A stretch of 64,000 bases of DNA. Source: an uncultured bacterium. GTDB lineage: Bacteria > Actinomycetota > Acidimicrobiia > Spongiisociales > ZC4RG35. The position numbers were made by a program, and so were the translations under genes. The stretch covers positions 149,288 to 213,287 of the forward strand of contig CAVUYZ010000004.1 in assembly GCA_963745865.1 (NCBI GenBank), read 5' to 3'. The notes beneath the pieces were generated by a model. It did not search any database. It worked only from the letters and a program-made list of their open reading frames with translations, and had not been told where the DNA came from. Below are positions 1 through 64,000 of the stretch, piece after piece (position 1 is the stretch's first letter; each line of letters opens with the position of its first letter).

Positions 1-189
1 CTCGTAGAAGGGGAACAATCCTCTGACGTCGGGGAGCACGATCACGGCCATGTCGGATGGCTGCTCGCCGAAGACCTCGAACGCGTTGAAACGATTGCCG
101 TCGTCGGCCTTGAGTGTCACGCGCCTGCTGTTGGTCGATGCCCCTTCGATCTTGGGGATCGGGGGCACTGAGTCAGGTGGTACGCACAT
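1..189 (-). CDS. dienelactone hydrolase-family protein, N-terminal part (continues beyond window edge)
   Basis: Own translation of the minus strand from ATG 189..187 stays open to position 1. It reads MCVPPDSVPPIPKIEGASTNSRRVTLKADDGNRFNAFEVFGEQPSDMAVIVLPDVRGLFPFYE. The VLPDVRGL.PFY segment is typical of the DLH family, and GC3 is high. Confidence 0.5.
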   Translation of the reverse strand, partial: MCVPPDSVPPIPKIEGASTNSRRVTLKADDGNRFNAFEVFGEQPSDMAVIVLPDVRGLFPFYE

Positions 190-256
190 GGCTGCTCCCG
201 TCGGGTCTGGTGCTCCGAGCATAGGAGCGGGTTTCGGGTCGCTGGTCGTGCGCCCC

Positions 257-394
257 GAAATCCCCCTTGGCGTGCTGGCGCACGCCTGTTCCCCCGAGGG
301 GGAACGAAACACACCACTTGTCCCCCGTCGGGTCTGCTGTTGCGCGCCTGAAATCCCCCTTGGCGTGCTGGCGCACGCCTGTTCCCCCGAGGGG
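257..394. repeat. two identical 45-bp direct repeats (257..301 and 350..394, period 93 bp) with nested palindromes
   Basis: gaaatcccccttggcgtgctggcgcacgcctgttcccccgagggg occurs twice, 45/45 identical. Each copy contains ggcgtgc-tggc-gcacgcc (7-bp stem) and a ttccccc/gggggaa palindrome. A shorter repeat, cccgtcgggtctg, occurs at 197..209 and 324..336. Confidence 0.85.
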
Positions 395-414
395 AAACAA
401 ACAACCAATGCGGG

Positions 415-3400
415 TCAGTTGAGGTGCATGAGGACGCCCTCGAGGGCGATCTCGATCCAGTCGGGGCGGTTGTCGAGTTCGTAGCTGAGCTCGTAGACGA
501 CCTTCTCGAGCAGGTAGGCATCGAGCAGGGTGCGAATCTGATCCGGATCCGACGGGATCACCGCCGAATCGCCGATCTCGTCGAGGTAGCCGGCGAGGAA
601 CGTGGACGCCACCCAACGGAACCAGACGTCCGCCCATTGCTTGATACGGTCGGCGGTGACCGAGTGGGCGTCGACGAGGCCTCGGGCCTGGACCTCGAGA
701 GCGCCGGCGTTGGCTGCGTAGTGATATGACCGCACCATCCCCGCCACGTCGCGTAACGGTGATCGCTTGATCCGGCGCTCGGACACGGGCCTGGCGGGCT
801 CTCCCTCGAAGTCGATGATCATGAAGTCGTTCCCTGTGAACAGCACCTGACCCAGGTGATAGTCACCGTGGATCCGGGTCCGGGGCGCATCCAGCTTGCC
901 CTTCGAGACCGCAGCAACCCGGTCGAGCAGTTCCGCTTCGCGATCGAGTACCTGATCGGCGAGGTCGGCGACGTCGCCTTCCATCGTCTTCTTCCGTCTC
1001 CTGAGCAGCTGGAAACTCTGTCGGACTCCCGTGCGCATCGCCTGGTACAACGAGCGCTGGTAGAGCGTCGTCATCGGCTCGGGGGAGAACGCCGGGTCGT
1101 TCGGCTCGGAGCCGAGGGCGACGTGCAGCTGAGCGGTTCGTCGCCCGAGCAGCCGCGCCTCGATCAGAGCCGTCCCGAACATGCCCGCCAGATCCTCGTC
1201 GGGCTCGGCGCCGATCAGATCCATCGGGTGGGCTTTGATCGTGGGCAATCGGTCTTGCGAGCGCGAGGTGATGACCTGCTCGATGAAGAGCGACATCTGG
1301 TCGACCGTGTGCGCCCAGGCGTCACCCTGGTTCGGGACGTACTCCTGCAGCACCCCGAGTGCCGACTCGATCCCGTCATGAATCGCATCGAGGACGCCGA
1401 GCGTGGGCGGCGTGTTCGCGAAGTCGGTTCGCTCGGTGAGGAAGCGGCCGATCTCGACCTCGGGATTCTGGCCCGCTTCGAGCTTGCGGAAGACCTTCAG
1501 GATCACCGTGTCATCGAACACGATCGATGAGTTCGACTGCTCCACCCCGAGCGTCCGTACCTGGGAATCCACACCGATCCGCGGCTTGGCCCCCTTGCGA
1601 CCGCTGCTCTTGACCTCGGTCTGGGATCCAACCTTCCGCGGCCGCCCGGTCATGGAGGCCAGGAGCGAGCGCCCGAAGGTGGCGTCGTCGATGGCGTGGA
1701 CAAGGGCCGAGCCGTCACCGCTTCCGGTCACCACGGCAAGGATCCGCTCGGCTTCGTGCTCCCTGAGATCGGCTGCCAGTTCCTCGGAGACCAGGGTGAC
1801 CGGGATGACATACGTCTCATGCTCGCGTTCGGCGAAGTTGACCTCGGCGATGATCGTCTTGACATCCGTGTCGGGAAACGACAACACATCGACGACGTCC
1901 ACCGCTGTGATCGTGCTCGCCTTCGACCGAAACCAGCGACGCCGCGGCAGGTCGGCGGCCAGTGCCTTCCCGAGTTGTCCTCTGGCCCGGAACACGTCGG
2001 CGTCCTCGGAGCGGAGGCGGATCCTCGGCAGCCCGTCGATGGTCTCGTCGGTGACCGACGCGTGCTCGAACCGGAACCAATAGAACTGATGGGCGCCGAG
2101 TGTGAGCAGATACGGGAGCTCACCGACCTGGGGGAACGGCGTCCTGCCGAACACCTCGATCGGATGACGACCGGCATGGTGGCCGAGGTCGAGTTCCACC
2201 GATTGCACATGCCGAGACAGGTTCGCAACCACCAGGACGGTCTCGTCTTCGAGCCTCCGTTCGAATGCGAGCACCTTGGCGTTGTCAGGTTGCAGGAAGT
2301 GGAGCGACCCGCTCGAGAGCGCAGGCAGGCTCCGCCGCTGGGCGATCATCCGACGCATCCACCACCAGAGCGAGTTCGGGTTCGACTGCTGGGTCTCGAC
2401 GTTGACGGCCTCGTAGTGGTATTCGGGGTCGGCGATGACCGGGAAATACAGACGCTGCGGGTTCGCCTTCGAGAACCCGGCGTTCCGATCGCCCGACCAC
2501 TGCATCGGGGTACGGACGCCGTTGCGATCGCCGAGGTAGATGTTGTCGCCCATGCCGATCTCGTCGCCGTAATAGACGACCGGGGTGCCCGGGAGCGAGA
2601 AGAGCAGTGCGTTCAGGAGCTCGATCGTCCGCCGGTTGTTGCCGAGCAGGGGAGCGAGGCGACGGCGGATCCCGACGTTGATGCGGGCCTGTTCGTCGGA
2701 CGCGTACATGCGGTACATGTAGTCCCGTTCCTCATCGGTCACCATCTCTAGTGTCAGCTCGTCGTGGTTCCGCAGGAAGATCGCCCAGGCGGATCCCTCG
2801 GGGATCTCGGGGGTCTGATCCATGATGTCGATGACCGGGAAGTTGTTCTCCATCTTGACCGACATGAACAGCCTCGGCATGAGCGGAAAGTGAAAGTTCA
2901 TGTGGCATTCGTCGCCGTCTCCGAAGTATGCGGCGGAGTCCTCAGGCCATTGGTTCGCCTCGGCGAGGAGCATCCGACCGTCGTAGTTGGCATCGACGTG
3001 CGTCCGCAGCTTCTTCAGGAACGCGTGTGTCTCGGGCAGGTTCTCACACATCGTGCCGTCCTGCTCGTAGAGATAGGGGACGGCGTCGAGCCGCAGGCCG
3101 TCGACGCCCATGTCGAGCCAGTAGTCGAGTGTCTCGAACACGGCTTGCTGCACCGCATCGCTCTCGAAGTTCAGATCGGGCTGGTGCGAGAAGAACCGGT
3201 GCCAGTAGTACGCGTTGGCCACCGGGTCCCACGCCCAGTTCGACGTCTCGGTGTCCTGGAAGATGATCCGGGCGTCCTTGTAGAGGTCGGGCGTGTCGGA
3301 CCAGACATAGAAGTCACGTTCGACAGATCCCGGTGGCGCGGTGCGGGCCCGCTGGAACCAGGGGTGCTGGTCGACTGGTGTGGTTGATCACGAGTTCGGT

Positions 3401-3688
3401 GATCACTTTGAGGTCGCGTGCGTGTGCTTCGTCGAGGAAGCGACGGAAGTCCCGCATGGTGCCGTACGACGGGTTGATCGAGCGGTAGTCGGCGATGTCG
3501 TACCCGTCGTCGCGGAGTGGGGACGGGTAGAACGGGAGCGTCCAGATGGCGGTGACACCCAGCTCCTGGAGATAGTCCAGCTTCGACGTCAAACCCCGGA
3601 AGTCCCCGATGCCGTCGCCGTTCGAGTCATGGAACGCTCGCACGTGCAGTTCGTAGATGACGGCGTTTTGATACCACTTCTCGTTCAT
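415..3688 (-). CDS. treS: trehalose synthase fused to maltokinase (TreS-Mak/Pep2); frame broken by one extra nt near 3373
   Basis: ORF 3314..3688 is the TreS N-terminus ([19 protein letters not shown]...VINHTS). ORF 415..3222 continues it ([19 protein letters not shown]...) and ends in a maltokinase-type kinase domain ([18 protein letters not shown]). Deleting one nt in agtCgacc restores [23 protein letters not shown]. Length 3274 = 3n+1. Confidence 0.9.
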
Positions 3689-3698
3689 CGTCTTGCTC

Positions 3699-5690
3699 CT
3701 ATAGGTAGTAGTCGAAGTCGTGCTCGGTGCGGACGAGGCGCCGCACGGCGAACACGTGAGCGGGGATCCCGGTTGGATCGAGCTCGACGTAGTTCCATCG
3801 ATCGTTCCACAGGTATCTGCGGTCGATCAGCAGGTCATGCACCTGGAACGAGCTGTGCTCATCGATTCCGATCTCCTCGAGCGGAAGCTGGATGTAGCCG
3901 GACTGGGTGTGATGGGGGTCGAGGTTGATGACGACCAGCAGGAGGTCGTCATCCCACTCCTTCGAGTAGCAGAGGATGTCCTGGTTGTCGGTGGCGTGGA
4001 ACGTGATGTTGTCGGTTCGTTGCAGGGCAGGGTGTTCCCGCCTGATCGCATTGAGTCTGGTGAGCAGCGGTGCCAATGAGTCCGCCCGGTCCAGGTCCCA
4101 GTCTCGAATCTGATACTTCTCCGAATCGAGGTACTCCTCCGCTCCAGGCGTACGCGGCGTACTGCCCATCAATTCGAACTCCGGACCGTAGATCCCGTAG
4201 TTCGAGGAGAGCGTGGCCGCCAGGATCGCCCGCACGACGAAGCCGGGGCGTCCGCCGGTCTGGAGGTACTGGGGCAGGATGTCAGGCGTGTTCGGCCAGA
4301 AATTCGGTCGCAGGAAGTCGGAGACGGCTGCGAGATCCTGCATGTACGTCGTCAGCTCCCAGGCGGTGTTGCGCCAGGTGAAGTAGGTGTATGACTGGGT
4401 GAAGCCGACCTTGGCGAGCCGCTGCATCACCGTTGGGCGGGTGAACGCCTCGGCGAGGAAGATGACGCGAGGATTCCGCTCGGTGACCTGGCCGATCACC
4501 CACTCCCAGAACGGGAACGCCTTGGTGTGGGGATTGTCGACCCGGAAGATCTCAACACCCTCGTCCACCCAGTGCAGAAAGACGTCCCGAAGGGCTGCCC
4601 ACAGGCCGGTGGGGTCGGACGTCTCGAAGTCGATCGGATAGATGTCCTCATATCGTTTGGGCGGGTTCTCGGCGTACTGGATCGACCCGTCTGGCCGGTG
4701 CTTGAACCACTCGGGGTGCTCGGTGACCCATGGGTGGTCGGGGGAGCACTGAAAGGCGATGTCCATGGCCAGTTCCAGCCCCAGTGAGTCGGCTCGCTCC
4801 ACCAGCGAGCGGAAGTCCTCGAGCGTGCCGAGCTGCGGGATCGATGGCGTCGTGCCCACCATCAGACGAACCGACCGCCCATGGGACGCCCGGATCGTCG
4901 GATCCGGCACCGAGCGTGTTGTTGGGGCCTTTGCGTTTGGTCACCCCGATCGGGTGGATCGGAGGCAGATAGAGCACATCGAATCCCATATCCGCGACGT
5001 AGTCGAGCTTCTCGGCGACTTCGTTGAAGGTTCCGTGGGACCCGGGCTCACCCCAGGACCGCGGGAAGAGCTCGTACCAGCTCGAGAAGCGGGCGAGGGG
5101 CCGATCTACCCAGAGGGGATAGGGGTCGGTGGTGGTTGCATGTGTTCTGTCCCCCCATGCCCGACATGAGGTCGGCGAGGTCGAGGTCGAGGGCTGCGGC
5201 GGTGCGGTTTTCGGTGGCCGCGGTCGGGTCGGTGAGCCGGTCGGCGAATTTCTGACAGCTTCTTGGCCGTTGCCCCCTTGGCGCGTGCCGCTGCAGTCGT
5301 CACGAGCTCGGCCCCGATCTCGAGATCGACCGACACGTCCTGCCCTGCGTCGACCTTCTTCTCCAAGCCGTCCGTCCAGGTGTCGAAATGGTCGATCCAT
5401 CCCTGGATCCTGTACTGGTATCCGCCCGGTTCGTTGATGGTGAACGAACCACGGCGTCGATCCATCATCAGCGGCTCGAGGGGGACGGTGTGCCACCCGT
5501 CGTCGCCGAGCGCTCGGTACTGGATCACACCGGCAACGTGGTCGTGGCCATCGGCGAACACGTTCGCCTCGACACCGACCTCGTCCCCGACGACTCGTTT
5601 GACGGCGAATCGGCCACCATCCACCATCGGCGTGACGTCCTCGATCACCACCCGCTGGTTGGTCGGCTCGATCTCGGTGAAGGGATTCAT
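3699..5690 (-). CDS. glgE: alpha-1,4-glucan:maltose-1-phosphate maltosyltransferase GlgE; frame broken three times (~5245-5250, C-run 5151-5156, GGG 4837-4839)
   Basis: Four consecutive segments, alternating between all three minus-strand frames, join into one GlgE. They are [32 protein letters not shown]..., [58 protein letters not shown]...[13 protein letters not shown] and [36 protein letters not shown]...FRVDNPHTK. The ATG at 5690 overlaps the treY stop (ATGA). Total length is 1992 = 3n with three +1 shifts. Confidence 0.88.
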
Positions 5691-8272
5691 CGGGGGTTCC
5701 TGCTCTCGTGTTCGTATGTCGTGAAAATGCCAACCGGCGCGTCTGTGAAGACCTCCGCCAGGGGAATGCTGCCGTGCCATGGCCGTTCGCGCCAGGTCAG
5801 CCGATCGATCCACTGGTCGGGGGCGTGGCCGGGGAGTGCGATCTCGGTGCCGTGCCAACCATCGGTTGGCCACAGTCCGGGGTGGTCGAGACCGAGCGTC
5901 AGTCGCGACGCCACGACGATCGCCCAGTCGTTCTCATCATATCGGGCGTAGGCGATCACATTGTCCTGCCGATCGCCATGGACCTCCAGCGGCAGGTAGG
6001 CGCCGCTCCGGAACAGACCGGGTCGTTCCCGTCTTAGTCTCAGACAGGCAGACGTGATGGCCAGTTTGATGCGGCCGTCCTGCCAGCTCTCCCCGAGCGA
6101 ACGGAGTACGCCATCCTCGCCGGCCCGGTCGTCGAGTTCCTTCAGCAAGCGGTCGCGGAGGCTCCAGTTGACCGGTCGTCGATTGTCCGGATCGGTCAGC
6201 GAGAGATCCCAGAGCTCCTGGCCCTGGTAGACGTCCGGGACCCCAGGTGCGCAGAGGCGCAGCCCGATCTGGCTGAGCGAGTCGAGGGCACCCGCCCGCC
6301 ACAAGGGCTCTGCGAAGTCCTTCAGCTCGTCAACGAATTCGTCGTCGGTGATCAACCCCATCGCGAACCCGGTCAGCGCCGCCTCGTGCGTCTCGTCGGG
6401 CTCGAGCCATGCGGTGTGCACCTTGGCTTCGCGCGCCGCCTTCACCAAGTAGTCGGCGAGGCGGGCATCGAGGTTCTCCCGTCCATTCAACGGCCACACC
6501 CCGATCAGGGTCTGGTAGATGAGGAGCTCCTCGTTGCGAGTCGGTGACGTCTGTGAGATGCGATGGCGTCGGTTGCGATCGTGCCAGACCTCGACGCGCT
6601 GTGTCCACCGCTCGGCGACCTGGCTGATGGCCGAGATCCGGGTTCGCACATCTTCGGAGCGCTTGGTGTCGTGGGTGGCGGCCGTGGTCATCGTGTCGGG
6701 TCGGCTTCCGGCCACTCGGTCGTTGTGGCTGTGATACGCGGCGATCGGATCGTCGGGCAGTGGGATCGGATGAGCCCCCACCTCGTTCAGCGATACCAGG
6801 AGGTTGAACTGGTAGAAGGCCGTGTCTTCGACTCCCTTCGCCATCACCGCGCCTGTGAACTGTTGGACCCGCTCGACGAAGTCGAGCCGCTCGGCGACCT
6901 CATCGGGCTCGAGGTCGGGACCGTGGTCCAGGAGGAGGACTTCCCTGAGAAATTCGAACACGCGTGGATCTCGCTCGGGGGCGAGGGATGTAGCCGTTTC
7001 GAGGGCCTGATGGACATGGTCCCGATCTTCGGCTGAGACAACGCCTTCTCGCGCGTATGTGCGATACACCGGGAGGGCTGCGAGTACGTCGACCGCCCCG
7101 GAGATCAGTTCGGACGGCAGGATGTCTCTGGCGATTCGATCACGACGCGCCAGCGCCTCGAGGGCCGCGGCGAACCGCGCCGTCTCGGGCCCCAGGCGCT
7201 CGTGGATGATGAAGCGCTGTTGCTCGTGGACGATGGCTTCGAAGTCCAGTGACCCGCCGGTGAAATCGCGATAGTGACCGGCGAGCGTGTCGAGGCCCGC
7301 AGGGTCGACGAACGCCTTGACGGAAGCGTCGAGGTACTCGTACCCGGTGGTCCCGGCGATGGGCCATGCCTCCGGGACCTGCTCGCCCGGCGCGAGGATC
7401 TTCTCGACGACGATGTAGGCATCGTTGCCTGTCGCCGCCCGGAGGGACTCCAAATAGTCGAGCGGATGTCGCAGCCCGTCGATGTGGTCGAGCCGGAGGC
7501 CGTCAACCGTTCCGGCCTTCACCAGTTCGATCACCAGGCGGTGGGTGTCGTCGAACACCACAGGGTCCTCCTGCCGCACACCGATCAGTTCGGCGATCGT
7601 GAAGAACCGTCTGTACCCGAGGCGCTCGCGTGACAACTGCCACCACACCAGGCGGTAGTGCTGGCGGTCGAGCAGACGGTGCAGAACTGTGGGGTCGGCG
7701 TTGATTGCAGCGACGGACTCGTCGATGTCGGCCTCTTCGGCATCCAGGCCGAAATCCGCGAGCGACTGCGGGGAGAGCGGGAACCTCGCATCCCAGTATG
7801 CGGCTCGGAGCGCTCCGTCTGCGTGCTCCAGCGTGATCTCTCCCGCCTGAAGCGCCTCGGCGTACGGTCGACCGAGAAATGGGAGAGGGATGCTGTCGTC
7901 GTCCCAGAACAGGTCGAAATGTCTTGCATGATCTGCGTTCGGCCCGTTTTCGAGGACGTCCATCCACCACGGGTTGTGGCGGCCGATCGCCATGTGGTTC
8001 GGGACGATGTCGAGGATCAGACCCATGCGATGTTCGTGCAGCGTTGTCGCCAGCAGATCGAGGGCGGGGCGCCCGCCCAGCTCGGGGTCGATCTCGCTCG
8101 GGTCGACGACGTCGTACCCGTGCGGGCTACCGGGGCGCGATCTGAGCAGCGGGGAGGCGTACAGATGTGACACGCCGAGACGATCGAGGTAGTCGACCAG
8201 CCCCGAGGCCGTCTCGAGGACGGTCACGGCCGGATCGAATTGCACCCGATAGGTCGAGGCTGGGACCGTCAT
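5687..8272 (-). CDS. treY: malto-oligosyltrehalose synthase TreY
   Basis: Intact 861-862 aa ORF beginning (M)[34 protein letters not shown], a GH13 TreY signature. Start is ATG 8272 (or TTG 8275) and abuts the GH57 stop. Confidence 0.88.
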
Positions 8273-10686
8273 CAATCGACCCGCACCTTGAGGTTGGCGC
8301 CGAGCTGTCGGAAGCTCGCCTCCCAGCGGCGGGCACGCGCCGAGGTGCGCCCGGTCATCTCCTCGAACACGGCCTCCTTGAGCCGGTAGAAGATGTTCTG
8401 TGACTCGGTGAGATCGACATCGAGTCGCGCCGATCTCGACAGGTCGACGAGCGAGGTCGCCCGTTCGACGAGGCCGATGTCCTGCGGGTTTGCCTCGAGG
8501 TCGGTCAGCGCCGTCTCGATCGTGTGTGCCAGCTCGAAGCCCAACCCCTCGCGATCGAGGACCACGCCGATCTGCCCGGCGTCGTCCAGCAGCCTCGACA
8601 CGTGGTCGTGGTCGAGATCCGGGTCTGCGAGACGGTCGGCCAACTCGTGGTTGAGCACGGTCCGAGCTGTCGAGACGAGCTCATCGGGAAGGGGAACACC
8701 GATCGATGCGAGGAACCGGAGCAGCGGGACTCTCGTCTCGTATGCCGAGCGCGTCTGCTCTGCGACGTCCTCGACGGTCGACTCGATGATCTCCGAGACG
8801 ATCCGACTCCGCTCGTCCCGAAAGAGGCTGGCGAGGGTGTATCGGTTCGATCGGAAGAAGCCATCCATCTCGCGAAGTGTCGATGGAAGATCGCCGCGCT
8901 CAAATGGCGCGTAGACCCGCTCGGTTAGCTCGCGATATCTCCGGGGTGGCCCCGCCGGTCGCACTCCCGCGGTCAGGTTGTGATCGCCGAAGTGGAGGAC
9001 GCCGTAGATCAGGTCGTCGCTGTCCCGAGTGATCTGTGACCTCACTGCGACCCGGCCAGTGCCGAGCTTCCACGGTCCCGAGGCGTCGGATCGATGGTCG
9101 GAGCGAACGACATCGAACGCCCGAACCAGGGCTTCGTCATCGACCTCGTCGAAGAGCGAGAGCAGGGCATAGTGCGCGGTAACGTCGGACAGTGTCACGC
9201 GCGATGGTTTCACGAAGCGCTCGTAGACGGCACGGCCGTTCGGTATCTCCGCGATGTTGCTCTCGGCGTCGGCGAGCCTGTCGACGAATCCCGCCTCCAG
9301 ATGGAGCTCGAGTGCCTGCTCTGCGAGCTGGATCGCTCTGGCGGCATATTGGATCACCTGAACGGTCTCGATCCCCGAAAGCTCGTCGAAGAACCAGCCG
9401 CACGACGTGTACATGAGCATGGCATGGCGTTGGAGTTCCAGCAGGCGGAGCGCCCGCGTCGCCTCCTCCGGATCCGGCTGGTGTCCGAGCCATGTCTGCA
9501 GGAAGCCATCGACCGCCTCGTCCGACCGGTCGAGGACGAGCTCGATGTAGGCATTGCGGGCGGACCACGGATCTGTGAAGAGGTCGGAGCCGGCGTCCTC
9601 GAACCCGGCATCGATCTCCCCCCGCAGCCAGTCCAGGGCATCGCGGAGCGGCTCACGCCAGCGCTGGTGCCACTCAGGCCGCATTCCGGAGGCGCATCCG
9701 CAATCCGCCCGCCATCGATCCACACCGTGCACACAGCTCCAGGCGGTGTTCTCGACGACCTGCGCCTCGTGGGTCGGAGGGTGCCGCTCCAGCCAGCTGC
9801 CGTAGACGGTGAGCTCGACGTCTGGATCCGAGTCGATGCGCTCGAGCGCCCATGCGAGAGCCATGTCGCCGTGGCGCTGATGGTGGCCGTAGGTCTCACC
9901 GTCGGTCGCGACATTGACGAGCTGGGGGTGTTCGCCGTCTGAGAAGAGCCCGACGAGCCGGTCGGCGTAGAGGTTTCCGTCGCGGAGGAGACCTTCGAAA
10001 GCGATGCCCTGGGAAACGGGCCCGTCGTAGACGAACACTGCGATTGATCGACCCTCCGGTAGCGACACCCGATAGGGCATCGTCGGATCGACCCGTCCGC
10101 TCGACACGTCTGACCAGTCGGTCGCATCGAGATGCCTGACGGCCGAGATCTGGTGCGGTTCGAGGATCGTGAAACTGATCCCCGCCTTGGCCATCGCATC
10201 GAGGGTCTCCATGTCGACGGCGGTCTCGGGGAGCCACATTCCTTCGGGGTCCCGACCGAATCGGTGGCGAAAGTCGGCGACCCCCCACAGGACCTGCGTC
10301 TCCTTGTCGCGAGCCGAGGCCAGCGGCATGATCAGATGCCCGTAGGCCTGGGCGATTGCCGGTCCATGGCCATCGAACCGTTCGGCCCCTCTGGCGTCCG
10401 CTTCCACGATCTCCCGATAGACATCGGGAGCGGACCGTTCCATCCACGCGAGCACCGTCGGCCCGAAGTTGAAGCTCATCCGCTCGTAGTTGGACACCAT
10501 GCGCAGGATGAAGCCCTGATCGTCGACGATTCGGCTCCTGGCGTTGGGAGCGTATGACTCTGCAGTGATCCGTTCGTTCCAGTCGTGGAAGGGATAAGCC
10601 GAGTCCTGGAGCTCGATGTCCTCCAGCCACGGATTCTCGCGTGGGGGCTGGTAGAAGTGCCCGTGGATGCAGATTGCCCGGCTCAC
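8272..10686 (-). CDS. glycoside hydrolase family 57 protein with long C-terminal (DUF3536-like) domain
   Basis: The N-terminus [22 protein letters not shown]...FHDWNERI..MSFNFGPTVLAWM..IMPLA is a GH57 catalytic-domain signature. The GTG at 10686 overlaps the treZ stop (GTGA). An alternative ATG lies at 10719. Confidence 0.8.
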   Translation of the reverse strand: MSRAICIHGHFYQPPRENPWLEDIELQDSAYPFHDWNERITAESYAPNARSRIVDDQGFILRMVSNYERMSFNFGPTVLAWMERSAPDVYREIVEADARGAERFDGHGPAIAQAYGHLIMPLASARDKETQVLWGVADFRHRFGRDPEGMWLPETAVDMETLDAMAKAGISFTILEPHQISAVRHLDATDWSDVSSGRVDPTMPYRVSLPEGRSIAVFVYDGPVSQGIAFEGLLRDGNLYADRLVGLFSDGEHPQLVNVATDGETYGHHQRHGDMALAWALERIDSDPDVELTVYGSWLERHPPTHEAQVVENTAWSCVHGVDRWRADCGCASGMRPEWHQRWREPLRDALDWLRGEIDAGFEDAGSDLFTDPWSARNAYIELVLDRSDEAVDGFLQTWLGHQPDPEEATRALRLLELQRHAMLMYTSCGWFFDELSGIETVQVIQYAARAIQLAEQALELHLEAGFVDRLADAESNIAEIPNGRAVYERFVKPSRVTLSDVTAHYALLSLFDEVDDEALVRAFDVVRSDHRSDASGPWKLGTGRVAVRSQITRDSDDLIYGVLHFGDHNLTAGVRPAGPPRRYRELTERVYAPFERGDLPSTLREMDGFFRSNRYTLASLFRDERSRIVSEIIESTVEDVAEQTRSAYETRVPLLRFLASIGVPLPDELVSTARTVLNHELADRLADPDLDHDHVSRLLDDAGQIGVVLDREGLGFELAHTIETALTDLEANPQDIGLVERATSLVDLSRSARLDVDLTESQNIFYRLKEAVFEEMTGRTSARARRWEASFRQLGANLKVRVD

Positions 10687-12495
10687 GATGTCGTCTCCCG
10701 GTAGACGGCGACGCCCCATGGGCCGAGCTCGATCAGCCCTCCGCCGGCCACGTCTGGGGAGCGTTGCCCGGAGCCGCCAAATCTCGGTTCTTCGGTGTCC
10801 AGCACTCTCGTCCACGATCCGTCGGGCAGCGAGGTTGTGGAGTCTGTTGCTCCGGCGTTCATGACGGTGACCACCCGCTCATCGTCCGCCTGGGACTCGA
10901 TCGTCAAGACGGTCCCCTCCCGGGTGACCCGGTGGGCGGCCGGATCCGGCGCCCCGATCGCCGGACTCGACATCCGGATCCTGATCAGGTCCGAGTACAG
11001 GGTGAGTGTGGCTGCATGCGACGGCTCCCGACGGACGGACCAGTCGAGCATCGATGCGGTGAACGTCGTCGGGTCCGCGGGATCGGGGACATGCTCTCCG
11101 GGGTTGATGAACCCGGCGAACTCCTCGGCGCGTCCAGTTGTGACCGCGCTGGACAGTTCATCGTCGCCGTGGTCGATGAAGTAGAGGAACGGCCGGGTCT
11201 CGGCCCACTCCTCGCCCATGAACAGCATTGGGACCCATGGCGAGAGCAGCGTGATCGACGCAGCGAACCTGAGGCGATCTGGCTCCACGAGAGTGGTCAG
11301 CCGATCTCCGTTGGCCCGGTTCCCGACCTGATCGTGATTTTGTGAGAACACCACGAGCGACGATCTGTCGACATCCGCTGACGATGCCCCATGCCTCCGG
11401 CCCCGGTACTGTGGAGTACCGGCCGTCGGCGATGTATCCATCGGAGAGGCCAGTGGTCAAGTCGAGGACCGCATCGGTGAAATCGGCGTAGTAGCGGGCC
11501 GTTTCACCTGTGAGCGCGACATGGAGGGCATGATGGAAGTCGTCGTTCCATGCTGCGTCGAGCCCGAGCCCGCCGTCCTTTCGGGCGCGGACCAGTCGGG
11601 GGTCGTTCGAGGAGCTCTCTGCGATCACATGAGTCACCCTGCCAAGCGACGATGCCCGCTCGTGGACGGCGTCGGCCAACTCGCCAACGAATGACCGGGC
11701 CGACTGATCGAAGATCGCGTGGACCGCGTCGAGGCGGAGACCATCGATGTGGAAGTCGTCGATCCACATGAGGGCGTTCTCGATGAAGAAGGATCGAACG
11801 TGGTCCGAGCCGCGTCCATCGAGATTGACGGCCTCGCCCCACGGCGTCTTGTATCGGTCGGTGAAGTACGGTCCGAAGTCGCGGAGGTAGTTGCCCTCGG
11901 GTCCGAGATGGTTGTAGACGACGTCGAGATAGACGGCGATCCCGGCAGAGTGACACGCATCGACCAGCCGCATCAACCCGGCCGGACCTCCGTATGAGGA
12001 CTGCGTGGCGAAGAGTCCGACTCCGTCATACCCCCAATTGCGCCGGCCCGGGAACTGCGCCACTGGCATCAGCTCGATGGCGGTGACCCCGAGATCGACG
12101 AGATCGGGGAGATGGCCGGCGACGCCGTCGAAGGTCCCGGCCTCCGAGAACGTCCCGACATGGAGTTCGTAGAGCACCTGCTGGTGGAGCGGTCGGTTGA
12201 CCCACGCACTGTCGGTCCAGTCGAACGAGAGGTCGACGACCTCCGATGCGCCATGGACCCCGTCGGGCTGGGACAACGATCCCGGGTCAGGGCGGCGGAT
12301 GTCTCCGTCGAGCCGCAGCTCGTACCGATCCCCGGGTCGGGCATCGTCGAGGTCGGCCACGAACCATCCATCCTCGGACGGAGCGAGGGCGATCCTGCGA
12401 TCGTCTCGCAGAAGGCACACGTCCACCGAGCTTTGGAATGGAGCCCAGACCCGGGCGCGACTGCGTTCGGGTGACCAGATCAATCCAGGTCTCAT
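10683..12495 (-). CDS. treZ: malto-oligosyltrehalose trehalohydrolase TreZ; frame broken by one extra nt near 11410-11416
   Basis: ORF 11158..12801 carries the GH13 core from [10 protein letters not shown] (...[38 protein letters not shown]). ORF 10683..11441 carries the C-terminus ([13 protein letters not shown]...). Removing one nt gives [12 protein letters not shown]. The ATG at 12495 overlaps the glgB stop (ATGA). Length 1813 = 3n+1. Confidence 0.88.
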
Positions 12496-14396
12496 CGTCG
12501 GAGTCGGAGGGCGACGACGCTGAGCGGTGGCAGCACCAGATCGAGGCTGTGAGGGCGACCCTGCCGTGGCACCCCGAGCGGACCGGTGTCGACCGAGCCG
12601 AGGTTGCCCTGACCGCTTCCTCCGTACACCTTCGAATCGGAGTTGAGGATCTCGTCCCACGTGCCACCCTCCGGCACGCCCACCCGGTACTGATGCCGTG
12701 GAACCGGTGTGGCGTTCACAGCGACCATCACCAGGTCCCCGTCTCTCGATCGTCGGAGGAACGTGAAGACGCTGTTGTCGGAGTCGTTGGCGTCGATCCA
12801 CTCGAACCCGCTCGGGTCACAGTCGGCGTCGTGGAGCGCCGGGACATCGCGATACACCCGGTTGAGGTCGGAAACCAACAGTGAGACGCCCCGATGCTTC
12901 GGGTCGTCGAGGAGATGCCATGCGAGGCTCGACTCGTGGTTCCATTCGGAGTCCTGGGCGATCTCGTCGCCCATGAAGAGCAGCTTCTTGCCCGGCTGCG
13001 TCCACATCACGGCCAGCAGGGTCCGCAGATTGGCGAACCGTTGCCAGTCGTCGCCCGGCATCTTCCCGATCAGCGATCCCTTGCCATGCACGACCTCGTC
13101 ATGGGAGAGGGGCAGCATGAAGTTCTCGTTGAACGCGTAGACCATGCGGAAGGTGAATTCGTGGTGGTGGTAGCGCCGGTGGATCGGCTCGTTCTCGAAG
13201 TAGGCGAGCGTGTCGTGCATCCACCCCATGTCCCACTTCATCCCGAATCCGAGTCCACCAAGAAAGGTCGGTCTGGACACCATCGGCCACGAGGTCGACT
13301 CCTCGGCGATGGTCTGGACATCGGGATACTCGCTGTAGATGGCCTCGTTCAAGTGTTGGAGGAACTGGATCGCTTCGAGGTTCTCGTTCCCCCCGTACTC
13401 GTTGGGGATCCACTCACCGTCGGATCGTGAGTAGTCGAGATACAGCATCGATGCGACCGCATCCACCCTGATCCCGTCGACGTGATAGTGGTCGAGCCAG
13501 AAGATGGCGCTCGAGATCAGGAACGACGGGACCTCGGAGCGGCCGTAGTTGAAGATCGAGGAGTGCCAGTCGGGGTGATACCCCTGCTTGGGGTCCGCGT
13601 GTTCGAACAGGTGTGTGCCGTCGAACTCCGCCAGGCCGTGAGCGTCCGCCGGGAAGTGGGATGGGACCCAGTCGAGGATCACTCCGATGCCTGCTTGGTG
13701 GAGCGTGTCGACGAGGTGCATGAAGTCCTGGGGTGTCCCGTACCGGCTGGTCGGGGCGAAGTACCCGGTGGTCTGATATCCCCACGATCCGTAGAACGGA
13801 TGCTCCATGATCGGAAGCAGCTCGACATGGGTGAATCCATGCTCTGCCGCGTAGGCGGCGAGCTTCGGTGCGATTTCCCGATAGCTGAGGGAGCGGTTCT
13901 CATCCTCGGGAATGCGCATCCACGAGCCGAGATGAACCTCGTAGACGCTGATCGGATCATCCAACCCCTGGCGGTCACGGCGTCCGTTCATCCATTCGCC
14001 GTCGCTCCACTCGTAGTCGAGATCCCAGATCTTTGATGCGGTTGCGGGAGAGGTCTCGTGATGGAACCCGAACGGGTCGGCCTTTTCGAGCCGTGATCCT
14101 GACGTGGTCTCGATCGAGTACTTGTAGGTGTGTCCCTTGTCTGCTCCCTCGACCGTGCCACCCCAGATCCCGGATGAGCCGATCGGAGACAGGATGTCCG
14201 TCGAAGCGTTCCAGCCGTTGAAGTCACCGATGACCGACACCGATCGGGCGTTGGGAGCCCAGACCGCAAAACGGGTCCCGGGACCGTCCGTTGACAGGTG
14301 GGCACCGAGCATCTGATAGGCGCGACGATGGGTGCCCTCGTTCCAAAGATGCAGGTCGTGGTCTGTCGGTCGGGTGACAGCGCTCGTTGCGGTCAT
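12492..14396 (-). CDS. glgB: 1,4-alpha-glucan branching enzyme GlgB
   Basis: Intact 634 aa ORF with [50 protein letters not shown] and [12 protein letters not shown]. Confidence 0.92.
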
Positions 14397-14527
14397 CGGT
14401 GATCCTCGGGCTTGAGAGCAGGGGAGGTAGAGCAGTTACCCGACGCTACGCGGTTGGAAACGATCGCGACGAATGCCGGATCCCCGTTCGGCCAGGTCGG
14501 GTCGGATGTTCGGGTCGGTAGGGTCTG

Positions 14528-15529
14528 GTGAAGCCAGGAGCGACGATCATCTCGAAACAGCTGTTCCACCCCGAGCGGTATCACGGTCACCGTCGGCGAA
14601 CACCCTTCTTCGAGGGGTGGTATTTCAAGCTCGTCGATGAGTCCGAGCAGCAGCGCTACGCGATCATCCCGGGGATATTCCTGAGCGAGGATCCCGATGA
14701 GGAGCACGCCTTCATCCAGGTGCTGGACGGGAGCACCGGCGGGGCCAGTTACCACCGGTTCCCATCTCAGGATTTCTGGGCGGCGCATGACTCGTTCGAT
14801 GTGAAGATCGGTCCCAATCGGTTCTGGAATGGTGGCCTCGAACTCGACATCTCCGACGAGCACCGTCAGCTCTCCGGTCGCGTCGAGATCATCGACCCGA
14901 CACCGTGGCCGGTGAGCTGGACCTCGCTCGGGATCATGGGCCCATACGGGTGGGCGCCGGGCATGGAGTGCAATCACGGCGTTGTCAGTCTCGATCACGG
15001 GCTCGAGGGTGAGCTCGCCATTTCGGGAGAGACCGTCGACTTCTCCGGTGGCAGGGGATACGTCGAGAAGGACTGGGGCAAGTCGTTCCCCGCCGGATAT
15101 GTGTGGATCCAGTCGAACCACTTCGAGCAAGTCGGGGTGAGCTTCGTCGGCTCGATCGCCATCATCCCGTGGGTCTTCTCCGCTTTCCCCGGTTTCATCA
15201 TCGGGTTCTGGCACGAGGGTCGATTGTTCCGGTTCGCGACATACACCGGGGCGGAGACGCAGCACCTGAAGATCTCGGACGAGTCGATCGAATGGGTCGT
15301 GGCCGATGGCGAGCACGTGCTCGGCATCGAGGCGCGTCGTGCCAAGGGCGGGCTACTGCTCGGCCCGACCCGTGAGCGAATGAGCGACCGGGTCGGTGAG
15401 ACGATGCTGTCGGAAGTGCATCTCGATCTGCGCACGACGTCGGGTGGTTCCGTGTTCGAAGGTGTCGGGAGGAACACCGGACTCGAAGCCCACGGCGATC
15501 TCGATCGCCTCCTCGGCATGCAGACCTGA
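14528..15529 (+). CDS. tocopherol cyclase-like family protein
   Basis: 333 aa with a GTG start. The FFEGWYFK motif near the N-terminus and the overall length match the VTE1-type tocopherol cyclase family. It is divergent from glgB. Confidence 0.6.
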   Translation: MKPGATIISKQLFHPERYHGHRRRTPFFEGWYFKLVDESEQQRYAIIPGIFLSEDPDEEHAFIQVLDGSTGGASYHRFPSQDFWAAHDSFDVKIGPNRFWNGGLELDISDEHRQLSGRVEIIDPTPWPVSWTSLGIMGPYGWAPGMECNHGVVSLDHGLEGELAISGETVDFSGGRGYVEKDWGKSFPAGYVWIQSNHFEQVGVSFVGSIAIIPWVFSAFPGFIIGFWHEGRLFRFATYTGAETQHLKISDESIEWVVADGEHVLGIEARRAKGGLLLGPTRERMSDRVGETMLSEVHLDLRTTSGGSVFEGVGRNTGLEAHGDLDRLLGMQT

Positions 15530-15658
15530 CGACGACGAGATGCTCAACCCGTCCGTTTTGGGCTGCAGCTCGAGGAACTAGTCACCATGCAGTCCGGAAG
15601 GACCCTGCTCATGATTCGGAGGATATCGCCGATGATTTGATCAGCGGAGCGGAGTCAG

Positions 15659-15696
15659 GGGCGGACGACCGGCGCTGGTCGTCCGCCCTTTCTCTC
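15659..15696 (+). terminator. intrinsic terminator-like hairpin
   Basis: gggcggacgacc (15659..15670) pairs perfectly with ggtcgtccgccc (15677..15688) across a 6-nt loop, followed by tttctctc. Confidence 0.6.
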
Positions 15697-15714
15697 AAGG
15701 TCCGCGTACGCTCG

Positions 15715-17637
15715 ATGGCCATGACCACCATCGCCCCCTTCGGTACCTGGACATCCCCGATCAGCGCGGCCGACACCGTCTCCGGCCTCATCGGCTTCTC
15801 GGAGATCGCCGTCGACGGTCCGGATCTCTACTGGATCGAGCTCCGCCCATCGGAAGGAGGGCGGCAGGCTCTGATGAGGAGGGATGCCTCCGGGGCCATC
15901 TCAGAGGTCACCCCGGCACCGTCCCACCCCCGGACACTGGTGCATGAGTACGGTGGCGGGTCGCTGTCTGTCGGTCATGGTCGAGTCGTCTACTCCGAGT
16001 TCTCCGACCAGCGGCTGTATCTGGTCGGCGACCGCGAGGCGACTCCGGTCACTCCCGAGCCGGAGCGTCCCCGATCAGACAGGTATGCCGATGGCCGGGT
16101 CGTCGCGGATGGTCGCCGGTTGCTGTGCGTGCGAGAGCGCCATCCCGACGGGGAGGAGGCGGTCAACGAACTCGTGACGGTGGACTTGGAAACAGCCGAG
16201 GTCCGAGTTCTCGCCACCGGGCGGGACTTCTATGCGGCGCCGCGTCTCTCTCCAGACGGCAGCCGGCTCGCCTGGCTCGAATGGGATCACCCGAACATGC
16301 CGTGGGACGGAACCGAGCTGAAGACCGGCGCATTGGCGCCGGAGGGTCTGAGCGACATCGTGACGGTGGCCGGATCGCAGGACGAGTCGATCTTTCAGCC
16401 CGAGTGGAGTCCCGTCGGTGACCTGGTCTTCATATCCGATCGCACTGATTGGTGGAACCTCTATCGATCTGACGGCGTGTCGATCGACCCGATCCTCGAG
16501 ATGGATGCCGACTTCGGGGAGCCGGCGTGGGTGTTCGGTCGGAGAACATACGACTTCCTGTCCGACGGCCGAATCCTCGCCGGATGGTGGGAGGACGGTA
16601 TCCAGCAATTGGGCATCATCGATCGGGCCGGCGGTCTGAAGCGGCTACCCGATGAGCTGTCCGTCCACGGCGGGATGGTCACGGACGGAGACTCGGTGGC
16701 ATGGTTCGTGGGCGTCGGTTCTGACACTCCCAGCAGCCTGTTCCAGCTCGACGTCGACACCGGCGAGCGGACGACGATTCGCTCGAACCGCCGGCCCGCA
16801 GATCCGGAGTACATCGGAGCGCCGTCGATCGTCACCTTCCCTACCGGTGACGGAGAGGAGGCGCACGGCGTCTTCTATCCGCCCGCCAATCCCGACTTCG
16901 CTGCCCCGGAGGGGGAGCGCCCGCCGCTGATCGTGGAGATCCACGGGGGACCGACGTCGCATGTCTACCCGCGGATGAGTGCCTCCACGTTGTTCTGGAC
17001 GTCGCGTGGATTTGCGGTCGTTGACGTCAACTATCGGGGATCGACCGCCTACGGACGGGCCTTCCGCGACAAGCTGAAGGGCACGTGGGGCGTTGTCGAT
17101 GTCGAGGATTCCATGAGCGCCGCCAGATGGCTCGCCGAGCAGGGACATGTCGACGGCGAACGGCTGGTGATCACGGGCGGCAGCGCAGGCGGGTTCACGA
17201 CCCTCGCCGCTCTCGCGTTTGGTGACGCATTCAGCGCAGGCGCATCGTATTACGGGGTGGCTGATGTCGAGTTGTTGGCGGCGCACACGCACAAATTCGA
17301 GTCTCGCTACCTGGACGGCTTGGTCGGAACCGATCGCCAACTGATCCGCGAGCGATCACCGCTGTATTCGGCGGACAAGATCTCGGTTCCGGTGATCCTG
17401 TTCCAGGGACTCGAGGACAAGGTGGTTCCGCCGGAGCAGGCGGAGGCTATCGCCGCCGCTCTCGACGACAACGGCGTGCCCTATGCGCATGTCACCTACG
17501 AGGGCGAGGACCACGGGTTCCGGAAGGCGGAGAACATCGTGCACAGCCTCGAGTCGGAGTTGTCGTTCTATGGCCGGGTCTTCGGCTTTCGCCCCGCCGG
17601 TGACATCCCCTCCGTCCCCATCGTCGGAGACCTGTGA
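15715..17637 (+). CDS. S9-family serine peptidase (prolyl oligopeptidase / acylaminoacyl-peptidase type)
   Basis: N-terminal beta-propeller region followed by an alpha/beta hydrolase domain with GGSAGGF (the GxSxG nucleophile motif). ATG at 15715. Confidence 0.85.
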   Translation: MAMTTIAPFGTWTSPISAADTVSGLIGFSEIAVDGPDLYWIELRPSEGGRQALMRRDASGAISEVTPAPSHPRTLVHEYGGGSLSVGHGRVVYSEFSDQRLYLVGDREATPVTPEPERPRSDRYADGRVVADGRRLLCVRERHPDGEEAVNELVTVDLETAEVRVLATGRDFYAAPRLSPDGSRLAWLEWDHPNMPWDGTELKTGALAPEGLSDIVTVAGSQDESIFQPEWSPVGDLVFISDRTDWWNLYRSDGVSIDPILEMDADFGEPAWVFGRRTYDFLSDGRILAGWWEDGIQQLGIIDRAGGLKRLPDELSVHGGMVTDGDSVAWFVGVGSDTPSSLFQLDVDTGERTTIRSNRRPADPEYIGAPSIVTFPTGDGEEAHGVFYPPANPDFAAPEGERPPLIVEIHGGPTSHVYPRMSASTLFWTSRGFAVVDVNYRGSTAYGRAFRDKLKGTWGVVDVEDSMSAARWLAEQGHVDGERLVITGGSAGGFTTLAALAFGDAFSAGASYYGVADVELLAAHTHKFESRYLDGLVGTDRQLIRERSPLYSADKISVPVILFQGLEDKVVPPEQAEAIAAALDDNGVPYAHVTYEGEDHGFRKAENIVHSLESELSFYGRVFGFRPAGDIPSVPIVGDL

Positions 17638-17710
17638 CCCCACATCGTTCTTGTCAAGGTTGGTGGGCCATATTGCCGCCAACTCGGACAAGAACGAGTT
17701 GAATCCGGGG

Positions 17711-18742
17711 ATGCAGTTCGGGGAGATCACAACCAGGCGAGTCGTGATCCGGCGGCCGCGCCTCGGTGACGAACGCGCCCTGTACGAGCGGCGCAACGAT
17801 CCCGACGTGGCTCGATACCAGAACTGGGTGGTGCCCTTTCCGGAAGAGGATGCCCGGTCGACCATCGCCGAGACGGCGGCGCTCGCCGGCCCCGAGGTCG
17901 ATGAGTGGTGGATGGCCATCATCGCTGACGCCGTCTCTGGCGAGACACTTGGGGACCTGGTGCTGCATCTCACCTGGGGCGGACGGTCGGCCGAGATCGG
18001 GTACACGCTCCACCGGGAACACTGGGGGAAGGGGATCGCCACCGAAGCCCTCGAAGCGCTGGTCGAGTGGTTGTTCGATCAGCCTGGGGTCACTCGCGTC
18101 TTCGGCATGATCGACCCGGCGAACCTCGCATCCGCCCGGGTACTCGAACGGACCGGATTCGTGTTCGAGGCGCACACGCGATCCTCGTTCTGGAAAGGTG
18201 ATGAGGTCTCCGACGATCACATCTATGCCATGCTCCGGACCGACTGGGAGGCTTGGACGAAGAGGCCGAGGTGGCGTCCCCACTCTGTTCGGCTGGTCGA
18301 GGTCTCCGTCGACAACGAGCGCAGCGTTTCCCGGCTGAAGACCCACAAGACCCAGGAACGATTCGTGGCTCCGGTTGCTGCATCCTTTGTAGATGCGCTC
18401 TTCCCGGAGGCGGTGGATGGGGCTCGGTTGGTGCCGTGGATGCGGGCTGTCGAGGCCGATGGCGACCTCGTCGGGTTCGTCATGCTCGCCGAGATGACCG
18501 CTCATCACCCCGATCCCTACCTGTGGCGTTTTCTCGTCGACCGGCTTCATCAGCGGCGTGGCATCGGCTCGGTGGCGATGGACCTCGTGGAAGCGCAGTG
18601 CCGAGAGTGGGGTGCTACGGCGGTGACCACCAGCTGGGTGCCGGGCCGCGGGTCCCCGGAGCCGTTCTATCTCGGACGCGCATTCCGACCGACCGGTCGG
18701 GTGATCGACGGCGAGATCGAAGGACGCAAGGAGCTCGGGTGA
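17711..18742 (+). CDS. tandem GNAT N-acetyltransferase (RimJ/RimL-like domain plus second GNAT domain)
   Basis: From MQFGEITTRRVVIRRPRLGDERALYE...GYTLHREHWGKGIATEA (domain 1), then a second acetyl-CoA motif, RFLVDRLHQRRGIGSVAM. The upstream part of ORF 17483.. overlaps the peptidase and is discounted. Confidence 0.75.
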   Translation: MQFGEITTRRVVIRRPRLGDERALYERRNDPDVARYQNWVVPFPEEDARSTIAETAALAGPEVDEWWMAIIADAVSGETLGDLVLHLTWGGRSAEIGYTLHREHWGKGIATEALEALVEWLFDQPGVTRVFGMIDPANLASARVLERTGFVFEAHTRSSFWKGDEVSDDHIYAMLRTDWEAWTKRPRWRPHSVRLVEVSVDNERSVSRLKTHKTQERFVAPVAASFVDALFPEAVDGARLVPWMRAVEADGDLVGFVMLAEMTAHHPDPYLWRFLVDRLHQRRGIGSVAMDLVEAQCREWGATAVTTSWVPGRGSPEPFYLGRAFRPTGRVIDGEIEGRKELG

Positions 18743-18772
18743 ATCCGCGGTCGAACCCGGTAGCGTCTCGGC

Positions 18773-19366
18773 ATGACCGACGACGAACGAGAGCGGTGGG
18801 ATAGCCGGTACCGGTCTGGCGAGTACCAACCGCGTACCCGGCCGGCACCGTTCCTCGAAGATTGGATCCCTCGGATTCCGGTCGGGAGAGCGCTCGTCGT
18901 CGCGTGCGGTACGGGTCGTAACGCCATCAGACTGGCGGATGCAGGCTTCGACGTGGTCGGAGTCGACATCTCGTCGGTGGCGATCGGCACTGGCGCCGCC
19001 GAGGCCGAGCGACGGGGCCTCGAGGTCGACTGGCGTGTCCTCGATCTCGATCAGGTCGACATCGATCCTGCGGCATTCGATCTGATCACCGTCTTTCGGT
19101 TCCGGAGCACGACGCTGTGGCCACGATTGGTCGACGGACTCGCACCCGGTGGGCACCTGCTGGTGGAGCATCACCTGCAGACCACAGCGGATGTCGACGG
19201 CCCCACGTCGGCGGCCTTTCGCCTCGAGCCACAAGAGCTCATACGGGTGTACGCCGGACGGTTGCGAATCCTGTACTACGACGAGCGACTCGAACCGGCC
19301 GACAAGGACGGTTCTCGCTACGCCATCGCTCGTCTGGCTGCCGTGAAGGGCGATCCCGGGTTCTGA
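18773..19366 (+). CDS. class I SAM-dependent methyltransferase
   Basis: 197 aa with the motif I sequence ALVVACGTGRNAIRLA and LAPGGHLLV. Confidence 0.75.
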   Translation: MTDDERERWDSRYRSGEYQPRTRPAPFLEDWIPRIPVGRALVVACGTGRNAIRLADAGFDVVGVDISSVAIGTGAAEAERRGLEVDWRVLDLDQVDIDPAAFDLITVFRFRSTTLWPRLVDGLAPGGHLLVEHHLQTTADVDGPTSAAFRLEPQELIRVYAGRLRILYYDERLEPADKDGSRYAIARLAAVKGDPGF

Positions 19367-19374
19367 GCCGCGAC

Positions 19375-19426
19375 CGTGTGACGGAAGATCCTGAGATTTC
19401 TCTCGACTCACACGGGGGGTCACACG
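19375..19426. promoter_or_regulatory. heptamer repeats upstream of the small-ORF/SARP pair
   Basis: tcacacg occurs at 19408..19414 and 19420..19426 (direct, 12-bp period). Its reverse complement cgtgtga occurs at 19375..19381. Confidence 0.3.
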
Positions 19427-19472
19427 ACGTTGCTCCAGATTGTGTGCATGGCACGAGACAGGAGACCAAGCC

Positions 19473-19748
19473 ATGAACACCCAGAAGACCTTTGATCGAA
19501 TCGCTCATCAGATCGCCGAGCACGGAACCATCACGGAGGCAGACGCACTCGAGACCCTGGCGTTGCATGCCGCCTCCACCCATCCGGGAGCGGCCGCCGC
19601 GTTGGTCGACTGGGATGGCTCCGAGGTATCTCGGCTGCGTGCCTACTCCGTCGTCCTGGGCGCGTTGCAGAGCGATCTCTCGCTCGAGGCACTCGAGGCG
19701 CTGTCCCGCCAGATCGAGTCGGGGGCGCTCGTGGCCGTCGCAGCGTGA
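19473..19748 (+). CDS. small hypothetical protein translationally coupled to the SARP gene
   Basis: ATG at 19473 is preceded by aggag. The 91 aa product starts MNTQKTFDRIAHQIAEHG.... Its stop overlaps the GTG of the next gene (GTGA). I recognise no family. Confidence 0.5.
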   Translation: MNTQKTFDRIAHQIAEHGTITEADALETLALHAASTHPGAAAALVDWDGSEVSRLRAYSVVLGALQSDLSLEALEALSRQIESGALVAVAA

Positions 19749-21475
19749 GTAGCGTCACTCCGATGTTGACGATCAGGCTGATCGGTGCCCCCCGTTTCGA
19801 ACGCGACGGCACACCGATCGATCAGCCTCGCGGTGCCAAGACCTGGGCGCTGTTGGCGAGGATCATCAGGTCTGATCTCCCGGTTTCGCGGCAACGACTC
19901 GTCGAGGAGCTGTTCCCGGAGGCTGACGATCCCCGGGGCGCGCTTCGGTGGTCGCTCGCCGAATTGCGTCGCCGGACCGGTCTGGCCGACCGTTTCGGTG
20001 GTGACCCGATCGACCCGGATCTCGGGCCGGGGGTGGTCGTCGATGTCGATCAGATCCACGCCGGGGAATTCGGCGTCATCCCTGAAGGCGAGTTCCTCGA
20101 GGGAATCAATGTCAGGGGCGCGCCGGGGTTCGAGTCGTGGCTGCTCGTCGAGCGCCAGCGAATTGATGGCGAGATCACGTCGCTGCTGCGGGAGGCCACG
20201 CTCCGATCGATCTCCTCGCGGTCCTACGATCAGGCGATCGATCTCGCCAACGCCATGGTCCGGAGGTCTCCCTACGACGAGAGCCCGCACGTTCTCCTGA
20301 TCAAGGCACTGGCGCTGTCGGGTGACATCGAGTCAGCGGTGCGACAGGTGGATGCGAGCGAGTCGATGTTCCGCGAGGAGATGGGTGTCGAGCCGAGCCC
20401 GGCGCTTCGCAGCGCTGCCCGTCCGAGTGTTGCCGCCGCAGTCCCAGGAGTGTCGTTGCTGGCCTCGGCCCAGTCGATGCTCCGGGCCGGCCTCGCGGCG
20501 GTTTCGTCAGGTGCGGTCGACGCCGGCGTCGAGTGTCTTCGGCGGGCCAGTTCCGATGCCGCCGATGCCGGCGACGATCAGCTGCTCGCCTCCTGTCTGG
20601 TCGAACTCGGCACGGCGCTGGTCCACTCGGTTCGCGGGTACGACGACGAGGGAGCGGTGATTCTCGGCGATGCAGTGATCGCGGCGAGCGCCTCGGGCGA
20701 TCAACTGCTCGCAGCCAAGGCGGTCTCCGAGCTCGGATACATCGACATCATTGCCGGCCGGCGCCAGAGCGCCGACACGTACCTGACCGAGGCTGAGACC
20801 CTCGCCCCGGGAGATGTCGCTCTCGAAGCGGCGGTCGCCGGATTCCAGGCGATGAATCTGAGCGACTGGGGCCGGGAGGCCGAGGCATTCGAGCACTTCG
20901 AGAAGGCGCTCGATCTGAGTGCCGGGAATGGTCTTCACCGACGGCAGGTCTGGGTGCGCGGCCTCGGGAGTCGAACGTTGTACAACCTCGGGCGCTTCGA
21001 CGAAGCCGAGGACTGGGCCAGGAAGTCGATCGAGATGGCCGACGAGGAGCGGTGGACGGCATTCCGGCCGTGGCCAGAGAGTTGGCTCTCCTCCATCCAA
21101 TTGGCTCGCGGGCGAGATCCGTTGGCTGTCAGGACCGAAGCGGAGGAGACCTTCTCGCTCGCCCGCCAGCTCCAGGATCCCTGCTGGGAGGGGGTGTCGG
21201 CTCGTGTCATCGGGCTCACCCACGTTGCCACGGGCGATCGGGCGACAGGGCTGGATTGGATCGAAAACGCAGGTGGCTGGTGCATGCGGGTGAGTGACGG
21301 GTACCGGTGGGTGGAGACGTGGATCCACCTCACCGAAGCTCAGATCGAGCTCGAGAGCGGTGATCACGAACGGGCTGAGTCGATGGCGCGGCGCGCCATC
21401 TCCGAGTCGGCGAGCCGTCAGATGGACGGGCTTCTCGCCTCCGGAATGGAAATCCTGGCGGCAGTCAGGAGGTGA
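19745..21475 (+). CDS. SARP (AfsR/DnrI-type) transcriptional regulator with BTAD and TPR-like C-terminal region
   Basis: 576 aa. The winged-helix part reads LTIRLIGAPRFERDG..GAKTWALLARI..RQRLVEELFPE..DPRGALRWSLAELRR. A bacterial transcriptional activation domain follows (YDQAIDLANAMVRRSPYDESPHVLLIKALALSGD). Confidence 0.8.
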   Translation: MSSVTPMLTIRLIGAPRFERDGTPIDQPRGAKTWALLARIIRSDLPVSRQRLVEELFPEADDPRGALRWSLAELRRRTGLADRFGGDPIDPDLGPGVVVDVDQIHAGEFGVIPEGEFLEGINVRGAPGFESWLLVERQRIDGEITSLLREATLRSISSRSYDQAIDLANAMVRRSPYDESPHVLLIKALALSGDIESAVRQVDASESMFREEMGVEPSPALRSAARPSVAAAVPGVSLLASAQSMLRAGLAAVSSGAVDAGVECLRRASSDAADAGDDQLLASCLVELGTALVHSVRGYDDEGAVILGDAVIAASASGDQLLAAKAVSELGYIDIIAGRRQSADTYLTEAETLAPGDVALEAAVAGFQAMNLSDWGREAEAFEHFEKALDLSAGNGLHRRQVWVRGLGSRTLYNLGRFDEAEDWARKSIEMADEERWTAFRPWPESWLSSIQLARGRDPLAVRTEAEETFSLARQLQDPCWEGVSARVIGLTHVATGDRATGLDWIENAGGWCMRVSDGYRWVETWIHLTEAQIELESGDHERAESMARRAISESASRQMDGLLASGMEILAAVRR

Positions 21476-21497
21476 GCGGCGCCAGAGGTTGGCGCGA

Positions 21498-22043
21498 TCA
21501 GGCCTCGCTCGGTTCGAAGGCGGTCCACCACGTCCCGTCGGGATCCTGGAGGCTGAACTGGCGTCCGCCCCACCAGGCATCCCAGATGTCTTCGATGACG
21601 CTGGCTCCGTCGAGCATGTCGGCGACGATTGCGAGCCGTCTGAACGCCGAGCAGGTCTCGAAGAACGCCCACCCGTCCAACGCAGCCGGTCCGTCGATGT
21701 CGATATAGGCAGTGGTGAGCTGCTCGGCTGCCGTCGGCGGGCCGTACATCGAGATCAGCAGCCGTGACCAGTGAAGATCGAGCCGAGTGTCCGTGACCTT
21801 GACCGAGGTCCAGTCGATCACCGCCGGCGATCCATCGCGCGCGATCAGCACATTTGGTAGGAAGTCGAGATGGGTGGGTGCGACGATCGGCTCGACGTCA
21901 CCGATTCGGTCCATGATCCAGGACCCCGCATTCGCGAACCCCGGATGTCGGTCGATCGCCCGGTCGACGATCCACTCGATCCACTGCAGTGGCGGGTGCC
22001 GCGGATCAAACGGTGCCGATGGCAACTGGAGCAGGCCGGCCAT
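21498..22043 (-). CDS. short phosphotransferase (APH/choline-kinase fold) C-lobe-only protein
   Basis: 181 aa. THLDFLPNVLIARDGSPAVIDWTSVKVTDTRLDLHW resembles the HxDxxxxN...DW...D catalytic and Mg-binding loops. There is no ATP-binding N-lobe. The tail WGGRQFSLQDPDGTWW resembles the last strand of a VOC/glyoxalase fold. Confidence 0.35.
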   Translation of the reverse strand: MAGLLQLPSAPFDPRHPPLQWIEWIVDRAIDRHPGFANAGSWIMDRIGDVEPIVAPTHLDFLPNVLIARDGSPAVIDWTSVKVTDTRLDLHWSRLLISMYGPPTAAEQLTTAYIDIDGPAALDGWAFFETCSAFRRLAIVADMLDGASVIEDIWDAWWGGRQFSLQDPDGTWWTAFEPSEA

Positions 22044-22106
22044 TAGTTCGGGGCCGTCCGATCGGGCGGGTGAGTTCGGTCATCGCAACGAGCGTACCGC
22101 GCGGTT

Positions 22107-22140
22107 GGGCCCCGACCGCATGAGGCTGCGGTCGGGGCCC
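22107..22140 (-). terminator. strong hairpin downstream of the lipoprotein gene
   Basis: gggccccgaccgc (22107..22119) pairs with gcggtcggggccc (22128..22140), a 13-bp perfect stem with an 8-nt loop. Confidence 0.55.
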
Positions 22141-22182
22141 GCTTGGTGGGGTTCGGTGGCTGCGTCCACCGGACGGGATAGG

Positions 22183-22738
22183 TCAGCCGGCAACCGTCGC
22201 GTCCACGACCAGCGTGCCATCGACGATCTCACCGAGAAGCGAAACGGTCTGATCGGTCCAGCTGATGTCGCCCGAGTTGGAAAGGGGTGACGCCAGGACC
22301 TCTTCATAGCCGGTGACCGGCAGTGACGGTCCGCCGCACTGCGGAGGGAACGACTCGGCGAGGACCTCGCAGAGTCGCGCTCCTTCGGCGTCGATGAGCA
22401 GGAAGCCCTGGACGGCGATCACACCGCTGGCGCCGCCGCCGATGGCGTCGGAGACGGTGAGCCCGCCATCGACCAGCATCCCTGAGCCGGAATCAGGCTG
22501 ATCCGGGAGGTCGGAGGGAGGCGGCAACTCGTCGCCGCCGATGCCGGGCGTGTCGTTGCAGTCCGGCTCGCCAACGAGACAGGCGCCTGCCGCCGAGGGC
22601 GGTGCGTCCTCAGTGGCGGGTCGGGAGTGCTGCGGGGTCGTCGGCGGGAGTGGACTGCCCGTCTCCGCCACATGCCGCGGCAAACACGGCGAGAACGGTC
22701 AGGAGGGCAATCGCGCTCAGGTGGGTCTTGGGCTTCAT
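22183..22738 (-). CDS. lipoprotein of unknown function; frame broken once between ~22612 and 22680
   Basis: ATG at 22738 follows gaaggaa. The signal peptide and lipobox MKPKTHLSAIALLTVLAVFAAACGG are in one frame. The body (...EDAPPSAAGACLVGEPDCNDTPG...GMLVDGGLTV...) is ORF 22183..22683 in another frame. Length 556 = 3n+1. Confidence 0.6.
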
Positions 22739-22874
22739 TCGCGTTCCTTCTGGCAGATCGGTTGCTTCCTCGATGTGACGATCGAGCCGGGAGCCAGGTT
22801 CCCGGGTCTTCCGGAAAAGTGGCCAACACCGTGTGCTCGGGACTTTCTGCCCTAGGTCCCTCTTCACGGCGCCG

Positions 22875-24288
22875 GTGACGATCGAATCAGCGAACAAGGA
22901 GCCACGCCTGCCCTATCGAACGATCATCGAGCCTTTCCGCATCCACACCGTCGAGCCGATCGACTTCCCGACAGAGGAGGAGCGGCGAGCCGCGTTGGCA
23001 CGCTCTGGCTCACAACCTGTTCGGGTTGCATGCCGATGAGGTGATCATCGACCTGCTGACCGACTCGGGAACCGGAGCGATGTCGACCGCCCAGTGGGCG
23101 GGCATGATGCAGGGCGACGAGTCGTATGCCGGAAGTCGCTCGTTCTACCGATTCCGCGACGCCGTGGTCGGTGTGACCGGTCTCGCTCATGTGATCCCGA
23201 CCCATCAAGGTCGCGCCGCCGAGCGGATCCTCTTCCAGACCGCAGTGGGAGAGGGAGATGTCGTTCCGAACAACACACACTTCGACACCACGAGGGCCAA
23301 CGTCGAGTTCCAGGGAGCCGAAGCTCGCGATCTCGTCATCGATGAAGCCCGTGACCATTCATCGGACTATCCGTTCAAGGGAAACCTCGACGTCGACAAA
23401 CTCGAAGCCACGATCGAGGAGGTCGGGCGCGATCGGATTCCGCTCGTGATGGTGACCGTCACCAACAACTCCGGCGGAGGACAGCCGGTGTCGCTCGCCA
23501 ACCTGCGAGCCGTGCGGCGGGTGTGCGACGAGCACCAGATCCCGTTCTTCCTCGATGCCTGTCGATTCGCGGAGAACGCCTGGTTCATCAAGATGAGGGA
23601 ACCCGGACAGGAAGATCGCACGCCCCGGGAGATCGCTCGCGAGATGTTCTCGCTGGTAGACGGGGCGACCATGTCGGCGAAGAAGGACGGTCTCTCGAAC
23701 ATCGGCGGCTTTCTCGCGATGAACGACACCGAACTGGCCGATGCCTGTCGGAACCTGCTGATCCTGACGGAGGGATTCCCCACCTACGGGGGACTCGCCG
23801 GATACGACCTCGAGGCGGTGGCGACGGGGATCGAGGAGGTATTGGACGAGGAATACCTCAGGTATCGGACCCGGTCGACCGCCTATCTCGCCGACAAGGT
23901 GGACCGGGCCGGCATACCGATCCTCAAGCCGCCGGGCGGCCACGCCGTATACCTCGACGCCGCGAAGATGCTGCCCCACATTCCACCCTCGGAGTTCCCT
24001 GCACAGGCGCTGGCGTGCGCGTTGTATCTGGAGGGCGGTGTACGTGGAGTGGAGATCGGCTCGGTCATGTTCGGCAAGCGACTCGAGGACGGCACCGAGG
24101 TGGCGGCCGAGAGCGAACTGGTTCGCCTCGCGGTCCCGAGACGCACCTATACGCAGAGCCACATCGACTACGTCGGCGAGGTGATGATTGCAGTGTCGGA
24201 GCGGGCCGAACAGCTGCGAGGACTGCGGATCACGCATCAAGCGCCATGGCTCAGGCACTTCACCGCGAGGTTCGAACCCGTCGGATGA
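22875..24288 (+). CDS. tryptophanase / tyrosine phenol-lyase family beta-eliminating lyase; frame broken by an extra t at ~23010; start uncertain (GTG 22875 or CTG 22908 after aaggag)
   Basis: The N-terminus ...YRTIIEPFRIHTVEPIDFPTEEERRAALARSG sits in ORF 22833..23039. The rest (HADEVIIDLLTDSGTGAMS...VTVTNNSGGGQPVS...SAKKDGL...) is ORF 23026..24288. Deleting one nt gives ARSGHNLFGLHADEV. Confidence 0.85.
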
Positions 24289-24359
24289 CACCCGCGGGCC
24301 GAAAATGGCTCCGCAGGCTTCGACCCGGCGTGTCAGACTCGGTCCGACCCGGGAGAGGT

Positions 24360-25377
24360 ATGTCGTCGGTCGCCGTCGAAGATCTGAGCAAGACGTTCAA
24401 GGTTCCCGTCCGTGAGGAAGGGTTCGCCAACTCGATTCGCGCGCTGGTTCATCGCGAGTATCGCCACGTCGAGGCGGTCCGCCATGTCTCCTTCTCACTG
24501 GGCGCCGGCGAGGTGGTCGGGTTCCTCGGTCCGAATGGCGCCGGCAAGACCACGACGCTGAAGATGTTGTCGGGACTGCTCTATCCAAGCAGCGGATCGG
24601 CCACCGTGATCGGGTTCGACCCGTCGGACCGCCGGCCTGAGTTCCTGACGCAGGTGGCGCTGATCATGGGCAATCGCAACAGCTTGATGTGGGACCTGCC
24701 GGTTGCCGACTCCCTCGACGTGCGGAAGGCGATGTACTCGATCCCCGAAACCGACTATCGGTCGAGGCGGGAACGATTCACCGAACTGCTCGGCGTTGGT
24801 GACCTCCTCACCAAACCGGTGCGGAATCTGTCATTGGGAGAACGGATGAAGGTCGAGATCCTGGCGGCGTTGTTGCCGGCTCCGCCGGTGCTGTTCCTCG
24901 ACGAGCCGACGCTGGGTCTCGACCTCTCCATGCAGAAGCGGATCCGGGGGTTCGTGGCCGAGTATGCCGCTGAAGAGGGTGCCACGATCCTGCTGACCAG
25001 CCACTACATGGCGGACGTCACGGCTCTGTGCGAGCGAGTCATCGTGATACACCGCGGCGCTCTGCTCTTCGATGGTGACCTCTCCGACCTCTCCGACCGG
25101 TTCGGCGGCGTCAAGACCATCAGCGTGTCGGTCACCGGTGACCTCCCCGATCTGAGCGGCTACGCGACCGTCGTGGACACTTCGCCGTCGAAGGCGGTGC
25201 TCGAGGTTCGGCGGGACTCGGTGGCCCGCGTCGCCTCGAGACTGCTCGCCGACCTCGACGTCCTCGACCTCACGATCGAGGACCCACCGATCGAAGATGT
25301 GATCGAGAAGACGTTCGCTTCCGGCGACGCCGGCGAACGCCGAGGAGGTGACGGGGGTCGAGGAGGCGGCAACGTGA
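24360..25377 (+). CDS. ABC transporter ATP-binding protein (ABC-2 exporter type); probable 1-nt frame break near 25303-25340
   Basis: Starts MSSVAVEDLSKTF and has Walker A GPNGAGKTT, signature LSLGERMK and Walker B LFLDEP. As written it fuses in frame to the next permease. The +1 frame has much higher GC3 and ends at a TGA that overlaps the permease GTG (GTGA at 25374..25377). Length 1018 = 3n+1. Confidence 0.7.
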
Positions 25378-26174
25378 GGCGACTGCTGCCGGTGTATGCG
25401 GTCGAGTTCCGGATGGCGATCCAACGCCAGGCGCAGTACCGGGGCGCGGCGTTCATCAGCATCCTCGGGTTCCTGATCGAGCCGATCGTCTACCTCGTTG
25501 TGTGGAGGACTGTTGCTGCCGAGGCCGGATCGATCAACGGGTACGGTGTCGAGGAGTTCACCTCCTATTACATCGTGTGGACACTCGTTCGCGTGTTCAA
25601 TCTGGCGCTGGCGCCCGGTGCCTGGGATTGGTGGGTCCGGTCGGGGCGAATATCGAACGACCTCCTCCATCCCGTCGATCCCTATCACCGGAATCTGGCG
25701 AGCATGGCGGGTGCCAAGGTGGTCTGGATCTCGCTGTGGGTACCGGTCGCGGCAGTCCTGGTGCTGGTGTTCCGACCGGAGTTCTCGCCGAGCCTGCTCG
25801 AAGCCGGCACGTTCCTGGTGGCCGCCTGGGTCGGGTATCTGGTCAGATTCAACGTCCTGTGGCTCCTCGGCCTGGTCTCGTTCTGGACGACGCGCGCCGA
25901 GGCGCTGATCGCCGTCGTGATCGCGATGGAGCTTCTGCTGTCGGGTCGCCTCGTGCCGATGGCGGTGATGCCCGAGTGGGTCCAGGCGGTGTCCGCGTGG
26001 CTGCCGTTCAAATGGACGTTCCAGTTCCCGATCGAAGTGCTCATCGGCAGGCTCTCGACCGCTGAGATCCTGAGCGGACTGGGCGTGCAGCTGGTGTGGG
26101 CCCTCGTGCTCGGTGGGGTCATCGTCATCGTCTGGCGCCGGGCGATTCGCAAGTTCACTGCGGTCGGGACCTGA
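25374..26174 (+). CDS. ABC-2 family transporter permease
   Basis: VRRLLPVYAVEFRMAIQRQAQYRGAAFISILGFL... has multiple hydrophobic helices. It follows the ATPase in the typical ATPase plus two-permease layout. Confidence 0.65.
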   Translation: MRRLLPVYAVEFRMAIQRQAQYRGAAFISILGFLIEPIVYLVVWRTVAAEAGSINGYGVEEFTSYYIVWTLVRVFNLALAPGAWDWWVRSGRISNDLLHPVDPYHRNLASMAGAKVVWISLWVPVAAVLVLVFRPEFSPSLLEAGTFLVAAWVGYLVRFNVLWLLGLVSFWTTRAEALIAVVIAMELLLSGRLVPMAVMPEWVQAVSAWLPFKWTFQFPIEVLIGRLSTAEILSGLGVQLVWALVLGGVIVIVWRRAIRKFTAVGT

Positions 26175-26184
26175 GGTTGATGGC

Positions 26185-26988
26185 ATGGCGATGAAGCAAC
26201 TCCGTCACTCCCTCGGGATCACGCTCGTCCACTGGCGGCTCGGCGCTCAGTACGAGGTTCAGTATCGGCTGAACTTCGCCCTCCAGCTCGTCGAGTCGGC
26301 CGTGAGGCTCGTCACCGGAGTGGTGGCCATCCAGTTGGTCTTCGGGTTTGCTCGGGATCTGCGGGGATGGTCCGAATCCGAGCTCTTGGCGGTGCTCGGC
26401 GTTCACATTCTCCTCGGCGGGATGTTGGCGACGTTCGTGATCCCCAACATGTTCACCTTCATGTTCGAAGTCCGCGAGGGTGAACTCGATTTCGCTCTCG
26501 TCCGACCGGTCGATTCCCAGTTGTTCATCTCGACTCGTCAGATCCGGTTCTGGAATGTCGTCGACATCGCCGTCGGTGTCGTCGTGCTCAGCTGGGCGCT
26601 CTCGGGTATCGCCGGCGACCTGAGCGCGCTCGATGTGGCCATCTTCGTGTTCGCCCTCTTCTGTAGCGGGCTGATTCTCTACGCGGTATGGATGGCATTC
26701 ACGACAACGGCGTTCTGGCTGATCGATGTCGACGAGATGGCCAACCTCATCACCGGGCTCTATGACGCCGGGAGATGGCCGATCCGCGTCTATCCGCTGT
26801 GGCTCCAGGGAGCGTTGACGGTGGTCGTCCCTCTCGGTGTTGCTATCACCGTTCCGGCTGAAGCGCTCACCGGTCGTCTCACCCTTCCAACGTTGGGGTT
26901 GCTCGTGGTGATCGCAGTGGTCTCGGTGTCGTTGAGCCGCGCCTACTGGCGGTTCGGTGTCCGCAACTACTCAGGGGCGTCAGCGTGA
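26185..26988 (+). CDS. ABC-2 family transporter permease (second subunit)
   Basis: MAMKQLRHSLGITLVHWRLGAQYEVQYRLNFALQLVES... is a paralogue of the preceding permease. Confidence 0.65.
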   Translation: MAMKQLRHSLGITLVHWRLGAQYEVQYRLNFALQLVESAVRLVTGVVAIQLVFGFARDLRGWSESELLAVLGVHILLGGMLATFVIPNMFTFMFEVREGELDFALVRPVDSQLFISTRQIRFWNVVDIAVGVVVLSWALSGIAGDLSALDVAIFVFALFCSGLILYAVWMAFTTTAFWLIDVDEMANLITGLYDAGRWPIRVYPLWLQGALTVVVPLGVAITVPAEALTGRLTLPTLGLLVVIAVVSVSLSRAYWRFGVRNYSGASA

Positions 26989-27054
26989 GGGCTGCATCGA
27001 GTCGACGAGACTCAGCGCGATGCAGTCCAGTTCCTGTCGAGTCGGTTCACGCCC

Positions 27055-27486
27055 TCAGTCTGGAACGACGGCGACGGCCTTCAGCTCGAGGATGAGCCTG
27101 GGGTCTGTTGCAAGCCGGACGATTTCGATCGACGTGCTTGCAGGCCGGTGGTCACCGAGGTACCTGGCCATCGCGCGGTTCACTCCGTCTTGGTTTGTCG
27201 CCTGATCGACCATGAATCGAGTCAATTCGATGATGTCGGTCAGCTCTCCCCCCGCGGCATCGAGGACGGTGCGCAGATTCTCCATGCACATCGATGCTTG
27301 TTCCTCTGGGTCGCTCGGGATGTCGTCAAACTCCGAGGCAATATGTGGGTGCGTGTGGTAGACCGGTGCGGCAGTCACGCCTGCGAGATACACGATCTTT
27401 CCTCCGGTGACCTTGATCGCCGGGGTATATGGCATGTTGAACCGGGGTTCGTTTTCCTGGGTGTGGATGTATTCGTAGTTGCCCAT
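27055..27486 (-). CDS. RidA/YjgF/TdcF-family protein
   Basis: 143 aa containing PAIKVTGGKIVYLAGVTA...MENLRTVLDAAGGELTDIIELTRFM.... Confidence 0.7.
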   Translation of the reverse strand: MGNYEYIHTQENEPRFNMPYTPAIKVTGGKIVYLAGVTAAPVYHTHPHIASEFDDIPSDPEEQASMCMENLRTVLDAAGGELTDIIELTRFMVDQATNQDGVNRAMARYLGDHRPASTSIEIVRLATDPRLILELKAVAVVPD

Positions 27487-27523
27487 TGGCCTCTTCTCTC
27501 CTTGTTCGATGTTCTATGTTCGA

Positions 27524-28541
27524 TCAATCCCAGTCGAGGAATGTGGGAAGCCTTCCTCTCTCTCGAAGGCTTCCCACGATTCCGAGTGGGAAGAACAAGA
27601 GAACCAGGATGAGGATGACCCCGGTCACGACGATGTTCAGTTCTGACGAGCCGAACTGCACAACGGAGAACTCATTGATGATGACCAAGAATATGGCTCC
27701 GACGACCGGGCCGGCAACCGTGCCACGCCCACCGATGATCGCCATCAGAACCATTTGCGCGGCGATCGCAATGGTGAAGAAGATCGACGGTCGAAGGTAG
27801 GTCAAGGAGTACCCCCAAATCGCGCCGGCCACGCCTGGGAAGAAGGCGCTGAGCGTATATGCGATGACCTTGTATTTCCGTGTATCGATACCCAGCACCT
27901 CTGCCTTGATCTCGTCTTGGGCGATTGCCCGGAGACCGAGACCGAGCTTCGAGTGGGCGACCTTCCACGACAGAAGGACGGAGCTAACCGCGGCCGACAA
28001 GCATGGCGAGATAGAACGGAACACGCGCCCACTCGCGCGAGAATTCGGGAAGCGGGAGGCTCAAGCCATTGGATCCGCCGACGTACTCCCAGTTGTCGAA
28101 GATCAACGCGGCCATCAACAGGAGAGCAAGCGTCGCGATGATGAAGGCTGGTCCACGGGTTCGGAGCGTGATCAGGCCGACGCCGATGCCCACCGCCATT
28201 GCGACGAGACCTGCGAGCGGTGCCGAGATGAAGGGCGACCATCCCTGGTACACGAGGAGGGCACCAGCGACGTACCCCCCGATGCCGAAGAAGACGTTGT
28301 TACCGAGCGAGATGTATCCCGCGTAGCCTCCGATGAGGTTCCAACTCGTTGCGAGCGCAACCCACATCATGCTGATCGTCGCCATTTGCATGATGTAGTT
28401 GAATGTTCCGCCGATGAGCGGACGAGCAAACGGAAGCAAGACGAGAAGCAGGAGAAACATCGCTACGACGATGCCCTTGGATCTGCTGCTCTTGCTGGTG
28501 CTCTGGCTGCTGGTGGAATCGGAGGTTCTTGTCTCGCTCAT
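27524..28541 (-). CDS. livM: branched-chain amino acid-type ABC permease LivM; frame broken near 27990-27996
   Basis: ORF 27984..28628 (from MSETRTSD..., ...ATSWNLIGGYAGYISLGN...) and ORF 27524..28024 (...LGLGLRAIAQDEIKAEVLGIDT...IIGGRGTVAGPVVGA) join as ...FYLAMLVG AVSSVLLSWK.... Length 1018 = 3n+1. Confidence 0.85.
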
Positions 28542-29413
28542 CAGACGGCCTCTTTCTCCCCGAATAATCCTTGAGGTCTGATCAGGAGGATGACAAAGAG
28601 AGCGAGATAAAACGTCATCGGTGACCACGTGGATCCGAATGCATCACTCACGAAAGCGGCGAGCACTGCGAGGAAGAGCGAGCCGACGACGGCGCCCTTG
28701 AGGCTCCCGAGGCCGCCGAGGACGATGAGCGAGAGAAGCAGCGAGATCCAGCGCCAGTGCTGCCCGGGGAAGAAGGTGAACAGATAGCTGAGGAGGGAGC
28801 CCGCGGCACCAGCCAACGCCATTCCAATTCCGAAGGAGATCGTGGAAACCCGGTGCACGTTCACGCCGACGGTCTGCGCAGCCGTTCGATTCTGCGTCGT
28901 TGCCTGGATTGCGTAGCCGGTCTTCGTGTACCTGAGAAATGCCCAGAGACAGGCAAGGAGCACCATGCTCGCCAGCGCCCCATACAGCTGACCCTTCGGG
29001 ATGAAGAGGTCGCCGATCAGAAATGCCTCAGTCGAATAGGTCGGGCTGGTCGAGCGAAAGATCCCCGTGAAGGAATACCCCATCAGGCCCTCCAAGACGA
29101 GTGCAATTCCGAACGTCAAGAGCACCGTCATCTCGCTGTATCGATCGCTTCCTTCGAGGAAAGGAAACAGTGAGCGGTATACGACCACGCCAACGAGAAA
29201 CATCGCGGGCATCGTCACCAAGAGTGATACGAACGGGTCTACGCCCAACTCCGTGTATAGGAAGAACGAGGCATAGGCGGCGAGGAGCATGAACGCGCCG
29301 TGGGCGAGATTCACGATGCGCATCACTCCGAAAAGGATCGTCAGGCCGGATGCCATGAGCGCGTACACCCCGCCGAGCACCAGTCCGAGGATGAGGGTTT
29401 GAAGGATGCTCAC
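28541..29413 (-). CDS. livH: branched-chain amino acid-type ABC permease LivH
   Basis: Intact 290 aa ORF: MSILQTLILGLVLGGVYALMASGLTILFGVMRIVNLAHGAF.... Confidence 0.88.
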   Translation of the reverse strand: MSILQTLILGLVLGGVYALMASGLTILFGVMRIVNLAHGAFMLLAAYASFFLYTELGVDPFVSLLVTMPAMFLVGVVVYRSLFPFLEGSDRYSEMTVLLTFGIALVLEGLMGYSFTGIFRSTSPTYSTEAFLIGDLFIPKGQLYGALASMVLLACLWAFLRYTKTGYAIQATTQNRTAAQTVGVNVHRVSTISFGIGMALAGAAGSLLSYLFTFFPGQHWRWISLLLSLIVLGGLGSLKGAVVGSLFLAVLAAFVSDAFGSTWSPMTFYLALFVILLIRPQGLFGEKEAV

Positions 29414-30161
29414 TCGACGACCGGCGCCTTTCCCATGTAGAGCTCCCGGATTCGGGGGTCGCCCAGAATGGCGTCAGCCGTCCCTTCGAAGCGTTTTGAG
29501 CCGAGATCGAGAACGAAGGCCCAATCGGAAACCGCGAGACCGCGCTCGACACTCTGCTCGACCAACAAGACAGTGATCCCGAGATCGTTCAGATTGCTGA
29601 TGACGTCGAAGATCTGGTCGGCAGCTTGAGGCGCAAGACCGAGACTCGGCTCGTCGATCATCATGAGATCGGGTTTGGTCATCAGGGCCCTGCCCATGAG
29701 GAGGATCTGCTGTTGTCCCCCCGATAGCGTTCCGGCCAGTTGCCGCTCCTTCTCGGCGAGGATCGGGAACCTGTCGAAAGTCTCTTCGATGCGGTCCCGC
29801 ACGACAGATCGATCTGGTTCGAGGTACCCCCCCATGACGAGGTTCTGGCGAACGGTCATCTTCGTGAAGAGACTCGGATCCTGCGGAACAAAACAGATTC
29901 CTCTCTTCAGGAGCTGGTCCGGCCGCAATCCGCCGACCGGCTTCGCCGTGAAATCGAACCGCACCCGATCGAGGAGCGAGAATTCCGCCGATCAGCTTGA
30001 GGAGCGTCGACTTGCCCGCACCATTCGGGACCGATGATGCAATAAGTGCGGCCCGCTTCGACATCGAGACTGAGGCCCCGGAGGATGTCCGGACCGTGGC
30101 CGTAACCCGCTGTCACCGATTCCACTTCTAGAAGCACCTCAGACCCTCCCCAGGTATGCAT
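29410..30161 (-). CDS. livF: branched-chain amino acid-type ABC ATPase LivF; frame broken twice (~30026-30030 and ~29963-29967); start ATG 30161 or GTG 30137
   Basis: Three frames join in order: VLLEVESVTAGYGHGPDILRGLSLDVEAGRTYCIIGP, then NGAGKSTLLKLIGGILAPRSG, then VRFDFTAKPVGG...LSGGQQQILLMGRAL...MIDEPSLGLAP. Length 752 = 3n+2. Confidence 0.85.
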
Positions 30162-30868
30162 CGAGAACGATGGGGTCCTTCTGGACCGTGGCCGGATCGG
30201 CCTGAGTGAGCACGGCACCATGGGCCATCACCACGACCGAGTCGCAAAGCCGCATGACCAGGTCCATGTTGTGCTCAACGATGAGAAAGGTGACGCCATT
30301 CGATCTGAGGGTCCTGATCCGATCGATGATCCTCTCCAGCAGTGCTGGATTGACTCCTCCGGCGGGCTCATCGAGCAAGACGAGCCGCGGCTCCGGCATC
30401 ATTGCTGAAGCGAACTCGAGCAGTTTGCGTTGGCCGTAGGAGAGATCGGAGGCCACGGCATCAGCGAGATGGTCGATGCCCACGAACTCCAGCAACTCCA
30501 TGGCTCTGGACGTCTCGCGAGTCGCCATCTTTGAACTGAACAAGCGCCACAGACTCGAAGGCGGCGCTGCCGCCACCATGTTTTCGAGGACGGTGAGGTC
30601 AGCCAGCCCGCGAGTGATCTGGAAGGTTCGGCTCATGCCTTGCTTCGTGATCCGGTTGGGAGCAAGGCTCGAGATCTCATTGCCCGCGAACCGAATTGAC
30701 CCGCGGTCCGGTCGCAGGACACCGCTCACCATGTTGAACGCGGTCGTCTTGCCAGCTCCGTTCGGCCCGATGAGGGCGGTGATGGATCCTGTCTCAACTG
30801 TGGAAAGTTGCTCCATTCACCGCCCTCAGGCCGCCGAATGCCTTGTGGATGTCGGCTATCTCAAGCAA
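30139..30868 (-). CDS. livG: branched-chain amino acid-type ABC ATPase LivG; frame broken near 30800-30806; TTG start proposed
   Basis: ORF 30139..30816 begins inside the ATPase (...TGSITALIGPNGAGKTT). The missing N-terminus, LLEIADIHKAFGGLRAVNGATF, is in the adjacent frame from TTG 30868. Length 730 = 3n+1. Confidence 0.8.
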
Positions 30869-30921
30869 GGAATCGCCTCGTCCAGATCGCCTCGTTCGTC
30901 ACTTGGCTTGAATCTGGCAGA

Positions 30922-32313
30922 TCACCAGCCGGGCTTTGGCCAGAGAAGGTCGGTGGCAGTCGAGTACGCGTCGCCCCGAGGGAACACGAATTCCAGATTG
31001 CCGTCCTGCCATTGGAGAAGCAGCACATCACGTCCTGCGGTCAAACCCAGATCGTCCCAGTAGTAGGGGCCTTGCATCGTCTGCACAGGGTCATCTGCAG
31101 TTCGGCTGTCGAGCCAGTCCCGAATCGCGGTGTTGTCTGTGGACCCGACCGCCTCGATCGCCTGCGCCATGGTCTGGCACACGACGAATGCCTGGCTGTG
31201 GTCCTCGTTGGCGGGCTCACCTATGCGGCTCTCGATCTCGCGGGCGAAATCCGCATTCGTGAAGGGCTCGCCTGCCAGATCTCCTCCCCAATCGATGGCC
31301 GGATCCCAGGTGCTCCACACCATGATGCCGTTGGCGGCGTCGCCCAGCTGTTCGGCGAACTCCGAGTATGTGCCTTGGCTGAAGAACGCAGCCTTTGGCT
31401 GGTAATCCACCGTCTGCATCGCGCGAACGATGTCGAGCTCACCAGGTGGGAGGGTGAGCGCAAAGAGCATTTCCGCGCCGGAGCTCTTGACCCGATTGGC
31501 AAGTGATACCCAATCGGTGAAGTCAGCCGGATACTGCTCCTGGAAGACGAGGTCGATGCCGACCTCCTCGAGGTAGCCGTCGCCGAAGTCGACGACGTCA
31601 TCGGATCCGGGAATCCCCAACTCGCCGCCGACGAGGCCAAGCGAGATGCTGTTGGTGAAGAAGTCGTCCTGATAGATGACGGCAGCGGAGGCTGGGAACT
31701 CGTCCTCGGGGATCAGCCCCTGGTCCCGGTAGTACGCCAGGACATCAGTCGGCGTTTGACCGATGTAGTTGATCGGCTTCAACGTGAACCCGAAGTTGTA
31801 CTCGAAGCCGCGCGAGTGTGACTGGAGCGAGCTATCTGAAGGTTCTGGGTACACCATCTGGGCCTGCTCGGCCAGCGCAGAGGCTGGGAACGAGAGCAGA
31901 GTCGAGAAAGTCCCGAGCAGGATGTCGGCGTTGTCGACATTGATGAAGCGATCGGTCTGAGCGACCGTGGTCTCGGGATCTGACTGATTGTCCGACACGA
32001 TGAGCTCGACTGGACGGCCAAGGAGCCCGCCTCGTTCGTTGATGATGTCGACGCAAGCCTGATAGCCCTGCTCGTGGAGGGTCCCAGGCACGGAGAAGCC
32101 GCCGGTCAACGGCAGCGAAGACGCAAACACGATCGGGTCGGACGATGGCTCCTCGGTCGTCTCCGTCGTCGCGCCCGGCTCGGTCGAGCCCGTGGTTGTG
32201 TTTGTCGTATCGGTTGCGCCGGCTGTCGATGCCGTCGTGTCGCTCGTCGAGTCGCCACAGCTCGCGACGATCAGCGCCAGCACGGATAGCACTATCAAAG
32301 TGGCTCTTCTCAC
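30922..32313 (-). CDS. ABC substrate-binding lipoprotein (type-1 periplasmic binding fold, Liv/amide/urea class)
   Basis: 463 aa. Signal peptide and lipobox MRRATLIVLSVLALIVASCG, then a Thr/Ser-rich linker, then ...SLPLTGGFSVPG..GYQACVDIINERGGLLGRPVELIV.D. Confidence 0.8.
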   Translation of the reverse strand: MRRATLIVLSVLALIVASCGDSTSDTTASTAGATDTTNTTTGSTEPGATTETTEEPSSDPIVFASSLPLTGGFSVPGTLHEQGYQACVDIINERGGLLGRPVELIVSDNQSDPETTVAQTDRFINVDNADILLGTFSTLLSFPASALAEQAQMVYPEPSDSSLQSHSRGFEYNFGFTLKPINYIGQTPTDVLAYYRDQGLIPEDEFPASAAVIYQDDFFTNSISLGLVGGELGIPGSDDVVDFGDGYLEEVGIDLVFQEQYPADFTDWVSLANRVKSSGAEMLFALTLPPGELDIVRAMQTVDYQPKAAFFSQGTYSEFAEQLGDAANGIMVWSTWDPAIDWGGDLAGEPFTNADFAREIESRIGEPANEDHSQAFVVCQTMAQAIEAVGSTDNTAIRDWLDSRTADDPVQTMQGPYYWDDLGLTAGRDVLLLQWQDGNLEFVFPRGDAYSTATDLLWPKPGW

Positions 32314-32437
32314 GTTTTGACTCCTTCGTTCGTTATCGGGACAGTACTGAGGTAGTGCGAGCGAGTGGTCCGCTCGCGGTTGAGGGTTTGGTTTCTGGGT
32401 TGTTGCCTTCCGTTTCGGAGCGCATCGACATCGGGCC

Positions 32438-33799
32438 TCATGCGGAGATCAACCCGGCTCTCTGCGCTGCCGCCCTTCCGCGGCCCCGTGCATCATCGAG
32501 AATGGAGGTCAACTCATCGGGGGTGACGATTGCGTATTGGCGATCCTCCAGGACGGGGACGCCATCGACGAACACATGGGTGGCATCGAGTCCTCGCACC
32601 GAGTGCACGAGTGCGCCCACCACCCCGTAGTTGACGGTCGACCATGGCGTCGTGATGTCGAAGACCGCGATGTCAGCTCGTTTTCCGACCTCGATCGATC
32701 CGATCTCGCCCTGCATTCCGATCGATCGTGCCGCTCGGATCGTCGCCATCTCGAGGCTGGTCCATGGATCGAGCCCCATGGGGTCGAGGTGAAGCTGGTT
32801 CTGGAACAATCGAGCGGCCTTCATCTGCTCAACCATGTCGACTGATGTGTCGACCATCGGCCCATCAGTACCGAGCGCCACGTTCACGCCACCCTGGAGC
32901 ATCCGCTTGACAGGAGTGATTCCGCCTCCCCTGGTTGCCTCACTGGTTGGCGTATGAGAAACGCTCGAGCCCGCATCGGCGATCAGTTCGATGTCGCGAT
33001 CCCTCACATGAATGGCATGTGCGAGGAGCCAGCGCGGCCCCAGCACGCCCAGGCTGTGGAGGTACTCGATATCGGTCCGTCCCATCTCGATGACGAACTT
33101 CAAGTAGCCCTGGTCGCGGGACATCGTGCCCCCGGCGACATGGTCGGTGATGACGGTATCGAGGCGGCGCGCAAGGTCGTCGCCGCGTTGAATGAGTTCT
33201 GCGGAAGAAGTCTTCAGCGCCACCCAGTGCGCCGTCGACTCGATGGCGAATCCAACGCGAATGCGGCCGTTGCCTTTGCCATCCCATCGTCCATGAATGT
33301 CTTCGGCGAGAGACAGCTGGTCATCGAGTTCCCAGGCCCTGATCTCCTTCGCGAACAACTGCCGCATGCCCATCCGATCGACTGCGTTCAAGATGGCCGT
33401 GACGTGCGGCTCTTGAGTCGTGGTGACCATGTGGTTCACCGACGTCGTGGTTCCTGATCGGATCATCTCCAAGCACGAGAGCAGGCTCGCCGTCTCCAGA
33501 TCCTCCGCCGAGAGGGAGTTCCCGCCCGGGACGAGCAGGTCTGAAATCCATTGCTCGAGCAGCATGCCCTCGCCGAGGCCCTTGAAGAGGTTGTACCAGT
33601 GATGCTGGTGGGTGTTGACGAATCCGGGTATCACAACTGAGCCAGAGACGTCGATGACGCGGTCCGCCCGGCGATCCGGTGTCCCCGCACCCACTTCAGC
33701 CACCTCGCTGCCGTCGATCAAGACATAACCAGGATCGAGAACCGTGCGGGCGGAGTCCACCGGAACGACCGCGCCACCCTTCAGTAAGACTGTGGTCAC
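32438..33799 (-). CDS. amidohydrolase-superfamily deaminase/chlorohydrolase-like enzyme (TrzA/AtzA/MTA-SAH deaminase class)
   Basis: GTG at 33799 follows ggagagga. The product reads VTTVLLKGGAVVP..VIPGFVNTHQHHWYNLFKG (HxH metal motif)...ALGTDG.... Confidence 0.75.
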   Translation of the reverse strand: MTTVLLKGGAVVPVDSARTVLDPGYVLIDGSEVAEVGAGTPDRRADRVIDVSGSVVIPGFVNTHQHHWYNLFKGLGEGMLLEQWISDLLVPGGNSLSAEDLETASLLSCLEMIRSGTTTSVNHMVTTTQEPHVTAILNAVDRMGMRQLFAKEIRAWELDDQLSLAEDIHGRWDGKGNGRIRVGFAIESTAHWVALKTSSAELIQRGDDLARRLDTVITDHVAGGTMSRDQGYLKFVIEMGRTDIEYLHSLGVLGPRWLLAHAIHVRDRDIELIADAGSSVSHTPTSEATRGGGITPVKRMLQGGVNVALGTDGPMVDTSVDMVEQMKAARLFQNQLHLDPMGLDPWTSLEMATIRAARSIGMQGEIGSIEVGKRADIAVFDITTPWSTVNYGVVGALVHSVRGLDATHVFVDGVPVLEDRQYAIVTPDELTSILDDARGRGRAAAQRAGLISA

Positions 33800-33892
33800 G
33801 GTTGATCCTCTCCTGGCGAGTTGTGGCGAACTGGTGAGCTCATGAGCCGCACCGTCGAACCTATCCCGACTGTAACGTGGGAGCACGGATCC

Positions 33893-33906
33893 TGCAATCG
33901 ATTGTG
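33893..33906. promoter_or_regulatory. LacI-type palindromic operator candidate (site 1 of 7)
   Basis: TGCAATCGATTGTG lies in the divergent region between the amidohydrolase (start 33799) and the cupin (start 33940). Confidence 0.55.
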
Positions 33907-33939
33907 AAGCCGGTCCGTTCTCGGTACGCTTTGCCGTGC

Positions 33940-34315
33940 ATGCGACCGGTCATCAGATTCCAGGACCTCCCCAAGATCCGTTCGACCAGGGATGGCCGAG
34001 ATCGCGTTGACCTGGTCACCGAGGAGCTCTTCGGGATCACCGATCTCAAAGCCGATCACATCACCTATCACCCCGGCGACACTGCGGCGGCCCACTATCA
34101 CATCGGCGCCAAGCACTTCTTCTTCGTCGACTCGGGCGCAGGGCATCCTCCATCTCGGCGATGAGGTTCATCCGTTGTCGAAGGGAGATGTCGCGCTCGC
34201 CGACGACGGGGTCGTCCACTGGTTCGAGAACACCAGCGACGAGGCGTTCTCGTTCTACGAGCTGTGGGTGCCGATGCCACGTGAGACGATCTGGGTGGTG
34301 GAGGACGATCAATGA
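33940..34315 (+). CDS. cupin-domain protein; frame broken near 34135-34139
   Basis: MRPVIRFQDLPKIRSTRDG...YHPGDTAAAHYHIGAKHFFFVDSG joins GILHLGDEVHPLSKGDVALADDGVVHWFEN. Length 376 = 3n+1. The stop overlaps the next ATG (ATGA). Confidence 0.7.
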
Positions 34316-36575
34316 ACATGGGAACGAGTGACGTGAGTTCACGTCCATCGACCGCCATCAGACCGGAGGCTGGATGACCGGCCGCTCATCACCGGGACCG
34401 GTGCGTATGTCGCCGACCTGATCGATGCCGACACGCTGCACTGCGCCTTCGTGCGCAGCCCGGTCGCGCACGGTCGCATCACGTCGATCGACGTCGACAT
34501 GGCCACCGACATCGAGGGCGTTGTCGGGATCTTCACTGCCGAGGACCTTCAGATTCAGGACATCCCGGCGGTGACCGGTCGTGGCGTCGGAGCCGACTAC
34601 ATGACCCGGCCGGTGCTGGCCCGTGACAAAGTGCGCCATGTCGGGGATCCCGTGGCAGTGGTCGTCGCCGACTCGGCTCGGGCTGCCGTCGACGCCGCCG
34701 ATCTCGTGTGGCTCGACGTCGACGAGCTCCCGGCCCTCACCGACCCGGAGACTGCTGCCGACTCCGAGGTTCATCTGTTCGATGGCGGGTCCAACATCGT
34801 TGGCCGGCTCCATCTTGCCGAAGGAGCCGAGCCGGACGCTTCCGCCGGCGGTGTCGGTGACGGTGCGTGTCGAGAGTCAGCGCCTCGCCCCGATGTCGAT
34901 CGAAACGCTGGGCATCCTGGTGGATGCCACCGAGCAGACACTGCGGGTGTGGTGTGGGCATCAGGCTCCTCATCGCCTCAGGAACCAACTCTCAGCGATG
35001 CTCTCGATACCCCATGACGATGTCCGGGTGACCATCCCCTCAGTCGGCGGAGCCTTCGGGATGAAGGGCATGCTCTTTCCCGAATACCTCGTCGTCACCG
35101 AGGTGGCGCGACGGCTGGGACGCCGGGTCGCGTGGATCCAGGGTCGACGAGAGCAGTTCGTGTCGGGCACCCATGGCAGAGCCCAGCGCCATCGGGTGAC
35201 ACTCGAAGGTGACGCCGACGGTCGGATTCGGAAGGCTCACGTCGATCTTCTCGCCGACACCGGGGCATACCCGCACAACGGCTCGGCCGTGCCGATGTTC
35301 TCGCGCCTGGTTGTCACCGGGATGTACGACATCGAGCGAGTGGAAGTCGACACCACCATCGTGGTCACCAACCAGGCGCCGACCGGCTCCTATCGCGGCG
35401 CTGGACGGCCGGAGGCGGCACTGGCGATCGAGCGGGCGATCGACGCGTTCGCTCGGGAAGCGGGCCTCGACCCGCTCGACGTGAGGATGACCAACCTCAT
35501 CCGGACCCTTCCCCATCGCACGCCAACCGGCGCCGTCTACGACTCAGGGGACTACGCCGCTGCCATCCGGCGCGCCACCGAGATGATCGGCCTCGATTCG
35601 GTTCGCTCCGAGCAACAGGATCGGCTCGGTACGGGCGCCGACCCTGTCGGCTTCGGGATGGGGGCGTTCATCGAGCGAGCCGGGGGAGCGATCGAGTCCG
35701 GCGAGTATGCCAAAGTCGAGGTCACCGACGATGGGATCGTCGTCAGGACCGGCTCTACCGACACCGGCCAGGGCCACTCGACGGCGTGGACCCAGGTGGC
35801 AACGTCCATCTTCGGGGAAATTCCGGTGCAGGTGGTCGCAGGTGACACCGACGAAGTCGCAGACGGCGTTGGCTCCTTCGCGTCTCGGTCGACGCAGATC
35901 GGTGCGTCGGCGGTCCGGCGGATGTCCGAGAGTGTTCTCGAGCAGGCCAGGCAGCGGGCCGCCGACCGACTGGAGGCGGCCGTCGTCGACATCGAGTACG
36001 AGACAGGAGTCTTTCGGGTCGCGGGTGTCCCCGACAGTGGAGTGAGCTTGTTCGACCTCCTGCCGGACGGCGAGATCGCCGACGAGGAGATGTACGTCCC
36101 CGGTGCGCAGACGTTCCCGTACGGAGCACACGCGGCCGTGGTCGAGGTTTCACTCGAGACGGGCGAGGTCACGGTTCGGCACCTGGTCACCGTCGACGAC
36201 TGCGGGGTGGTCATCAACCCGATGCTCGTCGAGGGCCAACTACACGGATCGGTGGCCCAAGGGCTGGGCCAGGCACTGTTCGAGACGATCAGGTACGACG
36301 ACTCCGGACAACCCCAGACCGCCACGCTCATGGACTACATGACACCGCACGCGCCCGATTTCCCAACTCCGGAAGCCGATCACCTCGTCAGCCCTGCTCC
36401 GTCCAACCCGCTCGGAGCCAAGGGCACCGGCGAGGCCGGATGCATCGGGGTTCCCCCGGCCGTACTCAACGCCGTGCTCGACGCGTTGGCTCCCTACGGG
36501 GTGCATGATCTCCAACTTCCGCTCAGTCCGCATCGAGTGTGGACGGCGATCCAGGAGGCCCGCTCCCGTGCCTGA
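34312..36575 (+). CDS. xanthine dehydrogenase-family molybdopterin-binding subunit, form-II CoxL-like; frame broken twice (~34368-34372, ~34845-34850)
   Basis: Three segments join in order: [19 protein letters not shown], then [32 protein letters not shown]..., then ...VGGAFGMKG...[13 protein letters not shown] (an AYRGAGR-type active-site loop)...GLGQALFE...[12 protein letters not shown]. Length 2264 = 3n+2. Confidence 0.85.
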
Positions 36576-37617
36576 TGTCGAAGCAGTGGTTCGAGGGGCC
36601 GTGGTCCAGGCGGCTCCGGTGTTTCTCGACCGTGAAGCCACCGTCGAGAAGGCGATCTCCCTGATCGAAGAGGCGGGCCGGAACGGCGCCGAGATCGTCG
36701 CCTTCCCCGAAGGGTTCATTCCGGCCCATCCCGTCTGGTTCCACTTCCATTCGGGAACCGATCGACGGGGGACCGAGCTGTCCGTCGAGTTGTTCAAGAA
36801 CTCTGTCGAGGTGCCGGGGCGCGAGGTGGAGGCGCTGGCGGATGCAGCTGCGAGAGCCGGAACCTACGTCGTCATGGGGGTCTGTGAGAAGCTTCCGGGG
36901 ACCTTCGGGACGATGTACAACACCCAGGTCTTCATCGATCCCGTCCACGGGTACGTGGGGAAGCATCAGAAGCTGGTTCCAACGGTGGGTGAGCGCCTGG
37001 TGCACCGCGCCGGCGGCCCCGAGACCTTCGGAGCGTTCGACTCACCGTTCGGACGTGTGTCGGGATTGATGTGTGGAGAGAATTCGAACCCGCTGGCGAT
37101 CTTTGCGCTGACTGCCGAATCCACCCGGATCCATGTGATGGCATGGCCGAACCACTTTCCGAAGCCGGCCCTCCCGATGCCCGAAATCTCGCTGACCGCG
37201 GCGAAGGCATTCGCCCAGATGTCGAAGGCGTGGGTCCTGAGCGCATCGGCGGTCGTCGATGACCGGGTTCGAGACATGGTCGCCGCCGACGACGCCGACC
37301 GCGAGTTCCTCGCCCGGGACGACATCGGTGGTGGCTCGTGCATCGTGGCACCGGACACCCGGGTCGTCGCCGGCCCGCTGGTCGGCAACGAAGAGACCAT
37401 TCTCTACGCCGACATGGATCTCGAGGTCGGCGTCAAGATGAAGCTGCGCCACGATCTCGCCGGTCATTACAACCGGCCTGATGTGTTCAGACTGCTGGTG
37501 AACAAGGGCGCGCTCCCGCTGATGCAGTCGATGGCCGGAGATGAGTTGGCCGGACCCGGCACCCCCGCGCTCGACACCCCCGACCCGAGGATGCTGGAGC
37601 TCGGCTCGGACGACTGA
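36568..37617 (+). CDS. nitrilase-superfamily (carbon-nitrogen hydrolase) enzyme, nitrilase branch
   Basis: GTG at 36568 overlaps the coxL-like end by 8 nt. The product has VQAAPVFLDREATVEKAISLIEEAGRNGAEIVAFPEGFIP (catalytic Glu), ..KHQKLVPT (Lys) and ..GLMCGENSNPL (Cys). Confidence 0.85.
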   Translation: MPDVEAVVRGAVVQAAPVFLDREATVEKAISLIEEAGRNGAEIVAFPEGFIPAHPVWFHFHSGTDRRGTELSVELFKNSVEVPGREVEALADAAARAGTYVVMGVCEKLPGTFGTMYNTQVFIDPVHGYVGKHQKLVPTVGERLVHRAGGPETFGAFDSPFGRVSGLMCGENSNPLAIFALTAESTRIHVMAWPNHFPKPALPMPEISLTAAKAFAQMSKAWVLSASAVVDDRVRDMVAADDADREFLARDDIGGGSCIVAPDTRVVAGPLVGNEETILYADMDLEVGVKMKLRHDLAGHYNRPDVFRLLVNKGALPLMQSMAGDELAGPGTPALDTPDPRMLELGSDD

Positions 37618-37671
37618 CCGTCGGCCAGATGCGAGGCCCGGTTACGCGGTCGGTTTCGTACGATCGACCCG

Positions 37672-38892
37672 ATGGACGAGCGAATTCTGTTGGATTCTGG
37701 CGACGAGGCGCGTCCGCCCCCGGACGGGACCGGATCGCCCGCCGGCTGGTGGGTTGCGGCGGCGTTGATCGCTGCAGTCGTGATCGTCACGAGCCAGGGT
37801 GCAGACTTCGCTGTACCGGACTCGTCATTGATCGTCGAGCCGTTTTCGCCACCGACCGGCCGATGGGTGGAGACGGTCCTCGGGGAGGGCGGGTCTTTCA
37901 CGGACGTCTCACTGGTGGGGTCGAGAATGATCGCCGTCGGGTCTGGTCTGCGGGTCGACGCATCCCCGTTCGTGTGGGTCTCCGATGGCGGATCCGATTG
38001 GGTCTCGGCCTCTGGTCCCTGGCTCGGGGGAGAGGTCATCTCGGCGATCGCTCCGAACGACGAGGCGCAGATCGCCGTCGGCTACCGGCTCGTCGAGCCG
38101 TTTGCAGCGGCGGGGCCGGTTGTGACCCCGCGGGTGTGGCGGACCGACGACGGTCTCATCTGGCGAGAGGAGATGACTGTCGGCCTGCCGGCTCGTTCGT
38201 CGCTGGTGGGTCTCGAGAGCCATGAGGGTGATGTGATCGCAATCGGCTGGGAGGGACCCGGGCTCCTCGAGCCGGTGGCGCTGCCCGGTCCCGGCTCCAT
38301 CGGACGCGTGTGGAGGAGTCCCGACGGGCGGACCTGGACCGACGTGACCCCTCTCGGCGACGCCGTGCGCTTCACCGATGTCTTGTCGGCGAGGGGAGGG
38401 CTGATGGTGTCGGGGAGCTTCGAGAATGCTCCCGCGATCTGGATGGGCGGCCCGACGTGGACCAGGTCGGTGCTGCCCGGGGACGAGTGGGATGGTTGCG
38501 AAGTGGTCGCCGTTGCTGATGACGACTCCGGGTTGGTCGCGATCGTGAGACGGAGCCTGGACCCCGGGGGTGTGTTGTCTGTATGGAAGATCGACGGCGC
38601 TGGAGAGTGGGAACTGCTGAATCGATCAGGTTCGCCATCGTCATCGGGGTGGATGGGAGCGATCGGAGGCGACCTCTTCACCGGGGCACCCTTCACCAGG
38701 TCGGTGTATGGAGCGGGACCGGAGTTGTGGGTATCGGACGATGGTGATGAGTGGTTCGGGGTCGAGATCACCGGTGGCGTGTCGCCCTGGCCTCCTGCCG
38801 CCGTGACACGGATCGTCCGTGCGTCCGACGGTCTCGTGGCATTCGGATCACGCGGTGCCGCACCGACGGTGTGGACGCTGTCCGGCAGCTGA
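37672..38892 (+). CDS. membrane-anchored protein with Asp-box/BNR-like beta-propeller repeats
   Basis: An N-terminal TM helix (WWVAAALIAAVVIVT) is followed by recurring W-x-S/T-x-D-G-x-x-W blades: VWVSDGGSDW, VWRTDDGLIW, VWRSPDGRTW and LWVSDDGDEW. Confidence 0.45.
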   Translation: MDERILLDSGDEARPPPDGTGSPAGWWVAAALIAAVVIVTSQGADFAVPDSSLIVEPFSPPTGRWVETVLGEGGSFTDVSLVGSRMIAVGSGLRVDASPFVWVSDGGSDWVSASGPWLGGEVISAIAPNDEAQIAVGYRLVEPFAAAGPVVTPRVWRTDDGLIWREEMTVGLPARSSLVGLESHEGDVIAIGWEGPGLLEPVALPGPGSIGRVWRSPDGRTWTDVTPLGDAVRFTDVLSARGGLMVSGSFENAPAIWMGGPTWTRSVLPGDEWDGCEVVAVADDDSGLVAIVRRSLDPGGVLSVWKIDGAGEWELLNRSGSPSSSGWMGAIGGDLFTGAPFTRSVYGAGPELWVSDDGDEWFGVEITGGVSPWPPAAVTRIVRASDGLVAFGSRGAAPTVWTLSGS

Positions 38893-38960
38893 GCGTTGGT
38901 TGCGCCCGGGGTTCTCCTGGGCGGTCATCGGAGCATGCGGCTCGGAATGGCGGCCCGTCC

Positions 38961-38974
38961 TACAAACGATTGCA
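38961..38974. promoter_or_regulatory. LacI-type palindromic operator candidate (site 2 of 7)
   Basis: TACAAACGATTGCA lies about 40 bp upstream of the EamA ATG. Confidence 0.45.
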
Positions 38975-39009
38975 GGAAGGGCTACCGTATCGCCGATGCA
39001 GGGAGTTTC

Positions 39010-39892
39010 ATGACGGGGATAGCGCTGGCAGTGACCGCCGGGATCGGGTTCGGGCTGTTTCAGGCGGTGAACCGCCGGGCCAACCAGAGCATCGACGCAT
39101 ATCTAGCTACGTTCGGCCTCCTGTTCGTTGGAACGGCAGCCCTTTCAGTAGTTGTTGCTCTCACACAGGACCTAGGAGAGCTCGCATCCGCACCGATCTC
39201 TTCACTCTTCCTGTTCGCTGCCGCGGGGATAATCCACTTCTACTTCGGTTGGACGTTTCTCACACTCAGCCAACAACATGTCGGGGCATCTCGCACGGGT
39301 GCCACCGCTGCCTCTGCCCCCCTGATCGGTAGCGTCCTGGCGTCATTCGCGCTGGATGAACGACTGGGTTGGGTTACTGGAGCGGGAGTGGTGCTCGTGG
39401 TGGCCGGTGTTGCTTCCCTTTCACTACGGGAGTTCCAAGTCTTCGGCTGTTGGAGGCAGAGGTACTGTTCCGTGGTATGGAATCGGAGCCGCGACGGTTT
39501 GGGGAACAAGCCCACTGTTCATCAGGTGGGGGTTGGAGGGACTCGACTCACCGCTGCTCGGTGTGACGGTTGGGATCAGCGCCGCCACGGTCGCGTACGG
39601 GATCTCTCTAGTCGTGACTCGTCGCTGGCGGTTGGGGATTCGAGCCCCCCTCTCTAGCATTGGATGGCTTGGGCTTGCCGGGCTGCTCGTCGCAGCGGCG
39701 ATAGCGTTCCAGTGGGCCTCATTCGATGCAATCACCGTTGCCGTGGCGATCACACTGCATCAACTTGCAGCGCCCGTTGTCATCCTGGTGGCGCCGCTGG
39801 TCGTAGGGCGTGAAATGGAGCCAATCACGCCGGCTCTCGTAATTGGCGCCGGACTCGTCATGTCGGGATCGATCCTCGTCATCCTCGCCTAA
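39010..39892 (+). CDS. EamA/DMT-family transporter; frame broken between ~39425 and 39470
   Basis: The first half (MTGIALAVTAGIGFGLFQAVNRRA...) joins the second EamA repeat (..WYGIGAATVWGTSPLFIRWGLEG...LVMSGSILVILA). Length 883 = 3n+1. Codon usage looks less GC-rich than in neighbouring genes. Confidence 0.7.
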
Positions 39893-39922
39893 GCGGAGAT
39901 CCTCGATCTCCGGTACCAATGA

Positions 39923-39952
39923 GAAAGGGCCCGCCGATCGGCGGGCCCTTTC
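39923..39952. terminator. bidirectional terminator hairpin between convergent genes
   Basis: gaaagggcccgcc-gatc-ggcgggccctttc is a 13-bp perfect stem with A/T-rich flanks on both sides. Confidence 0.7.
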
Positions 39953-39972
39953 TGCCGTTTCGTGTCTTCGCC

Positions 39973-41164
39973 TCAGAGAGACTCGACGTTCTCCGAGCCG
40001 GAGCTGAGGTCGGCCGACGGATTGATGTCCAATCCGAGTGCCGTCTGTGCGACATGCAGGCCCGACACGTCGAAGTAGCCTGCGCCACCTGTCGTTGATG
40101 TCCGGTGCGACGTTCCCGAAGGGGATGACGAACTCCATGAGCCGGTCCATCTCTGCCGGGTCGAAGCCGAGGTCCTGCGTCATCGTCCGGTTGTCGATCT
40201 GGTACACGGCGTCGTCGAAGAACGCATCCGGAAGATCGATCTCGAACTCCTCCGACAGGATCCGGGTCAGATCGTCGAAGTTGTTGGGATCCTTCACCCA
40301 CCGCTGCGCATTGATGTAGGCGTACGCCCATGCAGCAGGGAAGTCGGGATCCGCATCGATGGCTTCCTGGGTCATCGCGAACCCGAACTGCGGAAGGGGG
40401 AGGAAGTCGTTGTACAACGCGCTTCCACCGGCTTCGACTGCGAGCGGGATGTGGCGGGCGAATGCGATGGTCGCATCGATCTGCCCGGTCAGCATGGCCT
40501 GCACCCAGTCGTTGGATCCACCGGTCATCTCCGTCGCGATGACGTCGTTGGCCGGGTCGAGCCCGAGATCTTCGAGCATGTACTTGGCGAACGCCTCGTT
40601 GACGCCACCCGCACGGCCGGTGCCCACCCGCTTGCCGCGGAGGTCGTCGGCTGTGGTGATGCCCTCATTGGCGATGAGGATCAGCGCCTGGGAGCCGAGG
40701 TTGATGTTGAGCATCTTGGCATCGAGGACGTCCTTGTCGATCGCATCGAACAGGACGTCCGAGTCGAAGCCGGCGATCTTGTAGTCGCCCGCGACCATCG
40801 GCACAACCGGGTCATCGGCGTCGTTGACCTCGAAGCCCCTGATCCCCACTTCTTCGAAGAAGCCGAGTTCCTCGGACTGTCCGATGAACAGCGGCGACCG
40901 GAGCATCCGGTTCGGGTTGTTGTACCCGACCGTGAACCCGGTGGCGTCGACCTGAGGAATGCTGGATCCAGCAGTGGTCTCTGGCGCCATGGTCGTAGCG
41001 CTGCCCCCACCGCCCGCTGTCGTAGCGGGAGCCGCCGTTGTCGTCGTTGCAGCGTCATCGGTGCCACAGGCTCCGAGCGCGACCGCGCCGACCGCCAGGC
41101 CGCCCATTCCGAGGAAGCGTCGTCGGGAAATTCCCCCGCTCTGCTCTAGTTCAGATTTGCTCAT
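39973..41164 (-). CDS. NitT/TauT-family (NMT1/SsuA-like) ABC substrate-binding lipoprotein with Tat signal; frame broken near 40087-40093
   Basis: It starts with the Tat signal and lipobox MSKSELEQSGGISRRRFLGMGGLAVGAVALGAC. After ...FGNVAPDIND the true C-terminus, GGAGYFDVSGLHVAQTALGLDINPSADLSSGSENVESL*, is in the +1 frame. Length 1192 = 3n+1. Confidence 0.75.
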
Positions 41165-41189
41165 TGGGTTTCTCTCTCCCTATGTCTCG

Positions 41190-42101
41190 TCAGGCCTTAC
41201 TGGCCTGTCTCCACGGTGCGATCTTCGATTCCATCGATCGCGTTCCCTGCACCAACACCAAGGCGAAAATCGCGAGACTCACCAAGGCGGCGTATGTGAG
41301 GGCACCATTGAATCCGCGCGCTGCGCGGAAAATCAGCCAGCCGAGGCCACCGTCCTTGCTGGCTCCCGTCAGGAACTCAGCGATGACGACACCGACCAGC
41401 CCGCGACTGAGGGCGAGCTGGACTCCGGTGACCACGAACGGAAGCGTGTAGGGCAGAACCACCTTCTGGTAGAGCTCGCGGCGGCTCGCGCCGAACACTC
41501 GTGCGGCGTTGATCAGGGATTGCTCGGTCGTCTTGACTCCTGCCCAGGTGTTGATGATCACCGGGAAGATGGCAGTTGCGATCACGAGGGCGTATTTGAT
41601 CTCGTCTCCGAGGCCCATGAAGAGCACCAACACCGGGAAGATGGCGATCCTCGGGAGCGACGACAGCGTCCAGACATACGGGCTCAGGATGGCGTCTGCC
41701 CACTTGCTGCCGCCCATCATCAGGCCGATGGGGATACCGACCACGATCGAGATGGCGAGGCCGACCGCATACACCTGGAACGTCACCATGAAGTTCTTGG
41801 CGATGACGAAGTTCTGCAGCAGGTCGAAGGTGTTGTTGGAGTCGCCCCCGCCGCCCAACCAGCCGATCTTGAGGGCGGATGCCATGTCAGTGAACTTGGG
41901 GATGAAGGCCGGCTGGTCGTACCAGCTGGCGAAGATCTGCCACAGAATGGCGAAAATCGTGAGGTTGATGAGCGTGATCACCGCGTACCGGCTCCGTCGC
42001 CAGATCCGCTCCGCGGTCCACTCCGCATCGCGCAGTCGAGGCGACGATGAGATCGCCGCGTCTTCGGTTCCCTTGCTCGACGCTGTCACCTGATCGGTCA
42101 C
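41190..42101 (-). CDS. NitT/TauT-family ABC permease
   Basis: GTG at 42101 overlaps the ATPase stop (GTGA). The BPD-type permease core includes ...GASRRELYQKVVLPYTLPFVVTGVQLAL.... Confidence 0.8.
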   Translation of the reverse strand: MTDQVTASSKGTEDAAISSSPRLRDAEWTAERIWRRSRYAVITLINLTIFAILWQIFASWYDQPAFIPKFTDMASALKIGWLGGGGDSNNTFDLLQNFVIAKNFMVTFQVYAVGLAISIVVGIPIGLMMGGSKWADAILSPYVWTLSSLPRIAIFPVLVLFMGLGDEIKYALVIATAIFPVIINTWAGVKTTEQSLINAARVFGASRRELYQKVVLPYTLPFVVTGVQLALSRGLVGVVIAEFLTGASKDGGLGWLIFRAARGFNGALTYAALVSLAIFALVLVQGTRSMESKIAPWRQASKA

Positions 42102-42931
42102 TTCACCACTCCTGCTCGTGCTCCGAGGGCCTCGTCCTTGACCAGTCCCCACAAATGCTGCCGCAGCTCGCCGTACTCGGGATACCGCGTGATCTCCCCC
42201 TCGGCCAAACGGGGGCGTTCGAGGTTGACGTCGATGATCTCGCGCACCGTCCCCGGTCGGTGAGAGATCACTGCGACCCTGTCACCGAGGCTGATGGCTT
42301 CGTCGATGGAGTGCGTGATGAAGATGACCGTCTGTTTCGCCTCCATCACGAGAAGCTCGAGCTGTCCCTGGAGCACCTCGCGGGTCATCGCGTCGAGTGC
42401 GCCGAATGGCTCGTCGGCGAGGAGGAGCTTGGGCTGGGTGACCATCGCTCTGGCGATGCCGACCCGCTGACGCATGCCTCCGGACAGCTCATGTGGATAG
42501 GAGTTCTCGAAACCCTGGAGGCCGACGTTGGAGATCATCTCGCTGATCTCGTCGTCGATCTGATCGGATGTCAGGCCGCTGTCGCGCAATTCGAATGGCA
42601 TGCGAACGTTTTGCTCGACGGTTCTCCACGGCATGATGGCGTAGTCCTGGAAGACCATCGCCCTGTCCCGCGATGTTCCCTCGATCGGCTTGCCGTCGTA
42701 GGTGACGGTGCCCTCCCACGGCTCCAGCAAACCGGCGACGGCGTTGATGAAGGTGGTCTTGCCGCACCCTGATGGGCCGACGAGAACCATGAACTCGCCC
42801 TCGTGGATGGTGAGATTGATGTTGGACAGTGCCGTCAGGAGCTTGCGCTCCCGTTCCAGCTCGTACCCAACGGTCAGGTTCTCTGCCACGACGAGCGGCT
42901 TGCCTCGTGACGAGGATCCAGACGATGTCAC
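42098..42931 (-). CDS. NitT/TauT-family ABC ATP-binding protein
   Basis: 277 aa with Walker A GPSGCGKTT, signature [14 protein letters not shown] and Walker B LLADEPFGALD. Confidence 0.88.
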   Translation of the reverse strand: MTSSGSSSRGKPLVVAENLTVGYELERERKLLTALSNINLTIHEGEFMVLVGPSGCGKTTFINAVAGLLEPWEGTVTYDGKPIEGTSRDRAMVFQDYAIMPWRTVEQNVRMPFELRDSGLTSDQIDDEISEMISNVGLQGFENSYPHELSGGMRQRVGIARAMVTQPKLLLADEPFGALDAMTREVLQGQLELLVMEAKQTVIFITHSIDEAISLGDRVAVISHRPGTVREIIDVNLERPRLAEGEITRYPEYGELRQHLWGLVKDEALGARAGVVK

Positions 42932-42952
42932 TGTGTTTGCCTCCGAACCGAC

Positions 42953-42966
42953 CGCAATCGTTTGCA
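42953..42966. promoter_or_regulatory. LacI-type palindromic operator candidate (site 3 of 7)
   Basis: CGCAATCGTTTGCA lies about 25 bp upstream of the ABC ATPase start, in a relatively AT-rich leader. Confidence 0.5.
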
Positions 42967-43040
42967 GACTGAAAGCTACTCCCCTGAAATCAAGGTTTCA
43001 ACAAATCGCCACAATTTCTTCTCGACCGGTTGATCCAGTA

Positions 43041-43907
43041 TCACACACCGAGCAGGCTACGAGCGTTGTCTCGCAAGATCTTCGGGCGGATCGAGTCCTT
43101 GATCGGGAGTTCGGCGAATTCGGAGATCCAACGGTCGACGTCGATCACCGGCCAGTCGCTGCCGAACAGGACGCGGTCCTGGATGAGGCTGTTGGCGTAG
43201 TGAACGACCTCGGCCGGGAAGTACCGGGGAGCGAACCCCGAGAGATCGATCCAGATGTTCGACTTGTGCCAGCACGCGGCGAGCGCCTCGGAGTGGAAGG
43301 GCCAGCCGGGGTGGGCGTGGATGATCTGCAACTCGGGGAAGTCGGCAGCGAGGTCATCGAGGTAGGGGATCGCCCGTCCCGCCTCGAGCTTGTAGCCCAT
43401 CCCACCGGGACGTCCCGCGCCGGCCCCGGCGAACCCCATGTGGAACATCACCACCAGGCCCAGCTCCTGGCACACCTCCCAGATCGGGTAGAAGGTCTCG
43501 TCGTTGAGGAGGAAGTGCTGGCGCACCGGGTTGAGCTCGCCCACGCCCCGGATCCCGAACTCGGCATGACATCGTCTGATCTCCTCGATCGCCGCGTGAC
43601 CCTTGTGGGGGTCGATACCGGCGAAGGGGATGAACACGTCGGGGTGATCCACGGTCGCTTGGCCGATCAGATCGTTCGGCGCGCCGGGAACGCCGGAGGT
43701 CGTCTCGTCGTCCGAGTTGCACAGGACGGCCATCATGCGGCGATCGCGAAACATGTCGGCCTGCTCAGCGAATGAGACCGGGGAGCGCTCTTGTTGGAAG
43801 TGCTCGCCCATCTGTCGGCGGCGGGCGCCCATGGCGGCCAGGAACTCTTCGGTCTGTGGGTGGGTGTGGATGTCGATGGCGACGACGTCGTCACGGTGCA
43901 GCGGCAT
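43041..43907 (-). CDS. amidohydrolase_2 (ACMSD/TIM-barrel metal-dependent hydrolase or decarboxylase) family protein
   Basis: 288 aa containing VAIDIHTHPQT...MFHMG...IIHAHPGWPF...LFGSDWP. Confidence 0.75.
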   Translation of the reverse strand: MPLHRDDVVAIDIHTHPQTEEFLAAMGARRRQMGEHFQQERSPVSFAEQADMFRDRRMMAVLCNSDDETTSGVPGAPNDLIGQATVDHPDVFIPFAGIDPHKGHAAIEEIRRCHAEFGIRGVGELNPVRQHFLLNDETFYPIWEVCQELGLVVMFHMGFAGAGAGRPGGMGYKLEAGRAIPYLDDLAADFPELQIIHAHPGWPFHSEALAACWHKSNIWIDLSGFAPRYFPAEVVHYANSLIQDRVLFGSDWPVIDVDRWISEFAELPIKDSIRPKILRDNARSLLGV

Positions 43908-45092
43908 TCAGATCACTTCTCTTTCGCGGAGGTCACGTATCTCCTCCTGGGTGAATCCGTGGTCGGCCAGGACCCGCTCGGTGTGCTGACCGAGGTCCGG
44001 TGCTGGCGGGTCGATGTGAAGCGGTGATCCGCTCATCTGGAACTGCGGGCCGACCTGGCGAAGGGGGCGTTCGTCGGGGCCGAGGTCGAGGCTCTCGACG
44101 ATACCGAGCTCGATCACCTGCGGATCGTCGAACAACTCGTCGAACCCGTTGATCGGACCGTGCGGAACGTCCGCTCGCTCGAGGATGTCGAACCACTCGT
44201 CCCGTGTCCGGCTTCGGGCGGCCGCCTTGAGGGTTCGGTCGAGGGCGGTGTAGTTGTCGTGGCGGGCGGAGCGGTCCGCGAACTTCGGGTCATCGCGGAG
44301 TTCGATGAGGTCGAACGCCTCGGTGACCGCCAGCCAGAACTTCTCGGGCACCGACATGTGGACGACGAACGGCAGGCTGTCCGAGGAAACCAGTCCGTAC
44401 GCCTGGGCCCGTCGCTGGCGGGTGTTCGAGACCGTGACCTGCCCCTGATCGAGGAAGACGGATCCGGGCTCGGCGAGCAAACCGATCACGGACCGGAGCA
44501 TCGAGACATCGACGAACTGGCCCTTCCCGGTCTCGTGCCGCTCATAGAGCGCGGCCAGGATCCCATGAACGGCGGACAGCCCGGCGAGGAGATCGGAGAA
44601 GGCCGGGCCCACCGGTTGCGGGCTCTCGAGGTCGATCAGCTGGGAGAACAGCCCGCCCATGGCGGAGATGACGGTGTCGTACGCCGGGCGCCCCGCATAC
44701 GGTCCGGTGGCTCCGAATCCGGTGATGGCGCAATACACCAGACCGGGGTTTCGCTCCGACAGCGTCGACCAGCCGATCCCGAGGCGATCCATCACACCCG
44801 GTCGGAAGTTCTCGAGAACGACATCGGCCGAGTCGGCCATCCGCAGGAACACCTCGGCTCCGCCGGGTTGCTTCAAGTCGAGCGTGATCCCCCGTTTGGT
44901 CCGGTTGTACACCGCGAACTGGGGGCTGTGGTCTCGATCCCCCGATTGCCAATGGCGCATCGGGTCGCCTGTCCCGGGCGGTTCCACCTTGATGACGTCG
45001 GCGCCCAACTCGCCAAGCAGCTTTCCGGCGACCGGGGCGGCGATGTAGCGCGACAGTTCGAGGACCCGGACACCGTCGAGGGACCCGCTCAT
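43908..45092 (-). CDS. family III CoA-transferase (CaiB/BaiF type)
   Basis: From MSGSLDGVRVLELSRYIAAPVAGKLLGELGADVIKVEPP..GDP.R...VLENFRPGVMDRLG. The ATG at 45092 overlaps the OsmC stop (ATGA). Confidence 0.85.
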   Translation of the reverse strand: MSGSLDGVRVLELSRYIAAPVAGKLLGELGADVIKVEPPGTGDPMRHWQSGDRDHSPQFAVYNRTKRGITLDLKQPGGAEVFLRMADSADVVLENFRPGVMDRLGIGWSTLSERNPGLVYCAITGFGATGPYAGRPAYDTVISAMGGLFSQLIDLESPQPVGPAFSDLLAGLSAVHGILAALYERHETGKGQFVDVSMLRSVIGLLAEPGSVFLDQGQVTVSNTRQRRAQAYGLVSSDSLPFVVHMSVPEKFWLAVTEAFDLIELRDDPKFADRSARHDNYTALDRTLKAAARSRTRDEWFDILERADVPHGPINGFDELFDDPQVIELGIVESLDLGPDERPLRQVGPQFQMSGSPLHIDPPAPDLGQHTERVLADHGFTQEEIRDLREREVI

Positions 45093-45652
45093 GCGTCGAG
45101 GCCCTCGGGAACCGTGTCCCTGATCAGCCGATCCCGGTGGTGGAGTCGCTCGTAGATCGGCACCGCCTTCGAGACCAACGAGTACACCGGGCAGCGGGCG
45201 TTCGCTTCGTCGGCCATCGACAGGACCGCAGCAGAGTCGGAGGGACTGTCGACGCGTGCCTCGATCACGATCCATTGTGGGTGGGGAGGGATTCCGTCGA
45301 TGAGGTGCTCGCCGCGCATGTCCATGTATGTCAGCACGTCGATCTCGAGGTCATCGATCTGACATCCGGAGAGCGCGGCGCCCTTGGCGTACCAGACCTG
45401 CATGCAGAACGCGAGCCCGGAGAGGAAGTACCGGAGCGGGCTGGGCGCGGCGTCCGAGCCGGCCCGACCGCTCGACTCATCGCACTCGAATGAGAAGGCT
45501 TTGTCGTACTGGACGAAGTCCGACCTGGCATGGACGTCCTCTATCAGCGTCGTCGAAACGCGCGGTCGGACATGGCCCGCCGCGTCATCGCGTTGCAGGA
45601 GGGCAGTGGTCTGTTCGACGTTGTCGCGTAGTCGTCGTGCATCGACTCTCAT
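45089..45652 (-). CDS. OsmC/Ohr-family protein (both Cys present)
   Basis: 187 aa containing PSPLRYFLSGLAFCMQV...ANARCPVYSL. Confidence 0.7.
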   Translation of the reverse strand: MRVDARRLRDNVEQTTALLQRDDAAGHVRPRVSTTLIEDVHARSDFVQYDKAFSFECDESSGRAGSDAAPSPLRYFLSGLAFCMQVWYAKGAALSGCQIDDLEIDVLTYMDMRGEHLIDGIPPHPQWIVIEARVDSPSDSAAVLSMADEANARCPVYSLVSKAVPIYERLHHRDRLIRDTVPEGLDA

Positions 45653-46681
45653 CCGTCTTCTCCCATCTCGATGACGACCTTTCCGATCCGGTCCCGGTCT
45701 CCGACCGCCTCCAGTGCCTCCGGCAGGTCCTCGAGCGGGAACCGGGAGGCGATGACCGGATGGATGCCGTGCTCGCCGAGCATCCGGTACGTGTCGCGGA
45801 AGTCGACATCGTGTGTCCCGGCTGAGCCGATGACGCCGTGCCGCGACCGATAGAGCTGCAGGACGTCCAACTCGATGACCGCGCCACGCTCTGCCCCGAC
45901 CACGACCATCCGTCCCGCCCTGCCGAGAGCGGCCATGGCCGTGGCGATGACCGTTGAGACGCCGGTGGTTTCGATGACCAGGTCGACGCCGGCACCGTCG
46001 GTGTGCTCCCTGATGAGGCCGGAGGGGTCGGGGTCCGTCCCATCGATGGAGATGGCGGCCCCGAGTCCGATGGCGGCAGCTCGCTTGGGACTGGTCGACG
46101 CAAGCGCAATGACGCGATGGCCGAGCGCAGCAGCGAGTTGCACTGCCGCGGTACCGAGCGCGCCGCCGGCGCCGGTGACGAGGACGTTTGCTTCTGGAGG
46201 CATGTCGCCGGCTGCCCGGATCATCCGCAACACGATGGCGTGCGTATGGGCAGCGGCGGCAGCCTCGGCGTGGCTGACCGAGTCGGGGATCCGGATCAGG
46301 TTGGAGCGCGGCACCGCGACGAGCTCGGCGTACCCCCCGGGGCGATGCAGCCCCATGAAGGTTGCGTTGGCGCAGTCACCGCTGCGCCCCGCCCGGCAGA
46401 AACGGCACCGGCCGCAGGAGATCGAAGGCTTCACGGCCACCCGGAGCCCCGGCACCATCGGCTCCGGTGCCCTCGACAACCACCCCGGAGGCGTCGATGC
46501 CCTGGATCAGTGGGAAGGTGGCGACGCCGCCCATCGCGACACCCCGATAGACGGCCAGGTCCAGCCGGTTGACCGATGCGGCATGGACCCGGACCAGGAC
46601 CTCGCCGGATCGTCGCCCGGGGTCAACGATCTCAACGATGTCGATCGGACCGTTCGCTGCACGGGTGATCGCGGCTTTCAT
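45649..46681 (-). CDS. zinc-type (MDR) alcohol dehydrogenase; frame broken in the C-run 46447-46450
   Basis: MKAAITRAANGPIDIVEIVDPG..VLVRVHAASVNRLD...GIDASGVVVEGTGADGAG joins LRVAVKPSISCGRCRFCRAGRSGDC...VTGAGGALG.... Length 1033 = 3n+1. Confidence 0.8.
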
Positions 46682-46764
46682 GCCGGGTAGGAGCCGAGCC
46701 CGGCAGCGCAGCGGGTGGTGATTCGTGAATCCGAGCGTTCCCGCCGGACGGTGACGAGAGAGCG

Positions 46765-46778
46765 CGCAACCGATTGCA
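46765..46778. promoter_or_regulatory. LacI-type palindromic operator candidate (site 4 of 7)
   Basis: CGCAACCGATTGCA lies in the divergent region between the ADH (start 46681) and the O-methyltransferase (start 46844). Confidence 0.5.
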
Positions 46779-46843
46779 TGCGGGCGGATCCTAGGACGGT
46801 TGTCACGTACGATGGCGCGGAAAGCGTCTCTCCGAGGGGTTGC

Positions 46844-47500
46844 ATGCAACGAAAGTCCATCGAGGGCAGCGCAGAGATGCAGGCCTACGTCCTGGGCCAC
46901 TCAGAGCAGCTCGAGCCGCACCACCTCGCTCTGATCGACGACACCGAGCGAATCTTCCCCGACATGACCTTGTATCAGATTCCGCCGGAACAGGGTCTGG
47001 CGCTGCGCATGCTCACCCGGATCGTCGCTCCGTCTCGGGTGCTCGAGATCGGGACCTTCACCGGGCTCTCGGCGATGCTGATCGCAGAGGGGATGGGGCA
47101 GGGCGGCCAGATGCTGTGCCTCGACATCAACCCCGAGACGGGAGCGCTGGCGAAAGCTCATTGGGAACGGGCCGGACTCGGGGATCGGATCTCACTCGAG
47201 ATCGGCCCAGCCTCCGAGACGCTCCACTCGCTGGCGGGGGACCGATTCGACATGGTGTTTCTCGACGCGGACAAACCCGGCTACATCGGATACTTCGAGG
47301 CCGTGCTGCCGATGCTCGACCGCGGTGGGCTGATCGTCGCCGATAACACGTTGCTGCGGAACACGGTCATCGATCCCGACGAGGTTGGAGAGACCACCGC
47401 TGCCCTGCGGGCGTTCAACGAGCACGTCGCCAATCATCCCGCCGTCGATACGGTGATCATTCCCGTGTACGACGGGCTCACCCTCATCAGGAAGCGGTGA
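46844..47500 (+). CDS. class I SAM-dependent O-methyltransferase (caffeoyl-CoA OMT-like)
   Basis: MQRKSIEGSAEMQAYV...VLEIGTFTGLSAMLIAEG...FDMVFLDADKPGY...GGLIVADNTL. Confidence 0.8.
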   Translation: MQRKSIEGSAEMQAYVLGHSEQLEPHHLALIDDTERIFPDMTLYQIPPEQGLALRMLTRIVAPSRVLEIGTFTGLSAMLIAEGMGQGGQMLCLDINPETGALAKAHWERAGLGDRISLEIGPASETLHSLAGDRFDMVFLDADKPGYIGYFEAVLPMLDRGGLIVADNTLLRNTVIDPDEVGETTAALRAFNEHVANHPAVDTVIIPVYDGLTLIRKR

Positions 47501-48172
47501 GTCACGTCGACGTTCCGCTCCGGCAGGTCCGGATACCCGGAGCAGGCATCGAGCTCGATGCGCTGATCGCCGGCGAGACCGGGCACACCCGGCGCCCCCA
47601 TCCTGATGATCCACGAGAACCGGGGACTCGTCCCGTACATGATCGAGGTCATGGCGTCGCTGGCTGACGCCGGTCATCTCGTTCTCGCACCGGACCTGCT
47701 GTCGAGGATCGGAGGGTCTCCGTCCGGTGGCGGCCGATCGTCGATCACGACCAGGGAGATCGACGAGGAGACTCACGAGGCCGACCTCGTGTCCACGTTC
47801 GACTGGATGACCGCCGAGATCGGGCTGCCGTCCGTCCTTGGGCTGTGTTTCGGCGCCGAGATGGGCTGGAGGCTCATCACTCGTCGCAGACCGTCACGGG
47901 CCGCGCTCCTCTACGGGATCGGCCCAGACCCCGATGCCGCGAGGCGTATCGAGGTCCCGGTGTACGCGGCGTACGCCGAAGACGACCCGCGGGTGAACGA
48001 CACGCTGCCACCGCTGTGCGATGCGCTGGTCGACTCGGCCGGCGAGATCACGATGGAGTGCTTTCCCGGAACCAGGCACGCGTTCCATGACCACACCCGG
48101 CCCGATCGGTACCACCCGACGTGCGCCGCAGCGATGTGGGAACGGGTCACTGCATTTCTCCAGCAGGATTGA
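47497..48172 (+). CDS. dienelactone hydrolase-family protein; frame broken near 47581-47585
   Basis: GTG at 47497 overlaps the OMT stop (GTGA). VSHVDVPLRQVRIPGAGIELDALIAGETG joins TPGAPILMIHENRGLVPYMIEVMASLADAGHLVLAPDL.... Length 676 = 3n+1. Confidence 0.7.
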
Positions 48173-48192
48173 CCCGGGTTTCGGCTGGTGGG

Positions 48193-48206
48193 CGCAAACG
48201 ATTGCG
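48193..48206. promoter_or_regulatory. LacI-type palindromic operator candidate (site 5 of 7)
   Basis: CGCAAACGATTGCG lies upstream of the OsmC-ligBA operon. Confidence 0.5.
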
Positions 48207-48339
48207 GTACGCTCCGTCGTATGGCTGATCCGAGCATCGAAGCAGCGATCGATCACCGGGTACCTCCGGTGTGTCGAGAATGACGTCCCGGCATGGAGCG
48301 TGCGGCTCGGAGCAGCAGACCCGGATCGAGGAGCGAGTC

Positions 48340-48804
48340 ATGGCACCTGAGTACACATCCCGCGTGACGATCGAGCGGATCCGCGGCCCCATCCGTCGCG
48401 CAACCATCCCGGCACGTGCGGAGCCGATCACCTTCGGCGTGCACTCGGAGGTCGCCGAGCACTACGGGGTCTCACCCGACGAGTTTCCGCCGGACGCCAC
48501 CACTCTCGACTACCTCGTCGCTGCGGCAGGCGGTTGACTGACCGGCACCTTCGGGGGCGCGCTGGAGGCGCGTGGCATCACGGCAAGCGGTGGAACCCTC
48601 ATCGGAGAGGTCACCGGAGAGATCGAAAAGGAAGGATCGGTTCTCATCATCACGAAGATTCATGTCAACTATCGGCTGGCCAACGTCGATCCGGCCGAGC
48701 GGCAAACGGTCGAGCGCGTGCTGGGGTTCCATGCCGACAAGTGCCCGGTCGCCCGATCGATCTCACCTCAGATCGCGATCACCACCTCCGTCGAGTACGT
48801 CTAG
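48340..48804 (+). CDS. OsmC-family peroxiredoxin-like protein with in-frame TGA (48535..48537) at the first conserved Cys position; candidate selenoprotein
   Basis: ATG at 48340 follows gaggag. The reading is MAPEYTSRVTIERI...TLDYLVAAAGG-TGA-LTGTFGGALEARGITASGGTLIGEVTGEIEKEGSVLIITKIHVNYRL...VLGFHADKCPVARSI..VEYV-TAG. The same frame stays open with high GC3 for 89 codons after the TGA and contains the second OsmC motif (KCPV). Confidence 0.6.
48557..48573 (+). other. SECIS-like stem-loop downstream of the OsmC TGA
   Basis: gcgcgc-tggag-gcgcgt forms a 6-bp stem including one G-U pair. The loop starts 25 nt after the TGA and has G at its second position. Confidence 0.3.
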
Positions 48805-48812
48805 AGGCAGAG

Positions 48813-49655
48813 ATGGCGACGATTGCGACGATCTGCGGCGTGCCCCACAACCCGCTGCTGTGGCGGGTGACGAGAGGTGACCCCCTTCCCGATGACCTCG
48901 AGCGGACGATGGCCAATTTCGAGCGCTTCGGGCGGGGGATGCGAGACGCTGGTGTCGACGCCATGATCGTGGTCGGATCGGATCATCTCCGCCAGTTCAC
49001 ATGGTCGAACTCCCCGGCGTTCTGTATCGGCAAGTCGAACCGATTCGCCGCCACACACGAGAACGAGATCCGGACCTTCGGCCTGGAGCCGTGGGAGCTC
49101 CATGGCGATGAAGAGCTCGCAGGTTGGCTCTTGGGGCGAACGACGATGGAACCGACCGTCGACTTCGCCATGTCGAACGAGTGGGTGCTGGACCACTCCT
49201 TCACCGTGCCTGCCGTGTTCATGACCCCCGACCTCGATATCCCGATCGTGCCGATCCACACCAACGCCAACATCCCACCGATCCCGAGATCGGAGCGGTT
49301 TGCAGCGCTTGGGAGACACCTACGCACCCGCATCGAAGCGGCGCCGTTCGACCGGCGTGTGGCGATCGTGACCTCTGGCCATCTCGCCACCGAGATCGGG
49401 GGCCCCCGTCAGTTCCTGGGTGGCGGCTCTCCCGATCAAGCGTTCGACGAGGAAGCCGTGGGTTGGATGACGTCCGGTGATCTCGATGCTGCCGTTGCCG
49501 GCTGCACGTTCGAGCGAATCGCTGCGGCCGGAAACGTGACGGGACAGTTCTTGAACTTCCTGGTGGCTCTGGCTGCCGCAGGGGCGCCCGCCGACTTCGC
49601 AGAGGCGACGCCGTCCCGGTTCGCCAATGGGCCGTTCTTCTGGTGGTCGACATGA
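48813..49655 (+). CDS. class III extradiol ring-cleavage dioxygenase, LigB-type catalytic subunit
   Basis: MATIATICGVPHNPLL...MIVVGSDHLRQF...DHSFTVPAVFM..PIVPIHTNAN...IVTSGHLATE. Confidence 0.8.
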   Translation: MATIATICGVPHNPLLWRVTRGDPLPDDLERTMANFERFGRGMRDAGVDAMIVVGSDHLRQFTWSNSPAFCIGKSNRFAATHENEIRTFGLEPWELHGDEELAGWLLGRTTMEPTVDFAMSNEWVLDHSFTVPAVFMTPDLDIPIVPIHTNANIPPIPRSERFAALGRHLRTRIEAAPFDRRVAIVTSGHLATEIGGPRQFLGGGSPDQAFDEEAVGWMTSGDLDAAVAGCTFERIAAAGNVTGQFLNFLVALAAAGAPADFAEATPSRFANGPFFWWST

Positions 49656-49996
49656 GCCGGTATTCGCTGGACAAGTTCCTGGCCCACGTCGAAGGATCGG
49701 ACGACGAAGTGCGGCGTTACGTTGCCGACCCCTCCGGATATGTCCGGGCATGGATGGATCGAGCCGACACGAGCAGGCTTCCAACGCCCGACTCGGGTCA
49801 GCTGACCGACGAGGAACGAGACGCCCTCGTCGCGATCGACCACGCCGAGTTGTATCGGTTCGGCGCCCACCCGTATCTGCTGTGGCATTTCGTGGAGGCG
49901 GTTCGGGTCTGGGCCGGGAACATCGCCTGGCCAGAGATGGTGGACCGTTATCGCCGCGACATCGGCCAACACGGAGTCCCCTGGTACGGCACATGA
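49652..49996 (+). CDS. LigA-type small subunit of extradiol dioxygenase
   Basis: The ATG overlaps the ligB-type stop (ATGA). The 114 aa product reads MSRYSLDKFLAHV...DEERDALVAIDHAELYRFGAHPYLLWHF. Confidence 0.65.
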   Translation: MSRYSLDKFLAHVEGSDDEVRRYVADPSGYVRAWMDRADTSRLPTPDSGQLTDEERDALVAIDHAELYRFGAHPYLLWHFVEAVRVWAGNIAWPEMVDRYRRDIGQHGVPWYGT

Positions 49997-50042
49997 CAAC
50001 GATGGCAGCACGATCAGAACACGGCAGAACGAGGAGGACGAG

Positions 50043-50918
50043 ATGGATCTCGGTTGGATAGGGCTTGGCGACATGGGGCAGGTGATCGTCCCCCGGTTGC
50101 TGGAGGCGGGGCATACGGTCACCGGCTGGAATCGCACCCGTTCGAAGGCCGATGCGCTGATCGAGGCGGGCATGGTCTGGGCCGACAGCCCCCGTGAGGT
50201 CGCCGAAGGCTCAGAGCTCGTCTTCTCGATGGTGACCAACGCCGACGCGGTCCGGTCGGTGGCGGTCGGGGAGGACGGCGTGATCGCCGGGCTCCGGTCC
50301 GCCGGCGTCTACATGGACATGTCGACGATCGATCCGCTGGTGAGCCGCGAGGTGTCGGCGGAGTTCGCTGCCCGCAGCCTGACCATGCTCGACGCCCCGC
50401 TGTCAGGCAGCCCGGTGACGGTCCGTCAGGGGACCGCATCGATCATGGTCGGCGGAGATCGCGATGCGTTCGATCGGGTGAGCCCGGTCCTCGGTGACAT
50501 CGGTTCCAAAGTCAGCTACATCGGAGGGTCGGGCACCGCAGTCCAGATGAAGGTCGCGATCAACCTCACGCTGATCGTCGAGATGGTGGTGTTCTGCGAG
50601 TCGGTCGCACTCGCCGAGAAGGGCGGCGTCGACCGGGCAGTCGCCGTCGACGCGATGCTCAAGAGCGTGGTTGCGTCGCCGGTGATGGGCTATCGCGGTC
50701 CCTTCATTCTCGATATGCCGGATACCCCGCTCGCCGACGTGACCCTGCAACAGAAGGACATGGTCCTGGCACTCGAGGTGGCCAGGCGACAGGGATCTCC
50801 GGCGCCACTCGGCGCGGTTGCGAACGAGCTCCTGAACGCCTGTCGCGGGCTCGGGATCGATCACCGCGACTTCGTCACCGTGTTCGACGTGTACCACCTG
50901 CTGGGAGGCGGGTCGTGA
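50043..50918 (+). CDS. NAD(P)-dependent 3-hydroxyisobutyrate/6-phosphogluconate dehydrogenase-like oxidoreductase
   Basis: MDLGWIGLGDMGQVIVPRLLEAGHTVTGWNRT (Rossmann fold)...MLDAPLSGSP.... Confidence 0.8.
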   Translation: MDLGWIGLGDMGQVIVPRLLEAGHTVTGWNRTRSKADALIEAGMVWADSPREVAEGSELVFSMVTNADAVRSVAVGEDGVIAGLRSAGVYMDMSTIDPLVSREVSAEFAARSLTMLDAPLSGSPVTVRQGTASIMVGGDRDAFDRVSPVLGDIGSKVSYIGGSGTAVQMKVAINLTLIVEMVVFCESVALAEKGGVDRAVAVDAMLKSVVASPVMGYRGPFILDMPDTPLADVTLQQKDMVLALEVARRQGSPAPLGAVANELLNACRGLGIDHRDFVTVFDVYHLLGGGS

Positions 50919-51325
50919 CCACCGACCGGTTCCTCACGAACCGTGCGGACGTGCCGTTCGTCCCCAACCTGCGCGAGGACGACGGATGGATCGACATGAA
51001 GGTGCAGTTCCTGATCGACGCCGCCAACGTCGGGACGGACGACTTCCTCCTCGGGTGGACGACGCTTCCTCCCAGTGCGCGGCACGACCGCCATCTCCAT
51101 CGGAACGCCGACGAGTTCTTCGTCGTCCTCCAGGGCTCAGGAGAGATCTACACCGACGACGGCCGTGAGCCGGCCGTCACCGGTGACGTGGTCTGGACTC
51201 CCCGTGGTCGATGGCACGGGTTCGACAACATCGGCGACGAGGACGTTGTTCTCGTATGGGGGTGGAGTGGCTGCGGCTCGCTCGAAGCGTCTGGCTACGA
51301 GGCCGATCACCGGGACGGGTCATGA
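50915..51325 (+). CDS. cupin-domain protein
   Basis: The GTG overlaps the upstream stop (GTGA). The product contains ..HDRHLHRNADEFFVVLQGSGEIY...PRGRWHGFDN. Confidence 0.65.
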   Translation: MTTDRFLTNRADVPFVPNLREDDGWIDMKVQFLIDAANVGTDDFLLGWTTLPPSARHDRHLHRNADEFFVVLQGSGEIYTDDGREPAVTGDVVWTPRGRWHGFDNIGDEDVVLVWGWSGCGSLEASGYEADHRDGS

Positions 51326-52032
51326 CCGATCCGTGGAGGGACCCTCGGGTCGTCGATGGTCTCGATCGTCAGTTCGAGCGGCGATCCGGATCGCTCGCGA
51401 CCGGGTCGAGTCATGTGGGATGGAAGGTCGGTTTCGGTGCGCCGACGTCGCTGGAGACCATGCAGATCTCGGCGCCGCTCCTGGGATATCTCACCAGCAG
51501 CACTGTTCTCGAGTCAGGGGCGTCGGTCGATAGTGGTGACTGGAAGCGCGGAATCGTCGAGTTCGAGGTGGCCGTCTACCTGTCGTCCGACCTCGGAGCC
51601 GGAGCTGGAGAGGACGAGGCCCGAGCGGCCGTGGGCGCTCTCGGACCGGCGATCGAACTGGCGAACATCGACCTGCCGATCGGCGCAGACGGCGTCGCAG
51701 ACATTCTCGCCGGTGACATCTTCCACGAAGCCGTGATCTTCGGGAGCCGTGACGATTCGCGAGCCGGTATCGACATCTCTGGGATGACCGGGCGAATCCT
51801 GATCGATGGCGAGCAGCGTGCGTCGGTGGTGGAGTTGGAGGAGATCACCGGCTCCTACCCGCAGATCGTCTCGACGGTCGCGAACACGCTCGCAGCGCGA
51901 GGAGAGCGTCTCCGAGCGGGCGACGTGATCATCACCGGGTCGATCATCCCGCCGATCCCTGTCTCGGAGGGAACGAACTTCACCTTCGCGCTGGATCCCT
52001 TTCCGCCGATCTCGGTCGACGTCACCGGCTGA
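51322..52032 (+). CDS. 2-keto-4-pentenoate hydratase / 2-oxohepta-3-ene-1,7-dioate hydratase-family (MhpD/HpcG-like) enzyme
   Basis: The ATG overlaps the upstream stop (ATGA). The product reads MTDPWRDPRVVDGLDRQ...GWKVGFGAP...PAIELANIDLP...GDVIITGS. Confidence 0.7.
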   Translation: MTDPWRDPRVVDGLDRQFERRSGSLATGSSHVGWKVGFGAPTSLETMQISAPLLGYLTSSTVLESGASVDSGDWKRGIVEFEVAVYLSSDLGAGAGEDEARAAVGALGPAIELANIDLPIGADGVADILAGDIFHEAVIFGSRDDSRAGIDISGMTGRILIDGEQRASVVELEEITGSYPQIVSTVANTLAARGERLRAGDVIITGSIIPPIPVSEGTNFTFALDPFPPISVDVTG

Positions 52033-52060
52033 GACCCGGTCGGGTGCGTCCCGCCCGCCG

Positions 52061-53290
52061 CTAGTCCTCGACGTCGCTGTCGATGGTGTATCGGGCCAGG
52101 ACCGGCATCTTCTTGGCGATCGCCACGGCCCCGACGATGCAGGCGATTCCGCCGGATACGACTGAGAACTGAGGACTGGTCACCGACGCCACGGCGCCAG
52201 CCTCGAAGTCTCCGAGGCGCGGTCCTCCGCTGACGACTGCGATGTGGATCGACGACAAGCGCCCGCGCAATCGATCAGGCACCGCGAGTTGGAGGATGGT
52301 GTTGCGGAATACCGCAGACACGACATCGGCTCCTCCCGCGATGGCCAGGAACAGGACCGCCAATGGCACGGTCCGGGCGAACCCGAAGCCGGCGATCGCC
52401 GCGCCCCAGACGATGACGGCGATGATGACCGCCCGGCCCTGACGGGTGATCGACCCCACCCATCCGGAGGTCACGGCGGCGATGAGGGCACCGGCACCGG
52501 GCGCGGCGTAGAGGAGGCCGACCGTCGTGGCATCGCCGCCGAGAACCGTCTCGCCAATCGCCGGGAAGAGTGCCTGGGGCATCCCGAAGATCATGGCATT
52601 GAGGTCGATGGCGAAGTTCGCCTGCAGCACCCGACGTGCTCTGAGGAAGGTGTATCCCTCCTTGATCGATTCCCATCCGAACCGCTGACCGCCACCCTCC
52701 GGTTCGAGTGGACCGACCCGGAACATGAACAGCGTGCCGAGCGCGAACGCGGTGGCCTCGATCGCGAACGTGAGTGTCAGGCTGGTTCTGGCGATCAGGA
52801 GACCGCCGATTGCCGGTCCGACCGTCTTGGCGATGTTGCCGAGCGTCTGGGTCAGGGCGAGCGCCGCCGGCAGCAGATCGCGGCCGACCAGGGCCGGAAC
52901 GGACGCCGATCGTGCCGGGTTGTCGAGGGCTGAGATGGCGGCGTTGAGACCGCTCAGCACGAAGATCGCCCACACCGCCGGAGACGAGATCGCTGCGTTG
53001 AATGCCAGGCCGATCGCCGTGGCCATCAGCCCCAGTTGTGCGATGACGAGCAGCTTGCGTCGATCGACCGAGTCCACGATTGCTCCGCCGACGACCGACG
53101 TGGCGAGGAGCGGGAGGAGTTGGGCGATACCGAGAGCGCCGACCAGGAACGTCGAGCCGGTGAGCTGATAGACCTGATACGGGACGGCCACCACGGTGAG
53201 CTGTCGTCCCAACCAGGCGAGGGCGAGCCCCGAGTACAGCCACCGGAAACCGGGAGAGCGTCGCAGGGGAGTGATGTCGACGAACAGCAT
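52061..53290 (-). CDS. MFS transporter (EntS/enterobactin-exporter-like subfamily)
   Basis: 409 aa with about 12 predicted helices, starting MLFVDITPLRRSPGFRWLYSGLALAWLGRQL.... Confidence 0.8.
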   Translation of the reverse strand: MLFVDITPLRRSPGFRWLYSGLALAWLGRQLTVVAVPYQVYQLTGSTFLVGALGIAQLLPLLATSVVGGAIVDSVDRRKLLVIAQLGLMATAIGLAFNAAISSPAVWAIFVLSGLNAAISALDNPARSASVPALVGRDLLPAALALTQTLGNIAKTVGPAIGGLLIARTSLTLTFAIEATAFALGTLFMFRVGPLEPEGGGQRFGWESIKEGYTFLRARRVLQANFAIDLNAMIFGMPQALFPAIGETVLGGDATTVGLLYAAPGAGALIAAVTSGWVGSITRQGRAVIIAVIVWGAAIAGFGFARTVPLAVLFLAIAGGADVVSAVFRNTILQLAVPDRLRGRLSSIHIAVVSGGPRLGDFEAGAVASVTSPQFSVVSGGIACIVGAVAIAKKMPVLARYTIDSDVED

Positions 53291-53357
53291 CGATGCAGCC
53301 CGGCGGGTCCGCGAGGTGCCCTCGTCGGGCCCGTTCCGCGACTCGGGGGGCTCCCCC

Positions 53358-54725
53358 TTACTCGGCGGCAGGGGATCCTGGCAGTTCGTTCAGAACGCAG
53401 GCGGCGACGTGCCCCTCGCCCCGAGCGGTGAGCAGCACCTCGTCGACCGGTGTGAAACGAATCGTGACCTTCCGTTCAGTGACCTCGAGCGTCTCGAGCG
53501 CTTGCTTCATCGGGCCAGGCACCGGTCCGGTTCGCACGGCCTCGGCCAAGGCCTGGGCTGACGCCTCGTCCTCGAAACCGAGTGTTCCGGAGAATTCATC
53601 GGTCCGCTCGACGTCCTCGATGGTGTCGAACAACCCTTCCTGATCCTGGAGCCAGCGGACGACATCGTCGAGTTCCCACCCGCAGACGGGTGTCGCAACC
53701 GGGCACCGCGTATGGAAGCGGCATCCCTGCGGGGGGCGTGCCGGGTCGGGGACGGTGCCTTCGAGGGGGCGCATCGGGAGATCGGCATCGTCAGAAATGT
53801 CGGGGCTGGCGGCGAGCAGCGCCTCGGTGTACGGATGATTGGGATGCTCGAAAATGTCAGCGGTTGCTCCGGCCTCGGCCACCTTTCCAAGGTACATGAC
53901 CACGATCTGATCGGCCATGTGCCGCACCACCGAGAGGTCGTGTGTGATGAAGAGATACGTGAGGTTTCGTTCGTCCTGCAGATCGTGCAGGAGGTTCAAG
54001 ATCTGCGCCTGGACCGAGACGTCGAGGGCGCTCGTCGGCTCATCCAGGACGACCATCTCGGGATCGAGAGCGAGGGCTCTGGCGATCGAGATGCGTTGCC
54101 GCTGGCCACCGGAGAATTGATGCGGGTACCGGTAGAGGTGTTGACGGCCAAGGCCGACCTGTTCCAACAACGCGACGACCCGGTCGGTCAGTTCGCTGCC
54201 CGATGCCTCCTTGTAGACCCGGAGGGGCCGGCCGACGATGTCCTTGATGAGCTGTCGCGGGTTGAGTGAGGAGAACGAGTCCTGGAACACGACCTGGCAG
54301 TTGCGTCGGTATCGTCGCCACTGCTCACCCTCGAGACGATCGACTCGATGAACACGGTCGAGTTCGCTCAGCTCCGCCCGCTGCTCTTCGGTGCGCGACG
54401 ACTCGGGGACCGAGAGAAGGGCGTCGAGCCGATCGCGCTCACGTCCGGCGAGATCGAAGAAGACTCCGCCCCCTGTTGGATCCATGAGCCCTGACAGACA
54501 ACGCCCGAGCGTCGTCTTCCCGCATCCGCTCTCGCCGACGAGCCCGACGGTTTGACCGCGCCGGATGTCGAAACTGACCCCGTCCACCGCCTTCACGCTC
54601 CCCACGACCCGTTGGAGGGCACCCTCGCGAATCGGGAAGTGCTTCTCGAGGCCTCTGACGGCCATGACGATCTCGCCCGGGTCCGATGCCTCACGTGGTC
54701 CGGTGGATGTGGCGGCGATCGTCAT
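53358..54725 (-). CDS. Opp/Dpp-type ABC ATPase (OppF-like) with internal insertion and ~100-aa C-terminal extension
   Basis: Walker A GESGCGKTT, signature FSGGQRQRISIARAL, Walker B LDEPTSALD and the oligopeptide C-terminal Cys motif CRFHTRCP..C. A further ~100 residues follow that motif. Confidence 0.85.
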   Translation of the reverse strand: MTIAATSTGPREASDPGEIVMAVRGLEKHFPIREGALQRVVGSVKAVDGVSFDIRRGQTVGLVGESGCGKTTLGRCLSGLMDPTGGGVFFDLAGRERDRLDALLSVPESSRTEEQRAELSELDRVHRVDRLEGEQWRRYRRNCQVVFQDSFSSLNPRQLIKDIVGRPLRVYKEASGSELTDRVVALLEQVGLGRQHLYRYPHQFSGGQRQRISIARALALDPEMVVLDEPTSALDVSVQAQILNLLHDLQDERNLTYLFITHDLSVVRHMADQIVVMYLGKVAEAGATADIFEHPNHPYTEALLAASPDISDDADLPMRPLEGTVPDPARPPQGCRFHTRCPVATPVCGWELDDVVRWLQDQEGLFDTIEDVERTDEFSGTLGFEDEASAQALAEAVRTGPVPGPMKQALETLEVTERKVTIRFTPVDEVLLTARGEGHVAACVLNELPGSPAAE

Positions 54726-56044
54726 GTTGTGCTCCGTGAATACGAGGGGGACTCGCCGTCGAAGCCCGTCGGCGGGTGATGAATGAAACAGGAGACGGGG
54801 TGGGAGACGTTTTCGTTGGAGAGCCGGGGGTCGGTGGTCTCACATACTGCAGTGCTGTGATTGCAGCGTCCGGCGAACCGGCATGACGGTTGTGGATCGA
54901 TCAGCTCGGGAACGGTTCCCTCGATGACGACGAGCCGGCCGCGTTTGTGCTGGGCGGACGGGACTGCGGCCAGCAACCCTCTCGTGTAGGGATGGAGTGG
55001 GTCGTCGAAGATCTGATTGGTTGGGCCGACCTCGGCGATCCGACCGGCATACATCACGGCGACCCGGTCACAGACGCGCCGGACGAGGGAGAGATCGTGG
55101 CTGATGTAGAGCACCGCGGTCTGATGGCGTCCCTGGAGCTCTCTGATCAGCTCGAGGATTCGGGCCTGCACGGTCACATCGAGCGCCGTCGTCGGTTCGT
55201 CGGCGATCAGCAGATCGGGGTTGCAGGCCAGCGCCTGGGCGATCATCACGCGCTGGCGCATTCCGCCTGACAACTCGTGGGGGTAACGCTCCATCACCTT
55301 GAGCGGGTTGGGGATCTGCGTCTCGGCGAGGGCATCGATCACCATCTCGTCGACGGCTTGATCGATCCGGTTGCGCCTCGAGCGCATTGGGGGGAGGGCG
55401 AGGGCCATCCGTTCGGGTATCCGAGAGTGGCGCGCGGCCCAGCGATGGAGCAGTGCCCCGGTGTCGTACGGGTCCATGCCGGCTCGAGTCAGGATCTCGG
55501 CCTCGCGGTGCTCATAGAACACCTCTCCGACCTGGTCGCGGATCGACATCGCAGGATTCAGCGCCTTGGCCGGATCCTGGAAGATCATGGCGATTCGATT
55601 GCCGCGGATGTCTCGGAGTCGCTTCTCTGGGATCGATGTCAGGTCGATGGTCTCGTCGCCCGTCTGGTCGCAGACGGCGCACCCTGCCCCAACGCAGTTG
55701 CTGCATGCCACAGCCTGTCGACCGCTGTTCGAACAGGTCGAGCAGCCGGAACCTGCGCAGTTGGAGCACGCTTCCTTCGGTCGGAAGAGGACCGAGCCGC
55801 CGACGTGCATGCCAGGAGGCATCGGGACGAGCCGGAGGAACGACCTCGCTGTCACGCTCTTGCCGCAACCCGTCTCCCCGACGAGACCAAGTGTCTCTCC
55901 GTCCTTGATGTCGAACGAGACGCCGTCGACGGCGTGGACGATTCCCTCCTTCGATCCGAAGTGGACCCTGAGGTCGACGACCGATGCGATTGCGTCGTTC
56001 GTCGCCGTTGGGGTGATTGCGTCGCTGGGTCCGGTCAATGTCAT
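54722..56044 (-). CDS. Opp/Dpp-type ABC ATPase (OppD-like) carrying a Cys-rich zinc-finger-like insertion
   Basis: From MTLTGPSD. It has [32 protein letters not shown] and a C-terminal CRFAGRC..C. Both of its ends share ATGA overlaps with the neighbouring genes. Confidence 0.85.
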
Positions 56045-56970
56045 CGCTTCGACTCCGTCCGGGGATCGAGAATGTCCCGGAGGCCGTCGCCCACGAGATT
56101 GAATGCGAGTGCCCATATGAACACCATCGCACCGGGGAAGGTGGATGCCCACCATCGGCCGGCGGAGATCCCTGCCTGTCCCTCCGACACGAGTACGCCC
56201 CATTCGGCGAGTCCTGCCTCGGCGAGGCCGATGAAGCTCAGGGTGGCGCCCACCAGGACGATGTGGCCCATGTCGAGCGTGGCTTGCACGACGACCGGAG
56301 TGACCGAGTTGGGCAGGATGTCTTTGAAGTAGATGCGCCAGCTCGAGTCGCCGACGGCGCGCGCCGCGTCGACGTACTCGTTCTGTTTGACGTGGATGAT
56401 CTGCGCTCGCATGATCCGGGCGTATTTGACCCAAAAGACCACCGCCAGAGCGAGGATGATGTTTCCGAACGACGGGCCGAGGACTGCTGCGATCGCCAGG
56501 GCAAAGATGAGCTCGGGGATCGACAGGAACACGTCGACGACGCGCATGAGGATCTCGTCGAACTTGCCGCCACGGAACCCTGCGACGCTGCCGACGGCGA
56601 CTCCGACGATGACGGTTATCCCGACGACGATGAGCGACAGGCGCAGAGACGTTCGAGCCCCCCAGATCACTCCGTAGAGCACGTCGCCGCCGTTGCCGGT
56701 GGTACCGAGCGGGTGCCCGGGCGTGCCGGGTGGAGCGTTGAGCGCTCCCCAGTCTCTGGGCATCTGGTAGGCGTCCGGCGTGTTCGCCTCGGCGATCAGC
56801 GGAGCGAACGCCGCCATGGCGAGCATCGCACAGATGAGGACGACTCCGGCGGCGGTGGTCGGGTTGGACATGATGTTGGCTGCGAGCTCACGTGCTCGTC
56901 GCAGCCTGGTCTGCAATGCCGACTCGGGTGCCGGCGCTACTCGCGGGAGTGGGCGTGTTGTATCAACCAT
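56041..56970 (-). CDS. Opp/Dpp-type ABC permease (OppC/DppC-like)
   Basis: 309 aa containing ..GTTGNGGDVLYGVIWGARTSL...EYVDAARAVG.... Confidence 0.85.
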   Translation of the reverse strand: MVDTTRPLPRVAPAPESALQTRLRRARELAANIMSNPTTAAGVVLICAMLAMAAFAPLIAEANTPDAYQMPRDWGALNAPPGTPGHPLGTTGNGGDVLYGVIWGARTSLRLSLIVVGITVIVGVAVGSVAGFRGGKFDEILMRVVDVFLSIPELIFALAIAAVLGPSFGNIILALAVVFWVKYARIMRAQIIHVKQNEYVDAARAVGDSSWRIYFKDILPNSVTPVVVQATLDMGHIVLVGATLSFIGLAEAGLAEWGVLVSEGQAGISAGRWWASTFPGAMVFIWALAFNLVGDGLRDILDPRTESKR

Positions 56971-56973
56971 GGT

Positions 56974-57987
56974 TCAGACTCCCAGGACGACTCGGCGGTC
57001 GAGATAGGCGTACATGACGTCGACAGCGAGGTTGACGAAGAGGAACAGGATGCTCGTGAACATGACGTAGGCCATGATCGTCGCCTGGTCGCCGCGGAGG
57101 ACGGCGTCGGCCATCCATCGCCCCATTCCGGGCCATCGGAAGATGATCTCGGCGACCACCGTTCCCTGGAGGAGGAATCCGAACGTCAGTCCGATCACCG
57201 TGACCGTCGGCATGAGTGCGTTGCGCCGGGCGTGTCGACGGAGGACGATGCGCTCGGGCAGGCCCTTGGCTCGCGCCGCATCGACGTACTCCTCCTGGAG
57301 TTCTTCGACCAGCGAGGATCGCATCATCCTCGTGATGATCGCTGTGGCCCCATAGCCCATCGTGAGTGCCGGGAGGGCCAGATGCCACACGGCGTCCACG
57401 AATGCTCGCCAGTTGCCGGCGAGGATCGAATCGATGGTGTAGAGGCCGGTGGGGTGGGCGATGGTCTGGAAGATGTCGGCGTCACTTCTGCCGATCGGGA
57501 ACCATCCCAGGTAAACCCAGAAAACGATGAGCATGAGAATCGCAAACCAGAACAGCGGCATGCTCGCACCGCTGATCGAGAATATTCGGGTGAAGTGATC
57601 GGGGAACCGGTTGCGTCTCGCCCCAGCAAATGTCCCGAGCGCGATACCCATTGTGACGGCGACGATCCCCGAGGCGACGGCGAGCTCCATCGTCGCGGCC
57701 AGCTTCGTCGGGAACACCTCGGTCACTGGAGCAGCGGCGACACCGGACCATCCGAGATCGCCTTGCAGCACGCCGCCCGCCCAGTAGACGTACTGGACGG
57801 GGAGTGGGTCGTTGAGATGGAACCGCTCCTCCAGTTCGGCTACCTCCCCGGCATCCATCTCGTGCGACAGGTAGATGCCGATGGGAGACCCGCCGATACG
57901 GGTCAGTGTGAACACCACGATCGACGTGCCGACGACGAGGAGCGGTAGGACCATCAGCCGTCTGAGTACGTAGTCCTTGATCTGCAT
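56974..57987 (-). CDS. Opp/Dpp-type ABC permease (OppB/DppB-like)
   Basis: From MQIKDYVLRRLMVLPLLVVGTSIVVF, with ...EYVDAARAKGLPERIVLRRHARRNAL.... Confidence 0.85.
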   Translation of the reverse strand: MQIKDYVLRRLMVLPLLVVGTSIVVFTLTRIGGSPIGIYLSHEMDAGEVAELEERFHLNDPLPVQYVYWAGGVLQGDLGWSGVAAAPVTEVFPTKLAATMELAVASGIVAVTMGIALGTFAGARRNRFPDHFTRIFSISGASMPLFWFAILMLIVFWVYLGWFPIGRSDADIFQTIAHPTGLYTIDSILAGNWRAFVDAVWHLALPALTMGYGATAIITRMMRSSLVEELQEEYVDAARAKGLPERIVLRRHARRNALMPTVTVIGLTFGFLLQGTVVAEIIFRWPGMGRWMADAVLRGDQATIMAYVMFTSILFLFVNLAVDVMYAYLDRRVVLGV

Positions 57988-58077
57988 GGTTTTGAGACGT
58001 CCGTTCGATTCGGTGGCGCGTGGTGTGGTCGGGCAATGGGGCGCCCTGGTGGCAGGGCGCCCCACTGCGGTCGCGGT

Positions 58078-59853
58078 CTACTTGTCGAAGAGGCTGAACT
58101 TCATGTTCGGCCGTGGCCACAGGGTGTTGACCGTGAAGCCGTCGACCCACTCACGATGGGCGTTGGCCACCCCTTCCTGTGCGGCGATGATCCACATCGG
58201 ATCCTCGTACAGCAGGCCCTGCAACTCCGAGTAGAGGGCCTCTCTGGTTGGGACGTCGATCTCGACCTTCGCCTGATCGATGAGCGAGGCGATCCGGTCG
58301 GGATCGCGATAGCCCTGGGCGAACCCGTGGACCTGGCCCCACTCACCGTCGGGGTGCTGATATGCCTGCATGAAGGCATGGGGGTCGGCGAACGGATCTG
58401 CGTTCTTCACCCACATCGCATAGGGCACCGGATCGGAGGCGTGGGCGTCGTCGAACTGTGCCTCTGCAACGGCCAGCACTCGGATCTCGAAGTTCGGGTT
58501 CAGCCGTTCGATCGAGTCCTTCAGCACCAGTGCTGCGGTCTCGAACAGGTTGGCAGCCTCGGTGATCACCGAGACGGTGAAGCCTTCGTCCCAGACGCCG
58601 GCTTCACGGAACAGCTCTTCGGCTCGTGCCGGATCGGCTTGGGTGTACTTGGGTGCGTCTTCGTCGTACCCGAAGATCCCCTGAGGGATGTAGTGCGAGT
58701 TGAAGTCGCCGACACCGCCGAGCGCGCCATTGAGGAACGCTTCGTAGTCGAAGGCGTGGTTGAACGCCTGGCGGATGAGGGGATCATGGAAGAAGTCGCC
58801 GGAGATCGTGTCTTCCGGGGGAAGCTGATCTTCCGGGACGTTCAGATTGAAGCCAATGTGAATCGGCTCGACCAGCAGACCGCCGGTGAAGACGGTCACT
58901 CCGTCGGCGTCGGTGAGATCGCCGATCAGTGACGGATCGGTCTCGATCATGTCGAAGTCACCGGCTCGGAGACCGAGGATGCGGACGTCCGGGTCCTGGA
59001 CGATCTCGATTCTGAGGTCGAGCGCCGGAGCGCCACCCCAGTAGTCGTCGTTGGCGGTGAAGATGAGGTTCTCGTTGCGGTTCCAGGTGTCGAACACGTA
59101 CGGTCCGGTTCCGATGGGCGTCGTCGCCATGAACTCGTTCCGCTCACCGTCGGCGAAACCACCGTTGGCCTCGACGACTTCGTCGCTCACGACGGAGGAC
59201 ACCATCTGGGTCACGACCGAGTTGAGGAACGCGGCGTTCCGCTCCTTGAGTGTGACGGAGAACGTGAAGTCGTCGACGACTTCCATGGTGTCGATGTTCT
59301 CGATGAGGATCTCAGAGCTCGATCCTGGGAGGTCGGAGGTCATGATCCGGTCCCACGAATAGAACACGTCGTTGGCATCGAGGGTGCTGCCGTCGTGGAA
59401 GGTGACGCCTTCGCGAATCGGGAAGGTGTACGTCAGGCCGTCCTCGGAAATGAGGCCATTGTCGTCAGTCGGTACTTCGGTGGAGAGGCTCGGCACGAGA
59501 TCGGGGCCGTCTGGCCCGAAGTCGACCAGCCGGTCGTAGACCTGAAGGATGACTGCTTCGCCGTATTCGCCGGCCTCGACCTCTGCGGGGTCGAGCGAGA
59601 GTGGTTCGTCGTCTGCGGCGAATACGAACACGCCAGGATTGTTCACCTCGGCGTCGCCGTCGGTCGGCTCGGTCGTGTCCGGGTCGCCGTCATCGCCGTC
59701 GCCGCCGGCAGCGGTCGTCTCGGTTCCGTCGGACGGGGTGGTCGTGTCGGTGCCCTCGTTGTCGGCGGATGTGCACGCTGTTGCGATCATCGTCAGCGCG
59801 ACGAGCATCGCCAACCAGCGCCACGGCCGGGCGGGGGTCTTCATTGGTTTCAT
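58078..59853 (-). CDS. family-5 (peptide/nickel) ABC substrate-binding lipoprotein
   Basis: ATG at 59853 follows ggaggagga. The product has the lipobox MKPMKTPARPWRWLAMLVALTMIATAC, an acidic linker and an SBP_bac_5-like body. Confidence 0.85.
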   Translation of the reverse strand: MKPMKTPARPWRWLAMLVALTMIATACTSADNEGTDTTTPSDGTETTAAGGDGDDGDPDTTEPTDGDAEVNNPGVFVFAADDEPLSLDPAEVEAGEYGEAVILQVYDRLVDFGPDGPDLVPSLSTEVPTDDNGLISEDGLTYTFPIREGVTFHDGSTLDANDVFYSWDRIMTSDLPGSSSEILIENIDTMEVVDDFTFSVTLKERNAAFLNSVVTQMVSSVVSDEVVEANGGFADGERNEFMATTPIGTGPYVFDTWNRNENLIFTANDDYWGGAPALDLRIEIVQDPDVRILGLRAGDFDMIETDPSLIGDLTDADGVTVFTGGLLVEPIHIGFNLNVPEDQLPPEDTISGDFFHDPLIRQAFNHAFDYEAFLNGALGGVGDFNSHYIPQGIFGYDEDAPKYTQADPARAEELFREAGVWDEGFTVSVITEAANLFETAALVLKDSIERLNPNFEIRVLAVAEAQFDDAHASDPVPYAMWVKNADPFADPHAFMQAYQHPDGEWGQVHGFAQGYRDPDRIASLIDQAKVEIDVPTREALYSELQGLLYEDPMWIIAAQEGVANAHREWVDGFTVNTLWPRPNMKFSLFDK

Positions 59854-59889
59854 GTGTCCTCCTCCTGAACAGTGCATGCGATTGTCTGG

Positions 59890-59905
59890 GTGCAATCGAT
59901 TGCAC
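59890..59905. promoter_or_regulatory. LacI-type palindromic operator candidate (site 6 of 7, perfect 16-bp palindrome)
   Basis: GTGCAATCGATTGCAC lies about 40 bp upstream of the SBP ATG. A degenerate copy, tgcatgcgattgtc, is at 59873..59886. Confidence 0.6.
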
Positions 59906-60026
59906 GGTTCAACCATACTTGGAGTTTTGCATCCACTCAACAATTATTTGTCTCCACTCAAGAACCCATCGAGACTCAAGAACCATCGAGAGAATTCAGA
60001 AACCCGTGCGGGCCGGATGATTGCGT

Positions 60027-60879
60027 TCAGGGAGCGGAGGGGCGTTCCACCGGCATCCCCACCATCGATCCCCATTCGGTCCACGAGCCGTCGTAGACAC
60101 GCACATTCTTGCGGTTGGACAGCCGGGTCAGGGCAAACCAACCAAGCGAGGCTCGATGCGACAGCCGGCAATAGGTGACGACGTCGCTGTCGTCGTCTGC
60201 ACCGATCGACTCGAACGCCGACTCGAGCTCCTCGGGTCCGAGGAACGTCCCGTCGGGCGCCAAGAGGCGATCGTGCGGCAGGTGGCGCGCCCCGGGGATG
60301 TGCCCGGCTCGCTCGGCGCCATGGTCATAGGGTGCCGTCGTCGGAGCGACCCGCTCGCCGGCGAACTCCTCAGCCGAGCGGAGGTCGACGATGACGCGCT
60401 TCGCATCTCCCAGCCCGGCCAGCACGTCATCGCGCCCGACCCGGCCATCCTGCACCGGGCGACCTGGATTCGGGCCGGAGCGAGGGCTCCACCGTTGTCG
60501 GGTCGAGCGTCAGGCGCCGTCCCTGCTCGGTCCATGTGGCGTGGCCGCCGTCCAGCACCACCACCTGGTCCTCGAAGCCGGTCAGCGCGAGCACCCAATA
60601 GGCATAGGTGGCGAATTGGATGGGGTCTCCGATCAACACGATCGTCGAGTGGTCATCCGCTCCGAACGCGCCGAGTCTCCGTGACATCTCGTCTGGCTCG
60701 GGAAACTGGCGGTCGGTGTCGTCCCAGCACAGGTCCTTCCAGTAGACGTAGTGGGACCCGGGAACATGCCCTTCGAACCACGCAGCCTTCGATGGCGGGT
60801 AGAAGGAGACGTCGAGAACGACGAGGTCTTCTTCGCCAAGCCGATGCTCGAGCCAGTCGCCGTCGACGAGCGCAGTCAT
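60027..60879 (-). CDS. two-domain rhodanese (thiosulfate/3-mercaptopyruvate sulfurtransferase-like); frame broken near 60465-60490
   Basis: MTALVDGDWLEHRLGEEDLVVLDVS...GHVPGSHYV (inactive domain) joins ...VIVDLRSAEEF..GHIPGARHLP...VVTYCRLSHRAS (active-site Cys loop). The ATG overlaps the OsmC stop (ATGA). Length 853 = 3n+1. Confidence 0.8.
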
Positions 60880-61274
60880 CGAGCGACCCGGAACGTGACG
60901 TCCACGTCGGGCGGGATCTCCAGGGTGCGTCCGATCTTGCACGACGAGGCGACCCGCTCGAGCGAGGCTCGCTGGCGATCGGTCGCGTCTGCACCCACCT
61001 CCATGGTCACGGTGATCCGTCCGATCCGCTTCGGGGTCTTGGCTTCGTCGGCGTCGACATCCATGTCGATGCTCGTGACCGGGATGTCCTGATCCATCGC
61101 GAAGTTGAGCATGGTCCCTGCCATGCAGGAGGCCAGCCCGGCCAGCAGGAGTTCCGTCGGTCTGAACCCGTCACCGGGTCCGCCCGCCTCGACCGTGTCG
61201 TCGACGATCACGTCGACTCCTCGTGCCGAGATCTTGAAGCGCCTGCCTTCGATCTGTTCCAGATGTACCTGCAC
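60876..61274 (-). CDS. OsmC-family protein (both Cys present)
   Basis: GTG at 61274 follows aggag plus 5 nt. The product reads VQVHLEQIEGRRFKISARG...FRPTELLLAGLASCMAGT...RVASSCKIGRTL. Confidence 0.7.
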   Translation of the reverse strand: MQVHLEQIEGRRFKISARGVDVIVDDTVEAGGPGDGFRPTELLLAGLASCMAGTMLNFAMDQDIPVTSIDMDVDADEAKTPKRIGRITVTMEVGADATDRQRASLERVASSCKIGRTLEIPPDVDVTFRVAR

Positions 61275-61284
61275 GTTTGCTCCT

Positions 61285-62409
61285 TCAGCGATACTTGAGG
61301 CCGGTGCCCGTGTTGAACACAACGACCCGATCGTCCTCGCCGATCCAGCCCGATGCCCGGAGCCGGCGGGTCGCAGCCCACACGGCGCCGCCCTCGGGGC
61401 AGACGTCCACGCCGGAACTCGCCGCCAGGGCAGCCGTCTGCTCCAGCATCTCCTCTTCCGGTATGGCGATGGCCGTTCCTCCGGTCTCCCTGACCGCTCG
61501 GAGGCACAGGAAGCCTCCGATCGGGCCGGGCACCCGCAAGCCGTACGCGGTGGTGTGGGCGTTCTCCCACGTCTCCGTGGTGTCGGCACCCGCCTCGAAT
61601 GCCTTGACGATGGGCGCGCACCCGGCGGTCTGCACCGAGACCAGCCTCGGTCGCTCGGGACCGATCCAGCCCATCTGCTCCATCTCGTTCCACGCCTTCC
61701 ACATCCCCACGAGGCCGGTTCCGCCTCCGGTCGGGTAGACGACGACCTCCGGCATGTTCCCGTCGAACTGCTCGTACAGCTCGTACCCCATCGTCTTCTT
61801 CCCCTCGACCCGGTAGGGCTCCTTCATGGTCGAGACGTCGAAGTCGTTCGGGCCGCGATTGGCGGCGAGCCACTTGCCCGCGTCCGAGATCGTGCCAGGA
61901 ACCAGGTTGACGTCGGCCCCGTAGTGTCGGCACTCGTCGACGAATGCCTTCGGGGTGTCTTCGGGCATCGCCACGACGACCGGCATGCCGGCCGAGGCGC
62001 CATAGGCCGAGAGGGCGCTGGCTGCGTTCCCGGCGGAAGGGGCGACCAGACGCTCAGCTCCGAGCTCACGGGCTGCTGACACGGCCATCGACATCCCTCG
62101 CGCCTTGAAGGATCCGGTTGGATTCCGGGCCTCGTCCTTGATCCATGTCTGATCGTCGACGGAGATGAGGGGCGTCCACCCCTCGACGAGGGTGACCGCG
62201 TCCGCGATGTCCACCGGGAGCACCGCCGAATACCGCCACATCGAGGCGACGGCGCCGTCGATGATGTCGGCCGGGGCTCCGTCGGGGAGGCGAACGTCGG
62301 CGCGGAGCGGTAGACCGCACTCCTCGCACAGGGTGGTCAGTCGCCCGGGATCCATGGTGTGTCCGCAGGCGAAACAGGTGAGTGTGTCTGTGTTCTGTGT
62401 GATGGACAT
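61285..62409 (-). CDS. threonine synthase-family PLP enzyme with N-terminal Cys4 zinc-ribbon
   Basis: MSITQNTDTLTCFACGHTMDPGRLTTLCEECG...DEARNPTGSFKARGMSMAV (the PLP lysine)...YPTGGGTGLVG.... Confidence 0.75.
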   Translation of the reverse strand: MSITQNTDTLTCFACGHTMDPGRLTTLCEECGLPLRADVRLPDGAPADIIDGAVASMWRYSAVLPVDIADAVTLVEGWTPLISVDDQTWIKDEARNPTGSFKARGMSMAVSAARELGAERLVAPSAGNAASALSAYGASAGMPVVVAMPEDTPKAFVDECRHYGADVNLVPGTISDAGKWLAANRGPNDFDVSTMKEPYRVEGKKTMGYELYEQFDGNMPEVVVYPTGGGTGLVGMWKAWNEMEQMGWIGPERPRLVSVQTAGCAPIVKAFEAGADTTETWENAHTTAYGLRVPGPIGGFLCLRAVRETGGTAIAIPEEEMLEQTAALAASSGVDVCPEGGAVWAATRRLRASGWIGEDDRVVVFNTGTGLKYR

Positions 62410-62433
62410 ATCTGTCGAAGATAGTGGGTGATC

Positions 62434-62447
62434 TGCAATCGATTGCC
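62434..62447. promoter_or_regulatory. LacI-type palindromic operator candidate (site 7 of 7)
   Basis: TGCAATCGATTGCC lies in the divergent region between the thrC-like gene (start 62409) and the ADH (start 62492). Confidence 0.55.
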
Positions 62448-62491
62448 GGATCGGACCGGTTCGGCATGTTCTCGGCGGATACTCTCGGTCC

Positions 62492-63532
62492 ATGACGACT
62501 GAGACGATGCGCGCCGTACTGTTGGAAGAGGCCGACGGGCCCCTCGTGGTCCGGGAGGTGGAGAAACCGGTCCCGAAGCCGGGTGAAGCCCTTCTGGCTG
62601 TCGGGGGGTGCGCGGTGGATCGATTCGACATCGCCATCCGCAACGGCGTGCGCGAACGTGCCGCCCGGCTCCCGCACATCCTCGGTCACGAGATCGCCGG
62701 AACGGTCGTCGCCGTTGGCGACGGCGTCGAGAACGTGGAGGTCGGTGAGCGGGTGGCATCGACGCTCTACCTCGTGTGCGGGCGGTGTCGCTGGTGTCTC
62801 AGCGGTCGGGAGACGATCTGCGAGAACTTCGGTGGCCACGTCGGCGTGAACACTCCGGGGGGCTACGCCGAGTACGTATCGCTTCCTGCCCGCAACCTCG
62901 TCCCGATTCCCGATGCGATCGACTTCGCTGCTGCGTCCGTGTTCGCCAATGCCATCGGCACCCCCTATCACGCACTGGTCGTACGCATGGATCTCCGGCC
63001 GGGCGACAGGCTGGTTGTGACTGGGGCGGGCGGCGGCGTTGGGCTGCATGCCGTCCAGCTAGGAGCGATGGTGGGAGCCGATGTCATGGCGGTCGACCTC
63101 GGACAGGACAAACTCGACACGGCCATGACACTCGGCGCATCCGCCGCAATCGACCCCACCGAACAGGATCTCGGAGAGGCGATCCGGGAGTGGACCGGCG
63201 GTGTCGGCGCCGACGGCGTGCTCGAGCTCGTCGGTCCTGCGACCATGCCGACAACACTCGCGGGCCTCGCAAAGGGCGGAAGCATGGTCATCGTCGGGTC
63301 TCACACCGGCGCCGAGTGGTCGATCGATCCAAATGAGATCTATCGCAAGGAATGGGAGATCCTCGGTTCGCGCAACGTCTCGGCCGATGAGTTGCGCATT
63401 GTCGTCGATCTCGTCACCCGCGGGCTGGTCACGCCGGTCATCGCCGAGACCGGCCCGCTCGAGGAGGCCCAGCGGTTTCAGGATCGGGTATCGAGCGGCG
63501 AGGTCGTCGGTCGCGACGTCTTGATCCCCTGA
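62492..63532 (+). CDS. zinc-type (MDR) alcohol dehydrogenase
   Basis: Intact 346 aa ORF with ..GHEIAGTVVAVG..VGERV..CGRCRWCLSGRETIC...VTGAGGGVG.... Confidence 0.85.
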   Translation: MTTETMRAVLLEEADGPLVVREVEKPVPKPGEALLAVGGCAVDRFDIAIRNGVRERAARLPHILGHEIAGTVVAVGDGVENVEVGERVASTLYLVCGRCRWCLSGRETICENFGGHVGVNTPGGYAEYVSLPARNLVPIPDAIDFAAASVFANAIGTPYHALVVRMDLRPGDRLVVTGAGGGVGLHAVQLGAMVGADVMAVDLGQDKLDTAMTLGASAAIDPTEQDLGEAIREWTGGVGADGVLELVGPATMPTTLAGLAKGGSMVIVGSHTGAEWSIDPNEIYRKEWEILGSRNVSADELRIVVDLVTRGLVTPVIAETGPLEEAQRFQDRVSSGEVVGRDVLIP

Positions 63533-63535
63533 ACC

Positions 63536-64000
63536 TCAGGTGGCGAGCCCGACGTCGGTGTCACCGAGAACCTGCTGATGGCCGATGCCGAGCGTCTTGA
63601 TCCACCGCTGCTGTCCGCTGGTCAGCGCAATGAAGAAGCCGAGCTCGACCAGCTCCGGCTCGGTGAAGTGCGTGTGAAGGGCCGACCACAGTTCCTCGTC
63701 GGCAAGTTCAGAGTCCCAGATGATGGCGCTGGTGTAGCGCAGCGCCGTCTTCTCTCGCTCTGAGAATCGGTCCGAGTCCTCGAACTTGAGCAGATCGTCG
63801 TAGTGCTCTTCGGTGAGGCCTTTCCGTCCAGCCTGGACGGAGCGTTGGACGCCTCAATACTCACAGGCAATCGACTTTGAGACATAGACGCGGCAGAGCT
63901 CCTTCACTTCGTGGTCGAGAACGCCATCGAGGAAGGTGGTCCTCCACGCCTGGGTGAACGAGTGGAGGACTGCCGGGACGTGGGCGCGGATTGCCTGGCT
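63536..64000 (-). CDS. carboxymuconolactone decarboxylase (CMD)/AhpD-like protein, 5'-partial, with in-frame TGA (63856..63854) giving a C-x-x-TGA motif; candidate selenoprotein
   Basis: Own translation of the minus strand from 64000 gives SQAIRAHVPAVLHSFTQAWRTTFLDGVLDHEVKELCRVYVSKSIACEY-TGA-GVQRSVQAGRKGLTEEHYDDLLKFEDSDRFSEREKTALRYTSAIIWD...LGLAT-TGA. The frame is continuous (465 = 3n) and GC3 is high on both sides of the TGA. Confidence 0.55.
63824..63840 (-). other. SECIS-like stem-loop downstream of the CMD/AhpD TGA
   Basis: The minus strand reads CCGTCCA-GGC-TGGACGG, a 7-bp perfect stem that starts 13 nt after the TGA. The loop is G-rich. Confidence 0.35.

Follow-up and report, generated by a model that had tools for sequence, protein, structure and literature searches.

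A conserved CG-centred palindrome and a predicted LacI-family regulon of non-sugar operons in an Acidimicrobiia genome

The window analysed here, a stretch of 64,000 nucleotides derived from an Acidimicrobiia MAG, contains seven copies of a palindrome which are probably the operators of one dimeric LacI-family factor; this factor would belong to the P0121/P0123 group described below, be encoded outside the window and likely act as a repressor. We infer binding of the regulator, the sign of regulation and the effector from the sequences. The seven sites would control up to ten transcription units, as in a preliminary description of this DNA, with at least 29 genes of unrelated functions (Table 1), the size of the regulon being predicted from the sites.

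The seven 14-mers of that description were each found letter for letter, and the perfect 16-mer reported at 59890-59905 is present and contains the 14-mer of site 6. All seven sites are non-coding and lie 21-133 nt from start codons, which were placed by ribosome-binding site or homology. The earlier distances (25-100 bp, with one site at about 140 bp) were essentially right, except for site 3 with its 21 nt. Sites 1, 4 and 7 lie between divergent genes, as had been described.

Table 1. Palindromic sites and predicted target transcription units in the window.
Feature	Position	Strand	Score (bits)	Context or basis
Site 1, TGCAATCGATTGTG	33893..33906	.	24.0	between divergent Amidohydro_1 (93 nt to GTG) and cupin (85 nt to ATG) genes
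Site 2, TACAAACGATTGCA	38961..38974	.	25.7	upstream of EamA (35 nt to ATG at 39010)
Site 3, CGCAATCGTTTGCA	42953..42966	.	24.2	upstream of NMT1-type ABC transporter operon (21 nt to ATPase GTG at 42931, with GGAGG ribosome-binding site)
Site 4, CGCAACCGATTGCA	46765..46778	.	15.9 (weakest)	between divergent ADH-OsmC-CoA-transferase-Amidohydro_2 (83 nt to ADH ATG, 46681) and OMT-DLH (65 nt to OMT ATG, 46844) operons
Site 5, CGCAAACGATTGCG	48193..48206	.	19.2	upstream of OsmC(TGA)-LigB-LigA-HIBADH-cupin-FAA hydrolase operon (133 nt to ATG at 48340)
Site 6, TGCAATCGATTGCA	59891..59904	.	22.3	upstream of opp-type ABC operon (37 nt to binding-protein ATG at 59853)
Site 7, TGCAATCGATTGCC	62434..62447	.	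25.6	between divergent thrC-like-OsmC-rhodanese (24 nt to thrC ATG) and ADH (44 nt to ATG) genes
Amidohydro_1 gene, possibly onward into Liv-type ABC transporter and RidA genes down to 27055	32438..33799	-		Pfam
Cupin, molybdopterin-binding subunit (CoxL-like), CN_hydrolase, unknown 406-aa protein	33992..38892	+		Pfam
EamA transporter, frameshift-split in this assembly	39010..39892	+		
NMT1-type ABC transporter (ATPase, permease, binding protein)	39719..42931	-		Pfam
ADH, OsmC, family III CoA-transferase, Amidohydro_2	43041..46681	-		Pfam
O-methyltransferase and dienelactone hydrolase	46844..48172	+		Pfam
OsmC-like (in-frame TGA), LigB, LigA, HIBADH-like, cupin, FAA hydrolase	48340..52032	+		
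opp-type ABC transporter (SBP_bac_5, two permeases, two ATPases)	53358..59853	-		Pfam
ThrC-like PLP enzyme with zinc ribbon, OsmC, tandem rhodanese	60027..62409	-		
Zinc-type alcohol dehydrogenase	62492..63532	+		Pfam

An MFS_3 gene (52061-53290) may follow the opp-type ABC operon, and in the related locus L081 the Amidohydro_1 gene overlaps a downstream BPD_transp_2 gene. Relatives of the CoA-transferase of the site 4 operon in the genome collection reach at most 42% identity. No site accompanies the window's glycogen and trehalose genes (0.4-14 kb).

A symmetric 18-nt weight matrix (extended consensus CcTGCAATCGATTGCAgG), built from 43 sites in the window and 12 related loci, matches the window seven times at 15.9-25.7 bits, the next best match scoring 11.6 bits. 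Nothing in 1-33 kb exceeds the latter value, consistent with the earlier claim that the 0-33 kb part contains no copy. In 1.36 Mb of unrelated high-GC genomes three matches with at least 15 bits were found, that is, about 0.14 per 64 kb. The pattern GCAANCGNTTGC with at most one mismatch has nine matches in the window versus 1.56 expected, a number reached in none of 100 shuffles; in the two extra matches (at 6145 and 57603), which are located inside long ORFs, the mismatches fall in the conserved arms and the matrix score stays below 9 bits. Central C and G are found in 86 of 86 symmetrised counts, and the palindrome centre is variable (AATCGATT, AAACGATT, AACCGATT and AATCGTTT).

Operators of the LacI family are even-length inverted repeats of 14-22 bp, located upstream of genes, mostly 30-140 nt before the start codon and seldom within coding sequences, and 1173 of 1303 LacI-family motifs have the central CG pair (PMC4052901). 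The sites described here match these hallmarks, being even palindromes with central CG and upstream position, and the candidate regulator of related genomes has its own site (see below); this supports the LacI/GalR-family operator architecture suggested initially.

Coding and intergenic DNA were compared in eight loci from related Acidimicrobiia genomes (161 kb). Thirty one of the 32 strong sites in these loci are intergenic, the intergenic share of this DNA being 6.7%, and nearly all are located 9-130 nt upstream of a start codon, with the maximum of 166 nt. The same gene families keep the site despite operon rearrangement: this holds for the promoters of ADH<->thrC, the opp binding-protein gene, Amidohydro_1, EamA and the HIBADH/LigB cluster. 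The ADH<->thrC site is kept in L081, L085 and L086 (ThrC 74-79% identical), and sites recur at the opp binding-protein gene (L081, L085; the SBP_bac_5-upstream site is also conserved in L132), Amidohydro_1 (L081, 166 nt from the start codon), 2-Hacid_dh (L085, L086), HIBADH (L086) and FrsA-like genes (L085, L086). EamA genes are linked to sites, alone or behind a FrsA-like gene, in L085, L126, L129, L132 and L135, and the gene set of the window's site 5 operon is served in L086 by sites at 15823 and 20200. Among the loci retrieved, none is orthologous to those of sites 3 and 4. Both checks that had been proposed for the motif, of its intergenic location and of its conservation, thus gave positive results in related genomes.

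The site upstream of thrC is present in L081, L085, L086, L089, L090, L095 and L096, which include four metagenome loci. No site was found near thrC in L092-L094 (ThrC 74-75% identical, different context) or in the ADH-thrC spacer of L091, and in L101 the nearest site is about 700 nt upstream of thrC. The predicted control of thrC by the site is not universal.

As claimed in the preliminary description, no regulator is encoded at 22-64 kb of the window: this region has no LacI-family or other helix-turn-helix Pfam match, and tblastn found no LacI homologue in the whole window, in which the sole regulator-like gene encodes a BTAD/TPR protein (19745-21475). A tblastn search with LacI, PurR and CcpA over the first Acidimicrobiia loci identified one LacI gene (L101:1351-2382). 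A LacI-family orthologous group from related genomes (P0121, P0123, P0124, P0139, P0197 and P0266) has the HTH_LacI + Peripla_BP domain architecture (PF00356, PF13377, PF00532) and was found in six of them (L101, L126, L129, L132, L134 and L135). Its orthologues form at least 120 clusters with 60-88% identity, and all named ones among the matches listed are from Acidimicrobiia. The DNA-reading head (helix-turn-helix) of the group is nearly invariant, 'VHxSTASRALN...YRPHPLARGLRTN', and neighbouring LacI paralogues are 31-38% identical to the group.

The genes of this group are located among target operons; in the L081 genome, about 32 kb separate the regulator gene (L126) from thrC on one 210-kb scaffold, and in four genomes a gene for an MFS transporter adjoins the regulator gene. 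A LacI-family gene with its own site, which the preliminary description had proposed to look for, was found in all six related genomes, one of the sites being weak: the distance from the site to the regulator gene downstream is 42 nt in L126 and L134, 61 nt in L135 and 117 nt in L132, the site precedes an EamA-LacI gene pair in L129, and in L101 a weaker site (13.9 bits) lies about 50 nt upstream. Of LacI-family factors, 72% are autoregulated (PMC4052901). The best 120 matches listed contain no regulator orthologue from the source contig; from its relatives, we infer that the source genome encodes one.

A strict sigma-70 scan found no promoters, and therefore the promoter geometry rests on relaxed matches. 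At site 1, the right half TTGTGA is a candidate -35 element 17 nt upstream of TACGCT. Promoter candidates end 6 nt upstream of site 3 (TTGAAA-17-TAGCTT) and 7 nt upstream of site 6 (TTGAGT-17-TATGGT), so that at the NMT1-ABC and opp promoters the operator begins 6-7 nt past a TTGNNN-17-TANNNT candidate. A -10-like hexamer TATCTT is found 6-8 nt before the thrC ATG in five of eight aligned loci (the window, L081, L085, L090 and L096), L086 and L089 having a different TANNNT hexamer at this position; five related loci have a TACGAT-type hexamer 7 nt ahead of the ADH start codon, where the window has GATACT. Hexamers 6-8 nt before the start codons suggest that the mRNAs of thrC and ADH may be leaderless. 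At thrC of the window, the end of the operator and the downstream -10 hexamer are 11 nt apart.

In several promoters the site overlaps the -35 element or the probable start point of transcription, which points to repression. One helix-turn-helix per half-site would read the palindrome, and, like those of other LacI-family proteins, the hinge helices would insert at the central CG. The bound protein would most likely block RNA polymerase and repress transcription, because several sites overlap the -35 or sit immediately downstream of the -10 hexamer, and a small-molecule effector on the periplasmic-binding-protein-like domain would release the regulator, which in related genomes would also control its own gene. 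The regulon would include a transport part (peptide, Liv-type and NMT1-type ABC transporters; EamA and MFS exporters), a catabolic part (extradiol ring cleavage, hydroxy-acid or aromatic catabolism, amidohydrolases) and a redox part (several OsmC-type redox proteins and the ThrC-like-OsmC-rhodanese operon).

Global LacI-family regulators are often dual. Activation or dual regulation at some promoters, as by CcpA and Cra, is unlikely here, but it would fit sites far upstream of genes (133 nt at OsmC-LigBA, 83-93 nt at ADH1 and Amidohydro_1, 166 nt at Amidohydro_1 of L081) and the site of the window's ADH2, which lies about 32 nt upstream of the -10-like hexamer, i.e. upstream of the normal -35 position. 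However, at the proposed promoters of thrC, cupin, NMT1-ABC and opp the site overlaps the -35 or start-site region, and the regulator's own sites 42-61 nt from its start codon fit negative autoregulation.

Somewhat less probable still is that the operators are real and are read by another protein, either a LacI-family paralogue whose recognition helix is similar or a regulator from another family. Acidimicrobiia genomes encode several LacI paralogues, L129 having four within 21 kb, and one of these (L129:5015-6025), with the similar helix 'VHPSTVSRALN' and with related, weaker palindromes (TCAAACGTTTGC and GCAAACGCTTGT) on either side, could bind similar sites; moreover, the regulator of the source genome is a prediction from its relatives. 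Nevertheless, it is only the P0121/P0123 group that has a site at its own gene or operon in six of six genomes, among target operons, and the constancy of the motif is paralleled by a nearly invariant DNA-reading head in this group; as for another family, an even palindrome with central CG is characteristic of LacI-family operators.

That these short palindromes, several of which contain ATCGAT, have no regulatory role, being instead a dispersed repeat, a methylation- or restriction-related motif or an RNA hairpin, is very improbable: the centre is variable, so that ATCGAT is not required; 31 of 32 related-locus and seven of seven window sites are intergenic and promoter-proximal; orthologous promoters retain the sites across rearrangements; no repeat structure flanks them; the thrC and ADH sites are located upstream of the likely transcription start, and without a loop a palindrome can form no useful hairpin; and Rfam has no match in the window.

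Operators of one LacI-family repressor are the preferred reading. Among known systems, PurR has the operator consensus ACGCAAACGTTTGCGT, with a half-site nearly identical to that found here (compare site 5, CGCAAACGATTGCG). The PurR regulon of Escherichia coli and related Gammaproteobacteria likewise has an even palindrome with central CG, covers many operons, is not sugar-centred and is repressed, but it consists of purine biosynthesis genes, whereas the targets predicted here are catabolic, transport and redox operons of Acidimicrobiia. The regulator is not a PurR orthologue, being about 30% identical and scoring 177-181 bits versus the NCBIfam cutoff of 501. CcpA of Firmicutes is also a LacI-family protein with many CG-centred palindromes of 14-16 bp before diverse catabolic and transport operons, its cre site being roughly TGWAANCGNTNWCA. 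CcpA, however, requires the corepressor HPr-Ser-P, of which there is no sign here, and cre sites are often inside coding regions, whereas the sites here are almost all in promoters; the regulator scores 161-166 bits versus the CcpA equivalog cutoff of 442.

The best NCBIfam and PDB sequence matches are to RbsR, CytR and UriR, local nucleoside or sugar repressors with the same HTH_LacI + Peripla_BP architecture, and the regulator aligns at full length with RbsR, CcpA, LacI and PurR structures (E 1e-36 to 1e-40). Nevertheless, P0123 scores far below all equivalog cutoffs (RbsR 210/382, CytR 184/436, PurR 178/501, CcpA 161/442, Cra 141/385). Unlike RbsR, CytR and UriR, it has no ribose or nucleoside genes among its predicted targets. 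Local LacI-family regulators typically control one or two operons, and the regulon predicted here is much larger.

Local sugar regulons make up about 90% of the LacI-family regulons reconstructed, and the few global regulators are CcpA, whose regulon is classed as global, PurR, Cra, PckR, GapR and GluR (PMC4052901). The regulons of PckR, GapR and GluR (Alphaproteobacteria) and Cra/FruR (Enterobacteria) were predicted by the same kind of inference, from a conserved palindrome and an orthologous transcription factor (PMC4052901), but they centre on glycolysis and gluconeogenesis, whereas in the loci seen here there are no obvious central-carbohydrate targets. With the threshold of at least seven operons, more than 15 target genes and several pathways (Ravcheev et al. 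2014, PMC4052901), the regulon as predicted counts as global.

Taken at face value, these data describe what would be a large but conventional repressor regulon of an uncultured actinobacterial lineage, unusually large and not sugar-centred. More tentatively, and with somewhat more doubt than confidence, the regulator may be an undescribed pleiotropic LacI-family repressor of a clade of uncultured Acidimicrobiia, with a non-sugar regulon and a non-carbohydrate effector, for example an organic acid imported by the neighbouring MFS transporter. Such a repressor would link uptake systems (peptide, amino-acid and NMT1-type) and exporters with catabolism (hydroxy-acid and aromatic ring-cleavage), with the ThrC-like-OsmC-rhodanese operon and with several OsmC/CMD-type thiol (and apparently selenol) redox proteins.

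The predicted regulon would join poorly annotated genes (OsmC/CMD paralogues, ThrC-like-rhodanese, FrsA-like hydrolases and GRDB-like proteins) in one co-regulated set, and the 18-bp operator and the candidate protein are testable directly in vitro, with no cultivation needed. For Acidimicrobiia, which as a class are known mainly through metagenomes, a conserved non-sugar regulon of at least ten operons would be a concrete starting point for work on gene regulation, and a pleiotropic non-sugar repressor, if true, would be a new physiological type among the handful of global LacI-family regulators.

The seven-site observation was confirmed: all seven CG-centred 14-mers (7/7) are present in the window at exactly the coordinates reported in the preliminary description and, with start codons set by ribosome-binding site or N-terminal homology before distances were measured, all lie outside coding sequence, as had been claimed. 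The pattern GCAANCGNTTGC with at most one mismatch matches nine times in the window vs 1.56 expected, and none of 100 shuffled sequences reaches nine; the two surplus matches (6145 and 57603) are mismatched in the conserved arms and lie within long ORFs. An 18-nt symmetric weight matrix, trained on 43 sites gathered subsequently, yields seven matches in the window at 15.9-25.7 bits, all others scoring at most 11.6 bits, and just three reaching 15 bits when run over 1.36 Mb from unrelated genomes, most of them high-GC. Written out, the predicted operator 18-mer is CCTGCAATCGATTGCAGG, whose half-site most resembles that of the PurR box in E. coli. The 1-33 kb part has no operator copies, in agreement with the earlier description, and none occurs in the glycogen and trehalose cluster located there. 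Explanations of the palindrome as a dispersed repeat, a methylation motif or an RNA hairpin were each weighed and dismissed. Rfam identified no RNA families in the window.

Pfam scans upheld the gene list proposed for the window, and likewise the lack of a LacI gene: the window has no LacI or other helix-turn-helix domain, and tblastn with LacI, PurR and CcpA queries found no LacI homologues in it. Four unannotated ORFs, one encoding a 406-aa protein, had no Pfam or NCBIfam match, so no hidden regulator was seen. The sole regulator-like gene of the window encodes a BTAD/TPR (SARP- or AfsR-like) protein, with no relation to the palindrome. Numerous window genes are broken into adjacent or overlapping ORFs of different frames, their counterparts in related loci being intact; so many frameshift-split genes mean that the assembly, perhaps from long reads, is error-prone or that the window carries pseudogenes.

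Sites and other features of the window and of related loci (distances are from site to start codon; <->, divergent genes sharing one spacer)
Sequence	Position (strand)	Feature	Details
Window	33893	Site; Amidohydro_1 <-> cupin, molybdopterin-binding subunit, CN_hydrolase	93 nt (Amidohydro_1), 85 nt (cupin)
Window	38961	Site; EamA	35 nt
Window	42953	Site; NMT1-type ABC transporter	21 nt (ATPase)
Window	46765	Site; ADH, OsmC, CoA-transferase III, Amidohydro_2 <-> O-methyltransferase (OMT), dienelactone hydrolase	83 nt (ADH), 65 nt (OMT)
Window	48193	Site; OsmC, LigB, LigA, HIBADH-like, cupin, FAA hydrolase	133 nt (OsmC-LigBA)
Window	59891	Site; opp-type ABC transporter	37 nt (binding protein)
Window	62434	Site; ThrC-like enzyme, OsmC, tandem rhodanese <-> second ADH	24 nt (thrC-like), 44 nt (ADH)
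Window	415-14396 (-)	Glycogen and trehalose cluster	TreS-Mak, GlgE, GH57, alpha-amylase-family genes, GlgB
Window	19745-21475 (+)	BTAD/TPR protein	
Window	17654-19480, 21498-22043, 22183-22683, 37672-38892	Unannotated ORFs	406-aa protein: 37672-38892
Window	415-3688, 27524-28628, 29410-30064, 39010-39892, 45649-46681, 60027-60942	Split genes	Include TreS-Mak, Liv-type permease, ABC ATPase, EamA, ADH, tandem rhodanese
Window	48340-48804 (+)	OsmC-like gene, first in LigBA operon	In-frame TGA at 48535-48537
L086	17625-18110 (-)	OsmC homologue	TGA at identical codon
Window	63536-63853 (-)	Truncated ORF at right end	
Window, L081, L085, L086, L089, L101	in 60027-62409 (-) of the window	ThrC-like enzyme	
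L081 (ThrC 79%)		Sites before Amidohydro_1; opp binding-protein gene; ADH<->thrC	71-bp ADH<->thrC spacer
L085 (ThrC 74%)		Sites before 2-hydroxyacid dehydrogenase operon; ADH<->thrC; opp; GRDB<->FrsA-like	
L086 (ThrC 75%)		Sites before 2-Hacid_dh; ADH<->thrC; HIBADH-cupin-FAA hydrolase; FrsA-like operon containing OsmC-LigB	
L101	1351-2382	LacI-family regulator gene	
L101		Site GCAAACGATTGT	Immediately past regulator stop codon, upstream of CMD-like gene
L101		Site ACAATCGATTGG, weaker	In regulator's own divergent promoter
L101		Third site	GRDB<->FrsA-like spacer
L126, L134, L135, L132		Site upstream of regulator gene	42, 42, 61 and 117 nt, respectively
Regulator loci		Site-bearing promoters near regulator gene	CMD-OsmC; HIBADH-like<->LutABC; FAA hydrolase<->Pyr_redox_3; FrsA-like-EamA<->GRDB-like; luciferase-like<->Liv-type ABC
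L126/L134/L135	9302-9909 and 8142-9319	196-aa / LVIVD-repeat genes	
L132	8684-9790	196-aa / LVIVD-repeat genes	
L129	18235-18258	Palindrome pair GTAACCGGTTTC/GAAACCGGTTAC	

The ThrC-like window protein is 100% identical to the database protein P0001, and its relatives with 65-92% identity are from Acidimicrobiia in every case carrying a name. Around these homologues, other genomes have the same gene families in altered arrangement, with the palindrome travelling along: sites are kept at the promoters of the same gene families in the related loci L081, L085 and L086, so that the proposed conservation check did not refute the idea, and four metagenome contigs (ThrC identity at least 74%) retain the site directly upstream of thrC. 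When genes were called in eight related loci (161 kb, of which 6.7% is intergenic), 32 sites scored 15 bits or more, and 31 of these fell between genes; the other is located in the first 20 codons of a gene call that probably extends too far. Since these loci were picked via regulon genes, their site density is not transferable to whole genomes. Comparative support covers five window sites, as orthologous loci were not retrieved for those at 42953 and 46765; in a CoA-transferase search of the genome collection no match exceeded 42% identity, all being remote paralogues of unrelated phyla, and its 80 loci were used as a background set only. The regulon is plastic: the ADH-thrC spacer of L091 has no site, thrC of L092-L094 is in a different context with no site nearby, and loci with ThrC 61-69% identical to that of the window (GC 70-75%) have no sites near thrC.

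A tblastn search over the first set of Acidimicrobiia loci identified one LacI-family gene, in L101, and this gene has three sites around it. Orthologues of it fall into more than 120 clusters (60-88% identity), belong to Acidimicrobiia wherever named and have the domains PF00356 and PF13377/PF00532; none on the source contig was found among the best 120 matches to the orthologue P0123. Another orthologue, P0224 (343 aa, 71% identical to P0123), may belong to the assembly that contains P0001. Five more gene contexts were read (L126, L129, L132, L134 and L135), L129 having an EamA-LacI gene pair preceded by a site. The proposed search for a LacI-family gene with its own site, run on related genomes, thus succeeded, the site being borne by the gene itself or its operon. 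The regulator locus L126 and the thrC locus L081 share one 210-kb scaffold, with the regulator about 32 kb from thrC.

The DNA-reading head is almost invariant among orthologues (TLxDVAREAGVHxSTASRALN...LGYRPHPLARGLRTN), and the hinge helix has a leucine at what is presumably the position of PurR Leu54; adjoining LacI paralogues share no more than 31-38% identity with them and have a different helix. The regulator aligns over its full length with the RbsR, CcpA, LacI and PurR structures (E 1e-36 to 1e-40) and scores far under every NCBIfam equivalog cutoff, which makes it, as judged from sequence, a LacI-family member outside all characterised subgroups; by these NCBIfam scores it is not an orthologue of PurR, CcpA, RbsR, CytR or Cra. 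A conserved 196-aa protein and an LVIVD-repeat protein are always encoded divergently from the regulator gene, with the same operator. L129 harbors four LacI-family genes inside 21 kb, and a distinct CG-centred palindrome pair is found there between a LacI paralogue and the GFO_IDH-TauE-AP_endonuc_2 operon.

A strict sigma-70 scan around the sites gave no promoters, and the geometry is based on TTGNNN-17-TANNNT matches found under relaxed criteria, together with -10-like hexamers that recur when loci are aligned. In ADH<->thrC spacers aligned from eight loci, a -10-like TANNNT (TATCTT in five loci, another form in two) stands 6-8 nt ahead of the thrC ATG in most, and five related loci have TACGAT 7 nt ahead of the ADH start, where the window has GATACT. 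This position suggests that the thrC and ADH mRNAs may be leaderless. Leaderless mRNAs are common in Actinobacteria. At the window thrC promoter 11 nt separate the end of the operator from the -10 hexamer downstream, so that the operator covers the -35 region; the candidate promoters of NMT1-ABC (TTGAAA-17-TAGCTT) and opp (TTGAGT-17-TATGGT) both end 6-7 nt before the operator, placing it at about +1; and the candidate cupin -35, TTGTGA, is part of the operator. From this geometry and the regulator's own sites we infer a negatively autoregulated repressor in its classical layout: bound at the operators, the regulator would repress transcription, and it would control its own gene negatively via sites 42-61 nt from the start codon. 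Activation or dual control is conceivable at some promoters, where sites lie 83-133 nt upstream. Next to the regulator gene is an MFS transporter gene (same strand in L126, L134 and L135, convergent in L132); because of this neighbor, and because so many targets of the putative repressor serve the catabolism of hydroxy acids and aromatics, we speculate that the effector is an organic acid.

The TGA in the OsmC-like gene of the LigBA operon occupies the expected place of the first conserved OsmC-family cysteine (...LVAAAGG-TGA-LTGTFGG...KCPVARS...), and in the homologue of L086, which represents a different genome, the protein is conserved on both sides of the same codon. The product thus looks like a selenocysteine-containing protein. 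No clear SECIS was found downstream of the TGA, the RNA fold being no stabler than shuffles (z = 0.62). At its right end the window has a truncated ORF that weakly matches the NCBIfam 'YciW-related (seleno)protein'. CMD/AhpD-like genes, often followed by OsmC, are recurring operator targets (L101, L126, L132, L134 and L135), and redox proteins of the thiol or selenol type seem to be abundant in the regulon. The window 'threonine synthase' carries a zinc ribbon at its N-terminus (CFACGH...CEECG) and exceeds the PRK08197 cutoff of NCBIfam; in several genomes its gene is directly followed by OsmC and tandem rhodanese, in some with an added MFS_3 exporter. ThrC homologues with sulfur chemistry, e.g. 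MetM, are reported to be misannotated as threonine synthase (bioRxiv 10.1101/2024.10.14.618325), and the real reaction of the ThrC-like enzyme may be worth testing.

A literature search found no paper on this motif or on any Acidimicrobiia LacI regulon: the motif string matched only unrelated primers and constructs, and 'Acidimicrobiia' with 'LacI' gave nothing relevant. The motif shows the hallmarks published for LacI-family operators (PMC4052901): the palindrome is even, has CG at its centre and lies upstream of genes, and autoregulation is frequent. Regulons of this family are termed 'global' if they have more than 15 genes in at least seven operons and several pathways, and only about 10% of those reconstructed are global (PMC4052901); by this definition the predicted regulon would be global within this window alone. 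CcpA, Cra, PckR and GapR are centred on carbohydrate metabolism, whereas the regulon predicted in Acidimicrobiia is not; the glycogen and trehalose genes of the window have no site. The earlier interpretation of a LacI-type regulon linking unrelated operons is supported by the sites in related genomes and by the regulator with its own site. The palindromes most probably mark a fairly large, new LacI-family regulon in an uncultured lineage.

What the first reader, a model, noticed from the sequence alone, without database searches (positions are those of the whole stretch)
48340..48804. In-frame TGA at the first conserved Cys of an OsmC-family gene: candidate selenocysteine
**Seen.** The ORF called 48271..48537 stops at a TGA, but the same frame continues open for 89 more codons. 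That stretch keeps the high GC3 of coding sequence and encodes the rest of an OsmC fold, including the second conserved motif (HADKCPVARS).

**Position of the TGA.** It falls in ...YLVAAAGG[TGA]LTGTF.... The two OsmC paralogues in this window have Cys in the corresponding ...(A/G)-C-(L/M)... motif: LSGLAFCMQVW at 45089..45652 and LAGLASCMAGT at 60876..61274. In OsmC/Ohr proteins this is the peroxidatic cysteine.

**Downstream structure.** A stem-loop, gcgcgc-uggag-gcgcgu, has its loop starting 25 nt after the UGA. That spacing is compatible with bacterial SECIS geometry.

**Why not an error.** The other frame problems in this window are all 1-nt insertions, not substitutions. The next gene (ligB-type) starts 8 nt after the full-length stop, as expected if the whole OsmC gene is translated.

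**From memory.** OsmC-like Sec/Cys pairs have been reported in computational selenoproteome surveys. This should be verified.
Basis: partly seen in the sequence, partly recalled or inferred. Interest (0 to 1): 0.78.

Follow-up and report, generated by a model that had tools for sequence, protein, structure and literature searches.

The report
Selenocysteine-coding OsmC-like peroxidase gene
The apparent stop codon inside this small antioxidant-type (OsmC-family) gene is almost certainly read as selenocysteine; OsmC-like selenoproteins were already predicted in 2005, so this is a correct but fairly ordinary find that gene callers and databases still mishandle.

Summary
Window 48340..48804 (+) is one 154-codon OsmC-family gene (Pfam PF02566) with a single in-frame TGA at 48535..48537.

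The TGA is ancestral, not an error or a new nonsense mutation. The same column is TGA in 79 of the best 80 genome loci, each from a different species across more than ten phyla. It is also TGA in 79 of the best 80 metagenome loci. More distant homologues carry Cys (TGC) there.

The part after the TGA is under purifying selection (dN/dS 0.22-0.35). It keeps the second conserved Cys.

A hairpin at 48557..48573 (GCGCGC-UGGAG-GCGCGU) meets all four published criteria for a bacterial SECIS. Synonymous variation collapses exactly there: Ala is GCG in 79 of 81 genes, while other Ala columns vary freely.

Eight neighbouring genes end in TGA, so the genome uses the standard code. SelA or SelB lies next to the orthologue in two other organisms.

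Not shown: Sec machinery in this genome. None lies in the 64 kb window.

OsmC-like selenoproteins have been known since 2005. This clade differs from the published prototypes (U-L-T-G-T rather than UxxT). I file it as a new member of a known kind, of moderate-low interest.

The parts
48340..48804 (+). Full-length OsmC-like selenoprotein gene: 154 codons including Sec66, ending in a TAG stop
   Evidence: Translation. Pfam PF02566 E=3.5e-12. Full-length homologues at 50-82% identity. The ATG at 48340 matches the N-termini of the homologues.
48328..48333 (+). Shine-Dalgarno-like GAGGAG, 6 nt upstream of the ATG
   Evidence: Read directly from the sequence. Its function is inferred.
48535..48537 (+). 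In-frame UGA, read as selenocysteine (residue 66) at the position of the first (peroxidatic) Cys of the OsmC fold
   Evidence: TGA at this column in 79/80 genome loci and 79/80 metagenome loci. Cys (TGC) in more distant homologues. Aligned to the first Cys of both window paralogues and to the Sec of the Sargasso OsmC-like selenoprotein.
48557..48573 (+). Core hairpin of the bacterial SECIS: stem 48557..48562 pairs with 48568..48573, loop UGGAG at 48563..48567. The U and G closing the loop can pair, leaving a GGA loop.
   Evidence: RNAalifold consensus over 78 sequences. 97.3% of cells paired over 147 sequences. MFE -10.6 kcal/mol. Synonymous-codon entropy of 0.17-0.23 bits here against 1.25-2.2 bits elsewhere in the gene. 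Meets the bSECIS model criteria quoted.
48742..48744 (+). TGC codon for Cys135, the second conserved (presumed resolving) Cys in HADKCPVARS
   Evidence: At least 90% conserved in alignments A1 and A4. A C-[PA]-x motif (Cys, then Pro or Ala, then an aliphatic residue) is present downstream of the TGA in 162 of 163 TGA-containing loci. Aligned to the second Cys of the paralogues.
48813..49655 (+). Downstream LigB-type extradiol dioxygenase gene starting 8 nt after the stop; genomic context, probably the same operon
   Evidence: Pfam PF02900 E=2.9e-20. Syntenic in the two closest MAG loci, L005 and L006.

Best explanation
The gene at 48340..48804 encodes a 154-residue OsmC/Ohr-fold protein. Codon 66 (UGA, 48535..48537) is recoded to selenocysteine.

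Proposed mechanism (inferred):
1. During translation, the hairpin 19 nt downstream of the UGA (48557..48573, apical loop U-G-G-A-G) acts as a bacterial SECIS.
2. The hairpin recruits SelB-GTP carrying Sec-tRNA(Sec) to the ribosome, so Sec is inserted instead of termination.
3. Sec66 sits on the long first helix, where OsmC and Ohr carry their peroxidatic cysteine.
4. By analogy with OsmC/Ohr hydroperoxide reductases, Sec66 would attack a hydroperoxide or similar oxidant to form a selenenic acid.
5. Cys135 would resolve this as a selenenylsulfide, which a thiol or lipoyl donor then reduces.

Shown here:
- the conserved UGA;
- the Sec/Cys pairing with homologues;
- selection on the downstream half of the gene;
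- the conserved hairpin with synonymous-site constraint;
- the OsmC fold;
- use of the standard genetic code by the neighbouring genes.

Inferred, not shown:
- actual Sec insertion in this organism;
- the peroxidase chemistry;
- the reductant.
For: 1. **Conserved UGA.**
   - TGA at the identical column in 79 of the best 80 species-representative genome loci.
   - Their record titles name Acidimicrobiia, Chloroflexota, Desulfobacterales, Acidobacteriota, Latescibacterota, NC10, Gemmatimonadota, Nitrospirota, Poribacteria, Bacteroidota and the cultured Haloechinothrix halophila YIM 93223.
   - TGA also in 79 of the best 80 metagenome loci.
   - Locus GC ranges from 0.46 to 0.73.
2. **Sec/Cys pair.** 21 of the 120 best protein hits carry Cys there. 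Loci L085-L087 read TGC.
3. **The downstream half is translated.**
   - dN/dS is 0.22-0.35 at dS of about 0.9-1.3 against six orthologues.
   - The downstream ORF has a median of 89 codons, and the second Cys motif is present in 162 of 163 TGA loci.
   - GC3 is 0.78 after the TGA against 0.80 before it.
4. **SECIS.**
   - The 6-7 bp hairpin is the RNAalifold consensus and is paired in 97.3% of cells.
   - MFE is -10.6 kcal/mol.
   - It meets the published model of a 3-9 nt loop, a 4-16 bp stem, G in the first two loop positions, 16-37 nt spacing and MFE <= -7.5 (PMC13188914).
   - The codons forming it are frozen: GCG 79/81, CTG 78/81 and GCG 79/81, with entropy 0.17-0.23 bits against 1.25-2.2 bits at every other conserved degenerate codon.
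   - The hairpin is absent in one of the three Cys forms (L086) and lacks its outer base pair(s) in the other two, whose inner GCGC stem remains.
5. **Standard code.** Eight neighbouring Pfam-validated genes terminate in TGA.
6. **Sec machinery beside orthologues.** SelA (TIGR00474, 558 bits) lies 1.7 kb from the TGA orthologue in L045. SelB (TIGR00475, 373 bits) lies 0.8 kb from it in L105.
7. **Fold.**
   - Pfam OsmC match.
   - The AlphaFold model of Cys orthologue P0016 has pLDDT 96.3.
   - Its best PDB matches are OsmC and Ohr structures, with TM 0.65-0.77.
8. **Precedent.** OsmC-like selenoproteins were predicted in 2005 and 2008 (PMC1088965, PMC2398784).
Against: - **No Sec machinery in the window.** ARAGORN finds no tRNA-Sec, and motif scans find no SelA, SelB or SelD. 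The rest of the genome cannot be read, and the source contig is not on record.
- **Almost no covariation in the hairpin.** There is one compensatory pair among 147 sequences. Its support comes from sequence and synonymous-site conservation.
- **Single-sequence folding is not significant.** It is not better than shuffles in this GC-rich context (z = -1.1 and 0.07).
- **A few relatives replace the codon but keep the hairpin.** L001-L003 carry TGG and L088 carries TTA. So loss of Sec decoding does occur in this family.
- **No experimental evidence** exists for any member of this clade.
Confidence: 0.9

Rival explanations
1. Relic selenoprotein gene. The lineage inherited a Sec-coding gene but this organism has lost the Sec machinery, so the UGA now terminates translation after 65 residues and the gene is a young pseudogene.
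For: No Sec machinery lies in the 64 kb window. Relatives with TGG (L001-L003) and TTA (L088) that retain the hairpin show that exits from Sec use happen in this family.
Against: - The gene has no other lesion, and its SECIS hairpin is intact.
- Its pairwise dN/dS downstream of the UGA against the closest relatives is 0.22-0.25.
- The closest relatives, L005 and L006, share the synteny and the TGA.
Confidence: 0.06
2. The UGA is read as a standard amino acid (Trp or Cys) through a reassigned genetic code or near-cognate read-through, not as Sec.
For: JGI protein records show W at this position in 92 of the 120 best hits. A genuine TGG variant exists.
Against: - All four W records examined (P0001, P0004, P0008, P0076; 7 contigs) are TGA in the DNA, so the W comes from the translation table used by the gene caller.
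- Eight neighbouring genes in the window end in TGA.
- The carriers span more than ten phyla that use the standard code.
- A conserved SECIS-type hairpin and adjacent SelA or SelB in two loci point to Sec.
Confidence: 0.02
3. A sequencing or assembly error, or a private nonsense mutation of a TGC, TGT or TGG codon.
For: I did not verify this.
Against: The same TGA is present in 158 independently assembled loci, including the closest relatives at 82% and 75% identity. TGA is therefore the ancestral state.
Confidence: 0.01

Closest known systems
OsmC-like selenoprotein family of the Sargasso Sea and GOS selenoproteomes (Zhang, Fomenko & Gladyshev 2005, PMC1088965; Zhang & Gladyshev 2008, PMC2398784; listed in the 2026 review PMC13188914)
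   Same: - Same Pfam family: PF02566, with the Sargasso prototype AACY01145085 scoring E=1.1e-14.
- Sec at the same column, the first Cys of the fold; hhalign aligns the two Sec positions.
- A second Cys is retained.
- A SECIS hairpin lies shortly downstream of the UGA.
   Different: - The prototype is a 137-residue, low-GC marine protein with the motif GIGF-U-LLT (UxxT). This gene has GG-U-LTGT, with Thr at +2 and +4.
- This gene also carries a conserved N-terminal region of about 55 residues.
- The two families align only over 32 columns at E=0.013.
- The SECIS sequences are unrelated: GAAGCG-GUA-CGCUUC in the prototype against GCGCGC-UGGAG-GCGCGY here.
OsmC (E. coli, PDB 1qwi and 1nye) and Ohr (Xylella, Pseudomonas and Chromobacterium; PDB 1zb9, 1n2f, 6eb4), the Cys-based organic hydroperoxide reductases
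   Same: - Same fold: Foldseek TM 0.65-0.77 over about 155 columns for the model of Cys orthologue P0016.
- Two conserved redox residues, one on the long first helix and one at the start of a later helix.
- That the first is the peroxidatic Cys is from established knowledge of the family.
   Different: - Sequence identity is only 12-17%.
- Sequence searches of the PDB find nothing significant.
- Sec replaces the first Cys.
- The catalytic Arg and Glu were not mapped, and activity is untested.
Bacterial SECIS consensus model (bSECISearch; criteria quoted in PMC13188914) and the E. coli fdhF SECIS
   Same: A stem-loop inside the coding sequence just 3' of the UGA, with a small apical loop of pattern N-G-[G/U]-N-N, spacing of 16-37 nt and MFE <= -7.5 kcal/mol. 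All are met.
   Different: The hairpin is very short and a near-perfect GC repeat. It starts 19 nt after the UGA, whereas from memory the minimal fdhF element starts 11 nt after. Its sequence is nearly invariant across phyla, so there is almost no covariation to prove the pairing.
Other Sec-containing peroxide-reducing proteins: peroxiredoxin (TxxU), Prx-like, AhpD-like and glutathione peroxidase
   Same: The same evolutionary logic applies. A catalytic Cys of a thiol peroxidase is exchanged for Sec, and Cys homologues are widespread (tables in PMC1088965).
   Different: The folds are unrelated: thioredoxin or AhpD folds against the OsmC/Ohr fold.

Membership tests
Bacterial selenoprotein gene (UGA recoded to Sec) | In-frame UGA conserved at the same column in orthologues | tested here: met
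   79/80 genome loci and 79/80 metagenome loci carry TGA.
Bacterial selenoprotein gene (UGA recoded to Sec) | Cys-containing homologues aligned at the UGA column (Sec/Cys pair) | tested here: met
   21 of the 120 best protein hits have C. TGC confirmed in L085, L086 and L087.
Bacterial selenoprotein gene (UGA recoded to Sec) | Sequence downstream of the UGA is coding and under purifying selection | tested here: met
   dN/dS 0.22-0.35. GC3 0.78. Second Cys motif in 162/163 loci.
Bacterial selenoprotein gene (UGA recoded to Sec) | bSECIS stem-loop: 3-9 nt loop, 4-16 bp stem, G in the first two loop positions, 16-37 nt from the UGA, MFE <= -7.5 kcal/mol | tested here: met
   Loop UGGAG, 6-7 bp stem, 25 nt spacing, -10.6 kcal/mol. 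Criteria from PMC13188914. Synonymous-site suppression. Covariation is nearly absent.
Bacterial selenoprotein gene (UGA recoded to Sec) | selA, selB, selC (tRNA-Sec) and selD present in the same genome | not testable with these tools
   None in the 64 kb window. The source contig is not on record. In other organisms, SelA (L045) and SelB (L105) lie beside the orthologue.
Bacterial selenoprotein gene (UGA recoded to Sec) | Selenium demonstrated in the protein | not testable with these tools
   Needs 75Se labelling or mass spectrometry.
OsmC/Ohr family (Pfam PF02566) | Profile match above the curated threshold | tested here: met
   47 bits against 27.5, E=3.5e-12, residues 56-149.
OsmC/Ohr family (Pfam PF02566) | OsmC/Ohr three-dimensional fold | tested here: met
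   Tested on Cys orthologue P0016 (54% identical), not on the window protein itself. pLDDT 96.3; the top 50 PDB matches are almost all OsmC, Ohr or OsmC-like entries, TM 0.65-0.77.
OsmC/Ohr family (Pfam PF02566) | Two conserved redox Cys, peroxidatic on the first long helix and resolving on the later helix | tested here: met
   U66 aligns with the first Cys and C135 with the second Cys of both window paralogues (weak E-values). In the model of Cys orthologue P0016, the corresponding Cys lie in helix 56-78 and at the 134/136 helix junction.
OsmC/Ohr family (Pfam PF02566) | Catalytic Arg and Glu, and hydroperoxide reductase activity | not tested
   Residue-level structural superposition is not available here. 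Activity needs an enzyme assay.
Published OsmC-like selenoprotein (Sargasso/GOS prototype) | Sec at the first-Cys column of PF02566 | tested here: met
   hhalign aligns the window's UGA column with the Sec of AACY01145085.
Published OsmC-like selenoprotein (Sargasso/GOS prototype) | UxxT redox motif | tested here: not met
   The window has U-L-T-G-T, with Thr at +2 and +4. The prototype has U-L-L-T.
Published OsmC-like selenoprotein (Sargasso/GOS prototype) | Close sequence relationship to the prototype sequences | tested here: not met
   Only 32 aligned columns at E=0.013. Same Pfam family, different subfamily.

The most novel reading that the evidence does not exclude
This gene may represent a distinct, very widespread and essentially unannotated clade of OsmC-fold selenoproteins.

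- **Separate from the prototype.** Its motif is GG-U-LTGTFGGALEAR and it has a conserved N-terminal extension, unlike the marine UxxT prototype.
- **Widespread.** It occurs in soil and sediment bacteria of more than ten phyla.
- **One SECIS everywhere.** The hairpin GCGCGC-UGGAR-GCGCGY is almost invariant in genomes from 46% to 73% GC.

If so, it would be a handy marker of Sec use in uncultured lineages such as Acidimicrobiia. It would also be a case where one SECIS sequence is fixed across phyla, either by horizontal spread or by joint protein and RNA constraint.
Probability: 0.45. Interest if true: 0.4.

Novelty: new member of a known kind. Interest (0 to 1): 0.35.

Why it matters
**Annotation.**
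- Standard gene callers cut this gene at codon 66. The listed ORF ends at 48537.
- Alternatively they translate the UGA as Trp, as JGI records do for this family.
- Either way, the catalytic residue and half of the protein are lost or wrong in databases.
- No full-length Sec-form entry from NCBI appeared among the best 120 hits.

**Biology.**
- The finding implies that this Acidimicrobiia-like organism uses selenium.
- It also implies that the organism has put Sec into one of its three OsmC-family genes, next to a LigB-type ring-cleavage dioxygenase.

**Practical use.** The cultured carrier Haloechinothrix halophila YIM 93223 offers a direct way to test the prediction.

This does not change what is known about Sec decoding or about selenoprotein families in general.

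Tried and rejected
- **Rfam.** No match at gathering thresholds over the whole window, and only chance-level matches at E<=10 around the site. No bacterial SECIS family matched.
- **Single-sequence folding.** Not better than shuffles. The MFE of the 43-60 nt stretch is a different, longer hairpin.
- **The longer hairpin.**
  - I tested it across 147 orthologues. It is paired in only 80.8% of cells, with five pairs broken in about half the sequences, so I rejected it in favour of the 6-7 bp hairpin.
  - It does show somewhat more double changes than shuffles, which remains unexplained.
- **Covariation in the core hairpin.** One compensatory change only, so covariation cannot carry the argument.
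- **PDB sequence searches.** Neither the single sequence nor the profile gave a significant hit. Structure prediction plus Foldseek was needed.
- **tRNA-Sec.** ARAGORN found none in the window or in the 84 loci held at that point, L001-L084.
- **SelA, SelB and SelD motifs in the window.** Regex scans found none.
- **A GC3-based scan for other TGA-interrupted genes.** It was unspecific and I dropped it.
- **Source contig.** A look-up through the LigB protein found nothing on record.
- **Trp reading.** I considered it because of the W in JGI proteins and rejected it after reading the DNA and the stop codons of the neighbouring genes.

Full report
**1. The observation**

Reading 48100..49000 and translating 48340..48804 (+) gives a 154-codon frame with a single internal stop. 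That stop is TGA at 48535..48537, in the context ...TTLDYLVAAAGG[TGA]LTGTFGGALEARGI.... It is followed by 88 sense codons that include HADKCPVARS, and then TAG at 48802..48804.

With Cys placed at the TGA, the protein matches Pfam OsmC (PF02566) at 47 bits against a cut-off of 27.5, over residues 56-149. GC3 is 0.80 before the TGA and 0.78 after it, as in the neighbouring genes. A GAGGAG lies 6 nt upstream of the ATG at 48340.

The next gene starts at 48813, 8 nt after the stop, and is LigB-type.

Profile alignment puts the TGA column on their first Cys and C135 on their second (weak E-values, consistent alignments).

So the description is accurate.

**2. The TGA column in relatives**

A protein search found 258 homologues, the best at 66% identity. 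In the alignment, most close homologues show W at the TGA column and more distant ones show C. Among the 120 best hits there are 92 W, 21 C, 1 L and 1 R.

Reading the DNA resolved the W.
- The closest record, P0001, is TGA in its contig.
- So are P0076, P0008 and P0004, on six further contigs.
- The W is therefore an artefact of the translation table used by the gene caller.
- One protein, P0024, on three contigs from different samples, has a genuine TGG.

I then scanned the species-representative genome collection and the metagenome collection.
- Genomes: of the best 80 loci, 79 have TGA at exactly this column.
- Metagenomes: of the best 80 loci, 79 have TGA at the same column.
- The two remaining loci simply did not match my motif search.

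The carriers are named in the genome record titles:
- many Acidimicrobiia and other Actinomycetota;
- Chloroflexota;
- Desulfobacterales;
- Acidobacteriota;
- Latescibacterota;
- NC10;
- Gemmatimonadota;
- Nitrospirota;
- Poribacteria;
- Binatia;
- Bacteroidota;
- Kiloniellales;
- the cultured actinomycete Haloechinothrix halophila YIM 93223.

Locus GC ranges from 0.46 to 0.73. The closest loci, L005 and L006, are 82% and 75% identical. They share the window's gene order from the CoA-transferase to the NAD-binding dehydrogenase. TGA is therefore the ancestral state of this codon, not an error or a private mutation.

**3. Is the downstream half translated?**

- Against six orthologues, dN/dS downstream of the TGA is 0.22-0.35 at dS of about 0.9-1.3 for five of them, and 0.46-0.49 for L008. 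Upstream it is 0.10-0.26.
- In 163 TGA-bearing loci the frame stays open for a median of 89 further codons. The second Cys motif is present in 162 of them.
- Eight Pfam-validated neighbouring genes in the window end in TGA. The genome therefore uses TGA as a normal stop, and a reassigned code is excluded.

**4. The RNA element**

*Structure.*
- RNAalifold on 78 distinct sequences predicts one consensus structure. Alignment columns 23-29 pair with 33-39, counted from the U of the UGA.
- In the window this is 48557..48573: GCGCGC-UGGAG-GCGCGU, where the U and G closing the loop can also pair.
- Over 147 distinct sequences, 97.3% of cells are paired.
- The pairs hardly vary, with one compensatory G-C to A-U change. 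Covariation is uninformative.

*Synonymous sites.* The informative statistic is synonymous variation.
- At every conserved degenerate codon of the gene, codon entropy is 1.25-2.2 bits.
- The exception is the stretch just after the UGA. Ala +8 is GCG in 79/81, Leu +9 is CTG in 78/81 and Ala +11 is GCG in 79/81, at 0.17-0.23 bits.
- Arg +12 is CGC or CGT, which gives a G-C or G-U closing pair.
- Other Ala columns prefer GCC and vary freely.
- This is selection on the RNA, not on the protein.

*Cys forms.* Of the three Cys-form genes read at the DNA level, one (L086) has no hairpin. The other two lack its outer base pair(s) but keep the inner GCGC stem. This is a small sample.

*Published model.* The criteria are quoted in PMC13188914:
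- a 3-9 nt loop;
- a 4-16 bp stem;
- a G in the first two loop positions, with pattern N-G-[G/U]-N-N;
- 16-37 nt between the UGA and the loop;
- MFE <= -7.5 kcal/mol.

The window has a UGGAG loop, 6-7 bp, 25 nt spacing and -10.6 kcal/mol, so all four criteria are met.

*Caveats.*
- Single-sequence folding is not better than shuffles in this GC-rich context.
- The MFE of a longer stretch is a different hairpin. That hairpin is poorly conserved, at 80.8% paired.

**5. Sec machinery**

Nothing in the window resembles tRNA-Sec, SelA, SelB or SelD. The source contig could not be found, so the rest of the genome is out of reach.

In two other organisms the machinery lies beside the orthologue:
- SelA (TIGR00474, 558 bits against a cut-off of 268) is 1.7 kb upstream in the Chloroflexota MAG locus L045.
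- SelB (TIGR00475, 373 bits against a cut-off of 242) is 0.8 kb downstream in L105.

This shows directly that carriers of the TGA form can be Sec decoders. For this genome it remains an inference.

**6. What the protein is**

Sequence searches of the PDB gave nothing significant.

An AlphaFold model of the Cys orthologue P0016, which is 54% identical to the window protein, is confident at pLDDT 96.3. Its best PDB matches are OsmC and Ohr structures over the full length, with TM 0.65-0.77.

In that model of P0016, the first Cys lies within the long helix 56-78. The second Cys lies at the junction of helices 118-134 and 136-141. By established knowledge of OsmC and Ohr, these are the positions of the peroxidatic and resolving cysteines.

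The most likely function is a Sec-dependent hydroperoxide or redox reductase. Sec66 would be oxidised and then resolved by Cys135. This chemistry is inferred, not shown.

**7. Comparison with what is known**

OsmC-like selenoproteins were predicted in two surveys. The Sargasso Sea survey reported 3 sequences with motif UxxT and COG1765 (PMC1088965). The GOS survey reported 5 sequences (PMC2398784). They are also listed in a 2026 review (PMC13188914).

The Sargasso prototype AACY01145085 reads ...AGIGF-U-LLTQ.... It is also PF02566, and its Sec aligns with the window's UGA column.

The two proteins are only distantly related, however.
- They align over 32 columns at E=0.013.
- The motif here is U-L-T-G-T, not UxxT.
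- The SECIS sequences are unrelated.

The window's gene is thus a member of the known kind: OsmC-fold selenoproteins with Sec at the first Cys. It sits in a different subfamily from the published prototypes.

No full-length Sec-form entry from NCBI appeared among the best 120 hits. This clade therefore seems to be largely unannotated.

**8. Verdict**

My confidence that this UGA encodes Sec in a functional gene is about 0.9. The main residual alternative is a recent relic in a genome that has lost the machinery (about 0.06).

The finding is correct and useful for annotation, but it belongs to a family already known from computational selenoproteomics. Interest is moderate-low.

Noticed in passing
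Protein hits P0001, P0004, P0008, P0076 (loci L004, L169-L174): JGI/IMG protein records of this family carry W where the DNA has TGA. 92 of the 120 best database hits show W at the Sec column. All four records I checked (7 contigs) are TGA, so the gene caller evidently used a table that reads TGA as Trp on these short contigs.
   Followed up: partly
L001:695-697, L002:5809-5811, L003:730-732 (protein P0024): A genuine TGG (Trp) replaces the Sec codon in three contigs from different samples, while the SECIS-type hairpin downstream is intact (GGCGCGCTGGAAGCGCGC). The conserved N-terminal 20 residues have no canonical start codon upstream. This looks like a recent exit from Sec use.
   Followed up: partly
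L088:4199-4201 (protein P0013); protein P0117: One relative has TTA (Leu) at the Sec column, again with the hairpin intact. Another protein record has R there; I did not read its DNA. Both are one-base changes from TGA.
   Followed up: partly
L045:2485-4071 and L105:4227-6266: SelA (TIGR00474) lies 1.7 kb upstream of the TGA orthologue in a Chloroflexota MAG. SelB (TIGR00475) lies 0.8 kb downstream of it in a 449 kb metagenome contig.
   Followed up: yes
window 43908..50918 and 60876..61274: There are three OsmC-family genes within 16 kb: one Sec form and two Cys forms. The block CoA-transferase / OsmC paralogue / Zn-ADH / O-methyltransferase / dienelactone hydrolase / OsmC-Sec / LigB / orf117 / NAD-binding dehydrogenase is syntenic with MAG locus L005 and, apart from the O-methyltransferase, orf117 and the dehydrogenase, with L006 (57-85% and 55-75% protein identity).
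   Followed up: partly
window 45089..45275 (-): The listed 455-aa CoA-transferase ORF (43908..45275) overlaps the OsmC paralogue (45089..45652) by 187 nt. The Pfam match starts only at residue 66, so the true start is probably further downstream and the overlap is not real.
   Followed up: no
window 48539..48577 and alignment A3, columns 5-43: An alternative longer hairpin is the single-sequence MFE. It is poorly conserved (80.8% paired), yet it shows more double-sided changes than shuffles: 48 cells against 28.7 expected, at pairs 6-42, 9-40 and 15-33. This might be a lineage-specific lower stem. It is unexplained.
   Followed up: partly
window 48802..48804 and neighbouring genes: The selenoprotein gene ends in TAG, while all eight neighbouring genes checked end in TGA. 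Across 163 orthologues there is no such avoidance (80 TGA, 55 TAG, 28 TAA), so this is probably chance.
   Followed up: yes

What the first reader, a model, noticed from the sequence alone, without database searches (positions are those of the whole stretch)
63536..64000. C-x-x-TGA in a CMD/AhpD-like gene: second candidate selenocysteine
**Seen.** On the minus strand the CMD-family reading frame runs from the window edge to the TGA at 63538..63536. It contains one internal TGA at 63856..63854, in ...VSKSIACEY[TGA]GVQRS....

**Position of the TGA.** CMD/AhpD-family redox proteins carry a C-x-x-C motif at this place (..S..n.C.YC...). The TGA replaces the second Cys, which would give C-E-Y-U.

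**Downstream structure.** Thirteen nt downstream is a perfect 7-bp hairpin with a G-rich loop, CCGUCCA-GGC-UGGACGG.

**Why it matters.** Two independent in-frame TGAs, each at a redox-active Cys of a thiol peroxidase-type family and each followed by a hairpin, are hard to explain by chance. The His that usually follows the motif (CxxCxxxH) appears to be Arg here, which is a difference worth noting.
Basis: partly seen in the sequence, partly recalled or inferred. Interest (0 to 1): 0.78.

Follow-up and report, generated by a model that had tools for sequence, protein, structure and literature searches.

The report
Selenocysteine codon in AhpD-like redox gene
The in-frame TGA is almost certainly a real selenocysteine codon, with its own recoding hairpin, in a small AhpD/CMD-type redox protein; this kind of selenoprotein (C-x-x-U) has been known since 2005, so the call is correct but ordinary.

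Summary
A minus-strand CMD-family frame runs from the window edge to the stop at 63538..63536. It has one internal TGA at 63856..63854 and a perfect hairpin 13 nt downstream.

The TGA falls on the second Cys of a C-x-Y-C motif, which is Cys in 108 of the 120 best database homologues. Eleven others show 'W'. Those are JGI code-4 miscalls; the DNA was checked for seven of them and is TGA in each. Among the 80 closest genome loci, 79 carry TGA at this codon.

The hairpin meets every published bacterial SECIS criterion:
- Its six core pairs are intact in all 84 distinct sequences.
- One pair switches cleanly between C-G (73) and U-A (11).
- Wobble positions inside it are frozen while those elsewhere vary.
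- Cys-form relatives lack it.

A second gene in the window, OsmC-like with a TGA at 48535..48537, shows the same pattern.

The Sec machinery is not in the window, so that check stays open.

AhpD-like/CMD C-x-x-U selenoproteins were described in 2005 and are abundant. This is a new member of a known kind. Minor points of note:
- The 'essential' relay His is Arg throughout this subfamily.
- No NCBIfam model reaches its cutoff.
- The SECIS is near-identical across many phyla.

The parts
63536..64000 (-). 3' part (154 of about 190 codons) of an AhpD-like/CMD-family selenoprotein gene. The 5' end, about 32 codons, lies beyond the window edge.
   Evidence: Pfam CMD above its gathering score, and 6192 homologues of which the top 120 are about 190 aa and span the TGA.
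63854..63856 (-). In-frame TGA read as selenocysteine. It sits at the second position of the redox motif C-E-Y-U.
   Evidence: The column is Cys in 108 of 120 homologues and 'W' in 11; the DNA was checked for 7 of the 11 and is TGA in each. It is TGA in 79 of the 80 closest genome loci.
63863..63865 (-). TGT codon for the first Cys of the C-x-x-U motif. It is the likely resolving partner that forms the selenenylsulfide.
   Evidence: Invariant Cys in alignments A1 and A3. It aligns with Cys48 of PA0269.
63823..63841 (-). Bacterial SECIS hairpin: U-CCGUCCA-GGC-UGGACGG-A. The core stem is 63840..63835 paired with 63829..63824 (6 bp). The A-U pair at 63834/63830 closes the apical loop GGC at 63833..63831.
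   Evidence: -12.7 kcal/mol, z = -4.1. The core pairs are 100% paired in 84 distinct sequences, with one C-G/U-A switch, 73 to 11. Wobble positions are frozen. Cys forms lack it.
63899..63901 (-). GAG codon for the invariant Glu, 12 residues before the first Cys. It corresponds to Glu36 of PA0269 and Glu118 of MtbAhpD in the proton relay.
   Evidence: Invariant in A1 and A3. Alignment to PA0269. Relay residues are taken from PMC3141380.
63842..63844 (-). CGC codon for the Arg at +4 from Sec. It occupies the place of the relay His (His55 of PA0269, His137 of MtbAhpD).
   Evidence: The Q-R-S triplet is invariant in both Sec and Cys forms. HMMER alignment to 2ijc/2o4d.
63536..63538 (-). The true stop codon (TGA) of the gene. 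The convergent Zn-ADH gene on the + strand ends 4 nt away, at 63532.
   Evidence: Homologues end at the same place.
48340..48804 (+). Supporting evidence from the same genome: an OsmC-like gene with its own in-frame TGA at 48535..48537, in the context ..AAAGG[U]LTGTF...
   Evidence: Pfam OsmC, E = 3.5e-12. The column is 'W' in 93 and Cys in 22 of 120 homologues (18 by pattern plus 4 more visibly Cys in the unmatched list). The closest homologue has TGA in its DNA and a conserved hairpin.

Best explanation
The TGA at 63856..63854 is a selenocysteine codon.

**Decoding.** As the mRNA is translated, the 6-8 bp hairpin that starts 13 nt downstream, with its G-G-C apical loop, acts as a bacterial SECIS. 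It recruits SelB.GTP.Sec-tRNA(Sec) to the ribosome paused on UGA, so Sec is inserted instead of termination. Translation then continues for 105 more codons to the real stop at 63538..63536.

**Product.** The product is a protein of about 190 aa, all-helical, from the AhpD-like ('peroxidase-related', COG2128-type) branch of the CMD superfamily. Its active site reads E-x11-C-x-Y-U-x-x-Q-R-S.

**Chemistry.** Sec occupies the position of the exposed, attacking Cys of the AhpD CxxC (Cys133 in M. tuberculosis AhpD). The neighbouring Cys would resolve the intermediate into a selenenylsulfide. The protein most likely works as a selenol/thiol oxidoreductase. It would either reduce an oxidised partner such as a peroxiredoxin, or act on a peroxide or other small electrophile directly.

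**What is shown and what is inferred.**
- Shown: the codon, its Cys/Sec homology, the conserved and co-varying hairpin, the fold class, and the active-site layout.
- Inferred: SelB-dependent decoding, the selenenylsulfide cycle, and the substrate.
For: 1. **Cys/Sec pair.** The column of the TGA is Cys in 108 of the 120 best homologues. It aligns with Cys51 of PA0269 in CAYCVNMH.
2. **Conserved TGA.** The 11 homologues that show 'W' are code-4 gene calls. The DNA was checked for seven of them (loci L001-L009) and is TGA in each. Of the 80 closest genome loci, 79 have TGA at this codon.
3. **Protein-level selection continues past the TGA.** Downstream Gly, Leu and Ser codons are invariant in amino acid but vary at the wobble position, with 1.4-1.8 bits of entropy.
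4. **SECIS criteria** (PMC13188914, Fig 2A) are all met: a 3-nt loop (5 nt if the closing pair opens), a 6-8 bp stem, G at loop positions 1 and 2 in all 88 sequences, 20 nt from UGA to the loop, and -12.7 kcal/mol.
5. **RNA-level selection.** The core pairs are 100% paired in 84 distinct sequences. Pair 24-38 is C-G in 73 and U-A in 11, with none broken. Wobble entropy is 0-0.67 bits in hairpin codons +5 to +10, against 1.2-1.8 bits for the same amino acids elsewhere.
6. **Cys forms lack the hairpin.** This includes the Cys forms nested inside the Sec clade: mean -7.5 against -11.9 kcal/mol, with different sequence.
7. **TGA is the normal stop in this genome**, so the code is not reassigned.
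8. **A second Sec-type gene** (OsmC) lies 15 kb away.
9. **Fold.** The AlphaFold model (pTM 0.77) is closest to the 'peroxidase-related protein' 2prr and to Bmp8, TM 0.72.
10. **Precedent.** C-x-x-U AhpD-like/CMD selenoproteins are published (PMC1088965, PMC2398784, PMC13188914). In MtbAhpD the second Cys is the one that attacks AhpC (PMC6626918).
Against: - No selA, selB, selD or tRNA-Sec is present in the 64-kb window. No tRNA-Sec lies within 10 kb of the gene in the 60 related loci scanned. The decoding machinery of this genome is therefore unverified.
- No Rfam family matches the hairpin. Rfam has no general bacterial SECIS model, so this carries little weight.
- Covariation is thin. Only two pairs show a change on both sides, and one of those in a single sequence, because the element is almost invariant. 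The putative lower stem that includes the UGA is not conserved.
- The relay His that PMC3141380 calls essential is Arg here. The AhpD mechanism therefore cannot be transferred unchanged.
- There is no conserved operon partner such as an ahpC-like gene. The substrate is unknown.
- The structure model is poor exactly around the active site (pLDDT below 50 at residues 78-89). This is probably because the input carried W in place of Sec.
Confidence: 0.92

Rival explanations
1. The TGA is a genuine stop. The gene is a pseudogene, or is split into an N-terminal peptide of about 80 aa and an unrelated downstream ORF. The hairpin is a by-product of the amino-acid sequence S-V-Q-A-G-R.
For: Standard gene callers stop at this TGA. 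The window shows at least one other gene split between frames, a BPD_transp_2 permease at 27527-28643, so some gene decay or assembly error is present. Energy z-scores for the longer 43-nt stretch are only moderate: z = -2.4, and 8 of 200 shuffles fold as well.
Against: The same TGA is present in 79 of 80 related genomes from many phyla. The protein is under purifying selection on both sides of it. A pseudogene would not keep an identical stop and an intact downstream frame at 70-90% amino-acid identity. Wobble positions in the hairpin are frozen, although the encoded amino acids (Val, Gly, Arg, Ser) are four- or six-fold degenerate and vary freely elsewhere in the gene. One stem pair co-varies through a synonymous change on one arm and an Arg/Gln change on the other.
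Confidence: 0.02
2. TGA is reassigned in this organism, to Trp as in code 4 or to Gly as in code 25. The position would then simply be Trp or Gly, as the JGI protein records suggest.
For: Eleven database homologues are recorded with W at this position.
Against: The W records are artefacts. In P0014 the same code-4 translation runs through the true stop into about 50 residues of junk with three more TGAs. In the window, TGA ends most high-GC3 ORFs, and the genome is 64% G+C. The aligned residue in TGA-free homologues is always Cys, never Trp or Gly. The Cys is part of a catalytic CxxC.
Confidence: 0.01
3. Sequencing or assembly error: the real codon in this genome is TGC or TGT (Cys).
For: A single-base difference separates TGA from TGC/TGT. 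The reads are not available.
Against: The window carries the full Sec-form signature and not just the TGA. It has the exact hairpin that is found only in TGA forms and is absent from Cys forms. Its closest relatives (84-90% identity, L010-L025) all have TGA.
Confidence: 0.01
4. It is a true Sec protein but not a peroxidase-related thiol/selenol oxidoreductase of the AhpD type. With Arg in place of the relay His and a Bmp8-like size and fold, it may catalyse a different reaction, such as reductive dehalogenation or reduction of another small electrophile. In that case Sec would play the role it has in deiodinases.
For: Bmp8 debrominase (6ohi/6ohj) is among the best sequence and fold matches: profile E = 5.6e-9 and TM 0.72. 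The His that PMC3141380 calls invariant and essential is Arg in every member. No curated peroxidase-related NCBIfam model reaches its cutoff. No ahpC-type neighbour was found.
Against: The matches to uncharacterised 'peroxidase-related' proteins (2prr) and to PA0269 are as good or better. Glu, Cys, Tyr and Cys/Sec of the relay are all retained with exact spacing. Nothing in the neighbourhood points to halogenated substrates. In the HMMER alignment Bmp8 reads C-M-Y-C-K-S-H-F-S, so it does not share the Q-R-S motif.
Confidence: 0.08

Closest known systems
AhpD-like (COG2128 / 'AhpD-like 1') and CMD-domain ('AhpD-like 2', PF02627) C-x-x-U selenoproteins of Zhang, Fomenko & Gladyshev 2005 and the GOS 2008 survey (PMC1088965, PMC2398784; listed again in PMC13188914)
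   Same: Both are CMD/AhpD superfamily. Sec replaces the second Cys to give C-x-x-U. A stem-loop with G in a small apical loop lies directly downstream. Cys homologues are widespread. The protein is of uncharacterised redox function. JGI names the homologues 'alkylhydroperoxidase family enzyme'.
   Different: This subfamily does not reach the curated cutoff of TIGR01926, the model the 2026 review gives for 'AhpD-like protein': 22-39 bits against 81.8. I could not compare it directly with the 2005/2008 sequences. Those surveys were marine, whereas these carriers are mostly metagenome-assembled genomes labelled Acidimicrobiia, Rokuibacteriota and Binatia.
NCBIfam NF053654 'GroundWater_YciW, YciW-related (seleno)protein'
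   Same: It is the best NCBIfam match, and the match runs end to end (profile 2-176 of 179). Both have the same architecture of about 180 aa, and the family includes Sec forms.
   Different: The score is 44-68 bits against an equivalog cutoff of 310. This is a relative, not a member.
PA0269 (2ijc/2o4d/7xw1), P. aeruginosa AhpD-like protein, and M. tuberculosis AhpD
   Same: The helix-turn-helix catalytic motif has identical spacing: Glu-x11-Cys-x-Tyr-Cys in PA0269 against Glu-x11-Cys-x-Tyr-Sec here (PMC3141380). In MtbAhpD the second Cys is the exposed residue that attacks AhpC (PMC6626918).
   Different: The relay His (His55/His137) is Arg. The protein is about 45 residues longer than PA0269 and has the 2prr/Bmp8-type topology. 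The canonical MtbAhpD structures match only weakly by fold, with E around 1. No ahpC neighbour was found.
2prr / 2pfx / 2oyo / 3c1l 'uncharacterized peroxidase-related proteins' and Bmp8 debrominase (6ohi)
   Same: These are the closest folds: TM 0.72 over about 170-190 residues, at the same length.
   Different: Sequence identity is only 17-20%. All are Cys proteins. Bmp8 has a known dehalogenase function, which nothing here supports.
E. coli fdhF-type bacterial SECIS
   Same: A hairpin inside the coding sequence just 3' of the UGA, with a small G-containing apical loop. The spacing, size and energy fall within the bSECIS consensus model (PMC13188914).
   Different: No sequence similarity. 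The stem is a perfect duplex with no bulged U in the predicted fold (the bulged U of fdhF is recalled from my own knowledge). The lower stem is not conserved.

Membership tests
Bacterial selenoprotein gene (Sec-UGA plus bSECIS) | The in-frame UGA aligns with a conserved Cys in homologues (Cys/Sec pair) | tested here: met
   The column is Cys in 108 of 120 homologues. It aligns with Cys51 of PA0269.
Bacterial selenoprotein gene (Sec-UGA plus bSECIS) | TGA-containing orthologues exist in other organisms, with coding conservation on both sides | tested here: met
   79 of 80 genome loci and 9 metagenome loci carry TGA. Downstream codons show the signature of purifying selection.
Bacterial selenoprotein gene (Sec-UGA plus bSECIS) | bSECIS model: 3-9 nt apical loop and 4-16 bp upper stem (PMC13188914, Fig 2A) | tested here: met
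   Loop GGC (3 nt, or 5 nt where the A-U closing pair is open). The stem is 6 invariantly paired bp plus up to 2 more.
Bacterial selenoprotein gene (Sec-UGA plus bSECIS) | bSECIS model: G in one of the first two apical-loop positions, usually followed by G or U | tested here: met
   Alignment columns 30 and 31 (G, G) are invariant in 88 sequences. The sequence A-G-G-C-U fits the pattern N1-G-[G|U]-N-N2 with N1 and N2 paired.
Bacterial selenoprotein gene (Sec-UGA plus bSECIS) | bSECIS model: 16-37 nt between the UGA and the apical loop | tested here: met
   20 nt (63853..63834).
Bacterial selenoprotein gene (Sec-UGA plus bSECIS) | bSECIS model: minimum free energy of -7.5 kcal/mol or lower | tested here: met
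   -12.7 kcal/mol for the 22-nt hairpin. The range is -9.3 to -15.4 across 88 Sec forms.
Bacterial selenoprotein gene (Sec-UGA plus bSECIS) | The genome encodes selA, selB, selC (tRNA-Sec) and selD | not testable with these tools
   None are in the 64-kb window, and there is no tRNA-Sec in the 60 related loci scanned. Indirect support comes from a second Sec-type gene (OsmC) in the same window.
Bacterial selenoprotein gene (Sec-UGA plus bSECIS) | Selenium is physically incorporated at the UGA position | not testable with these tools
   This needs 75Se labelling or mass spectrometry.
Pfam CMD (PF02627) | Score at or above the gathering threshold (23 bits) | tested here: met
   29.5 bits, E = 7.3e-7, profile positions 1-82 of 84.
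AhpD-like structural family (PA0269 / MtbAhpD proton relay, PMC3141380) | Glu, 12 residues before the first Cys | tested here: met
   Invariant Glu (codon 63901..63899) with spacing identical to Glu36-Cys48 of PA0269.
AhpD-like structural family (PA0269 / MtbAhpD proton relay, PMC3141380) | A Cys-x-x-Cys catalytic pair | tested here: met
   C-E-Y-U, with Sec standing in for the second Cys. The Cys forms of the subfamily read C-x-Y-C.
AhpD-like structural family (PA0269 / MtbAhpD proton relay, PMC3141380) | His four residues after the second Cys, described as invariant and essential | tested here: not met
   Arg in all 120 homologues and in the window, within the invariant Q-R-S triplet. It aligns with His55 of PA0269.
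NCBIfam TIGR01926 'peroxidase-related enzyme' (the model cited for AhpD-like C-x-x-U selenoproteins in PMC13188914) | Score at or above the curated cutoff (81.8 bits) | tested here: not met
   21.8-38.6 bits for the window fragment and four full-length homologues. The match does cover profile positions 3-174 of 178.
NCBIfam NF053654 'YciW-related (seleno)protein' | Score at or above the curated cutoff (310 bits) | tested here: not met
   44-68 bits.
Fold class of 'peroxidase-related' proteins of about 190 aa (2prr, 2pfx, 3c1l, Bmp8) | All-helical fold superposable over most of its length | tested here: met
   AlphaFold model with pTM 0.77. Foldseek gives TM 0.72 to 2prr and 6ohj, probability 1.00.
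gamma-Carboxymuconolactone decarboxylase proper | Absence of the CxxC relay motif (PMC3141380 states that gamma-CMD members lack it) | tested here: not met
   The CxxC/U motif is present, so the protein belongs to the AhpD-like branch and not to the decarboxylases.

The most novel reading that the evidence does not exclude
This could be a distinct branch of the COG2128/AhpD-like superfamily that has not yet been modelled or characterised. Three things would set it apart. First, its active site reads E-x11-C-x-Y-U-x-x-Q-R-S, with the supposedly essential relay His replaced by Arg in both Sec and Cys forms, which would imply chemistry or a substrate different from AhpD, possibly a Bmp8-like reduction of a small electrophile. 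Second, the gene appears to have spread horizontally together with an almost nucleotide-identical SECIS across at least eight phylum-level groups. Third, there has been at least one apparent Sec-to-Cys reversion, which was accompanied by loss of the hairpin.
Probability: 0.15. Interest if true: 0.45.

Novelty: new member of a known kind. Interest (0 to 1): 0.22.

Why it matters
For annotation it matters in a practical way. Standard gene callers either truncate this gene at codon 81 or, as in the JGI records found here, switch to genetic code 4 and write Trp at the catalytic residue. Public protein databases therefore carry wrong sequences for this family and for the OsmC family.

It also shows that the organism behind this window, a relative of Acidimicrobiia MAGs, very probably uses selenocysteine in at least two small antioxidant-type proteins.

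Scientifically it adds little that is new. C-x-x-U AhpD-like proteins are among the most abundant bacterial selenoproteins known. The points a specialist might pursue are the His-to-Arg change in the relay and the near-frozen SECIS across phyla.

Tried and rejected
- **Rfam**, at gathering threshold over the whole window and at E up to 10 around the hairpin. It returned nothing relevant (one chance atpB hit at E = 0.85). Rfam has no general bacterial SECIS family.
- **tRNA-Sec search** with ARAGORN on the window and on 60 related loci. None found. This is uninformative, because sel genes need not be linked to the selenoprotein gene.
- **Pfam annotation of about 50 window ORFs** to look for SelA, SelB or SelD. 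None found.
- **Lower stem** pairing UGAGGC with GCCUCA, which RNAfold predicts in the window. Rejected as a conserved feature, because three of its six pairs are broken in about half of the sequences.
Model R1, built from 88 hairpins, finds only its own site at 82.8 bits. It does not find the OsmC hairpin. A marginal hit at 16604-16659 has no TGA.
- **Conserved operon partner.** ORFs within 5 kb were clustered across about 75 loci. Only lineage-specific neighbours appeared: a divergent 2-hydroxyacid-dehydrogenase-like gene in the closest Acidimicrobiia, and other genes elsewhere.
- **NCBIfam membership with full-length sequences**. No model reaches its cutoff.
- **OsmC hairpin energy.** The z-score is not significant in this GC-rich context. 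Support for OsmC rests on homology and the conserved TGA, not on energy.
- **Promoter/terminator scan of 63300-64000**. It gave only chance terminator-like hits inside coding sequence.
Full report
**1. The observation**

Reading the minus strand from 64000 gives an uninterrupted frame to the TGA at 63538..63536, apart from one TGA at 63856..63854, in ...CRVYVSKSIACEY[TGA]GVQRSVQAGRKGL.... The hairpin CCGTCCA-GGC-TGGACGG lies at 63840..63824, 13 nt after the TGA. Folded alone it gives -12.7 kcal/mol, z = -4.1, and no shuffle out of 200 folds as well. With Cys written at the TGA, the fragment matches Pfam CMD above its gathering score (29.5 bits against 23).

**2. What aligns with the TGA**

A search of the 5.8-billion-protein collection returned 6192 homologues. 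The best 120 are all about 190 aa and span the TGA position. The column is Cys in 108 of them, giving C-x-Y-C, and 'W' in 11.

Every 'W' protein is a JGI gene call on a short metagenome contig. I fetched the DNA for seven of them, and in each the codon is TGA. The gene caller had switched to a TGA=Trp model. In P0014 that translation even runs through the true stop into junk with three further TGAs.

A scan of one genome per GTDB species returned 80 loci at 70-90% amino-acid identity. Of these, 79 carry TGA at this codon and one carries TGC. The record titles are mostly Acidimicrobiia for the closest loci (79-90%). Further out they name Rokuibacteriota, Binatia, Syntrophobacteraceae and 'delta proteobacterium', Burkholderiales, Verrucomicrobiia, Chloroflexota, Armatimonadota, Acidobacteriota and others. 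These are MAG bin labels, so individual assignments may be wrong.

The window itself is syntenic with locus L011: ADH, PALP enzyme, rhodanese and SBP5 lie in the same order.

**3. The hairpin is a selected RNA element**

In an ungapped alignment of 88 Sec-form sequences, the six core pairs of the stem are standard pairs in all 84 distinct sequences. One pair is C-G in 73 and U-A in 11, with none broken. Another tolerates a G-U wobble pair. The two outermost pairs are optional.

The C-G/U-A switch is made by a synonymous TCC>TCT change on the 5' arm and a CGG>CAG (Arg>Gln) change on the 3' arm.

Wobble-position entropy is 0-0.67 bits in hairpin codons +5 to +10. The same amino acids elsewhere in the gene (Val, Gly, Arg, Ser, Leu) show 1.2-1.8 bits. 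Those variable wobbles next to invariant amino acids also show that the region 3' of the TGA is translated.

Nine Cys-form occurrences (about six distinct sequences) have a different and weaker sequence at this place, with mean -7.5 against -11.9 kcal/mol. This includes the Cys forms that nest inside the Sec clade in a neighbour-joining tree. In that tree, all 89 Sec forms plus 12 Cys forms make one clade, and 83 Cys forms lie outside it.

The element meets every criterion of the published bSECIS model (PMC13188914, Fig 2A):
- The loop is 3 nt, or 5 nt where the closing pair is open.
- The stem is 6-8 bp.
- G-G at the first two loop positions is invariant.
- 20 nt separate the UGA from the loop.
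- The energy is below -7.5 kcal/mol.

The lower stem that RNAfold draws through the UGA is not conserved.

**4. Rival readings**

- **Pseudogene or real stop.** This is excluded by the conservation across 79 genomes and by coding selection on both sides of the TGA.
- **Code reassignment.** This is excluded because TGA terminates most high-GC3 ORFs in the 64% G+C window, and because TGA-free homologues have Cys there, never Trp or Gly.
- **Base-call error.** This is very unlikely, because the window carries the whole Sec-form signature, including a hairpin that Cys forms lack.

**5. Sec-decoding capacity**

The window has no tRNA genes. None of about 50 annotated ORFs is SelA, SelB or SelD. None of the 60 related loci scanned has a tRNA-Sec within 10 kb. 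For 64 kb of a multi-megabase genome this says nothing either way.

The best in-genome evidence is the OsmC-like gene at 48340-48804. It has an in-frame TGA at 48535..48537 (Pfam OsmC, E = 3.5e-12). The homologue column is 'W' in 93 and Cys in 22 of 120 (18 by pattern plus 4 visibly Cys among the unmatched). The closest homologue has TGA in its DNA and the same GCGCGC-UGGAR-GCGCGY hairpin.

**6. The protein**

A profile of the family aligns its C-x-Y-C exactly on CAYC of PA0269 (2ijc/2o4d). PA0269's proton relay is Glu36, Cys48, Tyr50, Cys51 and His55 (PMC3141380). The window has Glu-x11-Cys-x-Tyr-Sec with the same spacing, but Arg where the His should be. The Q-R-S triplet is invariant in both Sec and Cys forms. 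PMC3141380 calls that His invariant and essential in the six solved AhpD-like proteins, so this is a real departure at subfamily level.

An AlphaFold model has pTM 0.77 and is weak only around the active site, where the input carried the artefactual W. It is closest to the 190-aa 'uncharacterized peroxidase-related protein' 2prr and to the debrominase Bmp8, both at TM 0.72. It is only distantly like M. tuberculosis AhpD.

NCBIfam gives end-to-end but sub-threshold matches: NF053654 'YciW-related (seleno)protein' at 44-68 bits against 310, and TIGR01926 at 22-39 bits against 81.8.

In MtbAhpD the second Cys (Cys133) is the exposed residue that attacks AhpC (PMC6626918). That is the position Sec occupies here.

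No operon partner is conserved. In the window the gene converges on a Zn-dependent alcohol dehydrogenase gene. In close relatives it diverges from a gene that looks like a 2-hydroxyacid dehydrogenase.

**7. Mechanism**

- Shown: the codon, the Cys/Sec pair, the SECIS, the fold class and the active-site layout.
- Inferred from the established bacterial pathway: SelB.GTP.Sec-tRNA(Sec) binds the hairpin loop and delivers Sec at the UGA.
- Inferred for the chemistry: the selenolate attacks an oxidised partner or a peroxide, the neighbouring Cys resolves the intermediate to a selenenylsulfide, and a cellular reductant recycles it.
- Unknown: the substrate.

**8. Comparison with what is known**

C-x-x-U 'AhpD-like protein' (COG2128; 27 sequences), 'CMD domain-containing protein' (PF02627) and 'OsmC-like protein' were reported as selenoprotein families in the Sargasso Sea study of 2005 (PMC1088965). 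In the GOS survey, AhpD-like 1 was the fourth most abundant family, with 299 sequences (PMC2398784). The 2026 review and BSepDB list several AhpD-type Sec families.

So the kind is known. This gene is a further member, from a subfamily that current curated models do not capture and that has Arg in place of the relay His.

**9. Verdict**

Confidence that this is a genuine Sec codon with a functional SECIS is about 0.92. Novelty is low (new member of a known kind) and interest is about 0.2. The most useful by-product is the demonstration that public protein records for this family and for the OsmC family carry a spurious Trp at the catalytic Sec.

Noticed in passing
window 48340-48804 (+), TGA at 48535..48537: An OsmC-like gene with an in-frame TGA, in the context ..DYLVAAAGG[TGA]LTGTFGG... 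Among the 120 best homologues the column is 'W' in 93 and Cys in 22. The closest homologue (L096) has TGA in its DNA, followed by the same GCGCGC-UGGAR-GCGCGY hairpin. The energy z-score of the window's own stretch is not significant. It looks like a genuine OsmC-like selenoprotein, a family known since 2005.
   Followed up: partly
loci L001-L009, L096 (proteins P0001, P0002, P0006, P0007, P0014, P0015, P0019, P0065, P0067, P0069, P0094, and P0121 onwards): JGI metagenome gene calls on short contigs translate the Sec-TGA as Trp, because a code-4 model was chosen. The stored proteins therefore carry W at the catalytic residue. P0014 additionally reads through the real TGA stop into about 50 residues of junk. 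This is a systematic annotation artefact that affects at least two selenoprotein families.
   Followed up: yes
window 27527-28643 (-), and 29413-29991 (-): One BPD_transp_2 permease profile is split between two overlapping ORFs in different frames: 27527-28060 matches profile positions 135-269, and 27987-28643 matches positions 2-108. A neighbouring ABC ATPase ORF starts only at profile position 54. These look like frameshifts, from either assembly indels or gene decay.
   Followed up: no
L044 8156 and 10937; L025 10145 and 14164; L036 10145 and 18896 (-): Some genomes carry two copies of the gene close together. L044 has two Sec forms 2.8 kb apart. L025 and L036 each have a Sec form and a Cys paralogue within 10 kb.
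   Followed up: no
proteins P0003, P0008, P0010, P0016, P0018, P0020, P0022, P0026, P0060, P0062, P0075; locus L094: Twelve Cys forms, mostly the C-S-Y-C-G...S-V-K-G-R-Q-Q group, nest inside the otherwise all-Sec clade in a neighbour-joining tree. They have lost the hairpin: TCGGTCAAAGGCCGCCAG in L094 against TCTGTCCAGGCTGGACAG in its Sec sister L005. This may be a Sec-to-Cys reversion. The tree is crude (NJ, 140 residues).
   Followed up: partly
L010-L089 (alignment A2, columns 22-40): The SECIS nucleotides are nearly identical in MAGs labelled as at least eight phylum-level groups, and the proteins are 70-90% identical. This suggests horizontal spread of the gene together with its SECIS. MAG bin contamination cannot be excluded.
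   Followed up: no
window 418-14435 (-): A cluster of alpha-glucan genes: a TreS-maltokinase fusion, a GlgE C-terminal domain, alpha-amylase-family ORFs, GH57/DUF3536 and GlgB. This fits a GlgE-type glucan pathway, which as far as I recall is typical of Actinomycetota. Several ORFs match only parts of their profiles.
   Followed up: no
window 60030-60509 (-) and 61288-62685 (-): A rhodanese-domain protein and a PLP-dependent (PALP) enzyme lie 1-3.5 kb from the CMD gene, with the Zn-ADH gene between them. L011 and L036 have the same pair. These are sulfur-transfer-type genes near a selenoprotein gene. No in-frame TGA was seen in them.
   Followed up: no
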